Origin: Perkinsela sp. CCAP 1560/9 | Lineage: Eukaryota; Protista; Euglenozoa: Kinetoplastea | Length of the DNA: 64,000 nucleotides | Assembly (NCBI GenBank): GCA_965644495.1 | Contig: CBFFSA010000001.1 | Span: 310,001-374,000, forward strand | Reading direction: 5' to 3' | Position numbers and translations under genes: made by a program | Notes under the pieces: model-generated | Told to the model about the DNA's origin: nothing | The model's input: the letters and a program-made list of their open reading frames with translations, nothing else | Database searches by the model: none | Part shown: one piece after another, positions 1-64,000 of the stretch | Position numbering within the stretch: the stretch's first letter is position 1 | Layout of the letters: each line of letters opens with the position of its first letter

Positions 1-3000
1 AAAAGGATTCTAGAAGCTCGCGAAAGGGCAGCGCACGGGGAAACGCTTCCGTTGGTAACCCTGATATGCTCGTTCAAGACGATTTTATTTCAGAAGTCCT
101 AAGTCTGTACGAGGCCTTGTATTTTTTCTTAGACGAAGAAAATGATGAGTATAAGGCGTTCCATTCTTCTGATATTTTAGGTGTTGCTTTTGAAATAGTA
201 TGCAGTCCGGCAAGTCCTCAAATTATATCCCATGCATTCCTGCTAATTGGTTCTGCAGCCACTCGTGAGTCATTACTGGAATTCGTACTAAGCACTATTA
301 CCCGCGTTGGTACCTTGGCACCAATGAACGGCACGAAGTTGCTGCATCCAAACCACAGGGCAGGGGAATATTTTCACGAGATTGACATGCGTTCTGTTCT
401 CAAATTTGAGCACGGGACTTCGTTCTACCCTAAAACTCTTGGATACATTGTGGTATTGTACTCCATTTTATCAAGTGCGGGTGTTCGGAGCTCTGAAACT
501 GTGGAGGCCACGGATTCTCCTACACGACACAGCTTTCTTGGTTCAAGACCTCGAAACAAGATAATAATCGAGGAACGTCAACTTAAGCCATTTTTAGATT
601 TTACGGTAGAAACCCTTCTTCTTGTAGGGTACGCAAAAAACGCAGATGAGTCACAGCGTTGGTGCATTATTGCTACAGGTCTTCAGATTCTGTTGACAAG
701 CACAGTTTTGTCTTTGTTAAAACTAAATCAAATAGTTGCGGTAGTCGCGCTTGTAGAGAATATAATGGAATCCTTGGGAGAGAACTTGTCATCTGCGGAT
801 TACCTTCCACAATCGTTTTCTACTGCTGTATCGTCGATGGTGCATTGGCTTTTTGTCATCTCATTCCATGCACCTTTATCCGGATCTCAAATGGAAGAAG
901 TTTCTCGACGAGTTTGTCGAAATTCTCAATTAATATATTCCGTTATACGAAATCTGCGCTTTGAGGACACTTCTGTTCGTTGTATGTCACTGATTTTTCT
1001 TTGCGAAATTTGGGTCCACTATGGTATGGTAGGATCACTAGCCCGAGATTTGTGCGCTCAAGGAAAGGACGCCGTTGCATGCGAAGATTTCTCTTTTGTC
1101 TTTTCGTGCATGAGCAGTTCTTCGTTGGTCTTTGAGCCAGGGAAGGTCTTCCTGTGGAATCCTCGGTTGTGGCTGAATACGCTTGATTGGATGTGTGGAT
1201 CACAGTCCAACGCACGGTTTGGTAAACTTGGGGGAAAAATGTTTTCGATTGAGCAGCTTGAAGAGTGCATGTTGTGGGGTATGAAAAGTCTTTTGCTCCA
1301 GCATATAATTCAGTTGATACATCTTCCCCTTCCGTCAATGAGTTCTATAATTCTGGGATTAGCTGCGAGTTCCACAAAGTTTACAAGAGGAAGTCTCTTA
1401 CTTTTGATAGAAGACGCACAATCAGTTCAAATCGCTTTAGATCAGCCTCTCTATCATAGCTTGTGTCTTGAATGTCTAGCAACGCTGTTGTCTTATACGC
1501 ATATCGTATCAGATTTTCTCTTGCAGCAAACTAGAGACCCGTTTATTCGCATAGCAGGAATGGTAATGGAGCATTTCAGCAGTCTGCGGTGGAATCAAGT
1601 AGGATGGGCGATGCATTGCACAGCTACTTGTATACGCATGGGATACTTATTGACGGAAAATCTTCCAGATCTTTCTAATTGGCTACCTCTCTCCATCGAA
1701 ATGTTACCTGAGACTAAATCGTTGCCCAATTTTTCGGAATATCCGCGCAAAAATTTTCTTACTGGAACAGTTGAGCATGATTTAGATATTTATGGAGCCA
1801 GGGCTTTAGCTGGTGATGACTACGAATCCTACCTGCGAGAGCTATCTATTGAAAACAAAAACATGTTTCTTCAATACGAAATACTTGCATTTTGCCAAGG
1901 ATGGGCAGATGTGACGCTTGCATACAGTTCGTCTGCAGTTGAGGATACTTTAATTTGCCACTTCTTTAAGAGCAGTATTGTGCAGGTCTTCATTGTTGTC
2001 GAAAAGGTTAGAGGCTACATAAAAGACAAACAGGCACTGGAGAAGACCGTTCTAGACCTTCTAACTAGTGCGAATGTTATGCTCGACTTTCTGTTTTCGC
2101 ACGATGCCCTGCACTCCGTGGACGATGATTTTCAGGTGGCCATTTGCAAGTCGCTGGTGGAAGCAGTAATTTCTTTTGCTGAGTTTACATCATACTTCCA
2201 CGTACTGAGCATGTTTTCAACACTCCTAAGTACAGGATTGACTCATAATCAATGCAAAATCTTGAAATACCAAGCTTCAATTATCGTGTCACACCTTGTC
2301 AAGGGCTGTCTATGCACTTTAAGCGGAGAGGATCTTCCTTTCCCCGAGCAGAGCATCATAATTATGACGCAGTTGATCTCCCACCCGACCCTTGCGGAAT
2401 CGTACATAGAAGCATTGGACGGTACCATGCTAACTTCTCCCTTGACTACACTGTTTACGCACGGTTGGGCCAAATTAAATGTAGAGCTCTACAATCTTTT
2501 AACCAGTGAAAGCGAGGCCAAGTGGCGCGATAGTGGATATACACGAATAGCAGAGCGCTTCTCCGAACTGTTTTCCCTACAATTAATGTTCAGCGGAACG
2601 GACAGCAAACGTCCGAAATTGATATACCGCGTGCTAGACGCCATGCAGCAAATTCGTACATCTCATCTTATCAAAGGAATGGCTACCATCGAAACTGTAC
2701 AGCTTCTTGGTTCTACTCCTCAACGTGTTGAAGGAACATGCGCACTATTTTCTCCATTGTTGGAGCTTATGTGCACAATGTTAAGCGAGTTTCACGTGCA
2801 AGAGCAATGGTCGAATATCGTCACAACTGCAGAGACAATTTCTTCAATCATGCCCCTGTTAAGCAGTGGCTGTGTTCGCTGTTCTTCCGACCTCCTTGAG
2901 TTTTTGGGACCTGGATCAAGGAATGCCGCAACAGTAGCTCTGTCCGTGCAACACTGTCATATAGGTTGTGATCTCAACAGCATTGTCATTCCGGAGGATG

Positions 3001-3707
3001 GCACACCATCCACTGCCATTGAGCTCTCCTTGACTAGAAGAGTAGGATTTTTAGAACGTGTAACCCGTCTTATTTATCTACTATCGCTTACTGAGCCCTT
3101 GCAAGATGCAAGTGATTCAATACTTCCTGTTTTTGACATGCGGGCTATTTTCGAGTCCCTTCTATCCGCACCACTCCTTTTTGAATGTGTTCCCTGGCAC
3201 GTCAGCAACATTTTACGCAATTTGTGTGGAATATGCGCTCAGGCTAGCAATCTGTTTTCTGAGCCAGCCTCTCGCTATATTCCCCTAGGGGAACAGTTGA
3301 TAGTGCCGCTGTTGAACTGCGTGCAGAAGATAGCCGATTGGGTGCCTGAACTGCAATTCGCTGTTCAAGAAAGAAAGTCTTTGAAGAATGATGATCCTCC
3401 ACATTTTCGTGAGAACGATCTTGAATCTCCTCTCTTGATAGCTGTGTGTTGCTCTGAAATAGCTGTAAGTGTTATTTTACGTGAGATGCACGAAGTTTCG
3501 TCTCAAAGTGAACGTGCAAATGAAGCTACATCTTTGGCAGATTCGAACAGAGGTAGTAGTGGCGGCTCTATTATGCAAAAACAACTCCGAGCACACTGCT
3601 CTACGTTACTCCATCATATCGAAAAGATTAGCGCAACTATTTCATATTCCCCAGCATATGAAATTAGTCAACATACAGCGATCTTGAAATGTGCACTAAA
3701 TTGCTGA
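1..3707 (+). CDS. Large alpha-solenoid protein, possibly nucleoporin Nup205/Nup192-like; 5' end outside the window
   Basis: The frame is open from position 3 into the 1213-aa ORF. The protein is helical and Leu-rich, and the segment 'PSMSSIILGL...PLYHSLCLECLATL' resembles the Nup205 mid-region. Confidence 0.5.
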   Translation, partial: KDSRSSRKGSARGNASVGNPDMLVQDDFISEVLSLYEALYFFLDEENDEYKAFHSSDILGVAFEIVCSPASPQIISHAFLLIGSAATRESLLEFVLSTITRVGTLAPMNGTKLLHPNHRAGEYFHEIDMRSVLKFEHGTSFYPKTLGYIVVLYSILSSAGVRSSETVEATDSPTRHSFLGSRPRNKIIIEERQLKPFLDFTVETLLLVGYAKNADESQRWCIIATGLQILLTSTVLSLLKLNQIVAVVALVENIMESLGENLSSADYLPQSFSTAVSSMVHWLFVISFHAPLSGSQMEEVSRRVCRNSQLIYSVIRNLRFEDTSVRCMSLIFLCEIWVHYGMVGSLARDLCAQGKDAVACEDFSFVFSCMSSSSLVFEPGKVFLWNPRLWLNTLDWMCGSQSNARFGKLGGKMFSIEQLEECMLWGMKSLLLQHIIQLIHLPLPSMSSIILGLAASSTKFTRGSLLLLIEDAQSVQIALDQPLYHSLCLECLATLLSYTHIVSDFLLQQTRDPFIRIAGMVMEHFSSLRWNQVGWAMHCTATCIRMGYLLTENLPDLSNWLPLSIEMLPETKSLPNFSEYPRKNFLTGTVEHDLDIYGARALAGDDYESYLRELSIENKNMFLQYEILAFCQGWADVTLAYSSSAVEDTLICHFFKSSIVQVFIVVEKVRGYIKDKQALEKTVLDLLTSANVMLDFLFSHDALHSVDDDFQVAICKSLVEAVISFAEFTSYFHVLSMFSTLLSTGLTHNQCKILKYQASIIVSHLVKGCLCTLSGEDLPFPEQSIIIMTQLISHPTLAESYIEALDGTMLTSPLTTLFTHGWAKLNVELYNLLTSESEAKWRDSGYTRIAERFSELFSLQLMFSGTDSKRPKLIYRVLDAMQQIRTSHLIKGMATIETVQLLGSTPQRVEGTCALFSPLLELMCTMLSEFHVQEQWSNIVTTAETISSIMPLLSSGCVRCSSDLLEFLGPGSRNAATVALSVQHCHIGCDLNSIVIPEDGTPSTAIELSLTRRVGFLERVTRLIYLLSLTEPLQDASDSILPVFDMRAIFESLLSAPLLFECVPWHVSNILRNLCGICAQASNLFSEPASRYIPLGEQLIVPLLNCVQKIADWVPELQFAVQERKSLKNDDPPHFRENDLESPLLIAVCCSEIAVSVILREMHEVSSQSERANEATSLADSNRGSSGGSIMQKQLRAHCSTLLHHIEKISATISYSPAYEISQHTAILKCALNC

Positions 3708-4082
3708 ATCGTAGTAAAGTTATAAAAAAAGCATTTTGGAATTTCTTTTCTGCCTTTTAGTTAGCTCCAAAACGGAATGGTGCTTTTGTTTTCAAGTTCA
3801 AAGCGAAAAACAAGTATGTGTATTTTAATCCCAATGAAATGCGCGCAAAATATGGTGCACATTATGCTAAATATGGATTCATGTTGCAAAATATAATGGA
3901 TGTCGATTCGATTTTGAACAGTAGTCAGACTTACATGCATGAAAGTGGTCAGAATGATAAATTGAATTATATTACATGAAAAGAGTCACGAAAATATGTA
4001 GCTGTTGTTTCATCTATCTTTTATGCTAAAAGACATTTTTTTAAACTCTATTTGATATTTTGCTCGTGACAGAAGGCATAAA

Positions 4083-4538
4083 ATGAAATCCCTGACCCTG
4101 CTGAAGTGTCGTTACAAACCCCTTTCTCCTTTAGGAGCTTTCGAATTCTCATCAGTGTCTTCTGTGCACCTCTTAGCGAGACGGTCGATCGTACACTCGT
4201 ACACGGCATCCGATCCTGATCCTTTTGAACTCAGCAAAAATGAGATAGTTGTCCTTGACTTTAGTGCTCAGTGGTGCGGGCCTTGTAAGGCAGTGGTTCC
4301 GCAGTATAAAATTTTGAGCGAGCAATATCCTATGGCGAAGTTCTACTCTGCCGACGTCGACTCGAATTCCATTATTGCAAAGAAATTCTCCGTGCGAGCC
4401 GTTCCAACGTTTGTCGTTCTTCACAAAGAAAAGATTGTGGAACGTATTGAAGGGGCCGCAATTACTGCTGTAAAAGATGCTCTCGACAAGCTCACTCAAA
4501 CTTCAACTGAGAAAGATGGAAATTCCCAACCAAACTAA
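4083..4538 (+). CDS. Thioredoxin, probably mitochondrial
   Basis: VLDFSAQWCGPCK active site and cis-Pro motif 'AVPTF'; basic, Ser-rich N-terminal extension resembling a transit peptide. Confidence 0.92.
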   Translation: MKSLTLLKCRYKPLSPLGAFEFSSVSSVHLLARRSIVHSYTASDPDPFELSKNEIVVLDFSAQWCGPCKAVVPQYKILSEQYPMAKFYSADVDSNSIIAKKFSVRAVPTFVVLHKEKIVERIEGAAITAVKDALDKLTQTSTEKDGNSQPN

Positions 4539-5069
4539 TCAGTCGATTTACACTAGGCATGGAATATTGCACAGCTTTTGTGTACTTTTTCATCATGAGA
4601 CTATTTGATCACCTAAACAGTTTTGCTAAGTATTAGCTTACAATACATTATTTTGCTTCATATCACCACGCAAATATTTTTTCTCCTGCATTTTTCATTT
4701 AGAACTTTAGTAACTGTAGACGCGCCAACTTATGTGACATAAGTACCGTGATGTGGGCAAAATCCTATCAATCAGGTGTCAGCGTGCTACACATATGAAT
4801 TTTTTTCTACACAGAACACCCCAGTAAGTAGTTTCCAGATACATGCACATGGAATATTTTTTTTCTGACATGGACATGAAGGATCTTATTTTCCTATCCC
4901 CATATTAGTTTCTCACCACATTCGCTTATTGACTGTTAAGTCTGGTCAATAATGTTAATATCCTTTTTCTATTACTTTCCCCAGTGATGTGTTGTCAGGT
5001 ACCACCTATTCATATTTCAGTGTCTTCACAAAATTAGAGCACTGTTTCTCCACAGCTACATTACGCCCA

Positions 5070-6155
5070 ATGGCGGATATCATTGTTCCTTCGGGATTTT
5101 CTTCACCAGATATTGGAATACTAAGAGCTCAATGGCTAACCGGATGTCGTGACAAACGAAGAGAGCTCGCAAGACTCTACCCGGACCCTTTTCTTGATCC
5201 CACTTTCTTGGATTCGTTGCGACGAGGTCTTGTCGAAAAAGGGGAGATGCCACGGTCCTACCTCGACAATCAGTACCACCCTTTAGGAGGTCCGTCACGG
5301 GCGGCTGCCTCTGCGTTGTTACGAGAGAATTCTCGACGGAATAATTTCTCGACAAACGCAATCAAAACAGAAGATGCGATGGCTCCGTCGAGCGGGTGGT
5401 CACTCGCCTCTCTGGCCACGGAACCTTTTTACAAGGCAACGACAGAATCTAGGTCATCCACCAAAAAATTTAATTCTAGCGTACATACTGGATGTACTAC
5501 TCAGGCAAGATCGGACTCTGTTCGTAATTCGCTTACGACCACTGCCCTTCCTCAAGCACACTACCGTATGTCACTCGAAATCGTTAACACTCCCGCACAG
5601 TGCAACGATGTCGTGGAGCTATACAGCACGCATTTTCAAGATCCGGACCCAGCAACCTTTCGCAAAGTTGTTCGACCGAATTCCAACCGTTCTACTCGGA
5701 CGCGAACCGTTTTCGCCGGTCCTTTTCACTGGATCTTGCGTCAAAAGGAGTCACAAGCGGTCATATGTGCGGCGAGCGGGCAAATTCACCGCTCCATGGC
5801 TTCCAATTTGCGTTTCATGGAGATTCAGTTTTTTTGTACCAGTCGTTCCTTCAAAGGGCAAGGTATGGCAAGGTTCTTTAATGCACTCTTACAAAATCAC
5901 GCTCGTGAAGTAGGGTGCACTTTTGTACTCGTATGCGCCTCGCTAAATGCCGTTGAGTTTTGGCTTACACCCTCAATTAACTATAGGCGCATTGGGTCTG
6001 ACCTAAAGGCCCGTGTGGAGCAATACTACAGGGAGAGCTGTCTCCAGTTCATTAACACAGAGCTTCTGGTATGGAAAGTAGTTCCTGAGACGTCTATACT
6101 TGTTGCGAAGGCTATGCAACGATTGCCTCCTGGGGTAAAGTTTGGGTTGCCTTGA
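5070..6155 (+). CDS. GNAT-family acetyltransferase
   Basis: Motif A 'FMEIQFFCTSRSFKGQGMARFF' and motif B 'ASLNAVEFW'; first in-frame ATG at 5070. Confidence 0.75.
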   Translation: MADIIVPSGFSSPDIGILRAQWLTGCRDKRRELARLYPDPFLDPTFLDSLRRGLVEKGEMPRSYLDNQYHPLGGPSRAAASALLRENSRRNNFSTNAIKTEDAMAPSSGWSLASLATEPFYKATTESRSSTKKFNSSVHTGCTTQARSDSVRNSLTTTALPQAHYRMSLEIVNTPAQCNDVVELYSTHFQDPDPATFRKVVRPNSNRSTRTRTVFAGPFHWILRQKESQAVICAASGQIHRSMASNLRFMEIQFFCTSRSFKGQGMARFFNALLQNHAREVGCTFVLVCASLNAVEFWLTPSINYRRIGSDLKARVEQYYRESCLQFINTELLVWKVVPETSILVAKAMQRLPPGVKFGLP

Positions 6156-6531
6156 GCAATAATTGTATGCATACCTGCGACCGTCCTATAACTATTACAC
6201 GTTCCTGTACTACTGGTATGGGTAATGAATAAAAGGTTTTTGAATAATAAGGTTAGTGAACGCTGAAAAAATGTTAAAAAGGTAATGTTTAAAGGATAAA
6301 AGGTAAAATGGCTATAAAACAAAGCAGAGAATAGGATAGTAGCAAAGAATAGTAGAGTAGAACCGCACTAAATTGAAACAAAAAAAATCTATTTTTAATA
6401 AATTTATATTTTATGAAATATTCTTGAATTCTAAATAAATCGATAATGTGTCGTAGAGTAGAACGGACCGGTGAAACATAGTTTTGTTCTACATGATTTA
6501 AAACCTTGTGAAAATTTCGACTAGCTTTTAC

Positions 6532-8667
6532 ATGTACACGGAGAACGAGAATACATTAGCCGCTGAAATTGGCCTCAACGTGAACGCCTCACCATGGAAA
6601 GGGCCAGTTGCGGTTCAGTCTGTCACTCAGACTTCCAGTAGCAACGAATTTTCTTACATTGATACTCCTCCGCAAGAGTCATCTTTGCCTAGTTTCTTTC
6701 CTCCTTCTATTGACTTGAGCAACGCGCAAGAAAGCCGTGTGTGTAAGTTCTTCTTACACGGAGGCTGTTCGCGCGGTAGCTCTTGTACTTATCTGCACGA
6801 GCTCCCAAAAGACGCTAATTTAACAAAGGACAGTGATGGATCCACCAACGTCAAGGGTATGGTTTTCAATTTGAATGCGAAGAACACGTTTACCGCACTT
6901 AACAAGCAGTCCAGCGTAGACGTTCTCGTGAGTTCAGAATCGGGCGCGGCTCACTCAGCTCACGACGCCGCAAATTCGAAGCACTCCACTTCTATGCACA
7001 CCAGAATGATGTCGGATACAAGCGGGGCGATGGTTGGGAACTACGGAAACGTCGATGTATACAACGCTCAGTTCGCTCACTCCAATTCTGCCATGTGGGA
7101 TACCTTTGCTGCAGTCTCTCAAGCGGGACATGATGACCATTCCGGTTACCTGCAAAGTCAGGAATACCCAGAAAACGTGTACGCCTCGTTCGGAGAGTCT
7201 GAGGGTGCATACTATGGCTCCGAGCACGATCCCTACAGTTTTCAGGCGGAACCTCACAACACAAATGTAGGAAACGCAGTGTTGCCCTCTGAAGGCACAC
7301 ATTTCTATGATTTCGAATCGGGGCCATCGTTTAGCAGACCATCTCAACCCTCGTCACAAGAATCCATCAATGATAAAATGGTGACCGACTATGTACCTGT
7401 TCGACAAACCCGGCAAACAACGCGCTCTTCGTCTTTTCGAGGGTCTTCCACCACGTACAATTCCACCACGTCTACTCTTCAGGCCAGCTTATCATCCTTT
7501 GCTGCAGGGACGTCCAGTGGCCTAGTGTCAGGGAGCAGTCTGAACGTTCATGCAGCACCTCATGAGCCTTCAAGGGGGAAATCATCTTCGGATTTACATT
7601 TCTCGAAAGTTTCTTCCGAGCGCCAAGTTTCCGCTGGGGGCCAAGAAACGTCGAATGACAGTACCACCTTGCTTCGAAATCTCTCAAATATGCCTTCAAG
7701 TTCAGGACCACTTGGGACAAGTTCTAAAAGTTTGGCCGGACCGAGATCATACGCTGCTGCAGCTCAAAAAGGCTTCAACTCTATCCCTATTCTTGAAAAA
7801 TCTGCACGTCCTGAAGTGTATGAAAACGATCTTTCAATCTCCGAAACACCTCTCCCAGTGAACCAACGTACAGAGAAAAATTCGCCAAGTGTAAAGCCGG
7901 CATCAATCGTGCAAAGCGGGTGTGGAGTAAATTACGCACGCATTACTTCAGGAAGTTTCCGAGCGGATAGTGGAAAGGGACTTCGAGTTTCTGAACTGAT
8001 TGACCTGAATTCCGAAATAAACTCCGAACAAGAAGGGGCAGCCACTGCTTCGGAAGGTATCCCGTTCTCTCGTCAAGTACTATCGCGAAATAAACGGCAG
8101 GGATTAGGTTCGTCGAATTCGGGGATAGAATCCCTACCTTCAAAAGAATGGTTGCAACGCGATTTTTCTGCAGCGCGGGATTCAAAAGCACATGTGCCAC
8201 ATCCCACGAAGGTGCTTCCTTTACCACCTCCCGTCTTTTGGGCTGCAAGAACACCGAGTAATGAGGTTCGTAAACTCTTGGAAGCGATACTTCCCGAAAT
8301 CATCGTCCCTTCCCCGCATCGTGCGACAGAAAGAAACGGTAATAAGTCGCGGACGTCCCTATATTCGAATTCGGAAGCAGGTAATACAGAGCTTGGTTCC
8401 GTCAAAGGATACAATCGTCAGATACTTCATTCCGGCCAAAAGCATTCCAACAAATACGTGAACGAATCTGGAAAAGCAAAGTCGTACCTGATGCGGTCCA
8501 GAGATGGTGAAGGAAGTGGTATTTACGGGCATTCCAGCACCGACGAAATTGTCCACAATCGAGCAAGCCGAGGTAGAGCGAATATCTCGAGTGGAATGGG
8601 TGACGCCAATTCCCGTCGTTCTGCACAGTTTTCGATATACTCACGCACCCGCGAAAATTTGACGTAA
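6532..8667 (+). CDS. CCCH zinc-finger RNA-binding protein (ZC3H-type), largely disordered
   Basis: C-x7-C-x5-C-x3-H finger 'CKFFLHGGCSRGSSCTYLH'; Ser-rich remainder; first ATG at 6532. Confidence 0.8.
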   Translation: MYTENENTLAAEIGLNVNASPWKGPVAVQSVTQTSSSNEFSYIDTPPQESSLPSFFPPSIDLSNAQESRVCKFFLHGGCSRGSSCTYLHELPKDANLTKDSDGSTNVKGMVFNLNAKNTFTALNKQSSVDVLVSSESGAAHSAHDAANSKHSTSMHTRMMSDTSGAMVGNYGNVDVYNAQFAHSNSAMWDTFAAVSQAGHDDHSGYLQSQEYPENVYASFGESEGAYYGSEHDPYSFQAEPHNTNVGNAVLPSEGTHFYDFESGPSFSRPSQPSSQESINDKMVTDYVPVRQTRQTTRSSSFRGSSTTYNSTTSTLQASLSSFAAGTSSGLVSGSSLNVHAAPHEPSRGKSSSDLHFSKVSSERQVSAGGQETSNDSTTLLRNLSNMPSSSGPLGTSSKSLAGPRSYAAAAQKGFNSIPILEKSARPEVYENDLSISETPLPVNQRTEKNSPSVKPASIVQSGCGVNYARITSGSFRADSGKGLRVSELIDLNSEINSEQEGAATASEGIPFSRQVLSRNKRQGLGSSNSGIESLPSKEWLQRDFSAARDSKAHVPHPTKVLPLPPPVFWAARTPSNEVRKLLEAILPEIIVPSPHRATERNGNKSRTSLYSNSEAGNTELGSVKGYNRQILHSGQKHSNKYVNESGKAKSYLMRSRDGEGSGIYGHSSTDEIVHNRASRGRANISSGMGDANSRRSAQFSIYSRTRENLT

Positions 8668-9190
8668 TCTTTGGCATCGCAATTTGTCAAATGAAACTGT
8701 GAAAAATAAAATTCTCTTACGAAACTATGATCTGATATTTCTGGTTATTTTTACTTCTATCGAGTCTCTATTATTCAACCTACTGTACAGCCCCTCATTT
8801 ATATTGTATGCTCTATTATCTTTCTCAAAAATGCATGAGAAAACGTGACAATTCTTAATTTATAGTGAATACTATCAATGTATGAGATGGCTTATACAAA
8901 GCATGTATCAATATACTGATGAGCAAAGATATACGTATTCTTGTAACTCGTTTAACTAATACTCCTATTAATAGACCCAATACGAAGATCGTTTGGGTCT
9001 GGCTCGTTCAAATTATTGCTCTCAATGTGTGCAGGGTCATTGTGAAAATATGGTAAACAATTTCTTTCAAAGCATCAAATGAATGGTTTGTTCTTAACAT
9101 CGGACTGCTTTAACCGTCGGTTGCCGTCCATCAAGCATAAACCGCTATTTATATTTTTTTATTCGGAAATCTCACTTTTGATATGAAGTG

Positions 9191-10642
9191 ATGGATCCTG
9201 GATCAAGTAATACGCACGTCAAAATGGACAATAAAATGTTTTGCCCCCTGCGAAATGATTTGTGCACTGTAATGGAGACTGAACGCAACGAACGGTACAA
9301 CATTGATTTTTTGACGCATTCCGAACGACTTTCTATGACTAGTTCTCCGGTCTCCGAAACTTCTTCTTTTACGTCTGGTGGGACCCCCAATGAAAGTCTT
9401 ATTGAGGAAGCATTCAGTGTTCCATCTCCTTTGACAAGAGCACAAAGCTTCGAAGAACATGAGGTGTTCTCCGAAGAAGGGTTCAATACACCTTTTCATG
9501 ACAATGTCGAATCCAATGAGGAAACACGTGTTGACGGTTGGAATTATTTCTCAAGGGGAAGTACTTCTACCCCAATCTCACCTTTAGAGATTCGAAGTTC
9601 CAAGAAAAACGTCTCTATTCAACTTCTCGCAAGAGACCTCATGAATATTGAATTAGGGCAGAAAAAAGAAGTGACGAACCCGGATAAATCGGATAAAGAA
9701 ATTGGGGACTTGTCCAACGTTCCATCTACGGCCCCTGCTCCGGTAGCTTGGCATAACAACTCTAAAAAACTCACTTATCCGACAAAGTTCATGCTACCAG
9801 CTGCAACTGTAGGCGAATCTTTTCAACAAGATCCAGAAACAAAACCACATACACCGTCCTTGAATATATCCCAAGATCATCCTCACGACGCCTACGACAA
9901 GGAATGTCCCAATCATAAAAGTCGGCCATACTTTACATCTCCCACTCAAGCCTCGACAGCAAGAAAAGCAGTGCTGGAAGCTTCATCAGTTTCTGTTGTT
10001 CAAGTGTTAGAAGAAAATCAAACTCGTGTTCCGTCTTCAAAGCTTAACATTATTCATGAAACTGGCGGTTGTACCGCGAAGAACACAAGGAGTGATTCGA
10101 ACTCTCGAATTTTTCAGACAGGTCCTCGTCAACAAGATCATCCACCGAACAGGATGACTCCATTTTCTTCTTATAGGAAATCCTCTGTCGCACCGTTAGC
10201 AGGTGGTATGTACCCCCCTCCTCCTCTTCAGGTGCCGTTTCACACGAATCCGCCACCATTGATGAACGCACACGTTTTTCCTTTTCAGCATGAAGGGCTG
10301 TCATCTCCCTTCCAGCACCTTCCCTACGGGTTACCATCCGTTGACGCCGTGCGAAATGGAATGCATCCAAGCTTATTTTTTCCCCTTGACCTCAGTGCGA
10401 GCACTCCGAATGCAGGGGCTGGTTCCGCTGGACTGACATGTTTTGCATGCCGCGGGGTCGGTCACAAGGCGACCCAGTGCCCACACAACCCTCGGCCTGT
10501 TGTCGCGACCCCCGATATCGATGTTGTCGTGACGTGCGCGATCCACGGCAAGTCACGTACTTCTAAAAATATGTTTTTCAACAATCGTTTTGGAGTCTGG
10601 CAGTGCTTCTCCGAGACGAAATGTAAAAGCGTGGTACCATAA
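9191..10642 (+). CDS. Disordered protein with a C-terminal CCHC zinc knuckle and a second Cys/His motif
   Basis: 'CFACRGVGHKATQC' fits C-x2-C-x4-H-x4-C and is followed by C-x2-H-x3-R-x15-C-x5-C. Confidence 0.75.
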   Translation: MDPGSSNTHVKMDNKMFCPLRNDLCTVMETERNERYNIDFLTHSERLSMTSSPVSETSSFTSGGTPNESLIEEAFSVPSPLTRAQSFEEHEVFSEEGFNTPFHDNVESNEETRVDGWNYFSRGSTSTPISPLEIRSSKKNVSIQLLARDLMNIELGQKKEVTNPDKSDKEIGDLSNVPSTAPAPVAWHNNSKKLTYPTKFMLPAATVGESFQQDPETKPHTPSLNISQDHPHDAYDKECPNHKSRPYFTSPTQASTARKAVLEASSVSVVQVLEENQTRVPSSKLNIIHETGGCTAKNTRSDSNSRIFQTGPRQQDHPPNRMTPFSSYRKSSVAPLAGGMYPPPPLQVPFHTNPPPLMNAHVFPFQHEGLSSPFQHLPYGLPSVDAVRNGMHPSLFFPLDLSASTPNAGAGSAGLTCFACRGVGHKATQCPHNPRPVVATPDIDVVVTCAIHGKSRTSKNMFFNNRFGVWQCFSETKCKSVVP

Positions 10643-11408
10643 CATTTATTGATTTGAAGAAGGCCTGTTATGGGATTCTTCCAGTTTAGCTATTAAAAAT
10701 TTTGTTATTTATTTATTAACTCTGATATTGTATGAATCCTTATTTTGATAGAGTATTTACTGTGTAGAATGTACTTTGTACATGTAAATATTTGTCCCCT
10801 TTGTTCTATCCGAACTCCCATGTGGCAGATGTCACAAGCCTCTTCTTTACCTACTTCTGTAGTTGCTATTAGAAGATTGGAGATCGGGGTACCTTTTGCG
10901 CTTTGGGCTTTTTAACATGAATGTGGAATACGTTTTTCGAGCCGAATCTTGTAAAAAGTTTTTGTCCCGAACAATCTTTTTGTTATCATCGTAGTAGTTT
11001 ATAGATGCTACTAAAAGGTTGTATTCGTTTGCTCATTTCTAGTTATTGTATTTTATCTACAGTGCAATGTTAGACATACAGTATCCAAACAATTGATACT
11101 ATGCGAAGTGTTTAACTTTTTTGCTGAATTTGGCGCTCCTATGAACGTCGCGTTTTATAATGGAGTTACTGCTCCCCAAACTTAGTTAAATTTAAAAAAG
11201 GTTTAACTATTTCTTATTATTTAACTGAGTTTGCTACTTTTATATCGAACGTAACTAATCTTGCTGAATTTTTAGACGAATAATACATTTGTACTATGTA
11301 GCACGTAATTTACTTCTTTTAGAATTGGAGAATTATTTTTTTTATCTGCATTGTCAAAAAATATCTTGATTTATGACTGTTGGATCGTAGATCTTAACTT
11401 TTCAAGTT

Positions 11409-12899
11409 ATGACACGCCACATGTCACCAGAAAATCTCCGACAACGATGGGAGCGTCAAAGCGTAATATCGGTTTACGTTATGTGCCTAGCAGGTTTCTG
11501 GTATGTTGCTGGGCTGTTCTCCTACTCGGGTTATATGGCAAAAGAGTTCCACCCTGAATTACCGAAAGCAAAAGTAGGATATTATGCAGGTGCACTCAAT
11601 GGCGTCTTCTTCTTGGGTCGTTTTCTAAACGGCATCCCTCTTGGATTTGCTGTGGACTACTACGGCACAATGGCCCCCATGATGCTAACGTGTGCCTCAG
11701 GTGTGATCCTTCCTATAATTTTCGCAATATGCCCTACATATTGGTGGGCTCTTTCCATTTGTCTTCTTTATGGTTTTTGTAACGGCACAGTGCTTTTAGC
11801 AAAAGTTCGGCTAGCATATATTCTTTCTCCTGAACGCAGTGCGTATCCTCTAAGTTACATTGGTGCCATATGGGGCATAGTTAACGTTATTGCTCCTGCA
11901 CTCGCGGGGTCGCTTAGCTACGCTGCTACGAAATACGACGCCATTGGGCGAGCAATACCTGGACTACAGTGGTTTCCTTTTTTACTGCCTAATCTTATTG
12001 CATCGCTACTCAATTTATGCGCCCTATGCACTCTTTTTATCGAATTCAGACTGCAAAAGCAAGTATTGAAAGCTGAAAAACTGTCTACCTCTACTCAGGA
12101 GACGCCTGACAAGAGCTGCCACAATAACACTGATTCTCATTCTTCGTCTACCGTATCTCTACCCTTACAGGACGAAGACTCGACTACGCATAAGAGCACT
12201 CATCCTATTCCAGCAGAGAAGACTTTTATTCAATACGTATTGACAAATCAAACACAACTATTGCGGGTGACTTTACTTTTTGCCATGGCGAGTGGTCTGA
12301 GGTGCGTTGGAGCAGAAGTATTTCCTCTACTCCTAATGTTGCCGCAATCTGAAGGTGGATACGGAATGGGTACCGATGGTATTGGTATAATGAGCGCTAT
12401 ACAAGGGGCAATCATGATTATCGCCTCATACTTGGCACCGATCATCACTACGAGATATGGTTACCGGGAATGCACGCTGTGGACGATTCTCCTTACAATA
12501 CCACTTTACAATTCTATTCCGTTTCTTTCATTTCTTCCTCAGTACGTAAACCTGGTTGCCTTGACTGTTGTAATGGGTCTAGCGAGACAAATATTCGGAC
12601 ATATTATGTTTAACGCCACGCTTGTGATGTCGAATTTTTGCACTCACAAGTCATATCTTGCGCGTGTATCAGCAGTAGGGACTTCGATACAAAGCCTGCT
12701 TTTATTCTTTGTGCCAACATTTGCTTGCTCTGTTTTTGCCTGGTCTGCTTCACAAGAACACGAATTTTGGGCTTGCCCGCTCCCTTTCCCAACGAATCTA
12801 AGTTCTGTTTTTATACTTTACGCTATAGCAGCTATTTTAACTTTTTTCACTGCTCTCAAACTACGACCGGAGAGGAATTTTCCTGTAGAATCCACGTAG
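11409..12899 (+). CDS. MFS transporter (ZIFL/DHA1-like)
   Basis: About 12 hydrophobic helices; 'VGYYAGAL', 'GFAVDYYG' (motif A), 'FPFLLPNL' and 'GGYGMG' are typical of ZIFL1-like MFS proteins. Confidence 0.85.
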   Translation: MTRHMSPENLRQRWERQSVISVYVMCLAGFWYVAGLFSYSGYMAKEFHPELPKAKVGYYAGALNGVFFLGRFLNGIPLGFAVDYYGTMAPMMLTCASGVILPIIFAICPTYWWALSICLLYGFCNGTVLLAKVRLAYILSPERSAYPLSYIGAIWGIVNVIAPALAGSLSYAATKYDAIGRAIPGLQWFPFLLPNLIASLLNLCALCTLFIEFRLQKQVLKAEKLSTSTQETPDKSCHNNTDSHSSSTVSLPLQDEDSTTHKSTHPIPAEKTFIQYVLTNQTQLLRVTLLFAMASGLRCVGAEVFPLLLMLPQSEGGYGMGTDGIGIMSAIQGAIMIIASYLAPIITTRYGYRECTLWTILLTIPLYNSIPFLSFLPQYVNLVALTVVMGLARQIFGHIMFNATLVMSNFCTHKSYLARVSAVGTSIQSLLLFFVPTFACSVFAWSASQEHEFWACPLPFPTNLSSVFILYAIAAILTFFTALKLRPERNFPVEST

Positions 12900-12987
12900 T
12901 TTATCGCCTCTGACGAGTAATGTAGAACGTTTTGCTGACATTTTTTCTAAGGAAACGATATCATGGGCTTTTTTCTTGTGTAATAAT

Positions 12988-14496
12988 GGAACCCATGCAG
13001 TCTTGGCTCGCAGTGGCTGGCAACATTTGACAGCGAACGGCAGTAAATGGCAGCGTATGACACAAAATTGAGAAAAATGACGTATAGAAATTAACTTTCT
13101 TTTTTAGGGTATTGGTTAAACGCGGTAGTTGAGGGGCTGCGGGTACTTCGACCGAGACCACGGTTTGTATTTTCGGTGGGAAGAGATACAAAAACTGGCA
13201 AAAGTTTACATTTGTTTATCATTTTTATGTGGAATTTCCGATTCGGTATACGCTTCTAGCTATATTTTCCTTTGTTTCTTTCTCTGAATCAATTTCTTCC
13301 TTTTTACTAACATAGTACATAGTAACATAATTCTTCTTTTCCCGTAAACTTTTCTCCTAAATGTTTATGACTATCGAGAGCAATGGAGCCCATGCAAGTG
13401 TGGCTTGCACTCGCTGGCACAAGTTGGCACTGGCTGGCATAAGTTGGCACTGGCTGGCACAGAATTTAGGTTCAGATTAAGCAAACTATCCTTACTAATG
13501 TATTCTCTCTTAGTATTTACAATATTGTTATTCCGCACCCAATTACCTTCATACAATTTCCTTCATATAATTACCTTCAGCCAGATTGTTGCACAGGACG
13601 AATCTGAGTGACAACCCCTCTTCAAGTTTCGCAAACGTTCCCTAAGTTATTTCATAAAGCAATTGCTGACTGCAGTAGCTTCTTAATGTTTCGTGCGGCA
13701 TGTAAAACGGGGGGCGGATTAATGTTACATTTCCCCGCTAAATAGGGGGGAAGGTGGTAACTATGGAGGTGGTAGCTATGGGGTATGGAGGCCTTCACGC
13801 AACTCTGGGGCCTCACCGGGAGCAAAGGTGAAATTATTAGCCGGTTTATGTCGCAGACGGGTAAACAAGATCTAGGTCCATTGGCCCGGCCGAACGCACG
13901 GAGGGGCCGGCCGGGAGCAAAAGTGAATTTATTTAATTCCATTTTTTGGCAATGTGAAATACCTAAAATTTCCAGTCAACCTCAAATTTCGCGAAAACCA
14001 ACGAAAAATGATCATACTTTTTAAGGGGTGAATTTTTTTAAGGGGTCGAAAATTTTCTAAGGACTCGAAAAAAATTTAAGGGCTCGATTTTTTTCCAACT
14101 TTTATGCCAGATAAAGGTGCAGAATTTATGCAATGAAAAGGTGCAGCTTAATATGCAAGGTAAAGGTGCATTATGTAATATAAGGTGAATTATGCAATAT
14201 TAAGGTGCAGATTAGTATGCAATATAAGTGGCCACTTTTTATGCCAGATAAAGGTACGAGTGGGTCCCCTAGAATAATGGCCGTTGTGGCTTGCACTGGC
14301 TGGCACAAGTTGGCACTGGCGTGCAGTGGAGGTATGCATGTGATCCCTTGAAGCGTACCTTCAAGACATGAAGGACTAAATGTACGAGTAACCAGATGGT
14401 TTGGCTTCAGGGAGAAAGGCTCTCAGAGGACGTTTTTGGCTCGCAGTGGCTGGAAGCATTTGGCACTGGCTCGCAGTGGCGGTCTGCATGGGTTCC
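12988..14496. mobile_element. Non-autonomous TIR element (13-bp TIR GGAACCCATGCAG, AAT flanks) containing a second, related copy
   Basis: GGAACCCATGCAG at 12988 and CTGCATGGGTTCC ending at 14496, with AAT on both sides. Subterminal 10-bp repeats (TGGCACTGGC/TCGCAGTGGC). A degenerate inner pair of ends lies at about 13385 and 14346. Confidence 0.6.
14021..14260. repeat. Two degenerate minisatellite blocks (about 19-bp AATTTTTTAAGGGGTCG; about 20-bp TATGCAAnnTAAGGTGCAG)
   Basis: About 4 and about 7 visible units. The 17-mer GTGCAGCTTAATATGCA recurs at about 21690. Confidence 0.6.
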
Positions 14497-15209
14497 AATG
14501 TTGAGGTGATGTCTAGCTTCCGCCCTCGATTATTGAAAAACAGTAATGAATAGTGGAGCAATGTGCAGTGCGGTCTCCGCAAAAAATCAAATTGTGGAAT
14601 TAAATGTTTTAAGTTCATCTGTAAACATTTTATTCGTGTAAATCAGACACCTGTAAATGTACTGAATCACCCAGTAGCTACAAAAAAACTTACTATGTCC
14701 TTACGAAAAGATAGTATACTTGGGTGAGACAAACATTACCCGTCGCACATCGAAATATCTAGAGTTGATCCAGGATCTTTACATGATGAAATAAGCATGT
14801 GTAGTGCGCGTCTGAAGTAATGACGATGAAAACATGCTCTGATATTTTTCTTTGGGAATCATGGGACAAAGTAAGAAATGCTAAATAGAAAAGCTAGACA
14901 AGTGCAGTTCGTCGCTGTCATTGTTGGGCTGTTTAATCCGAGAATTTCAGGGAGACTGGGGATAGAGTCGGACAAAAGGAAATAACACGCAAAAATTATG
15001 CGTAACTTGTCCGGTACGCCTGAAGGAAAGGTTTTTGTAAAAAAGGAGTGGAGGCGTCAACTATGGTGAAAATGTACCCTAAAAAGCGAACTTTTTAAAA
15101 AACTTCTAAAGAACTTCTGAAGAGATAAATGCGATTTGGCATATTCTACGATACAAACTCCTGGCCACCAATAATATCTTACATCCCAATAATAAAATAT
15201 CTTATTTCT

Positions 15210-15443
15210 AAGAAGGATGCGGCAGGTGTGCCAAAATACAACAGTTCAAAGCATATTTCTGTTGTTTCGCGCAAAAAGGGTGTTACTGCAAGCCCTCGAA
15301 CTGCTCGTCGAGATTTGAGGCAAGCAGGGCATCAGTATAGGCCATGCCCAATTTCACAAGGGCTCACCGCTGTACAAAAAGAAAAACGCGTGCAGTTTTC
15401 TTTAAATTACAAAGAGGGCACATCGAAATTGATATTCTATTAG
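15210..15443 (+). pseudogene. Tc1-family transposase fragment (second HTH and linker)
   Basis: 'GVTASPRTARRDLRQAGHQYRPCP...LTAVQKEKRVQF...KLIF' matches Tc1 'GxxVSxxTVRRxLxxxG...PLLTxxxKxxRLxFA...IFSDE'. Confidence 0.7.
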
Positions 15444-15511
15444 AATATCAAAAAGTAAAGTTTTTCAAACACTTTAAAGTTTTTATAGCACTATAAATGG
15501 CATTTATAGCG

Positions 15512-15844
15512 CTGTACCCTCCCCTGTTTATAATAGCCTCGACCCCTCCCCCCCTTTATAGGTTCTTTTTTTGGCAAACTCGGAAAGATTTTTTCAAATT
15601 TTCTTGCACTGTCATAAATATTTTGATATTTATTTTCATATGGTTCTTCGAGGTATGGCGCGTGTTCGTGCTGGACATTTTACTTTGGAAGAGCGCCGGG
15701 GCCCACTTAGCGATTGAATAATTCCTGGTTCCTCGCCCCCAAATGTAGGGCGATTTCTGTGCCAACTCTTAATCTTCAATCGCCCTCCCCCCTTTATAGG
15801 TTCATTTGGGCAAAAGCGAGGCTATTATAAACGGGGGGGTACAG
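15512..15844. mobile_element. MITE with about 28-bp TIR (CTGTACCCyCCC...TTTATAATAGCCTCG)
   Basis: Left end CTGTACCCTCCCCTGTTTATAATAGCCTCG; right end CGAGGCTATTATAAACGGGGGGGTACAG followed by TA. Internal direct repeat CCCTCCCCCCTTTATAGGTTC. Confidence 0.8.
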
Positions 15845-15885
15845 TACTATAATTTTTTTTGAAATACTATAAACTATATAATTTA

Positions 15886-15980
15886 GGCTCTTCGTTAAAC
15901 GCGGTGGTTATTTTCAACTTAGAAGTCACTTATGCTGCGCGCTTCGCGTTGAAAACTACCACCGCGTTTAACGAAGAGCC
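15886..15980. mobile_element. 95-bp hairpin MITE
   Basis: 33-bp near-perfect inverted arms GGCTCTTCGTTAAACGCGGTGGT(TA/AG)TTTTCAAC, flanked by TA on both sides. Confidence 0.8.
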
Positions 15981-16099
15981 TAAAAAAGGAAAATTGGCCA
16001 GACAAAACCATTTGCCTAAAAACAAAACAGAAAACGACATAGAAGTTTCGCTCATACACTTAACTTTTGTGGTATACTTGACTTTTTAAATTTTTTTTG

Positions 16100-16216
16100 A
16101 AAAAAAGCGACAGATAACTAGGTGGGGGGGGTCGACCAAAAAAAATATTCGAAGTGTCAAAAAGCGACAGATAACTAGGGGGGTGGGGGGGTGACAGATA
16201 GCTAGGGGAGGTACAG
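16100..16216. mobile_element. Solo right end of a TIR element (3x GACAGATAACTAGGGG, ending GGTACAG|TA)
   Basis: A homologous end is present at 53710-53816. Confidence 0.65.
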
Positions 16217-16336
16217 TATATAAAGTTTTAGGGACCCCAGTATTCTAATATTAAATCACTTAGCAGAATAAATGTAACAAGCTTAATTAATATTAAATAG
16301 ATATTTTTCTGTTAAGCGTTCGTGAAATTGTGAGAA

Positions 16337-16861
16337 ATGTATAATTCAAATTACGTGCGAATGCTTCGCCAATTTCTTGAAGGGAACTTGCCCCGTAGCA
16401 TGCAATGGAGGTCATTTTGTCGACGCATGTGCAATAGTCGAGCGTATGTTAATTCATTGTTGTCTGATACCGAAAAACAGTCCGAATTGTATCAACGCAT
16501 CCGAAAGCATTCTATGCCATTCATAATGGCTAATTTCTTCGTTCTCATCACTTTAGCGCAAGTAATACACGCGGTATGGATACAGAATTTTCGACCATCG
16601 CACAACTTAAAGGGTAGAGAAGGGTGTGATAATCTAGAGAAAAGTATACGGACAAAAATTAACCAAAAAAAGAATTCAATAGCCCCCACAGAATCGACGC
16701 ATTCATTGGAATCTAATGAGAATTTCTATCCTGGTTTGATCCCTGAACAAGTGCGGAGGGAACAACTACTTGATAATCTAATTGTTCCTCATACTGAGTG
16801 TTCCTTCGACGCACCTCTAGACGCAGATCCTTTTCTTAGTTGCGAGAGAAAGTTTCTTTGA
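16337..16861 (+). CDS. Hypothetical protein with one predicted TM segment
   Basis: 174-aa ATG ORF on the coding strand; hydrophobic stretch 'FIMANFFVLITLAQVIHAVWI'. Confidence 0.55.
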   Translation: MYNSNYVRMLRQFLEGNLPRSMQWRSFCRRMCNSRAYVNSLLSDTEKQSELYQRIRKHSMPFIMANFFVLITLAQVIHAVWIQNFRPSHNLKGREGCDNLEKSIRTKINQKKNSIAPTESTHSLESNENFYPGLIPEQVRREQLLDNLIVPHTECSFDAPLDADPFLSCERKFL

Positions 16862-17047
16862 AATTCGTTTACAGGAATGAACTAGGTGACAAAAGTGGTT
16901 CTATAATCAAAAACATAAACTGCGTTTCTCAAGAACGTTTTCGTACTAATGTATGCATTCTTTTAATGTTTGAGCTGTGCATTAGCTTGTTTCTCATAAA
17001 GTATATTTGTTCCTGTATTATTTTTTTGTGACCTACTTGTATTTCTG

Positions 17048-17791
17048 ATGTGCGACCATCTGACCCGGAATCATTCTAAAGACACGGATCGAACACCTGT
17101 GTCCCGCCAGAAAGTACCTTTTAGTCGTCCTGGAAAAATAGACCACGATTTATTACCGGTAGAATACAAGCTGGACAGATTTTTTGTTAATGTGACTAAT
17201 CGTCCCGCTTCGTGGAACACACACACTGCTGGGTGTCTCTGGGTTGGTGTACGGTGTGACTCTCAATCGATAGTGACACATCTTCAGTGCGGCTTTCAGC
17301 ATCTGGTGGGAACACTGCAGTGGACGTTTCTTCCTTCCAGCCTTCAGAGTCTTGCGCTTACAGGTAATCGGTTTTCCGGTGCTGCAACCACCTCTGAGTT
17401 ACCTCCGAATCTCTCCAGACTGTCTCTCGGTCATAATAAATTTTCGAATGGCATTGATCTCTCACACTTCTCATCCCTACTGAAAATATTGGAGCTCAAT
17501 CATAATTTATTTTGCGGTCGCATTGATCTGTCCAGCCTTCCTTCTTCTTTAACCGAATTAAGCATCCGTTCTAATCGATTTTGTGGAAGTATTTCTCTTA
17601 GGTCTTTGAAAGAAGGATTGCGTTATCTCGATCTTAGCTACAATTTCTTCAGTGAATTGGAGTATCATTCCCAACTGAGCCTGCCTTCTACTTTGGTTGA
17701 AATCGATTTGCGACAAAATTGCTTAACGAGAAGACCTAGTATTTCGAAGTGTGCGATACGGATAGCGTTTTCTCCTCAGCGTCATTCATAG
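17048..17791 (+). CDS. Leucine-rich repeat protein (family shared with 42405 and 43554)
   Basis: N-cap 'SW...CLWVGVRCD' followed by 24-aa repeats LPxSLxxLxLxxNxFxGxIDLSx. Confidence 0.88.
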   Translation: MCDHLTRNHSKDTDRTPVSRQKVPFSRPGKIDHDLLPVEYKLDRFFVNVTNRPASWNTHTAGCLWVGVRCDSQSIVTHLQCGFQHLVGTLQWTFLPSSLQSLALTGNRFSGAATTSELPPNLSRLSLGHNKFSNGIDLSHFSSLLKILELNHNLFCGRIDLSSLPSSLTELSIRSNRFCGSISLRSLKEGLRYLDLSYNFFSELEYHSQLSLPSTLVEIDLRQNCLTRRPSISKCAIRIAFSPQRHS

Positions 17792-17948
17792 AAGATAGGC
17801 TTTCGAACAGGTGGTACCGGCTAGGCTCTCTATTCACTTTTGATTCAGAAGACTTTAGACACATTAGCCTCCCTCACGCCCTCGTTCCTATCAAAATGAC
17901 TATCGAAAGATATACGTTCCATCGCTATTTTTCGCCTTTAGTTGTATA

Positions 17949-19574
17949 CAGTGGTGAAAACTTCCATCTGGGGGGGTCTAAAATTTGTAAAAACTTTTCA
18001 ATTTTGTAAAATAATAGCGCATTCGAGAGCTCTCGCAGAGTTGTACGTCTTCGTACTGGTAGCTTTTATATCAAAGTGGAACTACAAATGCCGAATAGGT
18101 CAAAAATTCGAATTGTCACTTGAAAAATGATACAAAAAAGTTAAAAAATAACGTTTCCCCCCAAGAAGCTTGTTAGTAACCCCTTTTAGTATCCGCAATG
18201 TGCACCTTTCTTTTCTACAATGATTCTGCAACGCTTTCTGAAGCTTTTTAGCGTATTCACAAATTTAGATATTTGTTCTGTCTTAAGTTTATCATAGGAA
18301 TCATGAATTGCGGAGAGTAATTGTTGTTGATTTTTGGGTTGAATTTGGTCCTTTGTCCCGTCCATTATTGACCAAAGATTTTCTATGGGGTTTAGATCGG
18401 GGGATCGTGCTGGCCATCGGAGCCAAGAATAACCCTTTTCTTGGGCCGCGGCACGAGCCTTATTATGTGCCGGGCAATTGTCCATCACTATTGTGGCCCG
18501 ATGTCTCCTTAAATATTGGAACAGACCCCCCCTTTTTTTCATGGCTTCATAAAAAATTTGTCCTTTTACAGTTACTTTGTTTCCTTGAGAATCATGGGTA
18601 GGAAAGACGTGTAAATGAAACCCATGATTTAAGCTTACCCCCATCCAAACCATAATACCTTCTCCACCATGATAGGGTTCTAATTCCCCTGTTCGTTCTT
18701 TGGGGGGGTCAGATTTTCGGCAAAGGTACGTGGGTCGGGTGGATCTTTTGTAAATTCTTTTTGTAATTTTTTTGTAAAAAATTTTTATTTTTGTAAATTT
18801 TTTGTAAAATTTTGTAAATTTTTTTCGTCGCAGAAAATAATATTTTCCAGCGCAGCGTCGCTCCACTGTAGCATTTCAGTGGCAAATTGCACTCTGCGCT
18901 CCTTATGATTATTAGATAAGAAAGGGGTCTTTAAAGCTGTTCTGAGCACAATTTTTTCTTTTGAGTTTTTCAACATGTTCCTTAGGGATGTTATTGAACA
19001 TGTGAAGCCACGTCGCTTTACTTCTCTCCAGAGCTCGCTCCAAGTGGAGATACCATAAGGAAGGTCACGATAAGCGTCATCAATAAGCTTTAAAGATACT
19101 TTCATAAGATCAGAGGTGGTGCCCCTAGGTTGACGCGTAGGGGATGGACTGGCCACGTCGCCAGTGCAATTAAATCTTTCCACCCAGAGTTTCACAATTC
19201 CCTCGTGGACACCAAAATTTTGGGCAGTCCGGGAATAAGCCTCTGTTTTCTCAAAGTCCGCCACAAGAAGCATCCTGTGACTTTCCTTAATCTTCCCTGG
19301 TGAGGCATAGGAGCGTGTGCTCAAAACACCACGGGAAGTCCGTGAGCGAACTCGCTTTTGAGGCATAAAATGGGGAAAAAATAAAAAATTGCCATATTTT
19401 CACGGGGAAAAAAAAATTATTTTTTTATCATCAGATTAAATCTTTCAAGTCGAGCGTTCCGAATACGCCAAAGACATACAACTCTGCGAGAGCTCTCCAA
19501 TGCGCTATTATTTTACAAAATTGAGCAAATTTTACGAATTTTAGACCCCCCCCAGATGGAAGTTTTCATCCCTG
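17949..19574 (-). mobile_element. Full-length Tc1/Tc3-like DNA transposon (1626 bp) with a disrupted transposase
   Basis: About 100-bp TIRs starting CAG(T/G)G(G/A)TGAAAACTTCCATCTGGGGGGGTCTAAAATT, with TA at 17947-48 and 19575-76. Transposase ORFs lie between them. Confidence 0.95.
18186..19366 (-). pseudogene. Tc1/mariner transposase split into two frames (HTH part 18785-19366; DDE part 18186-18866)
   Basis: Motifs KTPFLS..HKERRVQFA, IIFCDE, HGGEGIMVW, MDNCPAH and WPARSPDLNPIENLW. The frame is broken at an A/T repeat expansion at 18745-18826. Confidence 0.9.
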
Positions 19575-20659
19575 TATATGTACTTTCTCTGCGGGGATTT
19601 CCGAACGTGGCTTAAATCACATGTTAGGGTTTTGTGTAGGCCGGTCTATTCGCTTGATGGTGATCGCTATACGACTACGAATACACCCAAGCCAAAAATT
19701 ATTATCGCTAAAATTCATGGTACTAAAATAATTGTTTTATTAATTGAAAGTTGTCAATTTTTGGCGAGAAGCATTTGTTTATTTTTTGTCAAGTTTTGAA
19801 CTTTTCATGAGGTCTGATGTTGGCAATCACCTTTTAGAGAAGAGTGCCATAGATTTTTCACTTTTAAAAGTCAAATTTCACCAAAAAATACAAACTCAAA
19901 AAACATTTACCGAATCGTTTTTTGAACAGGTCATCAGCAAATTCCTGCAAAGGTTTCTCCTGCACCGCCTCCCAAAGTTCACCCCCAAGCGCAGGGCGGT
20001 GCTCATTCTCCGTCCATAGGGTAAGTTGCCCTCCTTTCTCTCCTTCTCGCGCCGTTTTCTGTTTCATTTCCTTGGGCGGGTCGAGAAGTGCAGCTGCGAA
20101 CACTGCTCGTTGGCGCTCTTGCGGGAGCACTTTCACCAAGACCCCGGCAGTTTGTGAAGCACGTAGCTGTAAAATTCGACGTAAGCAGAGTCGTAAATGC
20201 TATTAGCTATTCTAGTTACATCTTTCAGAACGCTAAACTTTTCAGCGCGATTAGCTAATGAAGCAAAAATAATAGTCGGAGGTAGCGATGATCCATGTCG
20301 TATAGGCCTGCCAAAAATATTGTTACAGTTTCCTTTTCGTTAGCTACTGCACAACTTATAAACCACATTCCAGGATAGTATGCCCATGCCCACTTAGCAT
20401 ACCTACCCCCCCCGCCAGCAACAGGAGCGAGAGATGTCCCTTTTTTATATAGAAGCGACAGAGCAACTTTTCTAGCAATCACACGGTAAGAAATCGCATT
20501 TTAAGGTCAAGACACCATTTTTCTAGCAAATACAGATAAGGAACGCGCCGCGAAGCTGCGCGAAAATTCTTTTTAGCTTTCTAGACAAAATTTAGTATAC
20601 CGTACGCACTTAGTATACCTACTAGGTATAATATCCTGGAACGTGGTTTATTTTGAACG

Positions 20660-20800
20660 CCTTTGGGGGCCAGAGATTTGACATGTGCTTCATAATCAAC
20701 TTTGACGGATGTCTCATCTCCAGATATTACGTACCTATACTTCCGCACAGAAATTGGACGTAGAGTCCCCGGGTGGAAGTCAAGGACATGCATAAGTAAA
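20660..20800 (-). pseudogene. Possible pogo/Fot1-like transposase fragment
   Basis: 'VISGDETSVKVDYEAHVKSLAPKG' resembles the pogo first-Asp motif 'xxNxDETxx...KxLAxKG'. Confidence 0.4.
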
Positions 20801-20949
20801 GGACTTTTGTGGAACATTTAACCATTTTCTTCAATTTTCATTTTTTATGTTGCAAGCCCCGCACCCGAGTTCACTCATGAGTGGATATAATGGCAATAAA
20901 GGATAGGAAGTATAATTCAGGCATACATTTCCAAGAATCTCTATTTTAG

Positions 20950-21675
20950 TAAAGGGGGGGTACACCCACTATTGGCAATCACCCACTATTGGCAAATAAT
21001 TAATTACCTCAAAATTTCTTATGATGGAATTTCTAAATGTACATTAGTAGCAACTAATGGACACCTTGAAGGTTGCGGCCATAAAGGAATTAAGTGATAA
21101 CTCAGGTGATATCGGTGTAGAAGTGTACTCTGACATCTAAAGTGATCTTGCATGCTATTTCGAAGATGGCGAGAAATGTCACAACGATTTTCCTACTACC
21201 TTATACCCCTCAGTAAGAGATCCCCCAGTAAGAGAGATTTAGTTCGGGAGCCTCCACAGGAGGCGTATGTATGTCGTAGGGGGTGGGTGTCCGCACGTCG
21301 GGGGCCTTCGGAGGTCTTCAGTAAAAGAAATGGAACAATTTGTCGAAATCGTTGCGGTAAAAGAGGAATTTTGAATGCGTTTGTAAAACCCCTTTGTCCA
21401 AGAGTGGGTGATCTGAATTAAAAATAACACGATCTGTGTTAACTTTAATAATATAGAGCTTCCATGGGGGTAAGAGTGAACGCGTCCATGTATCGAAAAG
21501 AAAAGAGGAAATTTCAGAGGAAAATACATATTTCAATTTTTTTTTTGCCTGCGGCGCTTTTTCTTTTTTTTAACACAGATTTCTGTCTGGGCAAATATTT
21601 TCGAGTTAACACAGATTAATATTACACAGGTTAATGTTCTCCAGATTAGTATTACACAGACAAATGTCCCCCCTG
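20950..21675. repeat. Cluster of decayed TIR-element ends
   Basis: Doublets CACCCACTATTGGCAA x2 and CCCyCAGTAAGAGA x2; repeated TTAACACAGA; Tc1-like terminus CCCCCTG|TA at 21675. Confidence 0.5.
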
Positions 21676-21789
21676 TATGCATTAGCAATGTGCAGCTTAA
21701 TATGCATTATAAATGTGCGGGTGCCCTCCCCTAAAAAAATTCCGGCGCCTCCTGCCCAGTCTCGTCAAAAGGACAACGAGGGCTGAAAT

Positions 21790-22250
21790 CACCTGGGTTT
21801 GACTATGACAATTAGGTGGGGGGACAGTATGAATTCGGTGCCGTTGTGCGGTCGAACCCGCCCTTCTGGTCTCAATTCAGTATCTTGCGAGAGCGGGCAG
21901 GCGGTTTTCTGTCGAAGTGCAGAGCAGCGGTGGACAGTGAGTCAGCCACTGCGTCAGCGAGAGCGAGTAAAATTAAATCATGTCGGTAGGTGTACCGACC
22001 CTGCTCCAGGGATACTTTGCAGCCCGCTAAAATATGCCGAGGAGTTTGAGTGGCCTCGCTGCACATGGGATGAATATCGCTCACGTGGGGCGATATGCCC
22101 CAAAGACCAAGGGCGGCCCGGGCAGGAAGAGGCGTTTGTGTCATCACTGACGCTGCAAATCAAGACAAGGGATGGCTTTTATGTCGCAAGCTCGCTTTCG
22201 ATAGCCATTTGAAACCACTGGCTCGCCACAGTAGTACGCCGTTGCACTGA
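21790..22250 (-). mobile_element. Remnant of an RLE-type non-LTR retrotransposon (HERO/NeSL-like C-terminal region)
   Basis: 'LPARAALGLWG...MCSEATQTPRHILAGCKVSLEQGRYTYRHDLILLALAD' is a degenerate CCHC knuckle plus the RHD motif that precedes the restriction-like endonuclease. Confidence 0.8.
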
Positions 22251-22967
22251 TTTGTGTAAGTGTCGTTCGTATTACATGTTGATTATCCGTCGTAGTTGGT
22301 CCATCTCAGAACGCATGCTATAGAACTGTGCCGCGGGCCAAATTTGAAGAAGGTGTAGAAAACATGTTTTCGATGACCATGCAGCCCAAGATAAAGTGGA
22401 CGAGGGAGATACCCGTGCAGGATTGGGATTTTTGGGTACAGACCACCTATATTGCACCCACTTTCAAAATAATGATATGAATGCACTTAAATTCTTTCTT
22501 AACTTTACACACTTTACCTCACTTCCTCCTTAAAAATATTGCAGCATGCTTAAAGTTGGCCACCTTAGACGTCAAATGCCCATGCAGTAAGAAGCATTTT
22601 TCCTGTTAGATAATGATCGGAGGGAAAATATCGTCGTCTTAAAAATTCTGAAAACTGAATTTAAAATTTTGTACATTATTCTTTCAATCCGGGCATAAAT
22701 CGCAGACCAATAAATCAGTTACTTTTTGGAGAGAAAGGTGGGCGTCCGCTAATGTATTTCTCATAAAAAACTGACGATTTCATTAGAATTATTTCTTTTT
22801 CTTGAAAACAAATCCTGGAAAAAAAGTGAGATTTCACCAAGTTGGTTTTTATTTCATTTTTGCAAACATGCTCCCTGCAAATCACAAAACACATAAATGT
22901 CATATTTTCTCTTTTCGGTCTCTCTTTTACATCTTCCCCTTCTTTCACAGCAATTATCTCCCCCCAA

Positions 22968-23597
22968 ATGAATCCTAACGCTGCAGTCCTCTCTACAAGC
23001 CTTCACGAGACCGAGAAAGCACTTCCCCCGTCCGAACACCCCCTCGGGCGTTCCTGGGTGCTGTGGTACGCCGATCGCTCCCTACGTGACACCGAATCCC
23101 AGGAAGCCGTTCCCTGGGAGAAGTCACTGGTACAGATCTCGGACATTAACACTGTAGAGAAGTACTGGAGTACGGCTAACCACATCAAGCGCCCCAGTGC
23201 TCTGGTGTTTGGTGCCAAGTACTGTTTGTTTAAAAAAGGAATCGCCCCGGCGTGGGAGGACCCCACCAACCGCCTAGGGGGGCAGTGGATCGTGGTGCTA
23301 CACGACCACGAGGACATGGCGAGCCTGAACGCTGTGTGGGAAAGCCTGACGTTAAGCCTGATTGGGGAGTATTTCTATGATCCTTTGGAGGGGGTGTACC
23401 CGGATGTTGTGGATGCGGTCTGTGGGGTCGTGTTGACCAGGAAACGACACGGAACGCGTTTGGCGTTGTGGGTTTCCGGAGCAGCAGGTCCGGATGTGGT
23501 GGGAGCGATTGGGGAACAAGTAAGAAACATTCTAAGTCCAGTTCCCGTAAGTATGGAGTATGTCTCTCACAAGGAAAAATTGGAAGCTATGCAATAG
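22968..23597 (+). CDS. EIF4E: Cap-binding translation initiation factor eIF4E family member
   Basis: HPLxxxWxLWY, TVEKYW, LFKKGIAPAWEDPTNRLGGQW, VCGVV and LALW; first ATG at 22968. Confidence 0.95.
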   Translation: MNPNAAVLSTSLHETEKALPPSEHPLGRSWVLWYADRSLRDTESQEAVPWEKSLVQISDINTVEKYWSTANHIKRPSALVFGAKYCLFKKGIAPAWEDPTNRLGGQWIVVLHDHEDMASLNAVWESLTLSLIGEYFYDPLEGVYPDVVDAVCGVVLTRKRHGTRLALWVSGAAGPDVVGAIGEQVRNILSPVPVSMEYVSHKEKLEAMQ

Positions 23598-24160
23598 CTC
23601 AACTATAGAGGCAATGCTAGATTGATCGCACGCATATGAGGCAAACATGACAAATGTGTTCGCCAGTTGGGAAATTCGGCTGTAGTTCGTAACGATTCTA
23701 CTTTGCTGGTACTAGTTTTCTATAGTACACGATCTTCTACTTGATATACTACCTGGATACGCGTGTCTGGTTCACTAGTGAGTATACTAGTACACACGTT
23801 CGATTTTCTGACTCATATTCAGCAACATTTCGAAATCTTGTAAATTAAGTAAATAATTTATCCTTTGAATATTCTATTAATTTCATATTAGTAGCTTGCC
23901 TTTTATATATTTTTCGGTAGCGCTTTTTATGGACCGGGTCTGAAGGTGGTACGTATTATTCGAGTGAGGTGAAGATTGTAATAAAGAGCAATTCCCGCGG
24001 CAGGGAAGCGTCCACAGCTTCCCTGTCAGAATTCGGCAGAACAGGCAGTACCGAAACTTCGAACCTTTTATCTGAACCAGTTCGTGAAAAGAAAGATGAA
24101 TTCTCCGGTCTCACACTTCCGGCATCCCAAAAGAGTAATTCGAATTTATTAAGAACAAGT

Positions 24161-26611
24161 ATGACCTACACCACTGACAGGGAGGTTAATCTGAATGAAG
24201 GATACCAAGAGTCAGAAGCTCCTCTTCTACTGTTCATGCAATATGCCCCGGAAAAGGGAAAAGAGTTTCACGACGACGTCGAACTTAGTGCAGTTCCGAA
24301 AGAATATATTGCACAAGAAAATTTCTTGTTTTTTATTGTCGTAGAAACATTTCATCAGCGTTATGAGCAAGCCAAAGGATTTTTGTTGAGCATTGCCGAG
24401 CCCAGATCAAGAACCAGCTTTGTTCACGAATATCAGATTACACAAGAGAGTATAAGTTCGGCTATTCTTCATGGTTGGACGTTCAATGCGCTTCGTGAAC
24501 ATTGTTATTCCTTTTGCGCTCCTCACGCTTCAATAAATATATTTTTGGTTTTTATGGATCATTGTGTAAGATCTATTGCGAGTCTAAAGTTTGTCCTACG
24601 TGTCCCCAAAATTGAAAGAAAGGAGAGCAGTTCTGTGCCTCAAGCTACGCTCTTTAAAAGTAACCGTAAAATAAAAAAGGAAGTTTGCTACTTTTTGGAA
24701 TCAACGTCGGAACCTTTGCTAAATATGCTGCTAGATAGTGGTTCACCAAGCTCATCGTATTTCGATTCTGTAGCTCAAGAAGACACAATTCAGTTAAACG
24801 ATGGTACACTCAAGGCAGGCTTCTCCTTAGGTGTTACTCACGGAAAGGCAGGAGCAGCTAAAAAAGTGATAACCGGGCAGCATAATTTAGCTTTGGAGAA
24901 TTTGTATGATTTCATAAGCGACTCCATCACACGGAACATAGCGAACTTTATTCTGAGACCTCTCACAGTTCTTCGTTCGTATCAGCGCGAGGCGATGGAG
25001 TCCGTTTTCACCGGCACTCGAGTTCGTAGCGGCCTTATCGTCCTTCCATGTGGTGCGGGTAAATCGCTGACTGGGGTGGCCATTTCCTCCCGAATCTCGA
25101 AGCGGACACTTGTTGTATGTTGTAATCGAGTTTCTGTTTTGCAATGGAGGGATCAATTTCTGCGTTGGAGTTATCTAAGACCAGAGCAAATTAGCGTATT
25201 AACATCCACTTCACGCGAGGCTCCCGCTGATGTGGTGATTACAACATACACTATGCTTACTTTCGACGACACGCGAAGGAATGAAGCGACGAAAATAATT
25301 CTTACCAGCATGCTACAGGATGCATGGGGACTTGTTCTTTTTGATGAAGTACACATGGCTGCTGCAAACAACTTTCGAAATGTGGTAAATCTCGTTAAAG
25401 CACATTGCATGATTGGGTTGACGGCAACTTTATTGCGTGAAGACGATAAAATTGATGATTTGAATTATTTGATCGGTCCGAAATTGTACGAATGCTCAAA
25501 TCATGAACTTACGCGAAAGGGTTATATTGCTGAAGTAATGTGTGTAGAGGTACTGTGTCGATTTCCATCGTTATTTATGTCCTATTACCTCCGCTCTGAA
25601 AGTGACAGTGATCGTCGTAAACTATGTAATATGAATCCGGAAAAAATATGGTGCTGCCAAACAATTTTACGGTATCACGAAAACTTACAGCCCCCAGATA
25701 AAACTCTTGTCTTTTCGGATAGCGTGCCATGTCTGGAGTACTGTGCAAAACTTTTTGGGCGACCGTTTTTACATGGAGAAACTTCGGAAATAGAGAGGGA
25801 CAGTGTTATACAGTGGTTCAAGGCAAGCGAAACTGTGAACACACTTTTTCTCAGCCGAGTAGGTGATGCTGCACTGGATATTCCGGAGGCCAGTGTAATC
25901 ATACAGCTGTCTTCAAATTTTGGTTCACAAAGAACTGAAGTACAGAGATTGGGGCGCATACTCCGCATCAAATCCAATACCCGGTTGGCTTACTTCTACT
26001 CCCTGGTTACCCCCGATACCAAAGAAGCCGTTTTCTCCCGTAAAAGGCAGCGATTCTTGCTTAATCAAGGGTACGGCTACAAGATATTGTTCTCCAATGA
26101 TATTAGATCTGCTATACAGACCGCTGGCTCAAGCCCGACGGAGGTGAAGGAAATCAACAACGATGCCGCCTGCCTTGGTATTCCGCAATGGAAAGTGAGG
26201 TATGATCCAGATGGCGATCCGATATCCGTTTCTCCTGGAGAGTCACTCAACATTGAGAAAAAATACGCCTCAGGTAAGGAATTGGAAGATCAGCGCAGTT
26301 CCAGCATGTCAATCACCAAGAGTCCTTTACTGCTCCATGGTGGGATTCGATTGGGAAACTTTTTCAGATCACACTTCCACGAAGGTTCCTGCACTGATGA
26401 TTGTTTATCAGTTGCACTTCGCTTCACTCTGAGCGGCGAAAGAAATTTCTCTGCATTTTGCTTAAAGCATTATTATGTGTCATCCGTTGCAGAAAGTAAG
26501 GAATACAAAGAGCCTCGTCAGGGAAAGGCGAAGCTGATTGCTCCAACCACAAAAGCGTTACGACATCGTCAAAAACAAATAGATGCTTTAAGAAAACGAG
26601 GCTCCTCATAA
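24161..26611 (+). CDS. ERCC3: XPB/Ssl2/Rad25 DNA helicase
   Basis: LRSYQ, SGLIVLPCGAGKS, DEVH, GLTATLLREDDKI, IGPKLY and QRLGRILR. The frame is open from 23921; the first ATG is at 24161. Confidence 0.95.
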   Translation: MTYTTDREVNLNEGYQESEAPLLLFMQYAPEKGKEFHDDVELSAVPKEYIAQENFLFFIVVETFHQRYEQAKGFLLSIAEPRSRTSFVHEYQITQESISSAILHGWTFNALREHCYSFCAPHASINIFLVFMDHCVRSIASLKFVLRVPKIERKESSSVPQATLFKSNRKIKKEVCYFLESTSEPLLNMLLDSGSPSSSYFDSVAQEDTIQLNDGTLKAGFSLGVTHGKAGAAKKVITGQHNLALENLYDFISDSITRNIANFILRPLTVLRSYQREAMESVFTGTRVRSGLIVLPCGAGKSLTGVAISSRISKRTLVVCCNRVSVLQWRDQFLRWSYLRPEQISVLTSTSREAPADVVITTYTMLTFDDTRRNEATKIILTSMLQDAWGLVLFDEVHMAAANNFRNVVNLVKAHCMIGLTATLLREDDKIDDLNYLIGPKLYECSNHELTRKGYIAEVMCVEVLCRFPSLFMSYYLRSESDSDRRKLCNMNPEKIWCCQTILRYHENLQPPDKTLVFSDSVPCLEYCAKLFGRPFLHGETSEIERDSVIQWFKASETVNTLFLSRVGDAALDIPEASVIIQLSSNFGSQRTEVQRLGRILRIKSNTRLAYFYSLVTPDTKEAVFSRKRQRFLLNQGYGYKILFSNDIRSAIQTAGSSPTEVKEINNDAACLGIPQWKVRYDPDGDPISVSPGESLNIEKKYASGKELEDQRSSSMSITKSPLLLHGGIRLGNFFRSHFHEGSCTDDCLSVALRFTLSGERNFSAFCLKHYYVSSVAESKEYKEPRQGKAKLIAPTTKALRHRQKQIDALRKRGSS

Positions 26612-26823
26612 TACTTCGAAGTAGGTTTAACTGGTGTTTTCTTGAATTGCTCTTATTTTTTATAAATTATAAAAATAAATTATGATAATGAGTAAACTTT
26701 ATAAATAATTTCGGTAATCACTGTTGTTTATTCTTCTTGCAAGTACTTTGCAAGTATGATCTTTACTTAAATTCTGCATCTTGTAGTACCGGAGTAAATA
26801 AAAAAATCTTCGATCTTTTTGCT

Positions 26824-28470
26824 ATGGTTTCTTCTTCTGTAGAAGACATTGATGCACATCCTCCAGGTGCAGAAGCGAGCTATCAGATGAATTTTCGCAA
26901 ATTGGATGAGGGTTCTCATAGAGATCCACAAGACGTCTTCTCGGACTCTGCGGATTCATTCTCTTCCCTCTCGAGCTGCGGAAACGTTTTAGTCGGAAAA
27001 CCGCGGATCAGATCTTGGAATACAAAACATGTAGAGGAAAAGAGTAGATCACCACCCGCTTCTCCTGATACACTCGAACCAAACGTCCTCCCAAGAGGGG
27101 ATGACAGTTCAGCAGATTCCTTTGACGAATCTCCAGATGATATCGATTCCAATGCTAGTTCAGATAATTCCGTTGGTCTTGCGTCGTGTTGTACCGCGGC
27201 AACTGATCTGTCATTCTGTAGCATACCAGTGCACGTTACGAAAACAGTTAGCCGCGCGATTCCCGCATTGGAAGACGTTGATCAAGCGATTTCTTTTGAA
27301 CCGCTTCCGATAGACATGGACCAAGGTAAAGTTCCGGTAATAAGCCTTACACCTCGTCGCGTAGGAGTGGTGAAAAATCTACTCGCTGGGGTCGTGACAG
27401 TAGAAAGTGATGGAAACGGGGACATATTTGACATTGGGAGTCTCGTCTGCAACTTTGAGGGCCATATACTCGGATACATTACGACATTATTCGGTCCCGT
27501 TGAGAAGTGTTATTACGCAATAAAATTAATTTCCTTCCCAAAGCCACGAGATACACTCACCCTGAACACCCGAGACGAAAATTCCGCTGACGCAGTGTGT
27601 GAATCCGACATCTACAGATGCACAATACATGTTGGAGATGAGGCTTTTGCATGGTCGGCACAACAAAAAATGATTTGTTCTGAAGAAGATCTTGCTGTGG
27701 CAAGAAAAATTGAAGCAACTGATGCGTCGCATGAGAATGACCAAGAGCTTCCTGATCACGTCCAACCCGCATTTTCGGATGATGAGAAAGAGAAAGAATG
27801 GAAAAGACTCGCCAAACGCCGACGCGCCAAATCTCTGTTGTGTGCCACACCAGAGGAGCGTGAGGAACAGTCTGTTGGGAAGTCCGAAGACTCCGATGTG
27901 TCTGCAACGACTGATCCAGAAAGTGCTCTTACAGATGACGAAGTGAAGTCATCCGAACACGAACGTAAGGAGAAATCTCAAGGACAACAGAACTTTTCCA
28001 AAACGCGGAGAAGTAACTGTAAGGAGCAACCTTTTAAAATATACTCTTCCACTCATGATTCGCGTCCTAAGATAGCTAAAACGGATGGGGCAAGGCTTCA
28101 AGGAGGCGATGGGTATTGTTTATCAAGCGAAGCAATCCCACAATACCCATCAACAATTTTTTTGCAACACGCGCCCAATCCTTATCAGAACCATAGCACT
28201 GTTCCTCACTACGAGCCACATTGGAATCCACGCCAGTTCAAGCAGCCACAATATATCCATAACTACGCTCATGATCCTCATGTGCAAAATATTCAGAGCA
28301 ATACTCCACCTCAGGAAACGTGGGATTCAAGGAGTGCAAATGCATCCTCAGACACGTGGGGCTTTAGAGGTAGAGCACCTTCCAATTTTGCGCACCACTA
28401 CACTCCTCATGTACATTATCCCGTACAGTATCCTCACCCACCTTACCCACCCAACAATGCTTATCACTGA
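26824..28470 (+). CDS. NAF1: H/ACA RNP assembly factor NAF1
   Basis: Gar1/Naf1 domain 'LGYITTLFGPVEKCYY', motif 'TDASHENDQE...FSDDEKE' and a Pro/Tyr-rich C-terminus. Confidence 0.88.
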   Translation: MVSSSVEDIDAHPPGAEASYQMNFRKLDEGSHRDPQDVFSDSADSFSSLSSCGNVLVGKPRIRSWNTKHVEEKSRSPPASPDTLEPNVLPRGDDSSADSFDESPDDIDSNASSDNSVGLASCCTAATDLSFCSIPVHVTKTVSRAIPALEDVDQAISFEPLPIDMDQGKVPVISLTPRRVGVVKNLLAGVVTVESDGNGDIFDIGSLVCNFEGHILGYITTLFGPVEKCYYAIKLISFPKPRDTLTLNTRDENSADAVCESDIYRCTIHVGDEAFAWSAQQKMICSEEDLAVARKIEATDASHENDQELPDHVQPAFSDDEKEKEWKRLAKRRRAKSLLCATPEEREEQSVGKSEDSDVSATTDPESALTDDEVKSSEHERKEKSQGQQNFSKTRRSNCKEQPFKIYSSTHDSRPKIAKTDGARLQGGDGYCLSSEAIPQYPSTIFLQHAPNPYQNHSTVPHYEPHWNPRQFKQPQYIHNYAHDPHVQNIQSNTPPQETWDSRSANASSDTWGFRGRAPSNFAHHYTPHVHYPVQYPHPPYPPNNAYH

Positions 28471-28656
28471 AAATTGTAATGTGTTGTATGAGCGGAAATC
28501 GTAAAATGCTTTAATTCTGTTCCTTTAATGAATAAAATATAATACGTACGCGCGCATACCTCTCGAGGTTCTTCTATACTCTGAGCTTTGGTATCTTTCT
28601 TATCTAGTATTTAACGGTTAGTCACTCATCTTTTGGATACCTTCTAGAATAGTGCC

Positions 28657-29118
28657 ATGATATTCCGGTATGCAAATAGCGTTCAAGCGCATTTGGCTCT
28701 TGGTCCTATCTATTACACGAATACGCGATATTTTAGACAATCACGCATCTTTCACAAATTAGTTGTTACTTCTTCCGAAAATATACAAACATCAAAACAA
28801 ATAGCAACGCGTAGCGTCACTCGATTACAGGATCGGGAAAGGATCTTAGAGGCTCAATTGCGAAAAGCAAATGAGAGCAGAAATAATATTTCTCAAAAGT
28901 CAATAGGAGAGAGGTCTGCAGCAGTGAACGCGCTTGAAGTCATGAAGGATCATTACGTGATCCTTCTCAGACAACGTTCTATGCTTGCCAGAGCCATTTT
29001 GAGGCGTGTTCGTAAACAGAAGTTGCTTGGAAAGCTAATTCGAAGAAGGCAGAGAAAGATTAGAAAATCAAAAAATAATTCTTTGCTGCCTGATACATCA
29101 GTAAAGCAGCTAAAGTAA
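28657..29118 (+). CDS. Hypothetical basic coiled-coil protein
   Basis: 153-aa ATG ORF in cluster orientation; no recognised motif. Confidence 0.5.
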   Translation: MIFRYANSVQAHLALGPIYYTNTRYFRQSRIFHKLVVTSSENIQTSKQIATRSVTRLQDRERILEAQLRKANESRNNISQKSIGERSAAVNALEVMKDHYVILLRQRSMLARAILRRVRKQKLLGKLIRRRQRKIRKSKNNSLLPDTSVKQLK

Positions 29119-29354
29119 TGCTTTTCTGCTTCGCATTTAATTTCGAAGCTAGTAAATTAATGATATACGATGAATACATTATGAACATACGCAATCCTAA
29201 TTTTATTTTGCACTTTAGTGAATGATGACAGTTGTGATAAAACGAATTGTTTTCTCCGGAAGGTTTTAGCAATTTTAGCAATTTGTTTTCTTTTTTAACA
29301 ATTTATTTTTCCTGAGTCCCGGTATCAGTAGAGAAATCTACTGAAAGAAGAGCG

Positions 29355-29951
29355 ATGAATGTCTCTTCCTGTGCTTCAACTCATATAGTCGAGAAGGAAT
29401 ATTATACCAAAGGGAAAAAAGATGGGTCTCAACTTATTTCACAAGAATTTAGTGCACAAACGCAGGGCGCCCGAATGGCGTTGCTTTCAGGGACTTTGTT
29501 CTCTGTGATCACAGTTTTCGTGTCATACATAGTTTGGAGCAAACGAGTCTCACAGAAATATGAAGTCATACTTGAGCAGCTACAGAATTATTCCCGAGCA
29601 AAAAATAAGGAATTGTGTACGACGCGGGCACAAAAATCAGTACTACAAACAGCTCAAATTCATCAGCTCCTCACAGTCGGTAAGCAGAAAGACACCATTC
29701 AAAAAATGATTAGAAGAAATTCAGCGCAAAGTTCTATTCTTGAGCATTCACGCTACACAAAGGAAGATTTCCGTGAGTCATCTGTATTTAAACCGGACAA
29801 AAAATCCAGTCAAAGATATGGGTGCAACCTTCAGCAAACTAAAGAGAGCTTGTCTTCTTCTCGACAAATATTAAAGCGTTTTCAGTGGAGTGCTATTTGG
29901 AAGATGAGCGTTTTATCTGCTCTCGCTGCATTTTTATCTAAAGTTCCTTAA
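29355..29951 (+). CDS. Hypothetical protein with a TM segment and coiled coil
   Basis: 198-aa ATG ORF; hydrophobic stretch 'ALLSGTLFSVITVFVSYIVW'. Confidence 0.55.
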   Translation: MNVSSCASTHIVEKEYYTKGKKDGSQLISQEFSAQTQGARMALLSGTLFSVITVFVSYIVWSKRVSQKYEVILEQLQNYSRAKNKELCTTRAQKSVLQTAQIHQLLTVGKQKDTIQKMIRRNSAQSSILEHSRYTKEDFRESSVFKPDKKSSQRYGCNLQQTKESLSSSRQILKRFQWSAIWKMSVLSALAAFLSKVP

Positions 29952-30092
29952 TTTTTAAAATTTAACTTCAGTATTGGCATGTTTTAAGTGCAAAGTGTTT
30001 TTCCTTACAAGATGAAGTGACATACTTGAGGAATGGCTCAATAATCAGATACAGATGCCTTGGTTATAGTATCTTAGTTGTGGTAAATTTAC

Positions 30093-30578
30093 ATGTCGAA
30101 TTCATTTGCCAAGAATTCAGTTCCTTCGCGATCCATTCTTCCTCGTGTGCAACGCCCATCACAACAGGAATCTGATTCATTGGGAGTGCTAGGCAATCTT
30201 CTCACAAACATTCAAAAATTACAAGACGTAGATGTCGCCGAAACGACTTCCTCCAAACGTGAAATGGGTCGTAAGATTAAGAATGATTGGAATTTGTTTA
30301 TCGCATCTCTTCAAAGTAGGGATGAGAGCCGCAAAACCCTGTCACCTAAAATAATACAATTAAAAATTATATCACCTGCTAACGTCGACGAATCCAATCT
30401 GCAATCAAAACTTGCTTTAGAAGAAAAAGAAAAATGGAGGAAGAAGGCGGAAGAGAGAAGAGTGCAATTTAAAAAAGGTGCACTTGCCTACAATAAAGGT
30501 ATGTTACCACAACTTTTAACAGCGGGGCCAAATGGTCCCGGATTTGCTGCAGAACGAGGAAAACCAGTTCGTCCATAA
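30093..30578 (+). CDS. Hypothetical protein
   Basis: 161-aa ATG ORF in cluster orientation. Confidence 0.55.
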   Translation: MSNSFAKNSVPSRSILPRVQRPSQQESDSLGVLGNLLTNIQKLQDVDVAETTSSKREMGRKIKNDWNLFIASLQSRDESRKTLSPKIIQLKIISPANVDESNLQSKLALEEKEKWRKKAEERRVQFKKGALAYNKGMLPQLLTAGPNGPGFAAERGKPVRP

Positions 30579-30659
30579 ATTCTTGTACCTAAACATGGAT
30601 CTTTAAAAAAAAAAAATTTTTTTAAAACAGTTACGTGTTTTAGAATTAAAGAGAATTGA

Positions 30660-30972
30660 GGGGGTGGTTGATTACATTAAAACAGATGGTCATGACATGC
30701 TCATTAACACTTTAAACAGCATGCCGCGGCGTTTCGACATAGTAGTAGAAAAAGGAGAAAGTTGTAATTATTAGTCGTCTAAAACCTTTCTCACAATTTT
30801 TGCAGTTTGACGTTTTTGGGCTTCTTGTCAGTTGAACACACCCCTATACCCTGGGAAACTGCCTTTTCTAAAACATAGAACTCTTCGAGAGCTCTCGAAT
30901 ACGCTATCATTTTCCAAAATTGGAAAGGTTTTGCAATTTTTAGACCCCCCCAGCATCTGATTTACCCCCCTG
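30660..30972 (+). mobile_element. 3' remnant of a Tc1-like element (transposase C-terminus plus right TIR)
   Basis: 30667-30774 translates VDYIKTDGHDMLINTLNSMPRRFDIVVEKGESCNY*, compared with YDKLKTEQISKFVNTLKSFRKRCRIIVEKKGAHCGY*. A TIR homologue ends in CCCCCCTG|TA at 30972. Confidence 0.82.
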
Positions 30973-31213
30973 TATGTGTACTCAAAGTTTTATCGTTCAA
31001 CTTCCTCTTGTTGGATGCTTTCAAAACTTTAGATTCGTCCAACTCTATTTTCACGGTCGTTTGAGATACCTTTGAGACAACGTTACTGGGATTCGGAAAA
31101 GAAAATATATTGGGGAATAAATTAGGTACAATGCGCCATTTTCAGAATACTGTGAGTTACAAGTCTTATGTACAATACATCTAGTTTAAGGTCATAGTTT
31201 TACATTGTCATTC

Positions 31214-33124
31214 ATGCAGCGCAGCATTCATAGCAATGTAGCATCCTACAATCTTTCAAGTGGTCAGTCCTTTCCACATTGGCTTCGGGACCAACAGCCT
31301 TATGCCCAGAAGAAGAATCATGACTACAGACACGTTGAATTGCTGCAAGATTTTGAAATGCCAACGACATGTCAAAAATTATGGCAAACGCGAAACGGCA
31401 CATACATCTTTCTTTCGGGTGGGTATCCTCCTCAAATAAAATGTTTCGACGTGAATGAACTAAGTGTTAAATTCACGCGTCACACAAAGGAACACATTCT
31501 GGACGGACTTTCCCTTAGTGATGACTACACCAGGTTCGTTCTAATGCTTGAAGGACGGTGGCTGGAGTTCCATACGCAAGGTGGGATAGAGACGTCTGTA
31601 CGCTTTCCAATGCAGGGAAGACAGCTGGGTTTTAATCACCAAAATGGCGAACTTTTGCTTGCAGGTGCATCTTCAGAAGTGTCTAGGCTGAACCTCACTA
31701 CAGGTTCCTTTATGGCTCCGTACGCAACTGGTGAAATGAACGGAGTCAATGCACTTGTAACAGTGCCAGATTATAATCTAGACTTAGCGGGAGGGGCAAA
31801 TAACAGAGTATACTGCTATTCATCTCAATGCAGCAAAAAGACGGATCTTTCGACAGGATCGTCCAATTCTTCGAGCTGTATGTCTCTGATGTCCTCTGTT
31901 GGTAGCGTTCAGATACCAGAAGATGGCATCGAGGTTACAGCGCTTGCCAGCGATCTAAAGAATCCGTATCACTTCGCCGTAGGCACCAGTTCTGGAAACG
32001 TACATCTGTTCGACTTGCGAAGCTCGCACGTTTTGCTTACGAAGAATCATTACTCTTCACTCCCTATTAGCCATGTCGAGTTTTTTTCTGCTCCAGACGA
32101 AACGCAACGTCACCTGCCTTTCGTTATTAGCGCCGATGCTTACGCGCTTCGCATTTGGAACCGGAATGATGGGGGAAATTTCACATCCCTTGAGTGTCCG
32201 CACACGATACGCAGCGTTCTCTCCGTTCGGTCAGGGCATAATATGGTAGCCCCGTTTGCAAATGCGGAGGAACGTAGTGGGTTGCTTCTATGTGCCACCG
32301 AAGCACCTCATGGCGATGTCCGTTTCGTACCCTCTTTGGGTAGAGCTCCAAAGTGGTGTTCGTTCTTAGACACACTCACAGAGGAATTGGATTCTGACGA
32401 CAAAGTCACTATCTATGAAGATTACACTTTTCTGAACCGCTCAGAATGGCTGTCTTTAGGACTCGATGAGCAGGCTGTGCGCGCAGCTGTGGAGCAGCAA
32501 ACACAAGAAGGCACACGACCTCAGATTCGAGCCGTTGCTCATGGCTACTTTGTAGAAGAAAAGTTTCTTCGGGATTTGAAGGCCGTCATTCGCCCCAGCG
32601 AGAAAATCTCTGAGCATTTGACAACGGCGAATGTGCTGAACAAAGATTCATCCTCACTGAAGTCAGAAGTATCTAAGTTGACGAAATCTCAACGTCAACA
32701 ACTTAAGAAGGATCCGATTACATATCCCCTGCCTCGGAAACATCGCCGAGAGAAGAACCACACCATCGAAGAATCTGCGCTTTCCAGTATTAATACAAAA
32801 TCGGGTCAGGACGCTAGGTTCTCTATGAAAAAGCGAAAGGATAAGGATTTGTTTGCTCTGGACGCCGACTCAAAGAACGCCGTAGCTCAACGTCGTGCAG
32901 CACTACATGAATCCATGTTTGAAACACCGGACGAAAATCTTTCGATCGAGGAAAAAACTCATACAGGAAAGTCTTCCAAGAAGCAGTTAAAGGTATCCGG
33001 CTTGCGACGTAATGTTGACTTTCACAAATCGGAGAATGTGCTTGTCAAACAGCGAAATCGGGACATCTTATTGCAAAGCAAGCCTTTGGAAGATGTGTCA
33101 AATTTCTATAGGCAAGACAGTTAA
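31214..33124 (+). CDS. NOL10: Nucleolar protein 10 / Enp2 (WD40, SSU processome)
   Basis: 'YNLSSGQSFPHWL', 'VELLQDFEMP', 'GGYPPQIKCFD', 'PSLGRAPKWCSFLDTLTEEL' and 'YEDYTFL'. Confidence 0.93.
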   Translation: MQRSIHSNVASYNLSSGQSFPHWLRDQQPYAQKKNHDYRHVELLQDFEMPTTCQKLWQTRNGTYIFLSGGYPPQIKCFDVNELSVKFTRHTKEHILDGLSLSDDYTRFVLMLEGRWLEFHTQGGIETSVRFPMQGRQLGFNHQNGELLLAGASSEVSRLNLTTGSFMAPYATGEMNGVNALVTVPDYNLDLAGGANNRVYCYSSQCSKKTDLSTGSSNSSSCMSLMSSVGSVQIPEDGIEVTALASDLKNPYHFAVGTSSGNVHLFDLRSSHVLLTKNHYSSLPISHVEFFSAPDETQRHLPFVISADAYALRIWNRNDGGNFTSLECPHTIRSVLSVRSGHNMVAPFANAEERSGLLLCATEAPHGDVRFVPSLGRAPKWCSFLDTLTEELDSDDKVTIYEDYTFLNRSEWLSLGLDEQAVRAAVEQQTQEGTRPQIRAVAHGYFVEEKFLRDLKAVIRPSEKISEHLTTANVLNKDSSSLKSEVSKLTKSQRQQLKKDPITYPLPRKHRREKNHTIEESALSSINTKSGQDARFSMKKRKDKDLFALDADSKNAVAQRRAALHESMFETPDENLSIEEKTHTGKSSKKQLKVSGLRRNVDFHKSENVLVKQRNRDILLQSKPLEDVSNFYRQDS

Positions 33125-33331
33125 TTTCTCTGGACTTTCTGGGTGCTGTCATATTGTTGTATTTCTCTTGTTGAAACATTCTTTTTCATGCAAAAGTTGT
33201 GCGTCCGTAGTTTAGACTCTGAACTTTAATTTAAGTTATGCCATCATACACATAAAGTATGTGAATACTTCTCGACAAGCTCTTGTTATTGATTAAAAAA
33301 AATATTTCTTTACAGGCTCTAGTCAAAACTC

Positions 33332-33583
33332 ATGTCTTCAGGGACCATTAAAATTCGAGGATCAAAACGACACCCTATTCTGGCTTCTTCTTTTGACGAC
33401 CTAGTCGATTTCTTTGGCACGTTTGGATTCTACTATTCAGACAGTGTGGAGAATCATTTAGTTGCCAAGGGCTACGTGTTAGTGACGTATGAGGATCCAG
33501 AAGACGCCATCGAAGCTGTGAAAAATATGGATGGCTATGTTTGGGATGGAAGTATCGTACTTCGCGTAAAGTTCTTTCCTTAG
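33332..33583 (+). CDS. Small single-RRM protein
   Basis: RNP1-like 'KGYVLVTY' followed by 'EDAIEAVKNMDG...LRVKF'. Confidence 0.7.
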   Translation: MSSGTIKIRGSKRHPILASSFDDLVDFFGTFGFYYSDSVENHLVAKGYVLVTYEDPEDAIEAVKNMDGYVWDGSIVLRVKFFP

Positions 33584-34086
33584 GGAATATTAGTTCCGTT
33601 ACAGGGTGATTATCTACCGAAAACGGTGCATGGCAACACAGGTACTAACTCCACTGGGAAAATCAATGTGGCACATAAGATTACGAAAACCCAGCTCCAT
33701 TATCCGGTAAATGTCTGGAGTTCTCCGTAGTTCACGGATTCTCACGGATTATCAAGAAAAAGCAGGATAGTGTCCTGTAAAAGCGTTGTGCATTTTTCCC
33801 ATTCCTTGGGGATATTTTCTAAAACACGGACGACGTACACATTTATCGCACGTACAAAGTAAGTAAAGGGAACTGTGTGTCAAAAAGATAGGCGGCATCT
33901 GGCCCAATTACCCTGACCTTATAGGAAAGGCCGATTGACAAAATTATAGTCGGAAACTTCTAAACGACTCTTTATTACAAAAATATGACCATTTTTTTGA
34001 GGAGTATGCTAACTTTAAGCAGGGAAGAATGTATCCACTTTCTATACGCTAAGTGTCTTGGTCCCTGAATCGTTTGTAAATTTTTT

Positions 34087-35346
34087 ATGGTGATCTTTCT
34101 TTTACCTTCTGATTCTTTTACAACTTCATGTCATAAGTATCAAGAGCTCCTCGGACATTCGCAGCATTTTCTCCCAATGCCCGATTTGCGTAGCAAGAAA
34201 GACGAAGATATTACCACGGATTCAGAATTCAAAAGAAGTCCGGCATCAAAACACAAAGACAAGAAATTCGTAAGTTCGGATGGGCAAATAAGAGAAGAAA
34301 GCCTTCGCATAGTGCCGTACAAATTCCGCTCTGCGGCGTTCCGCAAGTTGCATGACGACATTAAAGATGTTCGACGTTCAATGGAGAAGAAAGGGATCCT
34401 CCCGGAGCTCGTAGGACAAGGCTCCTCCGGCTCATATTTTTGTCGTGCGACATGTAACGGGCCCATGGTGGGCATTTTTAAACCAAGAGACGAAGAACCA
34501 TATGGACCGCACAATCCCAAGGTTCGAAAAGCAATTCAGAGAGCGTTGTTTCCGTGTTGTTTTGGACGCGCATGTCTGCTACAAAATCAAGGGTATATCA
34601 GCGAAGCAAGTGCGAGTGTTGTGGATCATATGCTTCAACTGCATATAGTGCCTGAGACGGTCGTAACGTCGTTTGCTTCGCCCGCGTTCAATTATAAGGG
34701 AATTGTCACTGCTCTTGCTCGATGTCACTTGGGAATGTTGCCTCGAAAAGTGGGCAGCTTTCAGAAGTTTGTGCATGATGCCAAACCTGCATCTTCTTTT
34801 ACGGAAATCGAGTTTCAAAAATTCATGCAAGACAAAGATTTCATTGTACAGTTTCAGAAGCTTACCATTCTTGACTACCTGATAAGAAATACGGACCGTG
34901 GTTTAGATAATTTTCTTATTCACTTTGGTGCATTTGAAAAACCGCTTCTTTCCGCAATTGACAACGGCCTCTCATTCCCTTTCAAGCATCCGGATACTTT
35001 TCGCGTCTATCCGTACGGTTGGTCGAACCTAAGTGCTTGTCATCAACCCTATGACAAAGAGTTAGCCGATATCGTACTCCCGCTACTTACGAGCTTTGAG
35101 TGGCGGCGTAGACTCAAGAAAGCGCTCCGACGAATCATGAGGCAAGATCCCCTTTTCAAAAAGCGTGCTTTTCGAGACCAGATGGCTGTTATTAGAGGAC
35201 AAATTGCCAATCTAGTTGATGTATTGGAAAACCAATTTTCTCCTTTCGATCTTGTCAACATGCCACCTTACGCAATTTATGAAGAACCTAAAAGTGGCGT
35301 CGAAATACTTCGGATTCGTGCAAAACTTGCATGCTGCCCGTGCTGA
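34087..35346 (+). CDS. PI4K2: Phosphatidylinositol 4-kinase type II (Lsb6-like)
   Basis: QGSSGSYF, FKPRDEEPYG, CC palmitoylation motif, KVGSFQ, DYLIRNTDRGLDN and IDNGLSFPFKHPD. Confidence 0.93.
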   Translation: MVIFLLPSDSFTTSCHKYQELLGHSQHFLPMPDLRSKKDEDITTDSEFKRSPASKHKDKKFVSSDGQIREESLRIVPYKFRSAAFRKLHDDIKDVRRSMEKKGILPELVGQGSSGSYFCRATCNGPMVGIFKPRDEEPYGPHNPKVRKAIQRALFPCCFGRACLLQNQGYISEASASVVDHMLQLHIVPETVVTSFASPAFNYKGIVTALARCHLGMLPRKVGSFQKFVHDAKPASSFTEIEFQKFMQDKDFIVQFQKLTILDYLIRNTDRGLDNFLIHFGAFEKPLLSAIDNGLSFPFKHPDTFRVYPYGWSNLSACHQPYDKELADIVLPLLTSFEWRRRLKKALRRIMRQDPLFKKRAFRDQMAVIRGQIANLVDVLENQFSPFDLVNMPPYAIYEEPKSGVEILRIRAKLACCPC

Positions 35347-35875
35347 TAATTCATTTTCTGTTTTAAGACGCTGCGATTTACAAGATGACTGTTTCAATGG
35401 CTTTGAGTAGGGGTCAATGGTAGCTCAAGAGAACCCCAAGTTTCCGGAGCGCAAGGTGCAAAGAAACCTGAAGTTACTATCCTAAGAAGAAACACCAAAC
35501 TTTCGCTGACAACAGAATTACATAATCTGACAACCGCTGCAAACGTTGAAGGCTTACTCGTGCTTCGACTCCGGTGTGGAACATTCCTTTTTGGACTTCT
35601 TCTACATTCATCTTGTGCATGCATCTAATTAACGTGAATACCTTGTATCTCGTAAGTCGAGTATGCCTATCAGAGCTCACTCGCAGAAATATATACGCCT
35701 AGTTAAATAATATGAAAAGTAGTACGATATATTTCGTCACAAAAGTTTCCTGTTTACTTCGCAGTTCAGATTCTAACAATATCGCAATACCGTAGTACTT
35801 TAATATTTTTGATCTACGTCATTTCATGATCATCGCACTCGGCACATAGCACTACGTCTACGAGCCACTCCCAAA

Positions 35876-37732
35876 ATGCATTTATGGACCCCACTCCTTC
35901 TCCACTTTCTCTTCACGGTCAGCCCACCACGTCTCCTTACGCAGCCCCTCTCCCTTCCCCACGTCCACACCCTGGACTGCAGTCTCCCCCTCTGTCACCC
36001 CCCAGCGGGGGTGTCCCGACTTTTCTGCACCCTGTTCCGTCCTCTCTTTCGCTACTTTGGTCTCCCATGGTGTCAACACCCTCGACCCCCGGTTCGTGAC
36101 TTCCGTCGACGCTCCCATAGTGCTGACGCCGTCCCTTCCCGAACAAAAGGACACGCGTCGCCCTTGTTTCCTCCTCAGCAAGCAGCATCCCATCCGGACG
36201 ACCATAACCCGTTCACTACTTCACGTCCTTTTCCCCCTGGCGCAATGCCCTCCTCTTCCACCCTCTCCGGCCCTCTCACGAAGGTGGGTCTCTCCCCTAC
36301 CCCTTTAATTGCCAGTCTCCCCGATCTTCGTTCGTCCCTCTCTCGCCCGCTTCACCGCCTCTCCTCCTCTCATCTTCGGAAACGAGGAGCGCGAAAAAAA
36401 AAAGACAGGCGTCGCTGGCGCTCGCGTTCCATGACCGCGCTGGACGTGGAGCAAATCGCGGAGGCGCAAATTCGCCACGCCTCCCGGGAGAGTGGGATTG
36501 AGGATTTTGTGGCCTCCGCGGGGTCGTTGGCACAAAAACAGAGGCAGGGGCCGCGGCGTCCGCTGCCGATTGCACTCGCCCCCGAGGACCGGCACACCCA
36601 AAGTCGGTTTCCTCGACGTGTCCAGGCGTTGAATTTGACAACGATGGAGTCCGATATTGGGGGCGCGGGATGGCTTGTGGGGCAGCAGTCGCTGTTGGAG
36701 CGTGTGCGAGTGGCACTCTCACAGCCGGAGCAGTACCGTATTGTGCGAAGACACGGGAGTCGACAAACGGAGTACGTGTTGTGGACCTCAGAACGACCGT
36801 TGGCACGTTTTTTGACGTGGACCCCTCACTGTGATTATATTGCCTACTCCCGACGGATGCTACGGCATCGAGAAGAGAACAAGGAGGGGGAGGAGGAGGA
36901 GGAGGAGCACGATGATTCTCTGTCCTCTCCAATGCTTTCTCCTCAATCTCAGCCTCCGCATGAGGTTGTGCAACAGCTCCAGCGGAAGATACGCAACCAG
37001 GTGGCTCGATACGTGTTGGACTATGAGGGTAGTCTCTCTGTCCCGATAACAGTTCCCGTTGTGATTGAGGAACTTGGAATTGGTACGCTACAGGAATACA
37101 TTCCAGGGGATGTTCTCCCCTCCGATATGGACAGCTATGAAGAGCTTGAAAAGAGATTTTTTGGGTCGTTTCCTCCGACACTGGCTTCACCTCAGCCGAA
37201 ACATCAGATGGAAGAGATCTTCAGTTGTGAGTCCGCACAGTTCTTGTTCGTTCTTGATGCCCTGACAGGCATCACGAACCGAGATCCTCGTACGCTGCAA
37301 CACATCTACAAGGCAGCGGGGTCCGAATCTTACCCTTTGGCTAACGGGATAGGATCACGGCACAGCGGTTCACATGAATTCGTTATCGGATTCATCTCTT
37401 CCGACTTCGGACTGTGTTTCGACGGTATTTCCAACTTTCACCCTCTATTTTCTACTGCGACGTTCTATTCATCGTTTCCCCACATGCATACTCCGTTTTT
37501 GCCAAGAGTCCGTCGATATCTACAAAGTGCCCTTCCCTCCGCCATAGATACGCTGCGCTCTCACTTAGTAAACACAAAGGATCCTATGATGGAGACCTAC
37601 ATGGAAGATCTTCAGCACGCTGCGAAATGTCTTAGGGAGGGCGCGGAAAAAGAAATGACGCCCATTGAAATTATGCGCAAATGCTTAGCTACCGGAGTCG
37701 TTTCATCAACACTGAGTTTTCTTGGGTGGTAG
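35876..37732 (+). CDS. Divergent PI4K-II-like protein (probable pseudokinase) with a low-complexity N-terminus
   Basis: 'GTLQEYIPG', 'VLDALTGITNRD', 'SDFGLCF' and 'FPHMHTPF' align with PI4K-II subdomains. The true start is uncertain. Confidence 0.6.
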   Translation: MHLWTPLLLHFLFTVSPPRLLTQPLSLPHVHTLDCSLPLCHPPAGVSRLFCTLFRPLFRYFGLPWCQHPRPPVRDFRRRSHSADAVPSRTKGHASPLFPPQQAASHPDDHNPFTTSRPFPPGAMPSSSTLSGPLTKVGLSPTPLIASLPDLRSSLSRPLHRLSSSHLRKRGARKKKDRRRWRSRSMTALDVEQIAEAQIRHASRESGIEDFVASAGSLAQKQRQGPRRPLPIALAPEDRHTQSRFPRRVQALNLTTMESDIGGAGWLVGQQSLLERVRVALSQPEQYRIVRRHGSRQTEYVLWTSERPLARFLTWTPHCDYIAYSRRMLRHREENKEGEEEEEEHDDSLSSPMLSPQSQPPHEVVQQLQRKIRNQVARYVLDYEGSLSVPITVPVVIEELGIGTLQEYIPGDVLPSDMDSYEELEKRFFGSFPPTLASPQPKHQMEEIFSCESAQFLFVLDALTGITNRDPRTLQHIYKAAGSESYPLANGIGSRHSGSHEFVIGFISSDFGLCFDGISNFHPLFSTATFYSSFPHMHTPFLPRVRRYLQSALPSAIDTLRSHLVNTKDPMMETYMEDLQHAAKCLREGAEKEMTPIEIMRKCLATGVVSSTLSFLGW

Positions 37733-38388
37733 TCCAGGCCAGTGGAAGCTCCTTTTAAAAGCTTCTAAATTCTACCTCGTAAACTAGAATTTTGCGTAAC
37801 TTGTTTTCATAGACTTGCTTTACTAGTTTTTAGATTCTACTAGAGTATTTTATAGTTTTTTCTGAATTTTGTCATCCTATTGCGGTAGAGTATTAAACGT
37901 GTAAAGTGCTACGATTCTCCAGAATTTAACCTTTCACACGCCACACCTCTCCATCTTGTGCATGGTTGGTTCTATCATATGGATACTGGTTTGATCAACC
38001 CTGTCGACCGCAATCGGCATTATTCCCATTAACTTATTCAATCTTATCCATTTCGTTTCGCTTTTTTCTCTTCTCAACACATTCAAACGCAACGTGTTAC
38101 GCCCTATCACATAAAAAACATCCGCTTTCCTCTACAACCTATACCCTTCACTTTTCTACAACACGTCCAGCCACATTTCCAACGTAACCTTAAAAAAGTT
38201 AGCATAAAAAACAAAAGAAAAGAATTTAATCCTAAAAAACAGGCTTCACAGAAACCTTAAAACCTTACAAATAAAAATACAATAATATATAATACAATAA
38301 AAAAGAAACGACTTTACACGAACCTTCCTTTTTTTCACAACAACAAAACACTTCCTCTCCCCTTACCTACCCTCTCTCCCCCACCCCC

Positions 38389-39315
38389 ATGACCACCGCC
38401 CCCTCCCCCTACCCCACCTGGATGAACTTCCCCGCGGGCACCCTTGCCGGGGCCACCGCCTGGGCCCTCATCCACCCCCTCGACATCATCAAAGTCCATG
38501 TCCAGATGCGCGCGGAGGCCAAGGCCGACACGGGCCTGGCCTCCGTCGTGCGGGCTATCCTCAAGGAGCGCGGGCCCGCGGGGCTCTACGACGGGCTAAG
38601 CGCGGGGGTCTCGCGGCAGCTGGTGTACGCGACCGTGCGCCTGGGGGGCTACGATGTGTTCCGAGACGCCATCGTGCGCCGTCGTGCCGCGGAGGGGGGG
38701 GTGCCGGTGGCCACGTTCGGGGATCGCCTGGTGGCGGGGGCGCTGAGTGGGGGGTTTGCGGCCTACCTGAGTTGTCCGGTGGAGGTGGCGATGGTGCGGA
38801 TGCAGGCGGATGGGTCGGGACCGGCGGGGGAACGGAGGGGGTATGCGCATGTGGGGGATGCGTTGCGTCGGATTGCGACGGAGGAGGGGGTGAGGACGTA
38901 TTGGCGGGGGTCGACCCCGACGGTGGTGCGGGCCACCGCGGTGGGGGTGACCCAAGTGGGGTTTTATGATCAGTGTAAATCGTGGCTGGTTCAGAGTGGG
39001 TATTTCGCGCCGACCTCCGTGTCCACGTTTGTAACATCCTCCCTGATTACGGGGGTGGTTTATTCTTTTCTTACGATGCCGATTGAGACGGTGAAAATTC
39101 GTATGCAGAATCAAAAGCCACAGGCGGACGGTTCGCTGCGTTATCGTAATATGGCACAGGCGTTAGGGAATGTTGCCCGTGTGGAGGGCGTTTCTTCCCT
39201 TTGGCGAGGCTATGTTCCGTATTACACTCGTTGTGGTTTACATACATTGAGCTGCTTTTTTGTTTTGGAGCAATGTAAAGCGTTTTTGACCTGGAGTTAT
39301 GCCCCGAAAATGTAG
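38389..39315 (+). CDS. Mitochondrial carrier, 2-oxoglutarate/malate or dicarboxylate-tricarboxylate type
   Basis: Three Px[DE]xx[KR]-like signatures; 'GLSAGVSRQLVYATVRLG', 'VRMQADG' and 'RRGY...ALRRIATEEG'. Confidence 0.92.
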   Translation: MTTAPSPYPTWMNFPAGTLAGATAWALIHPLDIIKVHVQMRAEAKADTGLASVVRAILKERGPAGLYDGLSAGVSRQLVYATVRLGGYDVFRDAIVRRRAAEGGVPVATFGDRLVAGALSGGFAAYLSCPVEVAMVRMQADGSGPAGERRGYAHVGDALRRIATEEGVRTYWRGSTPTVVRATAVGVTQVGFYDQCKSWLVQSGYFAPTSVSTFVTSSLITGVVYSFLTMPIETVKIRMQNQKPQADGSLRYRNMAQALGNVARVEGVSSLWRGYVPYYTRCGLHTLSCFFVLEQCKAFLTWSYAPKM

Positions 39316-39636
39316 AACGTTCGCGCAAGGGTAGTCATGTAGAAGGAATCATACGTACACATACGAATGTGTATTTTTCTTAACGTTTTTTTATAACACG
39401 TAGTGCTTGCAGATTCATGAATATTCTGTTTCATGCATATTTTTCCTCTTGTCTTTATTTCGTAGACTATATTTTCTTTGTTTCGCAACAAACCCTGTGT
39501 TAAGCCAATGCGCTAGGAACGCACCGATTATTCGCTGGAGAATAGAAAGATAGTAGTGGGTATTATAATCAGTATTTTGAGACGATTTTTTCAGTGATCA
39601 GAAATAGACGATTTTTATAATGTATGTGCTTGTGTA

Positions 39637-41613
39637 ATGAACTACGTTATCATAAGGCCATCGGGCTTGTGTACTTTCTTGGGGACTACATCCATTATTT
39701 CTTTATCAAGAACCACATTTCGTATCGTTCCCTTATCTTACATCCATTATTATCATTGTGATAGTGTACTAAAAGGAAGTGCAATGCATGTTTCACCGAA
39801 ACTTGTTGTTGCGTATTATTGCATGAGTATTATTCTACTTGGTATTTTTACTTCGTATTTTCTGTTCCATTGGTGCGTTTGTGACACACTACTATTGGTG
39901 GCATGTTGGCTTCCTCTTTCCAGCAGAAGAAACTTTATAAATTATCGCCGTGAAAAAAGGCTGTTCGGTCACTGCAGCTTCTTTTTCATGAAAGAGAACG
40001 CTACTCCGGCTCTCATACTTTTGCTTGACGTAGTAAAACAGAGTAGCGTCGAATGCTTCATATCTAAACTTGGTTCGAATGCAGCACAAACGACTTTGTG
40101 TGATGAAATAAAGAGATGTGCATTTCTTTCTATGACTCCAGAAAAGGGCATTGATGAAGCCACTGAAAAGGTTATTTTAGCTATATTATTACGTGTTGTA
40201 GCATACAGGAGCATTACGAAACAGAGAATGGCGGGTATCAAGGCAATGGAAAGTGTGTTATCACCAAATTTGTTGCCAGCTATGGCTTCAATGCTTTATC
40301 ACATGTCGCAGCATAGCGAAATTTACATAGTATTGAGTAGCGTCTACGCTAGCAATGCGATGTATCTGCATTTTTTGGAGCACTACAGCGTAAGTTGGTT
40401 CGAAGATGTAACAGCTTTGGTGCATAGGTTGCAGAAAAAAGAAATTCAGACCAAACCGTTTGGTATGAATGAAGTTACTAAACTTGTTAAACAGACACAA
40501 TGTTTAGTTTTTTCCCTTCGAGGTCTTTATGCGACATGTCCTATGATAGTGCCGTTCATGAAGGTTTCTTTCGTGCTTCAAGGGCTTGCCTTGTTGATTG
40601 ATATAGTACTGCCCCAACTCTTACACTTGGCAACACACAATTCCAAGATAGGATATCGAAGAGCTTCCATACAACGACTATTGTCTTCCATCTTTAATGA
40701 CGCTCTTGAAACCTCATGTGGGGTTTCTTGTTTTGCTTTTTCTCAGTTGAAGACCGAGTTGGTCGAATTTGTGGATAGTAGAGTCTCTCGCATGTTGCGT
40801 TTGACGTGTAACAGTTCTTGCGCACACTTTCTCCGACAACATCCTGAAATGAAATTTGGTACGTGGCTAAGACAATTGCGTCACATTCAACCTGTTTCCA
40901 ATGCTGCCCTCGACAATGCTATTGCTATCGAGCATGTCATGATCGATGGTGTGCCTCATTACTCGCCACATGTATTTGCTTCTTTAATTACGGCTTTGTC
41001 GCACCACACAAAGACGTTCAAGTCCGATCGCCAGGACGTATTCGCCGCCACTGTCCTCGGTGCTCTTCTTCCTTCTGAAAAAATTGTGCAACAACCAATT
41101 ACCGAGTTTTCGGATCGTGTTGAGCAAATTCTTGAGATATTTCCTAAGTGGCCGGGAGATTTTGCGAGATATGCGCTTGAGCATTACAAAGGAAATGTTG
41201 AACTTCTCGTTGAAGATGCTTTACAGGAAAACTTGCCGACATCCCTTTCGGAAAGTCTAGAAATATCTAAACTAGCTTTGGAAGTAAGGAAAGGAATAGA
41301 CACAGATATTCACAATAAGCCAAATCATCCACCCGATTTCTGTGGAATTATCGGTTCAAAGATTTCCGTTCAATTACCTCACGTAGAGAGCTCAAGTACA
41401 TACGACTTATTTAAAGGGCCAAACTGCCATGAAAGTGGTGACTCTGATTTTCTTGCTGTTAATGTGAGTGCGAAATTCATGACCCCATCTACAGAAGAAA
41501 CTTGTGACGACGAGCCCGAGGATAGCGATGAATCAGCGTATTCGTTTCGCGTGGCAGAAATTGCGTCTCTTGAAACTGACTCATCGGATAATGATCAGAG
41601 TTCTATTTTTTGA
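39637..41613 (+). CDS. CUE-domain protein, ASCC2-like
   Basis: CUE domain 'VEQILEIFPKWPGDFARYALEHYKGNVELLVEDALQENLP' followed by 'CDDEPEDS'. The real start may be downstream, at about 39988. Confidence 0.7.
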   Translation: MNYVIIRPSGLCTFLGTTSIISLSRTTFRIVPLSYIHYYHCDSVLKGSAMHVSPKLVVAYYCMSIILLGIFTSYFLFHWCVCDTLLLVACWLPLSSRRNFINYRREKRLFGHCSFFFMKENATPALILLLDVVKQSSVECFISKLGSNAAQTTLCDEIKRCAFLSMTPEKGIDEATEKVILAILLRVVAYRSITKQRMAGIKAMESVLSPNLLPAMASMLYHMSQHSEIYIVLSSVYASNAMYLHFLEHYSVSWFEDVTALVHRLQKKEIQTKPFGMNEVTKLVKQTQCLVFSLRGLYATCPMIVPFMKVSFVLQGLALLIDIVLPQLLHLATHNSKIGYRRASIQRLLSSIFNDALETSCGVSCFAFSQLKTELVEFVDSRVSRMLRLTCNSSCAHFLRQHPEMKFGTWLRQLRHIQPVSNAALDNAIAIEHVMIDGVPHYSPHVFASLITALSHHTKTFKSDRQDVFAATVLGALLPSEKIVQQPITEFSDRVEQILEIFPKWPGDFARYALEHYKGNVELLVEDALQENLPTSLSESLEISKLALEVRKGIDTDIHNKPNHPPDFCGIIGSKISVQLPHVESSSTYDLFKGPNCHESGDSDFLAVNVSAKFMTPSTEETCDDEPEDSDESAYSFRVAEIASLETDSSDNDQSSIF

Positions 41614-41624
41614 TGCTCATTCTA

Positions 41625-42195
41625 CGGGGGGGATCAGCTAATGCTGGGAAGGGTCTAAAATTTGTAAAACTTGGCCAATTTTGGAAAATAATAGCGCATT
41701 CCAGAGCTCACACACAGCCCTCCTGTGGAGGATATGTCGTTGTGCATAAAATCAACAGTTTTATAAAATGGTGGGAGGGTTAAAAACGTCGATTGCAAGT
41801 TTTTTAAGAAATTCTGACGTTTTTTTCCCGAAACGTAAAACCAAACTTAGTACTCACAGTGACGCCCGTTCCTCTCTATAGCAATATTTATGTACCCTGG
41901 GGTGAGAAACGGCTCTCCGGCAATTTCTCCCGAAGTGAAAGTGAAGATACTCGTCTTTGAGGCATGAATGATGAAAACAGGAGAAATCTCAAAAGAAATC
42001 GAAAAAATAGCAAAAAATGCAAGTCGAAAAAACGTATTTTCACTTTAAAATGCGTCGTGTATAAAAGCACGGGAAACGATATATCCTCCACAGGAGGGCT
42101 GTGTGAGAGCTCTCGAATGTGCTATTATTTTCCAAAAATTGACCAAGTTTTACAAATTTTAGACCCTTCCCCCCAGCATTAGTTGATCCCCCCTG
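41625..42195 (-). mobile_element. Non-autonomous Tc1-like element (571 bp)
   Basis: About 120-bp TIRs related to those of the 17949 element; TA at 41623-24 and 42196-97. It retains the transposase start 'MPQRRVSSLSLREKLPESRFSPQG'. Confidence 0.92.
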
Positions 42196-42404
42196 TATAT
42201 TTTCTTTATGCGCAGGAAATACTGTACACTTTAGTTTCTTCTAGTATGCCGTAGTATCCCTAGCACCTACCACATAGCCTTCGTGTAATAAAACGTGAAA
42301 ATAAAATTAAAAAATAAACTTGATACCATAGAAAAGTGGCTACTAGCAGTGTAATTGCTCTCATATTGCAAGAGTTGTGATTGCGGGACAGATAGATAAG
42401 GAAA

Positions 42405-43271
42405 ATGGCTCTCGTAAAGTTTAACACGCTGGTAAAGTTTAACACTCTGGTAAAGTTTATTTTTTGCAGCATACAAGAATTAATCTTTTTTGGTGGTGCA
42501 ATGTCAAAATCTGTGTCTTGGAAGTATTCTTACATGCATCAGGCCTTATTTGTGTGGTTCTCACTTTTCTTCTGCGCCGACGAAGTTGGATACGTGAATC
42601 GAGCAGCCAAAGTCGATGCTAGATTATTTCCGCAAGATACGAAGCTATGGAAATTTATTGAAAACTGGAAAACCCAACCCAAAGGATGGGTTCTACCGAA
42701 CGCAAAGCAACGAAGCGCTGCTTCTGTTTGTTCATGGGAGGGAATATTATGTGATTCATCGGGTATTGTCCGTACCTTGGATTGTACCGATAAGGGTCTT
42801 GAAGGAAATATCACACTTGTATACCTTCCTGACAGTTTGCGTCAGCTGCACATCGGTCGAAACAAATTTACAGGGATATTAGACGTAGCTGATTTACCCC
42901 CTCTCATTAGTTCCTTTTCTTCACATTATAACTTACATTACGGCGGAATTGATCTTTCTCTTCTACCTCCCCCAACAGAGACGCTGCGTCTTCAAAATAA
43001 TAAATTATCTGGCTCACTCATCTTTTCTTCCCTTCCAAAACTTATTAGAAAGATAGATTTGAGTCGTAATTGCTTTAGCGGCTTACTTTCTTTGGAACAT
43101 CTTCCACAGTCTCTCCGATACTTATATCTGGCGCATAATAATTTTTCTGGACGAATAGTCTTTGGAAAATGGTTTCAAAATGCCGATATTTCCGTTACTT
43201 TGGAGGGAAATCAGTTAAGATGTAATTCGGCACCTGATGGAGTCTTCTTTGGTACGCAGCAAGAGTCTTGA
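42405..43271 (+). CDS. Leucine-rich repeat protein, possibly secreted
   Basis: 'CSWEGILCD' cap and LPxxLxxLxLxxNxFSG repeats; hydrophobic leader if translation starts at about 42501-42534. Confidence 0.88.
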   Translation: MALVKFNTLVKFNTLVKFIFCSIQELIFFGGAMSKSVSWKYSYMHQALFVWFSLFFCADEVGYVNRAAKVDARLFPQDTKLWKFIENWKTQPKGWVLPNAKQRSAASVCSWEGILCDSSGIVRTLDCTDKGLEGNITLVYLPDSLRQLHIGRNKFTGILDVADLPPLISSFSSHYNLHYGGIDLSLLPPPTETLRLQNNKLSGSLIFSSLPKLIRKIDLSRNCFSGLLSLEHLPQSLRYLYLAHNNFSGRIVFGKWFQNADISVTLEGNQLRCNSAPDGVFFGTQQES

Positions 43272-43553
43272 CTATTGAATCATAATTCTATATTGGATTG
43301 AAAGGTGGTGCAAAGTGTCTTACTGTTTGTCTCTTACCCTTTTCTTTCTTTAATTAAGATCCACCAGAACTCTTGTTCTTCGAAAAATTAAAGTTTTATA
43401 GCGCAAAGCAGCTTAGAATTTCGAAATCAGTTGAATGCCAAAGAAATTAAGTCCAAAAACAACTAGCTCTCACGGTACAAATTTTAGCCCTCCCCCGGAA
43501 ATTGGACCCCCATGCATATTTCAACGGGTAAAATTTAAGCTTATTATTATTTC

Positions 43554-44303
43554 ATGGGTTTGCGATACTTGGCCAAAGTCATCTTTGCCAATAGTTGTAC
43601 GATTCAACAGCTTTCTTTACTCATGGCTGATTCAGATGTGGTTCGAAGCGGTAAAGTACGCGGTACAACTGTTCCTGTAGAATACGAATTGTCTCGGCTA
43701 GTTTCAAATATCTCAAATCCACACAAGAGTTGGACAACTCACAATACAGTCGAGAAATGGCAGGGTGTAATTTTCGACAATGAAATAAACGCTGTACACT
43801 CTATACGATGGGGTCGTGATCCAAAAACAAATCCTTTTTACTTCACTCCAGAATATTGTGGATCTATTCTTTGGGAATATTTATCGGAAGGTCTCGTGCT
43901 TTTTGATGTGGCGTTCAACGCCCTAGAAGGGCACGTCCCTTTGGCTAAACTTCCTTCTACTTTGCAACGAATGTACGTTCAGGTAAACAAACATATAGGT
44001 CCTATTGATCTGCAGAATCTCCCATGCTTCCTAACGGAGCTGAATTTGAGCTTTAACGACTTTTCTGGTTCTGTTGCCTTTAATCGCCTTCCTCAAAGCC
44101 TGGAAATTCTCCTACTTCATTCAAATAGTTTTCACGGGTCTCTTGATCTGACCCACCTCCCTCCTTCCCTTCGTTTTTTGAATTTGGAGGACAACTGTTT
44201 CGAAGGAGATGTTGATCTTTCTCTTTTGAACGACAAACTTGATTTACGTCTTCCGCGGAATAAAGATCTGAGAGCGCATGGCCTGCGCTGTCAGCCCCAA
44301 TAA
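43554..44303 (+). CDS. Leucine-rich repeat protein
   Basis: 'SW...KWQGV' cap and LPxSLxxLxLxxNxFxGxxDL repeats. Confidence 0.88.
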   Translation: MGLRYLAKVIFANSCTIQQLSLLMADSDVVRSGKVRGTTVPVEYELSRLVSNISNPHKSWTTHNTVEKWQGVIFDNEINAVHSIRWGRDPKTNPFYFTPEYCGSILWEYLSEGLVLFDVAFNALEGHVPLAKLPSTLQRMYVQVNKHIGPIDLQNLPCFLTELNLSFNDFSGSVAFNRLPQSLEILLLHSNSFHGSLDLTHLPPSLRFLNLEDNCFEGDVDLSLLNDKLDLRLPRNKDLRAHGLRCQPQ

Positions 44304-44698
44304 TAGCATGCGTTATAAGCGATAAATTGCGGTGGTTGCATGACTATCGCTCCACTCTCGATTGTAAGAATTGCCGGTATTTTATGGAAAATAAACCCCA
44401 AAATCCACTAAGTTCCAAAAATACACTAACTAAAATAATTCCTTATAATTTAGTTCCTTGTACCATGTTATGATCAGGGTTCGACTTTCCGGTGGAATAC
44501 GCTGATTTGGGAGAGAGGAAGCCCGATATCTCTTGACCATTAAGGAAAAAACTGAAAAAATGGATTTCTTTAGGGTGGACAAAAAGAAATCGGGGTTTTC
44601 GACAAAACTTTTAATGTCTCTGAAGAAAAAAGGTCGCTCTAGTGAAAAGAATATCGGATTCGAGACGATTGGTTAGAAAAACAGTCACATACCAAATA

Positions 44699-45049
44699 AA
44701 CCCTGTTCCGGGTTATTGTGCACTTATTGTGCAGGGGGGGCACAATAAGTGGAAACAACCACTATTATTGTGCCCCCCCCCCCTCCCAAATGTGGCGCCG
44801 CCGGGCGGCGCCGTAATTTTTTGGTGGTTTTTTGTTTCCATTTTCTCAAAAATAACGTAGTTTGTTCAACAACGCATCCCTTAAATTGAACTTATTCTGC
44901 ACATGAACGTGTTTGTCCACAAAAAAGGCGCAGCGAAGCGGCGCCAAATTTTTTTTTACCTTTTTTTTTGGTTTTCCAATATTTACATGTAGTTATTGTG
45001 CCTAGAGCCAGTTATTGTGCAGGGGGGCACAATAACCCGGAACAGGGTT
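44699..45049. mobile_element. MITE with 23-bp TIR AACCCTGTTCCGGGTTATTGTGC
   Basis: Perfect inverted termini with TA outside each. The subterminal motif TTATTGTGC/GCACAATAA occurs seven times. Confidence 0.88.
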
Positions 45050-45269
45050 TAGTTGCAAGATAGAAGAAATTACAAGACCTGTAGGGGGGGGGGGGTAAAT
45101 AAAGCTGGACAGGGGTGTATAAGCTCGTTTCTAAATCGTTTCTTACCACGCTCATTGTTATCATATCGAAGTTGTGGTGTTGTACAGCTACGCACTAATT
45201 ATTTGTTTCACAGAAGTTTCAGACAAAAGTGTCTCTTGTTTAAAGAGTTTTAAAATTAATGAATATTTG

Positions 45270-47111
45270 ATGGATGCATCACTTCTTCGAAAAGCTACTG
45301 CAGACACTCCAGATGCGACCCCAGGTTACCTCTATCGCGAAATCATCACGATGTCCTGTTCCAATCTCTTTGTAATGCGACAAGTAATGCAATACTTAAT
45401 GTCTAATCTTTCCGAGATCACAGCAAGTTCAAGCCCATTCGTCATAATGAAAACACTGAAAGTGATTCAGCAGCTGTGCGAGAGAGGGCATCCTGAAACT
45501 CGGAAGGAAGCAATGCGGTACATTGAAACATTGAAAAAATGTGCATCCTTTCGAGGTAACATAAATTACGGAAATCAGTGGACACAAGAGGTTTGTCAGG
45601 CTGTTCGATCAACCATCGAAGTACTGTATGACACTAACAGCTCCCATAAAGGCAGAAGCCATTTCTCAGACGCTATTAAGGGAGACTATTCGGGGAGAGG
45701 AAGTCATAATGAAAATGACTTTTCGTCAAAGACGAGCGATCAAAACGGCTCTTATGAAACTTCTGAATTAGTTACCAAAGGCGTTAAACCGAGTTTGGGT
45801 CTTATAAAAGGGGGCAAACCTGAAGCTAGGCTTCTACCACAAGTTTCCACTTTTAAAGTAAAGCGTGAACTATACGTAACACCGCCCTTTCCACATTTTT
45901 CTTCTAATGAAAATATAGAAGATACTGAGCTTCAACAACTCAGAATCTCAACATCCTGCGACGACACGATTTCTGGCGAAAGTGTATTGCAGAATGCATC
46001 TGGCTCAGGTGTGATGCATGACGAAGTACTGGATGTTCTATCTGAAATAGAAAAACTTGTTCAGTCTACCCGAGCTCCTAAATCAGATGACGTAAAACGC
46101 ATATTGTCATGCTTAACAGACAATACGTCACATGTCATAGCTAAAATTGACGATACAAAGCTATCAGCAGCAATATGTGGAAAACTTATTCTTTTTTTAG
46201 ATGTACGTAAACCATGGCTACAACGCTTGAATGCTCTACATATTATCGATATACTCTTGAGAAAAAGTTGGCATGAAGTGCATGCCTTCTTTTTACAAAG
46301 CTCGAGAGAAATTCTTCAAAATACCTCAGTACCACAATCCTCTGTGCGTAGTAAAGCACGTGCAGTACTGAAGCTCCTGCAAGAAAATTTTAAGGCAACA
46401 GACTTCATAGGTAATAATGAAGATTTCTCTGAGACCCGTCTTAAAAATTCAGGTCAAGAAGGTAAAAAGAATGTCTCGGATATTACTGTCTCGGATCCTA
46501 TTAAAGAACTTTTTCTGACTACATCAAGTGCAGGAAGAAACATTCAAGAAACATCAAACATACGCTGTGAAAATGTAGGTCGTCCAACTTTTTGTTCTCC
46601 TGATTCCGGTCTTGATACTTTCTTTCCATCAGGTGGGAATTCGGGCGACGTACGAAGTAGTAGCAAATCACACAGGTTAACTCGAACATTAGATCGAACA
46701 CAAACAAGTATCGGTGACGTTACGCCATCTCTTTACGATAATGATTATCGCAAAAGGATTACTAATCTTTTTCCTCCACAAAGCTCATCTCCCTCCGTGG
46801 CTCCTTTTCACAGCACTGCACAAAATTTTCCCATGGCGCCAATCGTATTTCATGGATTGAATTTAGCGACAAGAGATTCCATTCCCGACACCTCATCTAG
46901 TTTCACCCAGCATGTCCACGCTGGTATGAACTCGGATAAAATGTGCACCAAACAGGAAAAACGTAGAATTAAAGACGATCACGGCATTATATTTGTTGAT
47001 CAAGACCGAAAGTCGGACGTTTCTAGCAAAGATCTTTCTACGAAGCAAGAGGAAAACTCTTTATTTGCACCGTTACAAAAAATTCTTCAAGAAAAATTTG
47101 CCACTATGTGA
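45270..47111 (+). CDS. TEPSIN: Tepsin (AP-4 accessory ENTH/VHS-like protein)
   Basis: N-terminus 'LLRKATADTPDATPGYLYREI...KTLKVI' and a second helical domain 'WLQRLNALHIIDILL'. Confidence 0.8.
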   Translation: MDASLLRKATADTPDATPGYLYREIITMSCSNLFVMRQVMQYLMSNLSEITASSSPFVIMKTLKVIQQLCERGHPETRKEAMRYIETLKKCASFRGNINYGNQWTQEVCQAVRSTIEVLYDTNSSHKGRSHFSDAIKGDYSGRGSHNENDFSSKTSDQNGSYETSELVTKGVKPSLGLIKGGKPEARLLPQVSTFKVKRELYVTPPFPHFSSNENIEDTELQQLRISTSCDDTISGESVLQNASGSGVMHDEVLDVLSEIEKLVQSTRAPKSDDVKRILSCLTDNTSHVIAKIDDTKLSAAICGKLILFLDVRKPWLQRLNALHIIDILLRKSWHEVHAFFLQSSREILQNTSVPQSSVRSKARAVLKLLQENFKATDFIGNNEDFSETRLKNSGQEGKKNVSDITVSDPIKELFLTTSSAGRNIQETSNIRCENVGRPTFCSPDSGLDTFFPSGGNSGDVRSSSKSHRLTRTLDRTQTSIGDVTPSLYDNDYRKRITNLFPPQSSSPSVAPFHSTAQNFPMAPIVFHGLNLATRDSIPDTSSSFTQHVHAGMNSDKMCTKQEKRRIKDDHGIIFVDQDRKSDVSSKDLSTKQEENSLFAPLQKILQEKFATM

Positions 47112-47387
47112 ACAGACACAGTTTATTCCTTGTATCTCAACCAAAACGACATGCTAAGTTTTGATGCGTTTTTTATGGACTCAAGACTAACTTTACCTCC
47201 TACACCTTTACCTACACTGCATTTTATAAATTTTACTACCGCCTGTGTATACCACTGTATTTTACACAACAATAGAAATCCCGTCCAACCTCTAATAATA
47301 CTATTTCAACGGGGTAAAACCTTTTTATATAGCGTAATTCAAGCATCACATACACTATCCCATCCTTTTATATACCTCACCTCACGC

Positions 47388-48308
47388 ATGGGCAGCTCAA
47401 ACCGCTCGTATGGGAACGATTCAAGACATGACTCTCGTCGGGAGAGGCGCCGGGAGACCCGTAATGGTTCACTCGACCGTCGCGAAACCCACCGCAGCCG
47501 GGAACGGCGCGACTATGACTACTCGCAAAGAAGACGCGATGACCGAAGTCCTCGTCGTGATGCAAAGTCAGGCACGAAGGAGTACGATGAACGACGGAGA
47601 CACGACCCACGCAGCGCTGAGCGATACGGCAATAGCGATCGAGGCACCGGAGAGCGATATTCAGAGGCGCGCTATCCAGCTTCCCGCCGGGAGAGGTCTC
47701 GAGAGCCCGTTTCACGTGACACACGGAGAGGGGGGGGGAGCCCCGTACGTGGGGGTCGTTGGGAGGGAGATCGAATGAAACCCCAAAGAGACGCTTCCTC
47801 ACCAACACCGAAGAGACGTCATGTTTCGCGAAAAGAAGACCCCGTACGCTGTGAGAGACTGGAAGAATATCCGTTCTTAGATCCGGAAAAGGCGGTGGTG
47901 CTTGCCGGAAGCTCACTTGCGGCCTATCATAAAAGCTTACACAACCGGCTGTATCTGGGGTGTTTGGGTACACAGCTCACGCTGGACGAACTACAGGATG
48001 CGCTCTCCACGTATGGGAACGTGAAAAACATAGGCATGGCCTATGAAAACGATGATTCAGAGGACACTCCACAAAGTAAGGGGTACTGTTTCGTAGATTT
48101 CGACGATCCCACTCCTGTGGCTCGGATATGCCACATGAAACCAGGCACTTTCCGCATCAAAGGGAGGATAGTAAAATTTATGCAACCTCGAATGAATGCC
48201 GAAGCGGCCGATAGTCAACGGGTCATGACTTATGAAGATGCCGTACGCCTCACACAAGCGGGAATCATTGAACTTACCAGTACGGACGCTGTTTCATTGG
48301 GTTCATAA
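47388..48308 (+). CDS. RS/RD-rich RRM protein (PUF60-like RRM), probable splicing factor
   Basis: Arg/Asp/Ser-rich N-half; RNP2 'RLYLGCL' and RNP1 'KGYCFVDF'. Confidence 0.78.
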   Translation: MGSSNRSYGNDSRHDSRRERRRETRNGSLDRRETHRSRERRDYDYSQRRRDDRSPRRDAKSGTKEYDERRRHDPRSAERYGNSDRGTGERYSEARYPASRRERSREPVSRDTRRGGGSPVRGGRWEGDRMKPQRDASSPTPKRRHVSRKEDPVRCERLEEYPFLDPEKAVVLAGSSLAAYHKSLHNRLYLGCLGTQLTLDELQDALSTYGNVKNIGMAYENDDSEDTPQSKGYCFVDFDDPTPVARICHMKPGTFRIKGRIVKFMQPRMNAEAADSQRVMTYEDAVRLTQAGIIELTSTDAVSLGS

Positions 48309-48719
48309 GGCAAGCTCATGAGTATTTCACCATATTTTCCTCGTTGTTGTCATGTGAACATTCCAATTATGATACAGTATTCTAATGTTTGGACGGAAGG
48401 CAAAGCACTTAGCGCGAATCTTTGCCTTATACAGTATAGGCACCCCAAATACGTTGCTTGTGTTTTCTCAGCCCAATGAATCTTTTTTCTTTGACCATTG
48501 ATCGTTGAGTGCGATTTTAGCGTACAGTATGCAGTGTATTTCACAAATAAATCTGAACTTTACTATATCTAAACCTTACTTTTGTCATGGCTTGTTCTAA
48601 CACGTATCTCTATGTAGTTTACGTGTCTCTGTACAGCATATTGTATGTATCGCATTATAATAATTCCATAAGTTTTCATAAGTTTTAGCAAAACACTTTC
48701 ACTCCTATTTTTTCACAAG

Positions 48720-50573
48720 CTGTGTAGGGCAAAATTACTCAGCGGGATTGCAATTGCATCTACCCTACGTGAAAACGTCAAAAATCTTATCTCCACGCAC
48801 CGAGCCCAATGCCTCGCCTCTAAGATCTCCCTCCCTCCCCCGGGCCTCGCCGTGGTCCACGTTGGGGAACCACCCGATGCCCAGTGCTACCTCAGGGCCA
48901 CAAAAAAGTGCGCCGCTTACTGCGGCATCCGTGTCCGGTCGTACCCCCTCCCCGCGAATGCCTCCGCGGCCCAGCTCTATGCCCAGCTCTCCATACTCAA
49001 CCATGATCCCTCCACCCATGGTATCCTTCTCCTTTCTCCCCTTCCCCCTTCCCTGATTTCCCCTACCACCTTCTCCGCCATCTCCCCTGCCAAAGACGTG
49101 GACGGGGTACACTACGTAAACACAGGAAAGCTATGGTGTGACACCACACCGTTGTCTTTTTCCTCTTCTTATCCTTTTGTACATACTTCCGGTTTATTTG
49201 ATGCTGCTTCCTCCTCTTCTTTTTCCTCGATCACTTCTAATTGTACCACTGAACAGGAATTCTCCTTGGATTCCTCTTTTTCTAAAAATAAGCGGCGTTC
49301 CTTCGAAAAAGGATTCATCTCTGACGCCTCTACCTCTGAAAAAAGGTTCAACTCTGATTCACTTTCATCCAATCATAAATTACCGCCCTCTTGTCCCTCT
49401 GAAAACACCAACCTCTCCTCTAAAAAGGACATGTATGTGTCTTCCTCAAACCCCTCGTTATCCTCTAATGAACAACAAGCTAAAACCTCCTTTTTATCCC
49501 CTCCGAACACCTCGTTATCCACTGGAAATCAAAACGAACCAAAAGAAACCTCCTTTTCATCCCCTCTAAACCCCGCATTATCCCCTGAAACCCAAAACGA
49601 ACAACAAGCAGCAACCTCCCTTTCTTCCCCTACAGTCCCCTCGTTATCCACTGGAAACCAAAACGAACCAAAAGAAACCTCCTTTTCATCCCCTCTAAAC
49701 CCCGCCTTACCCTCCGAAACCCAAAACGAACAACAAGCCGCAACCTCCTTTCCATCCCCTCCAAACCCCACATTACCCTCCGAAACCCAAAACAAACAAC
49801 AAGCCGCAACCTCCTTTCCATCCCCTCCAAACCCCGCATTACCCTCCGAAACCCAAAACAAACAACAAGCCGCAACCTCCTTTCCATCCCCTCCAAACCC
49901 CACATTACCCTCCGAAACCCAAAAACAACAACAACAACAACACGAAATCTCCTTTTCTTCCTCCTCATCTTCCCCATCTTCCTCCTTTTCTTCCCCATCT
50001 TCCCCATCTCCCCCATCTCCCTCACCTTCATCTCCCTCCCCATCACCCCCCCTCCCCCCCCTCCTCCCCTGCACCCCCCTCGCGATCCTCACCCTCCTCA
50101 CCGCCCACCACATCCTCCCCCCCTCCCCCCCCTCCCCCCACGTCGTCGTCCTCAGCACCTCCCCCGTCGTCGGCCTCCCCCTCGCACGCCTCCTGCTCCG
50201 CGCCGCCCTCCCCGCGGTCTCCCTCGTGGACCCCACGAGTGCGGGCGCCATGGGGTGGGCGTCCCGCGGGGACGTGCTGGTGTGCGCGGCGGGGGTACCG
50301 CAAGGGGTGGGGAGGGGGTGGGTGAAGAGGGGCGCGGTGGTGGTGGATGTGGGGGGAGGCAGGGGGAGGGGGGAGGGGGAGGGGGGGACGGGGGGGAGGA
50401 TCAAGGGAGGAGGAGGGGAGGTGGTGATGGAGGAGGTGGTGGAGGTGGCGTCGTGGGTGAGTCCGGTTCCGGGTGGGGTGGGTCCGGTGACGGTGGGGGT
50501 GTTGATGGGGAATGTGTGGAGGGCGTATTGTGCGCAGTGTGGGGTGGGGAGGGGACACAGGGGGGTGGAGTAG
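48720..50573 (+). CDS. folD: FolD-like methylene-THF dehydrogenase/cyclohydrolase homologue with an insertion of about 300 aa
   Basis: 'AKLLSGIAIA', PGLAVVHVG, HGILL.SPLP, KDVDG, PCTP, DVLVCAAG, VKRGAVVVDVG and SPVPGGVGPVT. There is no clean ATG (see findings). Confidence 0.85.
   Translation: MCRAKLLSGIAIASTLRENVKNLISTHRAQCLASKISLPPPGLAVVHVGEPPDAQCYLRATKKCAAYCGIRVRSYPLPANASAAQLYAQLSILNHDPSTHGILLLSPLPPSLISPTTFSAISPAKDVDGVHYVNTGKLWCDTTPLSFSSSYPFVHTSGLFDAASSSSFSSITSNCTTEQEFSLDSSFSKNKRRSFEKGFISDASTSEKRFNSDSLSSNHKLPPSCPSENTNLSSKKDMYVSSSNPSLSSNEQQAKTSFLSPPNTSLSTGNQNEPKETSFSSPLNPALSPETQNEQQAATSLSSPTVPSLSTGNQNEPKETSFSSPLNPALPSETQNEQQAATSFPSPPNPTLPSETQNKQQAATSFPSPPNPALPSETQNKQQAATSFPSPPNPTLPSETQKQQQQQHEISFSSSSSSPSSSFSSPSSPSPPSPSPSSPSPSPPLPPLLPCTPLAILTLLTAHHILPPSPPSPHVVVLSTSPVVGLPLARLLLRAALPAVSLVDPTSAGAMGWASRGDVLVCAAGVPQGVGRGWVKRGAVVVDVGGGRGRGEGEGGTGGRIKGGGGEVVMEEVVEVASWVSPVPGGVGPVTVGVLMGNVWRAYCAQCGVGRGHRGVE
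49480..49945 (+). repeat. Coding minisatellite of about 7 units of 63-66 bp (21-22 aa, TSFPSPPNPALPSETQNKQQAA)
   Basis: Tandem units are directly visible inside the FolD insertion. Confidence 0.9.
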
Positions 50574-51818
50574 TCGTGTACCGTGCGGAACATGAATGCG
50601 GGATCCGTTAATTACGGGACATCTCCTTTTGGGGTTAACAGTGTCCAGTGTTTTATGGAGTGATTCAGACAGAAAAAGCACACTCTTCACGAAAGATGAT
50701 GGGGTGAGACAGTATAAGGTCCTTATACCTGCGTTCACCGCAGGCCCGAAAAAGGGATTCTCATGTACTGCCGTGCGTATTATTCCCCACATTTTGCTCG
50801 ACAACTTTTTTCTCTTTAATGTTAAAGATTTTCGGACAAGGAAAAACGGTTAGCAGGGCCTCAGAAGAGTCATTAGGTCGCAGTTTTTCATACTGTCGGA
50901 TAAAATTAAGACATGTTCGTTCGTGCGGCAAGACAAGGAAGAGCTTTTTCTATGAAATCTATGATAGACGGTGTTTTGATGATTCCTCCTTATACTTGTG
51001 ATGTACCTTGCAATGTTCATTTTTATGAGCGTAGTACATGTGAGGAGCTGCGGGTGAAACCTCGCGAAACCTCAGTGAAACCTCGTGAAACTTCGGTGAA
51101 ACCTTGTTGAAACCTCGGTGAAACCTCGTGAAACCTCGGTGAAACCTCGCGAAACTCAGCTAAAATCCCTCAAAGCCATTCTCAAGTGTTTGTCGTCCAA
51201 CAACTCAGCAAACAGAATAGAAATACAGCAATACTCAGTGCTGGATAAATTCATTTTAACGTCTTTCAAAAATCGTTTCAACAACGCCACAACCACGACT
51301 ACACAGGCTTTGGTTCTCTTCATTGAAATTTTTAAGAGATCTACATTAATGTATGTGGCATATTCATACTGATGATTCACGCACAATGATCCATACATGA
51401 AAACCAACGCAATCTGCACCGCATCTTTTATTTTTCAAAAGGGTCAGAAGACGTGAAAAAAGAGTCAGCTAGCCACTTTTCCGGGAGTGGCCAGCTGGCC
51501 ACTTTTCCAGGGGATGGCCCGATGGCCATTTTTTCAGAAGCCTTCAGAAGCCACTTTTTAGAAGAAGATTGGCATTGTTTTGTCAACCGTAGCCGCCATG
51601 AGGTCCACGAATTTTCTGATTGATACGACGAAAGTGTTTTTGTATAATCCAGGCATAAAGGGGCGAGGGAGATACCAAGCAACAGATGTAGCAGATTCCC
51701 ACTGAAAAGAAATCGTATTTCCCTGCACGAAGTTGACTCCGAGCTAGCAAGTGCATAGGTAGACATTTCTCGTGCAGGAGATACGACTTCTTTTCAGTGG
51801 GAATCTGCTACATCTGTT

Positions 51819-53646
51819 CACACCCTGGAGTAAGTGGCTTGTAAGTTACAACTTACAACCTACAATGTAGTATAATGTATTTTTTTTGTTTCATTAAACT
51901 TATTGTAGATGAAAGTAATCAAAGATGCTATTGCAATAAACTAGTTTTTTGTCAAGTCTTCAACTGTTATACCTTATCCTTATGAGCCCAGGCAAGGCAA
52001 GTACACGTTCCAGAACTAAGCGGTCGTCCGACAACCAAACTGAATCACAGGAAATGGCAAATTCAAAAGCGTCACCGGCAACACCAAGTGCTTCTCAGGT
52101 GCGGAGACTAATTTCTCAGGATCTCTCCGGCTCATTGCTTGAGTCGCGGTCTCAAGCTGCACTGTCCTCGGAGCTCACCCCAACCAGGAACACTACGAAG
52201 TCTAAAACACACACCGGAAACGTGAAAGACCCTCTAAAACATGGGAAGCTGCACAATTTTTTCTCCTATGAGCTTTGCTCGTTTACCGATGACGTTAAAT
52301 CAAAATCATGTAAAAAGGAATTGGATCGTAGATCCGAAGCCGGCACATATTTAAAAGACCCTGCGAATCAGAGGCGTCACGCAGTGTGCAACCTGTGTTT
52401 TACCATATTTCACAGCAAGTGTATTCAAACATATACCCAACATAAGAACAGATACTGGATGATCAAGTTAACGAACATACCTCGGACAATCAGGTTGTCC
52501 AAACGATCTTTTCCAAGCGAAGCAAACGATCTTTTCCATAGCGGTGAGCCCTTATTTCAAATCAGCGCCGGGGAGTGGTCAGACTACATAACATGCCAAA
52601 ATTATGAGTGGCACCCTGAGCAACATACCACTGCGTGGAAATGGTCGGAGACTTGGTTGCGATAAGTTCCCTGCTATATACGAAGCAGCTAGACACTACT
52701 TGGTGCCTCCCATTGTAACTGCTTGCGGTTCTCTTTTATCCATAATGGGGTGGAAGTATGACCCCAGACAGTCATGCTTAGATTCCGACATGATTGCTAC
52801 CCAAATGTTCATCAGAGGAAACCTTAATAAGTTTTTTGTGGGGGATTATAAAGACTTTGACGTCGAGGAATAAGTCCTTAAATTAAATACTATGCGATTA
52901 TTGTTCTGTTCCGAATACAGCATGATATCTCTTTTCAAGATTGTTATTGCAATATATTTTGGCGGACACGAACGTGGCCGGAGGTCAGGGGCATTGTACG
53001 ACAGTGTTGGGGTATAGCGCACCTCACCTTCCCGAGCTTTTCCCGTCCACAGCAACGTTTTTTATACGTCGTATCTAACTTTTCTGTGGTTTTACTTAGT
53101 GTTACGTAAACCCTCTCTAGGTATTCGAATTCACGTTTTTTATCTTAAAATACGTGTACCATGAAAGAAAAGCGATCGCACGACGTTGTTTTTTACAATA
53201 TATCTTTATATACTTTTACTAGACCGTTACATTATCATTGAAATCACTTCCTGCATGATCGAACAGAGCACTCCTTTAACTTAGCCAGGCAACCAGCGAG
53301 TACATAAACGAATGAAAAAGGATAGCCGTTGCATTAATTCACATACTACTTCACTAACTTGCTTACTTGTGCTTACTAACGTCTTACACAAAGACATATG
53401 CGTCTTCTTGTTTTGTCCTGAATATTGAAAATAGGTGTCATATCCATCATCATTGCCCCATTTTATGTGAACATGCCTTTCGTTGCTCTTGAATGCGCCA
53501 CCAATTTACCCAATTTGCTAAATGTTAAGGAATTATTTCTTACTTACATGTCCTGAAATTTACTTACAAGGCTGTAAGTTAAAATTGTAACTTACAACCT
53601 TGTAAGTGGGCTATTGTAACTTACAAGCCACTTACTCCAGGGTGTG
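51819..53646 (+). mobile_element. hAT-superfamily element (1828 bp), internally deleted, with a 6-bp TSD
   Basis: Perfect 33-bp TIR CACACCCTGGAGTAAGTGGCTTGTAAGTTACAA, with TCTGTT on both sides. Encodes a CxxC (BED-like) region and a hAT dimerisation-like segment 'KFPAIYEAARHYLVPP...MFIRGN'. Confidence 0.9.
51981..52873 (+). pseudogene. Deleted and frameshifted hAT transposase
   Basis: Two overlapping ORFs (51949-52665 and 52604-52873) with N-terminal AVCNLC and the C-terminal dimerisation motif. The catalytic core is absent. Confidence 0.72.
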
Positions 53647-53709
53647 TCTGTTGCTTGGTATCTCCCTCGCCCCTTTATGCCTGGATTTTTAAAATTACTA
53701 TTTTTAAAA

Positions 53710-53816
53710 TGTGACAGATAACTAGGGGGGGTGGTCGACGAAAAAAAAAACGAAGTGCCAAATAGTGGCTGATAAATAGGGGGGGGGGGGAGGGGTGACT
53801 GATAACTGGGGTACAG
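53710..53816. mobile_element. Solo right end, same family as 16100-16216
   Basis: GACAGATAACTAGGGGGG repeats, ending GGGGTACAG|TA. Confidence 0.65.
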
Positions 53817-54208
53817 TATACATGGATGTGTACATAAATCAAAAGAACACTTCGCTAAAATAAGGCATAGATAATCAATATTTTCCGGTGATCACCCCTA
53901 CAAAATTATTGTGCATGCGAAACCTCGCGACCCGCAGCCCCTCATGTGTACTACTGCGTATGTCTGTGCGCAACGACTATGAAAAATCATCCCATAATTT
54001 ATGCAAGCCGTATCGTCGTTGATTAGCTGCGTCCTTTAAAAACTACTTTTCTTCTCTCTCTCTTCTTCGGCTTTGAAGTGGTCACGTTCAATGTTGCAAT
54101 ACTGAGCATCTTCTTCACAACGTCTCTTGCACTTTCCTAGTCACATAAGAACTATTCGCCGGATTGTTCTGAAAGGGCCGGATTGTTCTGAAATTCGCCG
54201 GATTGTTC

Positions 54209-54952
54209 TGAAAACTTCCATCTAGGGAGGGTCTAAATTTTGTAAAAATTGTCCAATTTTGGAAAATAATAGCGCATTGGAGAGGTCTCGCAGAGTTGTA
54301 TGTCTTTGGCGTATTCGGAACGCTCGGCTTGAAAGATTTAACCCGATGAGAAAAAAACATGTTTTTTTCCTTGTGAAAATATGGCAATTTTTCATTTTTG
54401 CCCCATTTTACGCCCCAAAAGCGAGTTCGCTCAAGGAATTCTCATGGTGTTTCGAACGCCCGTTCTTATGCTTGCCAGGGAAGATTAAAGAACACCAAAG
54501 ATTACTGCTTGTGGCCGACTTCGAGAAAACACAGTCTTATTCCCGGACTTACCAAAGTATTTGGGTTCACTAGGGAACTGTGAAACTCTGGGTGGAATGA
54601 TTCATGTTTTTTACGATAAACTTCAGGCAAAAGACAAAGATAAGTTTGATAATAAGTTTAAAAACTTCAGAAAACGTTGTAGAATCATCGTAGAAAAGAA
54701 GGGTGCATATTGTGGATGCGACACGGGTTTTAAAATAATGTTTCCTAAAAATATCTGAGATTTTTTATTATTCCTTAAGTGATAATTTGCTTTTTTGGCC
54801 TATTCGGTATTTGGAGTTCTAATTTGATACGTCAAAAGCTACCAGTGCAAAGACATGCAACTCTGCGAAAGCTCTCGAATGCGGTATTATTTTCCGAAAT
54901 TGAAAAAGTTTTGCAAATTTTAGACCCCCCCAGATGGAAGTTTTCACCCCTG
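54209..54952 (+). mobile_element. Internally deleted copy of the 17949 Tc1-like element (opposite orientation)
   Basis: Both TIRs are present (the left one lacks its first ~6 bp). The transposase N-terminus 'PQKRVRSRNSHG' is joined at about 54600 to the C-terminus 'FRKRCRIIVEKKGAYCG'. TA at 54953-54. Confidence 0.92.
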
Positions 54953-55182
54953 TATGTATAATTACAAAGTTTATAATATGTTCATAAACAATGTTTAATA
55001 TAAACATCCCGTTTTCAATGGTTTATTTATTTAATTTTTTTGCTCTTGTTGGCAACTACGTGAACTCAATTTTTTATATTTTTTAATACATTAAAAAAAA
55101 TATTACATCTGAGAGATTCTGTAAAATGTTTACAGATTCTGTAAAATTGATAGATCAATGATTTTTTAACATACAACTATGT

Positions 55183-56790
55183 ATGACAATTGTTGCATTA
55201 AGTAGCGCTGGATTAGCTCAAAATTTAGAGGCTTGCCTTGCCGATGTCTCTCATCACATAGCCAGTGGGCGTAATTGTGTTCTTCGATGCCTGGACACAG
55301 CCTACGTCAAGGACGATTGCCAAGGACTGCATCCGACCGTTCATTTCGCTCTTGAAGAGCAGTTGCTCCGGCTGTTTCCGACAGTCTACGGAGTTTGCGA
55401 CACCAACCCTAGAGTAGATTCTTTGGGATCTATTCTGTTTCTCTACCGCAGTAGATACCCGTGCGTTGTCATGGGTCGAAATCAGGTTTCCTGGATGGAA
55501 ACAAGACATTTGCACCCAGAAGAAATGCATTTTAACGATGGCGCCAGTACAAGTCCACTTGTGTTGCGTCGTATTAGCGGTGGTGGTTGTGTGTATCACG
55601 ATTCCGGGTGTCTTTGCTTTAGTATTATTACCTCTCGATCTAAATACAATCCTGCGAGAAGCCTTGGTGTCGTACGCCAAGCAGTTGAAAAGTTAATTTA
55701 CACACAATTGAAACAAAACGGAAAGAGCGAGTCAAGCCTTGATATAACGAGCACGCCACGAAGCGATTTATTTGTTGCGGGAAAGAAAATTACTGGTAGT
55801 GCTATGCGCATTGTACACAGAGCGGCCTATCATCACGGAACCATCCTTGTACACTCGGACCTCGCAAAAGTTAGTGAATCCCTACGGCCCCTCTTTCAAA
55901 ATCAGTCCTCTTGTGAGGTGCAGTCCAAGGGATCTCCCTCTGTCCGAAGCTCAGTCACCAATCTGGTTCAGGCTTCTGGGAATTCTTTAGACTGCACGCC
56001 CCAGTCCGATCTCTTTCTCTTGACCAGTGAACTCGTACAGGAAGCCTTTTGGACGGAATACGGGTCGAATGGAAGTTACTGCGCCTATGATGTATACGAC
56101 CATGTTGCTCCAGGGAAGAACCTTTTCACAGCACTTAAAACAAATTGCAAGACACAGAATGTACAAGGAGAAATTCAAAAAGTGGATTCTGGGGAACATT
56201 CATGCGCTGATATACACCATCGAATAAAAGAGTTGGGCTCTTGGGAATGGATTCGGGGTGCAGGAGCTGTGTTCCAAGTTTCCTTATGTAGTAAACTGAA
56301 TTTGAAGGGTCAAAGGGAAGACTCTCTTTGGCAGAAGATATTACATAATCGTGGGATAGAAAAAACATCTTTTCACGTTCGTTCTGGTTACATCGAAGAC
56401 GTATCTTTTAGTATCCGATCAACCTCAACCAATTCAACGACATTCTTTGAGGAGATTGCCATGCTCACATCATCTGCACTTTCCGGGGTCGGTTTCGGCG
56501 CTAAATTTATTCTACGTGATGCATGTCAACGACTAGCACTCGCCATCTTCCGAAGCGATCAATTGAGTTCACATGTAACACAGCAGATCCAAAGTTTTTC
56601 CCTACTTCCGGAGAATGAGGAAACTATTTATTCTGACATGAATACTCTTCTCATGGAAGCTGGTGTGGATGTTCGTGACAGTACCGACGCTTCTCGATTC
56701 TTACTTTTTGTTGCAGCAATTTTTCCAGCCATTTGTGACGCGGTCGATTTTAAGAGAGCTTACTTTGGAAAAAGGGAAAAAAAATTATGA
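55183..56790 (+). CDS. Lipoate-protein ligase / lipoyltransferase (LplA family)
   Basis: VVMGRNQ, RRISGGGCVYHDSG, KKITGSA, HHGTIL, SVRSSVTNL and SWEW. Confidence 0.92.
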   Translation: MTIVALSSAGLAQNLEACLADVSHHIASGRNCVLRCLDTAYVKDDCQGLHPTVHFALEEQLLRLFPTVYGVCDTNPRVDSLGSILFLYRSRYPCVVMGRNQVSWMETRHLHPEEMHFNDGASTSPLVLRRISGGGCVYHDSGCLCFSIITSRSKYNPARSLGVVRQAVEKLIYTQLKQNGKSESSLDITSTPRSDLFVAGKKITGSAMRIVHRAAYHHGTILVHSDLAKVSESLRPLFQNQSSCEVQSKGSPSVRSSVTNLVQASGNSLDCTPQSDLFLLTSELVQEAFWTEYGSNGSYCAYDVYDHVAPGKNLFTALKTNCKTQNVQGEIQKVDSGEHSCADIHHRIKELGSWEWIRGAGAVFQVSLCSKLNLKGQREDSLWQKILHNRGIEKTSFHVRSGYIEDVSFSIRSTSTNSTTFFEEIAMLTSSALSGVGFGAKFILRDACQRLALAIFRSDQLSSHVTQQIQSFSLLPENEETIYSDMNTLLMEAGVDVRDSTDASRFLLFVAAIFPAICDAVDFKRAYFGKREKKL

Positions 56791-56955
56791 AGTTAAATTC
56801 GGTGAATTTACTCACCGTAGTTGTTTTATATCAAGGTTGAGAACCTTTCATTGGTGAAATCGATAAGGGTTATTTTAGAAAAACCTTCTGCGTTCAAAAT
56901 CAATCTTCATATCTTTATGTCCCCCAAGGTCTATCAATTAAGCAAAATCTAGTAA

Positions 56956-57522
56956 ATGGTAAATTATGATAACATTCAGGAGGCGGATAGATTAGTCAAA
57001 CATTCCATTCATGAGCCACTTCCGATGACACCTATCGTTGCTCAGCGTATACATTCCCTTCCAGATCATCAAACATCATCTGTGCCTTTTACAGACTATG
57101 ATACGGCTTTGTCTACGCCGCAAAACACTTTCCCACCTCAAGTGTATTGTATTCGTCATGCTCGAATTCGGTATACCTCAGAGTGTGGGTTAGTAAAACC
57201 ACTTACAGAATATTATGCTTGCAAGGCTTCCTCAAGCTGTCTTCGAGGAGGGCCAGTGGAAGATGTAGGCGCAATCTTACAGAGGGATGTTAATAGTGAA
57301 ATCTTGTGCAGTCAGCATTTTCAAATTAGAAGCGCGCGTTACGTTCGAAGAAATACTGAGGGTACTGGATATCAGTGCTCTTTTCCCCATTATTGCATTT
57401 TGAAAAGTAACGAACCTGCTAAGTCATATGACTCTGCCCTATCATACATGGCCTCCGATGACACGGACGTTCCAGGCGCGAAGCCTACTGATCATCTGTG
57501 TAACTTTTTTCAACAGCAATAA
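56956..57522 (+). CDS. Protein with two C-x2-H-x3-R-x15/16-C-x5-C motifs
   Basis: 188-aa ATG ORF with a duplicated Cys/His pattern. Confidence 0.65.
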   Translation: MVNYDNIQEADRLVKHSIHEPLPMTPIVAQRIHSLPDHQTSSVPFTDYDTALSTPQNTFPPQVYCIRHARIRYTSECGLVKPLTEYYACKASSSCLRGGPVEDVGAILQRDVNSEILCSQHFQIRSARYVRRNTEGTGYQCSFPHYCILKSNEPAKSYDSALSYMASDDTDVPGAKPTDHLCNFFQQQ

Positions 57523-57760
57523 AGAACTTTACCTAAAAAGGGCATACAAATAACTCGCTCTTATGCTGAATATTTCAGGTTCGAAAATGTGTGGCCACAT
57601 AAACTTGTCACTTAAATTTTCTGCTGTATGTTCTATGATTTTTTTTGAAGTATTCTTTTCACGAGTAAACACGCAATTGGGCTATTGAAGACAATTTATA
57701 TTTATCTTCTTATTATTTCTCATTATTTTCTTATTAGTATTTTAATCAAAACAAAACTCA

Positions 57761-58285
57761 ATGGGGCCATATTTGCGTGAGTATGAAATTACGGGACGTC
57801 GCCAGCCGTCGACCGCCAACCGTGATCCGGAAATTTATGCTATGCGAATCTTCGCTCCGAACTACGTGGTCGCAAAATCTCGTTTCTGGTATCACTTACG
57901 CTCTTTGAAGAGCATTAAGCGCACCAGTGGTGAGCTTCTGGGGTGCAAGGAAATTCCTGCGTCCAAGCCAGGCAAAGTAAAAAACTATGAGGTCTCGATG
58001 AAGGTGTACAACCGCCGTGTCGGCTTTGTCAACATTCGCAAGGAATTTCGTGACGTCTCTCGTGGGAGTGCTGTGTCGCAGGCGTACATCGATACTGCCT
58101 CGCGCAATCGTGGAAAGTATTTTGACATCAACGTTGTTGGAGTGAAGAGCGTTCACGATAAGGAGGTACGCAACAAGAACATGCAGCAATTTGCTCAAGT
58201 TGATGTCAAATTTCCGTTGAAGCATACGTTGCCAAAGTTACCAAAGGGTCTCAAGTTTTCTACCATGCGCCCTAAATCGTACTAA
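57761..58285 (+). CDS. RPL18A: 60S ribosomal protein L18a (eL20)
   Basis: 'MRIFAPNYVVAKSRFWY', 'VKNY', 'KEFRDVSRGSAVSQAY' and 'KFPL'. Confidence 0.95.
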   Translation: MGPYLREYEITGRRQPSTANRDPEIYAMRIFAPNYVVAKSRFWYHLRSLKSIKRTSGELLGCKEIPASKPGKVKNYEVSMKVYNRRVGFVNIRKEFRDVSRGSAVSQAYIDTASRNRGKYFDINVVGVKSVHDKEVRNKNMQQFAQVDVKFPLKHTLPKLPKGLKFSTMRPKSY

Positions 58286-58527
58286 GTGAAGAAAGGAAAA
58301 ATTGTGGAAGTATGAGAAGAAAAGGTGTAACTGGATGAAAGTGGGTGTTTGCAATTTTTCTGCAAAACAAATTAGTAAAACATTTCGCGTAAATGAAGTT
58401 TAATATTTCTAACGTGATACAAGGATTGAGCTAGTGGCTTTTATTACTGTCAATGTCATCGGAGGTCACTACGTAACCACAACCTTCTATTATTTTTTGA
58501 GTATCAACGTACTGTATTTCTCCTCCC

Positions 58528-59088
58528 ATGAAACCGAACTCGGGTTCTACCCCCTCATCAAAACCTCCCCCGATACTTGAACGCGTCTCTCGATTAGAAA
58601 AAGGGTTTGCAGCAGGGAAGAAGACCACTTCCGCCGAGCGGGCGTCACCCTACCGAGGTATCAGTGAGTCCCGCACCCCAACGCTCTCTCAAATACGCGG
58701 CGCCTCCCAGACCCCGGCGCCGCTACGGAGTAATTTACCTCATTTACGTCATGCACCTCGAGGGGCGCAACGACCAAATTTTCTTACGCAAAAAGCGCTG
58801 AGTTCTCCTTTGTCTTCAAACATGACGGCCCCACGGGATGAGACCGCCTCGTTTGGGGACCCGGAGCTCTCGGGACGAGCTCCCCGGGCGTGGGGCTCGC
58901 AGAAAGGCTCCTCCTCGTGCTCTTCGGAGTACTCCTCTCTGGAATACAATATGAAAAGAGTGCGTGAGAATTTTCTGGTGAATTGGGGACTAAAACCTCT
59001 TGTGTCGGGCTTCTCGCTTGCGCTGGGGATGTCCGCAGGGTACGGTTTCTTTGATTTTTTGATTAAATACAAGCAGAATATGGGTTAG
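58528..59088 (+). CDS. Hypothetical tail-anchored membrane protein
   Basis: Disordered Ser/Pro/Arg-rich N-terminus; C-terminal Gly-rich TM segment 'PLVSGFSLALGMSAGYGFFDFL'. Confidence 0.6.
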   Translation: MKPNSGSTPSSKPPPILERVSRLEKGFAAGKKTTSAERASPYRGISESRTPTLSQIRGASQTPAPLRSNLPHLRHAPRGAQRPNFLTQKALSSPLSSNMTAPRDETASFGDPELSGRAPRAWGSQKGSSSCSSEYSSLEYNMKRVRENFLVNWGLKPLVSGFSLALGMSAGYGFFDFLIKYKQNMG

Positions 59089-59611
59089 TTTACCCAGTAG
59101 TTTAGTATGCACGCATTGTCTTTTCGCTCACGTGGATGATTTGCGTGTGGTTGTGTCTAAAACTTCTAAAGTTGATAATAAAGACATTGTACGGTTTCCA
59201 CGTGGAAATAAGATTTTATTGTCTCTTGTGTGTATAAGGTGCTTATAGAAGCCGCTGCTTATTCACATTTGTAACACTGAATAGAATCCAGTGACGTTTC
59301 TGTTGGTTGTATTAGCGTCATATTGATTCTAATACTTCCAAAGTCATCTGGTTACAAATGCTCAAAATTTGTAATGCACGATATGTTTTTTCGATAATCT
59401 TTGTGAAATTGGCATTGAGTAACTCTCCTTCTTGCAATCAAAAAAATGTGTTTTGTAGGTACATAACCCTTTGTTAACTTTTGGGTAACTAACATACCAA
59501 AAATACAACCCATACGAAATGCACTACTTACAGAATGCGTACAGGCTCCTAGTTGGGTACTTTGCGGACCCACGTTCACCGCTCCACTTTTAGAATTTCC
59601 AAGCTCCTCCC

Positions 59612-61723
59612 ATGAACTCATCTCCGTTTCGCACAACGTGTAGTCCACACGCCGACCGTGGTTTGGTGGCACCTGTTCGCGTGGTGGTTCGTATTCGTCC
59701 TCCTTGCGAGCCCCTGGTGAATCCTCATTTCATGCATGTCGTCCGACCAGATAGGGGTCTACAACACGAGTGGAAATGGGATGACCACAGCGTATATCAA
59801 GCCGGGGAGAACATGGATCTTGTGGGTACCTACGAGAACGTTTTCGGTCCCTCCTCCACGAATGAGGATATTTACCATTCCGGGGCGCATGAACTCGTAC
59901 GAAACACGATTGACGGGTATGATGCGTGCATCTACGCGTTTGGACAGACGAATTCAGGAAAGACGCATACCCTTCATGGATGCCGCACTTCTCCGGGGGT
60001 AATTTCTCAAGCCGCACAAGACTTTTTCAATGAAATTGAAAATCAAACTGAGTGCGTTTCTCTGCTTCGCGTTTCTTTTTTGGAGCTATACAATGAGCAG
60101 ATACGGGATTTGTTACATCGAGAAGTCTTGGCATACAATTCCAGTGATTGCTTGGAGACAGATGGGCAAGAATTATTAGCCTCCCGCTCGACTTCAAAGG
60201 ACCTATTGTTCTATCCTACAATTGTAAAAGACCCTGATAGAGGGACAATTGTGTTACATGCTCGCGAGGTCTTGGTTCGTAATGTAGAGGACGTCATGAA
60301 TCTGCTTGATCTGGGAGAGCACAGGCGTTTGGTTGCGCCGAATGATGCTCACATTGATGCGAGTCGCTCTCATACCATCTTTCGGTTTATTTTTGAATCT
60401 CGAAACGCGTCCGATCAATCCGTTCGTCTTTCCACTTTAAGTATTGTCGACACGGCGGGAAATGAAACTCCGACAAATCTCACCGAGGAGAGTAGTGAAT
60501 TCGCTGTCGAAGAGCGTGAAAGGAAGAGCAATATAGCTCAACGTTGGCAAGAAGGGGAACGCGCAAAAAAGCTGACGACTCGTGTGCGCGAAGGAAAAAA
60601 TATCCGAAAGAGTCTTCTCGCACTCGAAAGCTGCGTCAGGGTTGCAGCTCAGTCAGCCTCTAAGCAAAGTACTCATTCCCAGAATTCTACAGCATTAGCG
60701 TCTCCGGGTCGCAATTCTACGCGAATTCCGTATCGCGATAGCAAGCTAACGCGACTTCTGCATCACACGATAGGTGGTTCAGCATTTACTCTTGTTATTT
60801 GCACAATTAATCCAAACGAGCAAAAAGAGTCTCTCTGTACTTTACACTTTGGAAGTAACGCGCGAAAAGTGTCGAATTATCCTTCACAAGTTCGAGTATT
60901 GTCTCACAATTCTCTACTAGCAAAATACAAGGACACGATTCAACGTCTTGTAGAAGAGGCTGAACTTATTCACCAGGCACAAGTTGTGGAATCCCAACAA
61001 GTAGAAGTCGGCTTACAAGGCCTAATAACAAAAGAAACGTGCAAATACGACAAGGCGAATGAAGAAGCTAGAAAAATGGATCGCAAAATAGAATCCTTGC
61101 AAAGTTTCTTGCTTTATTCAGCCGTGACGTCTTCAAACTCTGAAACAAGGGGAAGGAATGATACTACTTCACGCAAAAAGAATTACAGAGCTCGAAGTGT
61201 AAATTGCAGAAGTAAGAAGGTAGAACAGCAAGATAATTTAAATGTCGAGAAAACTACAAGTGATGAGAAGTTGAGAGAAAAAATTCTCCGTTTGCGATAT
61301 TCTACGTCGCACGCATCAGAGAATAATTTACCAACCCTAAGCTCTGGAAATTCTTCGAAGCATTTAAATCTGCGTGTTTTGCAAAAATATCAAGAATATG
61401 TGGCTTTGCAAAGAAAAATAACTCAGCTGAAACTTCAGAAAGACTTTTTGCAAAAAAACATTCATGATGAAGTTTCCTCTGTAGATAATGAGTCTGACGT
61501 CACAAGATGGCGCAAAAAAACAGCTTCCAAACTCCGTGAGTGTATGATGCGGGCTATTAAACTTGAAAAAATGCGCGAAAAAAGTACGCTTTTGACGGCG
61601 CTATGGTCGTGTTGCGGTCTATCCCGGACGAGAACCTTTTCCCAAGGGCATAAAATAGAAATGCTAGTTAGAAAAAAGTATCCCATATTACAAGAAGCAG
61701 AAACCATTATTAAGTACTCCTAG
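59612..61723 (+). CDS. Kinesin with an N-terminal motor (kinesin-7-like)
   Basis: VRVVVRIRP, AFGQTNSGKTHT, VSFLELYNEQIRDLL, SRSH and IPYRDSKLTRLL; coiled-coil tail. Confidence 0.92.
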   Translation: MNSSPFRTTCSPHADRGLVAPVRVVVRIRPPCEPLVNPHFMHVVRPDRGLQHEWKWDDHSVYQAGENMDLVGTYENVFGPSSTNEDIYHSGAHELVRNTIDGYDACIYAFGQTNSGKTHTLHGCRTSPGVISQAAQDFFNEIENQTECVSLLRVSFLELYNEQIRDLLHREVLAYNSSDCLETDGQELLASRSTSKDLLFYPTIVKDPDRGTIVLHAREVLVRNVEDVMNLLDLGEHRRLVAPNDAHIDASRSHTIFRFIFESRNASDQSVRLSTLSIVDTAGNETPTNLTEESSEFAVEERERKSNIAQRWQEGERAKKLTTRVREGKNIRKSLLALESCVRVAAQSASKQSTHSQNSTALASPGRNSTRIPYRDSKLTRLLHHTIGGSAFTLVICTINPNEQKESLCTLHFGSNARKVSNYPSQVRVLSHNSLLAKYKDTIQRLVEEAELIHQAQVVESQQVEVGLQGLITKETCKYDKANEEARKMDRKIESLQSFLLYSAVTSSNSETRGRNDTTSRKKNYRARSVNCRSKKVEQQDNLNVEKTTSDEKLREKILRLRYSTSHASENNLPTLSSGNSSKHLNLRVLQKYQEYVALQRKITQLKLQKDFLQKNIHDEVSSVDNESDVTRWRKKTASKLRECMMRAIKLEKMREKSTLLTALWSCCGLSRTRTFSQGHKIEMLVRKKYPILQEAETIIKYS

Positions 61724-61754
61724 AAGGCAATCCTCTCTTTGATTGAAGTGCTTG

Positions 61755-62086
61755 CAGTCCCTACACGAGGACTATCATAAACAGGCGCACAAATAGCTTA
61801 CAAAAAGCACTAATAAGTGTCATAATCTTATAAAAGGGATATTGTCATTTTCCAAGTAGCTCTCTATATTTTTCCTATTAGCACATCAAACAAATGTTTC
61901 GAGCACGTCCGAAACCAACTCAGTCCCTACTCGAGGGCTATCATAAACAGGCGCACAAATAGCTTACAAAAAGCACTAATAAGTGTCATAATCTTATAAA
62001 AGGGATATTGTCATTTTCCAAGTAGCTCTCTATATTTTTCCTATTAGCACATCAAACAAATGTTTCGAGCACGTCCGAAACCAACT
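61755..62086. repeat. Tandem duplication, 2 x 166 bp
   Basis: 61755-61920 and 61921-62086 differ at two positions near the start of the unit. Confidence 0.95.
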
Positions 62087-63286
62087 TTCCCGTGTGTGTA
62101 CATGATGTCACAATATTCAGAAGCATCAAACATAACATGTCATACCCTCGGGGGATTTCGACCGAAGATACCACTTTTCGAGTCCAATTCTCTGAATATG
62201 AGAAGGAGTAATCGTTACCCTATTCTGCATTTGCATATTTACACAGCTGTTCGTCGTTATTGCACAGAAACCGATTCTGATGAGCATGTTGAGGAAGTTG
62301 ATTTCTCGCAAGGCGTTCTGAATGACTTACAAGTGCAGCACGAGATGCAAAGAAGAGCAAAAATGATTCCAAGTCCTTCGCAATATGAGCAAATGATCAG
62401 CAATATTCTTCCGTCGGATCAGAAAAATAATCGAGCTGCGTTAAGCGCTCTTCGCGAGTATTTTCGTAAAACACCGATTAATGAGTATATTCCTTGCGAG
62501 AGGGTAGTTATCACTTCAGTAGAGACGCCAGATGGGAAAGACATTAAACCCGATGCAGACAAACGGAAGTTTTCGATTCAAGACGCGATTGTATATGCTA
62601 GGTCACGCGATCAAGATGTGGTTATGCTGGGTGAAAATCAAGGCGTTGGGTATTGTAAAATTCGAAATGAAGTTCGCCGTGCTTTAAAACAAATTGACAA
62701 TCACTTGACAACTGGAAATTCTCCCTCTGGAAATATAATCAAATCACAAGGAAAGCCCGTGGAATACAGCATTCGGGATGTCATAGCCCACAACGATTTG
62801 GTGTGGCGATCTCAGAGAATACGTGATGATCTTTCGAAGCGAAAGCAAGTACGCATTGTTTGTGCAAAATTTCTTTCCCCTCCAAGCGCAGTGAGCAAGA
62901 TACGTGAGTTTTTAGATTTGATTAAAATAAAAACCGCAGAGGTTGGCGTAGGTCACAGCGCTATGCAAATCGTTATCTCTGAAAACGAATTGGGTGTCAT
63001 TCTGCACCCCACTGGAGGAAAAGAAACTAAACATCCAAGTGATAGCGATTGGGTGAAACATCAGCAAAGACTTCAAAAGGCCGTTGAAAATTCAGGAAGA
63101 GATATATCAGGAACGTACGTACGTTCGAAGGAAAAGAAATTGTTCTCTACCGGAACACGGTTTACTCGTCAAAATAGGTACGGTGAGGCACTTGACGATA
63201 GGAAAGTTGAAGTTTTAAAATACGATTCTGAAGACGTTCTTAGGAGAAAACTTCGAGAAGTTGATGAAAAGCTTCAGAGGACGTGA
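62060..63286 (+). CDS. Mitochondrial translation initiation factor IF-3
   Basis: IF3-N-like 'DAIVYARSRDQDVVML...YCKI' and IF3-C-like 'EYSIRDVIAHNDLVWR...KRKQVRI'. The likely start is 62198 (MRRS..., transit-peptide-like). Confidence 0.72.
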   Translation: MFRARPKPTFPCVYMMSQYSEASNITCHTLGGFRPKIPLFESNSLNMRRSNRYPILHLHIYTAVRRYCTETDSDEHVEEVDFSQGVLNDLQVQHEMQRRAKMIPSPSQYEQMISNILPSDQKNNRAALSALREYFRKTPINEYIPCERVVITSVETPDGKDIKPDADKRKFSIQDAIVYARSRDQDVVMLGENQGVGYCKIRNEVRRALKQIDNHLTTGNSPSGNIIKSQGKPVEYSIRDVIAHNDLVWRSQRIRDDLSKRKQVRIVCAKFLSPPSAVSKIREFLDLIKIKTAEVGVGHSAMQIVISENELGVILHPTGGKETKHPSDSDWVKHQQRLQKAVENSGRDISGTYVRSKEKKLFSTGTRFTRQNRYGEALDDRKVEVLKYDSEDVLRRKLREVDEKLQRT

Positions 63287-63496
63287 CAGCAGGGTCGCTG
63301 CTGTGAATGACTCTGAAATCAGGTTCTGGAGTTTGATTCATAATCTTTACTATATTTTTAGCTATCTTATAGCTAACAGTATAGTTTATGAAATAGCCAT
63401 CAAAGTTACGTCTAAAATTTGTACGATTTTGCTGAAGGCGAGCTGCAAATATTTTAATTATGTCGTCATTGACACCTAGAACTCTTCCCTCTATTA

Positions 63497-64000
63497 ATGG
63501 AACGTTTATTTTCTTCAGAGTCGTGTAGTTCAAAGTCCACACCTCGGGAGAAAGCGTTGTCTGACGACCATTTGATTGAGACTATATTATCTCCTCCTGA
63601 CCTATCTTCAATAGACTCGGAGGAGGATTCTCGTCGGTATCTTCTCCGTGAGGCCGCTGAAAAATATGAGACTTATTGGGTACCTGGAAAATATATGAGT
63701 CCTTCTCACTTCTTTTCTAGTAGTTTCGCTGCCAAACAAACACGTACCGCCAATAAAGAGAAAAACTTACGAATGAGCAAAGACAAACCTCCCAGTAAAT
63801 TACAAGCGATTCGATACTCAGATTTCATGGGATCGCCTTGGCATCGAAACGCGATTAAACATTTTTCAAAACCAATAAAAGCAATAGCTCCACTTAACAG
63901 TGGCAGTACAGACACTACCGAGTCTGAGATATCAGAGGAGGAGCCGTGTACGAATATTTATGCCGTTTACCGCTACATTATCAACCCCTGTTTTGGTTCA
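63497..64000 (+). CDS. Hypothetical protein, 3' end outside the window
   Basis: ATG at 63497 (MERLFSSESCSS...); the frame stays open for 168 codons to the window end. Confidence 0.6.
   Translation, partial: MERLFSSESCSSKSTPREKALSDDHLIETILSPPDLSSIDSEEDSRRYLLREAAEKYETYWVPGKYMSPSHFFSSSFAAKQTRTANKEKNLRMSKDKPPSKLQAIRYSDFMGSPWHRNAIKHFSKPIKAIAPLNSGSTDTTESEISEEEPCTNIYAVYRYIINPCFGS

Follow-up and report, generated by a model that had tools for sequence, protein, structure and literature searches.

Why do short GC-rich islands inside the genes of this locus read C-rich and then G-rich along one strand, when the surrounding DNA carries no such imbalance? The initial annotation described at least six such islands and proposed fixed bidirectional replication origins as their source, with break or resection hotspots and selection for mRNA structure as alternatives.

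The region analysed comprised the stretch in question (the window, 64 kb) and the next 200 kb (segments L001-L020), in total 264 kb, or about 1.3% of a 21-Mb genome held in 110 contigs. These 264 kb run from a plus-strand gene cluster through a repeat-bearing convergent switch into a minus-strand cluster and include no divergent strand switch. Coding sequence accounts for 63% of the DNA, and the background has 43% GC and no skew at fourfold degenerate sites (C 0.221 vs G 0.220). The genes of the window are intronless, co-oriented and eukaryotic, encoding eIF4E, XPB, NOL10, a carrier, an RRM protein, methylene-THF dehydrogenase, L18a and a kinesin; Rfam and tRNA scans returned no matches. Because the carrier has its top named match in Perkinsela sp. 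CCAP 1560/4 (64% identity), with further prokinetoplastid transcriptomes coming next, the gene order ENTH-RRM-dehydrogenase-L18a-kinesin is common to the window and another Perkinsela-like contig, and a transcript end at 35,795 matches the published spliced leader (PMC5601477), the source genome is, as judged from sequence, that of a Perkinsela-like kinetoplastid, in line with the kinetoplastid-like character originally suggested. By analogy with its relatives, the organism probably lives inside an amoeba.

A class of C-to-G islands within genes

Switches were scored with a two-sided z that requires both a C excess on the left and a G excess on the right over 400-bp arms, against a null obtained by shuffling G/C labels (200 shuffles; 64-kb maximum with a mean of 2.2, a 95% level of 2.65 and a highest value of 2.85). 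The 264 kb contain 11 C-to-G switches at z>=3, five of them at z>=6, and no G-to-C switch at z>=3; the one-sided "G-to-C peaks" of an initial scan turned out to be edges of islands. When peaks were picked on fourfold-site GC alone, blind to skew, 20 of 23 were C-to-G, and one of the other three is a shoulder of the 50.2 kb island. Across the whole genome, C-run..G-run patterns outnumber G-run..C-run patterns by 262 to 71 at a distance of 200-230 bp and by 1197 to 208 at 400-430 bp (A/T control, 2611 vs 2239), these counts taking in overlapping matches and some repeat copies. The C-to-G island class is real, and its claimed polarity holds: reverse switches are nowhere near equally frequent.

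The six centres named at the outset did not fare alike. Those at 23.1, 38.5 and 50.24 kb are strong and that at 36.4 kb is moderate, whereas 58.8 kb is borderline and 47.6 kb does not rise above the null. The skew persists at fourfold sites, with C/G counts of 15/4 left and 11/32 right at 23.1 kb (p=1.7e-4) and 73/4 left and 6/59 right at 50.2 kb (p=7e-28), and with p=8e-9 for the carrier island at 38.5 kb. The islands at 36.4 and 38.5 kb recur, at >99% identity, in contigs from independent runs of two studies, so that these are not assembly artefacts. Amino-acid composition fits the 47.6 kb site, which is the Arg/Ser/Asp-rich (RS-rich) low-complexity part of the RRM gene. As a general explanation, amino-acid composition, like codon bias, chance or an error of assembly, carries almost no probability and is refuted for the strong islands by the fourfold tests, the 11:0 polarity and the genome counts; in addition, all eight fourfold codon families shift in islands, ribosomal L18a has ordinary codons, and the runs agree.

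All 11 strong centres lie within coding sequence, between 0.08 and 0.8 along the gene. Centres lean toward the 5' part of genes (mean 0.40 of gene length, p=0.04), and they occupy unidirectional clusters rather than cluster ends. The long gene-free gaps of the window contain no strong island. Spacing across a wider set of 20 islands ranges from 1.7 to 33 kb, and density amounts to one island per 10-25 kb. Islands, which measure 1-1.5 kb, probably number in the hundreds genome-wide; scaling up from 1.3% of the genome together with the pattern lists gives some 700-800 strong ones and as many as 2000 weak ones. A shared motif, for which the initial annotation proposed a search, was not visible by eye across the 11 centres, and neither shared sequence between sites, nor terminal repeats, nor an Rfam match marks them as a repeat, transposon or structured RNA.

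Table 1. Islands and associated features of the window (window positions; turning point, the place where C excess gives way to G excess)
Feature	Position	Strand	Remarks
Island, turning point ~23,115	22800..23600	.	Inside eIF4E gene (22,968-23,597, +); z=3.7
Spliced-leader trans-splice acceptor of the 35,876 gene	35795	+	Loose end of run X4 contig matches spliced-leader 3' end
Island, turning point ~36,380 (36,380-36,520)	35850..36900	.	z=2.9, moderate; fourfold-site GC 0.68
Island, turning point 38,504-38,560	37980..39000	.	In mitochondrial carrier gene (38,389-39,315, +); z=6.1
Candidate centre, 47.4-47.6 kb	47200..47900	.	z=2.0, not above null
Strongest island, turning point 50,237	48750..50575	.	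Methylene-THF dehydrogenase/cyclohydrolase gene; z=10.8
Ser/Pro-rich insertion, ~285 aa	49160..50060	+	Between the two enzyme domains of the dehydrogenase, in C-rich arm
Borderline island, turning point ~58,835	58466..59100	.	186-aa ORF (58,528-59,088, +); z=2.6; fourfold-site GC 0.62

The 36.4 kb island lies inside a 618-aa ORF without a Pfam match (35,876-37,732, +) and contains six strain differences at 36,334-36,538. The C-rich flank of the carrier island enters the 3' region of the preceding transcript (37,981-38,231: C 70, G 24); at its centre (38486-38499), run X2 shows three AT-to-GC differences in 14 bp, in a single low-depth contig that may be in error. The strongest island has a C-rich arm of ~1.5 kb and a G-rich arm of ~0.35 kb, and the insertion in its C-rich arm, which holds a 66-bp tandem repeat (49,470-49,941), is missing from the Perkinsela CCAP-type orthologue; a third dehydrogenase orthologue has 301 aa. 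The 5' end of this gene is unusual (48672-49431): the frame is homologous from ~48,732, and no in-frame ATG occurs from the stop at 48,669 to ~49,431, with a CTG found after a pyrimidine tract and AG at 48,720. A non-AUG start, an assembly error or decay would each fit.

Other features of the sequence are recorded here in their own right. A weak C-to-G turn (z=2.7) at 13300-14900 of the window has no long ORFs and may be a non-coding island. Also in the window are three short leucine-rich-repeat paralogues, apparently an expanded family (17048-17791, 42405-43271 and 43554-44303), a tandem repeat of 11/21 bp where genes are sparse, past the strongest island (51053-51159), and a 166-bp unit present as two tandem copies with 98% similarity, which separates the kinesin gene from its neighbour (61755-62086). 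Beyond it, near-identical ~5.2 kb tandem units and a scaffold gap fill the convergent switch (L002-L004, 18-36 kb past the window end), the units having no long ORFs and no Rfam match. Adjoining the switch, ~44 kb past the window end, is a G-rich block of 530 bp that is one-sided, containing short internal repeats and having no C-rich partner arm (L005:4150-4680), possibly a half-island cut by rearrangement, or a repeat. A 623-aa gene under a strong island (L019:4457-6328, minus strand) shows faint similarity (E=0.005) to a domain of the phage DNA adenine methylase-like kind. The pattern lists also contain dispersed non-coding, MITE-like repeat families with C-, G- and T-runs, at G000:C1:64860, 1099180 and 2290946 and at C1:65731, 432184, 551758 and 787927.

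Composition, ancestry and protein effects

On the strand 3' of the centre, fourfold G reaches 0.57-0.78 over the first 400 bp, against a background of ~0.21, while A, T and C each fall to ~0.1 (C 0.08-0.11); because the islands were chosen for their skew, these averages are somewhat inflated. The opposite side is the mirror image, which bears out the strand symmetry first described. Fourfold-site GC in islands is 0.7-0.94, and the symmetric GC gain is confined to ~200 bp around the centre. A/G twofold sites move to G (0.8-0.9 vs a background of 0.42) and C/T twofold sites, at 200-500 bp from the centre, to T (C 0.23-0.28 vs 0.41), that is, A-to-G and C-to-T on the same strand. Such a combined shift on one strand is the deamination pattern expected of exposed template. 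The rise of G at the expense of A, T and C on the strand 3' of the centre is seen within about 0.5-0.7 kb. The signal is greatest 200-400 bp from the centre; in gene orientation it has ended by 0.7 kb on the downstream side and by 1-1.5 kb on the upstream side, the upstream arm being the longer. In non-coding flanks the skew arises mainly from loss of the minority base. Synonymous sites, flanks and unrelated genes are all affected, as had been asserted. CpG is not enriched in islands (o/e 0.75, vs 0.73 for GpC), T does not exceed A on the G-rich strand (0.47 against an expected 0.54; 0.42 against 0.46), and, by motif scan, G4 motifs lie on the minus strand left of the centre and on the plus strand right of it.

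Relatives place these features in time. The island is absent, with flat third positions, from the carrier gene of three relatives and from the dehydrogenase gene of two; no relatives emerged from homologue searches with the eIF4E and LCAT-like island genes. In 48.5 kb and 38.6 kb of two Perkinsela relatives, no C-to-G site exceeds z=2.3, where the rate of the present genome predicts ~two each at z>=3, a small sample. Substitutions were polarised at first and second codon positions where relatives agree and this genome differs: left of the centres, 23 derived changes are to C and 4 to G, and right of them 17 are to C and 35 to G (left vs right, p=1.1e-5). Correspondingly, Pro makes up 17.8% of residues left of the centres (background 4.6%) and Gly 12.5% right of them (background 5.3%). 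Because the orthologues are flat, the derived changes polar and the Pro and Gly contents shifted, the islands are derived in this lineage, are directional and reach into protein sequence. The suggestion that the sites are long-lived thus stands within this lineage and fails beyond it, where orthologues have no island.

Candidate mechanisms

Transcription elongation, already considered insufficient in the initial annotation, can be set aside: skew is lacking in the background, and 86 genes outside islands reveal no trend from 5' to 3'. On the same genes, a gene-wide drift in codons from C at the 5' end to G at the 3' end is rejected. Polarity is equal in plus and minus clusters, which follows from the symmetry of the pattern and therefore cannot alone exclude a gene-linked cause. 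A general leading/lagging skew does not hold up either: the signal is gone beyond ~1 kb and comes with no T excess, and at 1.2-6 kb from the centres fourfold G and C are equal on both sides (p=0.61). Loss of repair genes is unsupported as a cause, for a genome search found five MutS-family loci, two UDG genes and three Y-family polymerases, all identified at family level.

The reading to which we give the greatest weight, at a probability of about 0.45, is that the islands are the focal, strand-biased substitution footprint of fixed bidirectional replication origins. The data call for a substitution process that starts at a fixed point and runs outward in both directions for <1 kb, pushing A, T and C toward G on the strand 3' of that point. 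The G-gaining strand would be the nascent leading strand, or the lagging-strand template, of forks leaving the centre, and the bias might be supplied by error-prone early synthesis or by damage to exposed template near initiation. The resulting GC- and G4-rich DNA may re-specify the site in a feedback, while the weak selection of an endosymbiont would let the bias overwrite proteins. One island per 10-25 kb is a plausible origin density. Against this reading stand the G-rich strand's want of a T excess, given that in L. major T skew switches together with G skew, the lack of long-range leading/lagging skew between sites, the opposite polarity of T. brucei nascent-strand origins (PMC13179062), the AT-rich initiation zones of L. 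major (PMC12890776), and the two relatives without islands, which must nevertheless replicate. Possible, and a little less secure, is the larger picture in which the lineage has several hundred to ~two thousand fixed intragenic origins (a rough extrapolation) that override protein constraint and perhaps fix themselves; they would be readable from sequence because initiation drives one strand hard toward G, and the trait would have arisen in one lineage because relatives with the same genes lack islands.

Internal divergent Pol II starts would yield the same polarity: short transcripts run both ways, and the displaced non-template strand is mutated or selected toward G, as happens at promoters in CpG islands; trans-splicing could allow genes downstream to be served by a start that lies within another gene. 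The arms equal in length the GC skew, typically 300-700 bp, downstream of human CpG-island starts, where it favours R-loops (PMC3787257), G/T-rich motifs mark kinetoplastid transcription start regions (PMC7511235), and the 5' lean of the centres and the longer upstream arm also suit such starts. However, 11 of 11 strong centres fall in coding sequence, where a start would truncate the gene, and the long gene-free gaps have no strong island. Read-through exists at the 36.4 kb island, as the run X4 RNA contig spans from the spliced leader at 35,795 across 36,380; T enrichment is missing, and a divergent strand switch in the CCAP-type relative has no G skew. We regard divergent starts as unlikely.

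To about the same degree unlikely are break or meiotic recombination hotspots, at which GC-biased conversion would raise GC while resection and repair synthesis add strand asymmetry. They would account for the high fourfold GC, fixation against protein constraint, lineage-specific positions and tracts of <1 kb; the genome carries a Spo11/TopoVI-A domain gene besides its MutS-family loci, the strongest island contains a repeat expansion, and strain differences are weakly enriched in islands (8/22 in 20% of the DNA, p=0.06; unpolarised and mostly from one island). Conversion alone, however, acts alike on both strands and should raise C along with G, and so cannot explain the depletion of C or the shift of twofold sites to T. 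Moreover, given the established mechanism, the strand exposed by resection lies 5' of the break, where cytosine damage would leave it C-poor, the opposite of the islands; nor is a shared motif visible at the centres. Three geometries remain compatible with the pattern, namely an origin, a divergent promoter and a resected break whose resynthesised strand is the G-rich one.

Selection for structure, either a 5'-C/3'-G foldback in the mRNA or DNA G4/i-motif pairs with a chromatin role, is improbable. Canonical G4 motifs do crowd the arms, and in three of the six islands folding is better than in controls shuffled locally (z -2.3 to -3.7), a lenient comparison because mononucleotides were shuffled. 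Pairing is only run-to-run, without specific inverted repeats, the islands are not conserved in orthologues, and hundreds of diffuse sites with radical amino-acid shifts suit mutation pressure better. The foldback offered in the initial annotation fails for the carrier island because its C-rich flank lies in the transcript of the previous gene. Very improbable are dispersed kinetochore or centromere units: the polarity is that of the L. major AcH3/J/KKT1 site and two Tet/JBP genes were found in the genome, but the islands are intragenic and recur every 10-25 kb, while kinetoplastid centromeres are single per chromosome (PMC7511235).

Comparison with known systems

Skew inversions at initiation sites are already known, including one per chromosome in a kinetoplastid. 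The remark that no description of such sharp intragenic switches was known from a kinetoplastid-like genome hence needs narrowing in view of the local switch of L. major (PMC7511235), and stands insofar as that switch is neither intragenic nor present in hundreds. Our search of a mainly open-access literature found nothing on dense, intragenic, near-saturated, protein-rewriting switches in Perkinsela, on Perkinsela with GC skew, or on skew at recombination hotspots. The choice of origins in kinetoplastids is disputed, with one per chromosome set against thousands, AT-rich against G4-rich sites, and opposite polarities between studies; the candidate sites can be called from sequence to ~100 bp and would therefore allow a direct test. 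Whatever the mechanism, the islands are an unusually strong case of local mutational bias rewriting proteins, Pro-rich before the turning point and Gly/Val-rich after it, and island genes will mislead phylogenetic and selection analyses.

Among kinetoplastid systems, T. brucei nascent-strand origins are intergenic, with poly(dA)/poly(dT) flanks and opposite G4 polarity (PMC13179062). The islands resemble them in being motif-free, with strand-polar composition and G4s near the centre, but do not share the intergenic position, the poly(dA) upstream and poly(dT) downstream, or the plus-strand G4 upstream, and their G/C polarity is opposite. The initiation zones mapped by single-molecule methods in L. 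major have AT-rich DNA and a mild deficit of coding sequence (PMC12890776), unlike the GC-rich, intragenic islands. GC-skewed CpG-island promoters likewise have a GC-rich island, a G-rich strand 3' of a point and arms of 300-700 bp; they are centred on transcription starts in a methylated genome, whereas the Perkinsela islands lie inside genes of polycistronic clusters.

Origins were ranked first because of three parallels. ORC sites and origins of P. falciparum are, like the islands, GC-richer than background, G4-linked, motif-free and situated in gene bodies (PMC10810204), although the passages located report no skew inversion and the GC is far lower than in the islands. Human constitutive origins show an excess of T>G, C>G and T>C in a ~1-kb window with a strand bias that inverts at the centre, a mutagenesis that builds local GC, skew and G4s and undergoes rapid evolutionary turnover (PMC9645720). 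The likeness extends to flux type, window and inversion, leaving skew direction aside; human origins are tied to CpG islands and promoters and are seen as an average over thousands of sites, whereas single Perkinsela loci are near saturation, rewrite proteins and are not enriched in CpG. In L. major, finally, the one early origin per chromosome coincides with a KKT1-bound centromere at AcH3/base J/KKT1 cluster boundaries and shows a highly local negative-to-positive G-skew switch, with reverse-strand G4s upstream, forward-strand G4s downstream and a T-skew switch, independent of transcription layout and without broad replication skew (PMC7511235). The islands differ in number (at least 11 in 264 kb), in lying in coding sequence instead of at a transcription-unit boundary, in being GC-rich, and in switching G only. 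The candidate sites would act like an origin-type skew jump while lacking the features that define either of the kinetoplastid origin types described so far, and with the L. major early origin they share, in another kinetoplastid, the local polarity, the G4 layout and the lack of broad skew.

Follow-up and report, generated by a model that had tools for sequence, protein, structure and literature searches.

A C-to-G composition flip in a kinetoplastid FolD homologue and the recurrence of its polarity within genes

The abrupt change from C- to G-richness at position 50236 of the window, i.e. of the whole 64,000-nt stretch of DNA analysed here, lies at the centre of an intragenic GC island of a kind that recurs in this genome. 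The polarity of these islands, which concern about one gene in six, is fixed: on each strand a C(/A)-rich part precedes a G(/T)-rich one and never follows it. As the likeliest cause we consider a directional substitution (fixation) bias acting on DNA and polar about an intragenic point, to which we assign a probability of roughly 40%. We infer that this pressure is mutational or repair-driven and not selected. A genome-wide pressure of fixed polarity that rewrites codons as well as amino acids has apparently not been described so far.

The composition flip in the FolD homologue

Judged by its domains, the gene carrying the flip encodes a homologue of FolD (DHCH); the organism is a kinetoplastid related to Perkinsela. 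Both FolD Pfam domains score above their curated cut-offs (PF00763, 66.4 bits, cut-off 32.8; PF02882, 102.6 bits, cut-off 27), and this gene provides the single match to PF02882 in the whole genome. Its parts and the neighbouring features are as follows.

48687-48688, plus strand: AG of the trans-splice acceptor; a contig of sequencing run X3 joins the spliced leader at 48688, and the mRNA body starts from 48689
48720-48722, plus strand: CTG at the Met position of FolD, by translation; the alignment to solved FolDs begins three residues later
48720-49136, plus strand: FolD catalytic domain (PF00763, E 3.3e-18), from alignment to 4a5o and 5nhs and from codon positions
49137-50060, plus strand: in-frame low-complexity insert between the FolD domains, about 308 codons, G-poor and C/A-rich
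49470-49941, plus strand: minisatellite with a 66-nt (22-aa) unit, inside the insert
49947-50060, plus strand: Ser/Pro tract, inside the insert
50034-50206, minus strand: G4-type motif clusters (at least four runs of three or more G)
50061-50237, plus strand: C-rich half of the NAD(P)-binding domain, 59 codons, third position 90% C
50191-50280, no strand: transition zone, from C/G counts in 30-nt steps and the cumulative G-C minimum at 50236
50238-50570, plus strand: G-rich half of the NAD(P)-binding domain, 111 codons, third position 76% G
50304-50381, plus strand: G4-type motif clusters, another at 50541
50571-50573, plus strand: TAG stop and end of G-richness (GC 0.65 before, 0.50 and then 0.40 after)

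An earlier note on this DNA had placed the flip at about 50237, and indeed the cumulative G-C over 48600-50700 reaches its minimum one position before, within codon 506 of the 617-codon FolD frame. The base counts given there for either side are exact (A6 C41 G3 T10 at 50041-50100; A9 C2 G45 T4 at 50341-50400), and its ranking of the flip as the strongest case in the window holds, as both extremes of G-C (-63 and +67; SD 10.5) fall here. A switch within about 20 nt, however, is not borne out: C/G counts of 17/7, 13/10 and 7/17 in 30-nt steps over 50191-50280 indicate a transition of ~60–90 nt. In 100-nt windows, the C arm at 49551-50250 holds 353 C versus 56 G and the G arm at 50251-50600 holds 209 G versus 38 C. 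Across 264 kb of the genome, a G-C of -50 is reached by 8 of 5278 windows and one of +50 by 21. The arms of FolD are unequal, measuring ~1450 nt (C) and ~340 nt (G), and homopolymer runs of C7-C8 and G7 occur in frame in the coding DNA.

Synonymous and non-synonymous sites both follow the skew. Across the flip, the third codon position changes from 90% C to 76% G, the first from 53% C to 65% G and the second from 44% C to 44% G; at silent sites the effect is thus close to saturation. The same residues receive new codons after the flip, namely CCG instead of CCC for Pro, GTG instead of GTC for Val, GCG instead of GCC for Ala, CTG or TTG instead of CTC for Leu and AGG instead of CGC for Arg. The proposed change in amino-acid usage is likewise evident, with L15 P11 V7 A6 T5 S5 H3 in the C half and G31 V23 A9 R9 E7 W4 in the G half, and homology to FolD continues unbroken across the flip, PF02882 matching residues 404-561 as one stretch (E 1.8e-29). 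Further upstream, third positions of the catalytic domain are C-leaning (C3 0.40–0.55, G3 ~0.15).

The syntenic orthologue in Perkinsela, identified by the order FolD, one small gene and then kinesin common to the window and Perkinsela, is free of both the skew in nucleotides and the bias in amino acids. At codon positions 1 and 2, G-C shifts from -0.40 to +0.73 in the present FolD versus -0.03 to +0.30 in Perkinsela FolD, whose GC3 is 0.40. In place of the ~308-codon insert, the Perkinsela protein has GKLW followed by only ~10 residues up to PCT. Word searches returned distant FolDs only, with at most 47% identity for the NAD(P)-binding domain and at most 49%, in partial alignments, for the catalytic domain; no named kinetoplastid was among the matches of either search. 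The rewritten domain is closer to GC-rich-looking proteins (45–47% identity; sequences without organism name), apparently bacterial or coccidian-like, than to its true orthologue (35%). The idea that FolD evolves faster than its neighbours was dropped, identity to Perkinsela being 35–37% for FolD versus 39% for the adjoining kinesin motor.

The FolD gene is expressed, as seen from the X3 contig that aligns from 48688 and has 23 extra leading letters, ending ...CAGTTTCTGTACCTTGTT; in an SL RNA gene (L007) a leader with this ending is followed by a GT donor, and the leader is present in ~567 copies in the genome. The mRNA begins 31 nt before the CTG, which is a candidate start codon by virtue of its place at the Met position. 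The FolD frame has no ATG, GTG or TTG in 48675-48851, and its first ATG is at 49431; the first ATG on the mRNA, at 48809, lies in another frame, where it begins a uORF of four codons. In alignments to solved FolDs, the Lys of YxxxK is replaced by Thr (Y-L-R-A-T-K-K versus Y-V-A-H-K-R-K) and the Gln of VQLP by Leu (I-L-L-L-S-P-L-P versus I-L-V-Q-L-P-L-P); we take these residues to be Lys56 and Gln100 in human numbering, with catalytic roles. NADP motifs are altered as well, STS standing at GRS and VDP at CHS (alignment to human MTHFD1, 9ise), and a Gly/Arg/Glu-rich loop in the G-rich half is 11 residues longer than that of Perkinsela FolD. DVDG including its Asp is retained, as is PVPGGVGP in the G-rich half. 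The gene shares both Pfam domains, DVDG and PVPGGVGP with FolD/DHCH of Leishmania major (4A26) and human (1A4I), but differs from them in the missing ATG, the Lys-to-Thr and Gln-to-Leu replacements, STS, VDP and the insert of ~310 codons. With no ATG, catalytic Lys and Gln replaced, changed cofactor motifs and such an insert, the enzyme looks weakly constrained.

Recurrence of the polarity within genes

Genome-wide figures derive from 264 kb, equal to 1.3% of the genome. In this sample, six to seven strong flips run from C to G versus none from G to C, all of them within open frames. GC3 exceeds 0.55 in 17 of 99 genes, and at their fourfold-degenerate sites G/(G+C) rises from 0.23 in the first fifth to 0.62 in the last fifth; in the other 82 genes it is flat at 0.50. 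The polarity agreed in 15 of 16 GC3-rich genes, in every fourfold codon family and with any following base. The window itself contains two further examples.

35851-36375, plus strand: C arm of a weaker island in a 639-codon gene, third-position skew -0.40 and then +0.43
38301-38950, plus strand: another C-to-G island, within a gene for a mitochondrial carrier, C3 falling from 0.60 to 0.13 and G3 rising from 0.34 to 0.61

The islands are dome-shaped and ~1 kb wide, with GC highest near the flip, and they cover only part of long genes; local GC3 reaches 98% versus 44% GC for the genome. The C arm has reached full strength by the start of the CDS in the genes for the carrier, LCAT and the zinc-finger protein, and three zinc fingers of one protein use C-rich or G-rich codons depending on the arm in which they lie. 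Abundant housekeeping proteins are encoded by many of the island genes (S6e, L18Ae, cyclophilin, proteasome alpha, eIF4E, carrier). The FolD, RanBP zinc-finger and LCAT genes are more extreme than ribosomal protein genes, and GC3 is only 0.51 in eIF5A and only 0.48 in L5/L11. The complementary base is avoided in each arm: codons for K/E/Q end in G in 27% of cases in C arms versus 39% in the background, and codons for F/Y/H/N/D/C end in C in 29% of cases in G arms versus 40%.

Island edges were taken from profiles aligned at ATG and stop codons, maxima of the cumulative skew being unreliable as they are shifted by weak drift in the flanks. GC of island genes steps from 35–43% to 52–62% at the ATG and falls from 55% via 41% to 33% within 60 nt at the stop; about 10 points of this step at CDS edges are present at ordinary genes too. 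Only 83 nt separate the zinc-finger island from a gene of low GC3. The non-coding flanks carry skew without GC enrichment, G being exchanged for C: C and G make up 0.27 and 0.10 of the 150 nt before island genes, compared with 0.18 and 0.17 before other genes, while in the 100 nt following island genes they make up 0.16 and 0.22. The C excess persists at distances of 151-300 nt ahead of the ATG (C 0.23 versus G 0.16), in DNA that the mRNA probably does not reach. In a relative with 60% GC, a mild C-to-G polarity is found in nine of nine genes, resetting in every spacer, and the mitochondrial carrier gene is the GC3-richest of its neighbourhood in the GC-rich relative and the second in Perkinsela. 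As the same polarity is present in about one gene in six, any explanation of the FolD flip must be genome-wide.

Possible causes of the polarity

A DNA-level bias of the kind we favour would let the strand running 5' to 3' away from the intragenic point gain G and lose C. It would be superimposed on the kinetoplastid preference for GC-ending codons, and selection on AT-rich splicing and polyadenylation signals would exclude it from intergenic regions; FolD would be the strongest case owing to the weak constraint on the enzyme. Several observations favour such a bias. The GC peak near the flip and the partial cover of long genes favour it over selection for expression, and so does the rank of the FolD, RanBP zinc-finger and LCAT genes above those for ribosomal proteins. 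In FolD, the start codon and conserved residues have given way to other codons, zinc-finger codons follow the arm in which they lie, and the skew leaks into non-coding flanks, all of which points in the same direction. The in-frame runs of C7-C8 and G7 add to this, since selection on coding would be expected to avoid them. On the other hand, GC enrichment is bounded by the CDS, limits that a gene-blind process should ignore, and the C arm is at full strength from the CDS start in three genes. The unequal arms of FolD and the low-GC3 gene so close to the zinc-finger island likewise argue against a DNA-level bias, as do the housekeeping nature of many island genes and the GC3-richness of the carrier gene in relatives. 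The polarity in nine of nine genes with resets in spacers of the 60%-GC relative looks linked to the gene as a unit, which also counts against it. Finally, we know of no trigger for a centre inside genes, and this too speaks against the DNA-level bias.

As to the nature of such a centre, it is a rather speculative idea that coding sequences of this deep-branching kinetoplastid also serve as fixed places where a DNA process runs in both directions, such as bidirectional Pol II initiation, a repair or break hotspot or an unusual origin, whose strand-specific mutational footprint would saturate silent sites, rewrite enzyme domains and remove a start codon along with catalytic residues. In T. brucei, divergent Pol II start regions are enriched in G and T stretches on the outward-transcribed strand (Wedel et al. 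2017, PMC5579346). The top strand is C/A-rich and then G/T-rich in those regions, the polarity observed here; they are, however, non-coding, lie at polycistronic-unit boundaries and carry H2A.Z (PMC5579346), whereas the present islands are ~1 kb wide, lie inside genes of one-directional arrays and affect about one gene in six. Indeed, the FolD flip sits inside a run of same-strand genes, not at a polycistronic-unit boundary.

Selection at the mRNA level, favouring GC-ending codons for raising mRNA and protein levels, is a possible if tentative alternative. In this case, wherever GC3 is high, C-ending codons in the 5' part and G-ending codons in the 3' part would be kept apart, preventing local folding or masking of pyrimidine tracts, and weakly constrained amino-acid positions would follow codon choice. 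Confinement of GC enrichment to the CDS agrees with this explanation, as does the restriction of the polarity to GC3-rich genes here and its presence in all genes of the GC3-rich relative. Avoidance of the complementary base, which a plain AT-to-GC drive does not predict, and the housekeeping functions of many island genes fit as well, and the local 60-nt folding energy is -8.3 kcal/mol as compared to -23.0 kcal/mol with the same bases mixed. Moreover, GC3 codons increase mRNA and protein abundance in T. brucei (PMC5896881). The trypanosomatid GC3 bias (Jeacock et al. 2018, PMC5896881; PMC5896880) resembles the islands in concerning a subset of genes and in being limited to the CDS; unlike there, a C-then-G polarity, which those papers do not report, is present here and amino acids are altered too, and the most extreme genes are not those expected to be most abundant. 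A dependence of C- versus G-ending choice on position in the gene is known from grasses, with a CG3 skew along genes of ~0.05–0.1 (PMC2895627), and from E. coli, with a G3 gradient (cited in PMC2895627), but the skew here goes from -0.9 to +0.9 inside one domain. Selection on the message is difficult to reconcile with the loss of ATG and catalytic residues in the most extreme gene, FolD, with the merely moderate GC3 of eIF5A and L5/L11, and with long genes being covered in part and peaking at the flip. The C7-C8 and G7 runs are prone to frameshifts, the C excess 151-300 nt upstream falls on DNA probably outside the mRNA, and the pairing that is strengthened, not weakened, is the long-range pairing from arm to arm. 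In addition, there is no established reason for the order with C first.

A fixed bidirectional replication origin at the flip, leaving mutational asymmetry between leading and lagging strands as skew, is an unlikely explanation, and we do not favour an origin as the trigger. The pattern would suit it in being point-symmetric with G(/T) on each outward-running strand, the sign known for origins in bacteria and for skew jumps in humans, in its invariant polarity and in a GC peak close to the centre. The centres nevertheless lie in coding DNA with GC enrichment stopping at start and stop codons, the arms of FolD are unequal, and the polarity of nine of nine adjacent genes in the relative could only be explained by one origin per gene. 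In T. brucei, stranded nascent-strand sequencing maps origins to intergenic DNA in 85–92% of cases, with flanking poly(dA) and poly(dT) (PMC13179062); A+T accounts for 7 of 30 bases at 50221-50250, around the flip centre. These origins share strand-specific G4 motifs symmetric about the centre with the FolD flip, which is however intragenic and of the opposite polarity, since T. brucei origins have their upstream G4s on the plus strand and their downstream ones on the minus strand (PMC13179062).

A recombination hotspot with its centre inside the gene, giving GC-biased gene conversion akin to the GC3 jump in mouse Fxy, is a very improbable explanation. At Fxy, GC3 jumps at the pseudoautosomal boundary through biased gene conversion, and amino acids are overridden; mammalian CpG-island promoters are GC-skewed, with G enriched on the non-template strand. 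Both resemble the present islands in a sharp local change of composition that overrides codon usage, but CpG islands are promoters and not coding bodies, and Fxy shows GC enrichment without a strand flip. Conversion could account for a local GC3 of up to 98% in a 44%-GC genome, for amino-acid changes against conservation and for dome-shaped islands of ~1 kb. Being an AT-to-GC process, it predicts no strand skew, nor does it predict the low shares of G-ending K/E/Q codons in C arms (0.27 versus 0.39) and of C-ending codons in G arms (0.29 versus 0.40), and the flanks swap G for C without gain of GC. Plain GC-biased conversion thus fails as the cause.

A regulatory structure specific to FolD, whether a long RNA or DNA hairpin pairing the C-tract with the G-tract or a set of diverging G-quadruplexes, is highly unlikely. 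As the earlier note had proposed, G4 motifs lie on the bottom strand left of the flip and on the top strand right of it, and pairing of C- with G-tracts is possible, 207 of 245 predicted pairs in a fold of 651 nt linking the two arms. The predicted minimum free energy of -403 kcal/mol, however, compares with -377 ± 10.5 kcal/mol for within-arm shuffles (z = -2.5), so that the energy is mostly compositional and a structural element special to FolD is not supported. Furthermore, the layout recurs in unrelated genes, and a hairpin is indifferent to order while only C-to-G is seen. No Rfam match was found anywhere in the 64,000-nt window. An origin of the arms by inverted duplication was rejected, as they show only low-complexity matches of 70–83% complementarity and encode successive parts of one domain.

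Misassembly, a chimera or homopolymer sequencing errors can practically be dismissed despite the extreme homopolymer content and low coverage of 50332-50500 in some runs, since a single frame with continuous FolD homology spans the flip and Logan contigs of three runs of one study, contigs and not raw reads, cross 50236 (X1, 49952-50900, and X2, 49994-50477, both with no differences; X3, 49980-50290).

Implications

If the DNA-level bias is the cause, a strand-specific mutation or repair process acting at fixed points overrides selection at the protein level, and FolD is an especially clear instance, with solved structures and an unaffected syntenic orthologue at hand. If the polarity is selective, it amounts to a rule for synonymous codons along the message, C-ending first and G-ending later, which we did not find described, and it would matter for the design of expression constructs in kinetoplastids, where codon content sets mRNA levels. 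Composition-driven convergence of the kind seen in the rewritten domain can mislead homology-based annotation and the inference of gene transfer.

The C-to-G switch in the FolD gene

Within the gene for FolD (methylene-tetrahydrofolate dehydrogenase/cyclohydrolase), C-rich sequence gives way to G-rich sequence (the flip; the parts before and after it are termed C arm and G arm, and both together an island). Recounting reproduced the earlier note's 41 C and 3 G in 50041-50100 as well as its 45 G and 2 C in 50341-50400. However, the switch, claimed to occur within ~20 nt, takes ~60-90 nt (C/G = 17/7, 13/10 and 7/17 in 30-nt steps, 50191-50280). The cumulative G-C curve reaches its minimum at 50236. 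In 100-nt windows, 353 C stand against 56 G in 49551-50250 and 209 G against 38 C in 50251-50600, and the lowest and highest G-C values anywhere in the window, -63 and +67 (SD 10.5), occur at this flip.

48672-50573, +: single open frame holding the flip, TAG at 50571-50573
49470-49941: in-frame minisatellite, unit 66 nt (22 aa), 7.3 copies, 83% match, period 129 also given; short-read contigs end inside, so the number of copies is possibly variable or uncertain
50061-50570, +: NAD(P)-binding domain of FolD
51053-51155: tandem repeat, 11/21-nt unit (GTGAAACCTC...), ~480 nt 3' of the FolD stop

In the 59 codons 5' of the flip (50061-50237), C makes up 90% of third, 53% of first and 44% of second positions, while in the 111 codons 3' of it G makes up 76%, 65% and 44%, respectively. 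Pro codons change across the flip from CCC (11) to CCG (4), Val codons from GTC (6) to GTG (21), Ala from GCC to GCG, Leu from CTC (14) to CTG/TTG and Arg from CGC to AGG. The amino-acid bias described previously was found again, with L, P, V, A, T, S and H prevailing 5' and G, V, A, R, E and W 3' of the flip. Logan contigs of the sequencing runs X1 (49952-50900) and X2 (49994-50477) show 0 differences from the window, and a contig of run X3 (49980-50290) likewise spans 50236. Since these are contigs, not raw reads, of a single study, support for exact homopolymer lengths is good, albeit not independent. The flip is a genuine, expressed feature of biological origin.

The frame matches PF00763 (E 3.3e-18) and PF02882 (E 1.8e-29), the latter in one unbroken stretch over the flip and as the sole PF02882 match in the 21-Mb genome. 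An X3 contig carries a spliced-leader tail joined at AG 48687-48688, showing that the gene yields a trans-spliced mRNA. Between this splice site and 48852 the frame contains no ATG, GTG or TTG. CTG 48720, with A at -3, occupies the Met position of FolD proteins; the first ATG of the mRNA (48809) is out of frame and opens a 4-codon uORF, and the first in-frame ATG (49431) lies within an insert of ~308 low-complexity codons between the FolD domains, which includes the minisatellite. Judged from the sequence, the mRNA would either use a non-AUG start, with CUG 48720 as candidate, or represent an expressed pseudogene. The YxxxK motif has Thr for Lys and the VQLP motif Leu for Gln, with DVDG unchanged; GRS reads STS and CHS reads VDP, with PVPGGVGP unchanged. 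Openness of the frame is weak evidence, because G-poor and C-poor DNA has few stops in any frame; open frames overlapping FolD occur on both strands.

Fixed polarity in GC3-rich genes

Flips were scanned for in the window plus the adjoining 200 kb (264 kb). This revealed 6-7 strong C-to-G flips, all within open frames, versus 0 G-to-C flips. At a lax threshold the numbers are 11 versus 5; three of these five G-to-C flips sit where strong skew segments repeat at ~5.1 kb, and another lies within a spacer between two GC-rich genes. The message of minus-strand genes is again C-rich and then G-rich, as symmetry demands. GC3 exceeds 0.55 in 17 of 99 genes (the GC3-rich genes), and G/(G+C) at their 4-fold sites runs 0.23, 0.38, 0.53, 0.63 and 0.62 along the gene, the other 82 genes being level at 0.50. 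Polarity agrees in 15 of 16 GC3-rich genes, and the trend is kept in every 4-fold family and whatever base follows.

L027:982-1938, -, equal to C1:544982-545938 on the source contig: RanBP2-type zinc-finger protein, finger 1 in C-rich codons (W-L-C-P-S-C...), fingers 2-3 in G-rich codons (W-R-C-G-R-C...)
38389-39312: mitochondrial carrier gene, with a second island of the same polarity in the window (38301-38950)

The zinc-finger protein is an internal control in which amino-acid choice is set by local base bias. Next to the zinc-finger protein, LCAT, PEX11, PS decarboxylase, an RNA cyclase-like protein and unnamed proteins, the GC3-rich set comprises eIF4E, proteasome alpha, S6e, L18Ae, cyclophilin, alpha-SNAP, a nucleoplasmin-like protein and the carrier; GC3 is only moderate for eIF5A (0.51), L5/L11 (0.48) and eIF2-alpha (0.47).

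At the first ATG of GC3-rich genes GC steps from 35-43% to 52-62%, with ordinary genes showing ~10 points of the same step, and past the stop it falls from 55% to 41% and 33% within 60 nt; in FolD, G-richness stops at TAG. The skew itself spills into the flanks, whose total GC is scarcely raised: the 150 nt upstream of GC3-rich genes have C 0.27 and G 0.10 (0.18 and 0.17 in other genes), and the 100 nt downstream G 0.22 and C 0.16. GC is maximal near the flip, long genes are only partly covered by the island, and the C arm has full strength already at its 5' edge. The FolD arms measure ~1450 nt and ~340 nt. The FolD flip is the most extreme example locally of a compositional pressure that is genome-wide, anchored to genes and fixed in polarity.

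Relatives and genome setting

All open frames of at least 250 codons that overlap no longer frame lie on the + strand of the window, and SL RNA genes of the genome contain the spliced-leader tail sequence and a GT donor. Together with the carrier protein, 64-65% identical to proteins of Perkinsela (here the syntenic relative) and free-living Prokinetoplastina, this indicates a kinetoplastid with polycistronic, intron-poor genes. The following was observed besides.

L007:1501-1519 (C1:393095-393113): 3'-terminal 19 nt of the spliced-leader exon, further examples on L006, L008 and L009; ~567 copies on both strands, dispersed over many contigs
C1:380000-418000 (L010-L014): convergent strand-switch region where the window's + gene array meets a - array, with open frames on mixed strands, 174-codon frames that repeat, and G-rich segments at ~5.1-kb spacing (C1:395226, 400376, 405601)
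L018:2963-3418, -: open frame of 152 codons, matching the integrase core (rve) weakly (28 bits, cut-off 32.6); it may be a mobile-element remnant

Because a GT donor comes next, along with an intron-like stem, the L007 copy is an SL RNA gene. Trypanosomatid SL RNA genes usually form tandem arrays; here, SL RNA genes, or retroposed copies thereof, are dispersed in the genome.

FolD precedes kinesin in the window, as in Perkinsela, whose normal FolD of 288 residues is followed by one small gene and then kinesin. The Perkinsela gene (GC3 0.40) has neither the skew nor the amino-acid bias; an orthologue biased in amino acids but not in nucleotides, which the earlier note named as a refutation, was not seen. 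Where the two genes align, (G-C) of first plus second positions climbs from -0.40 to +0.73 for the window and from -0.03 to +0.30 for Perkinsela, so that the skew is tracked by synonymous as well as replacement changes. Faster evolution of FolD cannot be claimed, since it is 35-37% identical to Perkinsela and the kinesin motor next to it comes to a similar 39%. The carrier ranks first in GC3 among its neighbours in a GC-rich kinetoplastid relative (60% GC) and second in Perkinsela, with a flip in neither. Mild polarity of the same sense is seen in 9 of 9 genes of the GC-rich relative, where G/(G+C) rises from 0.34 to 0.52 and is reset at each spacer, and in 7 of 10 Perkinsela genes. The 629,933-bp contig of this relative (L030, ENA ERZ25071330; GC 60%, GC3 0.64-0.94) has the carrier and CUE genes in the same order as the window.

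Possible causes of the polarity

We tentatively rank first, at a probability of roughly 0.4, a strand-polar substitution bias acting on DNA. It would be superposed on GC3 codon preference, and selection would bar it from intergenic signals. This ranking reflects that the most extreme genes are not those expected to be most abundant, that conserved residues and one start codon are overwritten, that islands culminate at the flip without spanning long genes in full, and that flanks carry leaked skew.

Selection on the message is a serious rival and quite possible, as it accounts for the limits at coding sequence, for polarity going along with high GC3, for the complementary base being avoided and for the sawtooth seen gene by gene in the GC-rich relative. 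In T. brucei, mRNA and protein become more abundant with GC3 codons (PMC5896881), which can account for coding-only GC enrichment, but not for polarity. Positional C3/G3 skews in grasses are ~0.05-0.1 (PMC2895627), and a limited literature search found no description of C-then-G codon polarity in kinetoplastids.

That the flip marks a replication origin as such is doubtful given its position, its unequal arms, the polarity in the GC-rich relative and the origin maps of T. brucei. The G4 potential proposed to diverge from the flip was borne out, with motifs on the bottom strand to its left and the top strand to its right; T. brucei origins, 85-92% of them intergenic, carry G4s in the opposite order, on the plus strand upstream and the minus strand downstream (PMC13179062). 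T. brucei Pol II start regions have a G/T-rich coding strand and drive directional transcription, and divergent ones show the same top-strand order as the FolD flip, but they are non-coding and located at gene-array boundaries (PMC5579346).

Plain biased gene conversion is improbable in view of two-fold codons. Among K/E/Q codons, those ending in G make up 27% in C arms, 39% in the background and 83% in G arms; among F/Y/H/N/D/C codons, those ending in C make up 76%, 40% and 29%, respectively. The complementary base is eliminated even where this lowers GC, and hence the pressure is not simply AT-to-GC.

A FolD-specific hairpin or G4 element is very unlikely. The 651 nt of 49950-50600 fold at -403 kcal/mol; of 245 pairs, 207 link the two arms. 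Within-arm shuffles come close (-377 +/- 10.5, z = -2.5), so that stability is mostly a matter of composition. Over 60 nt, folding is weak locally (-8.3 vs -23.0 for the same bases mixed). An artefact, such as the misassembly or chimera considered in the earlier note, is hardly credible, since contigs of all three runs bridge the flip.

In comparison with P0001, P0002 and L031:3-617, the rewritten NAD(P)-binding domain of FolD shows 45-47% identity with FolDs of seemingly bacterial or coccidian-like, Gly/Ala/Arg/Val-rich type, as opposed to only 35% with its syntenic Perkinsela orthologue. This likeness is driven by composition and could pass for evidence of gene transfer.
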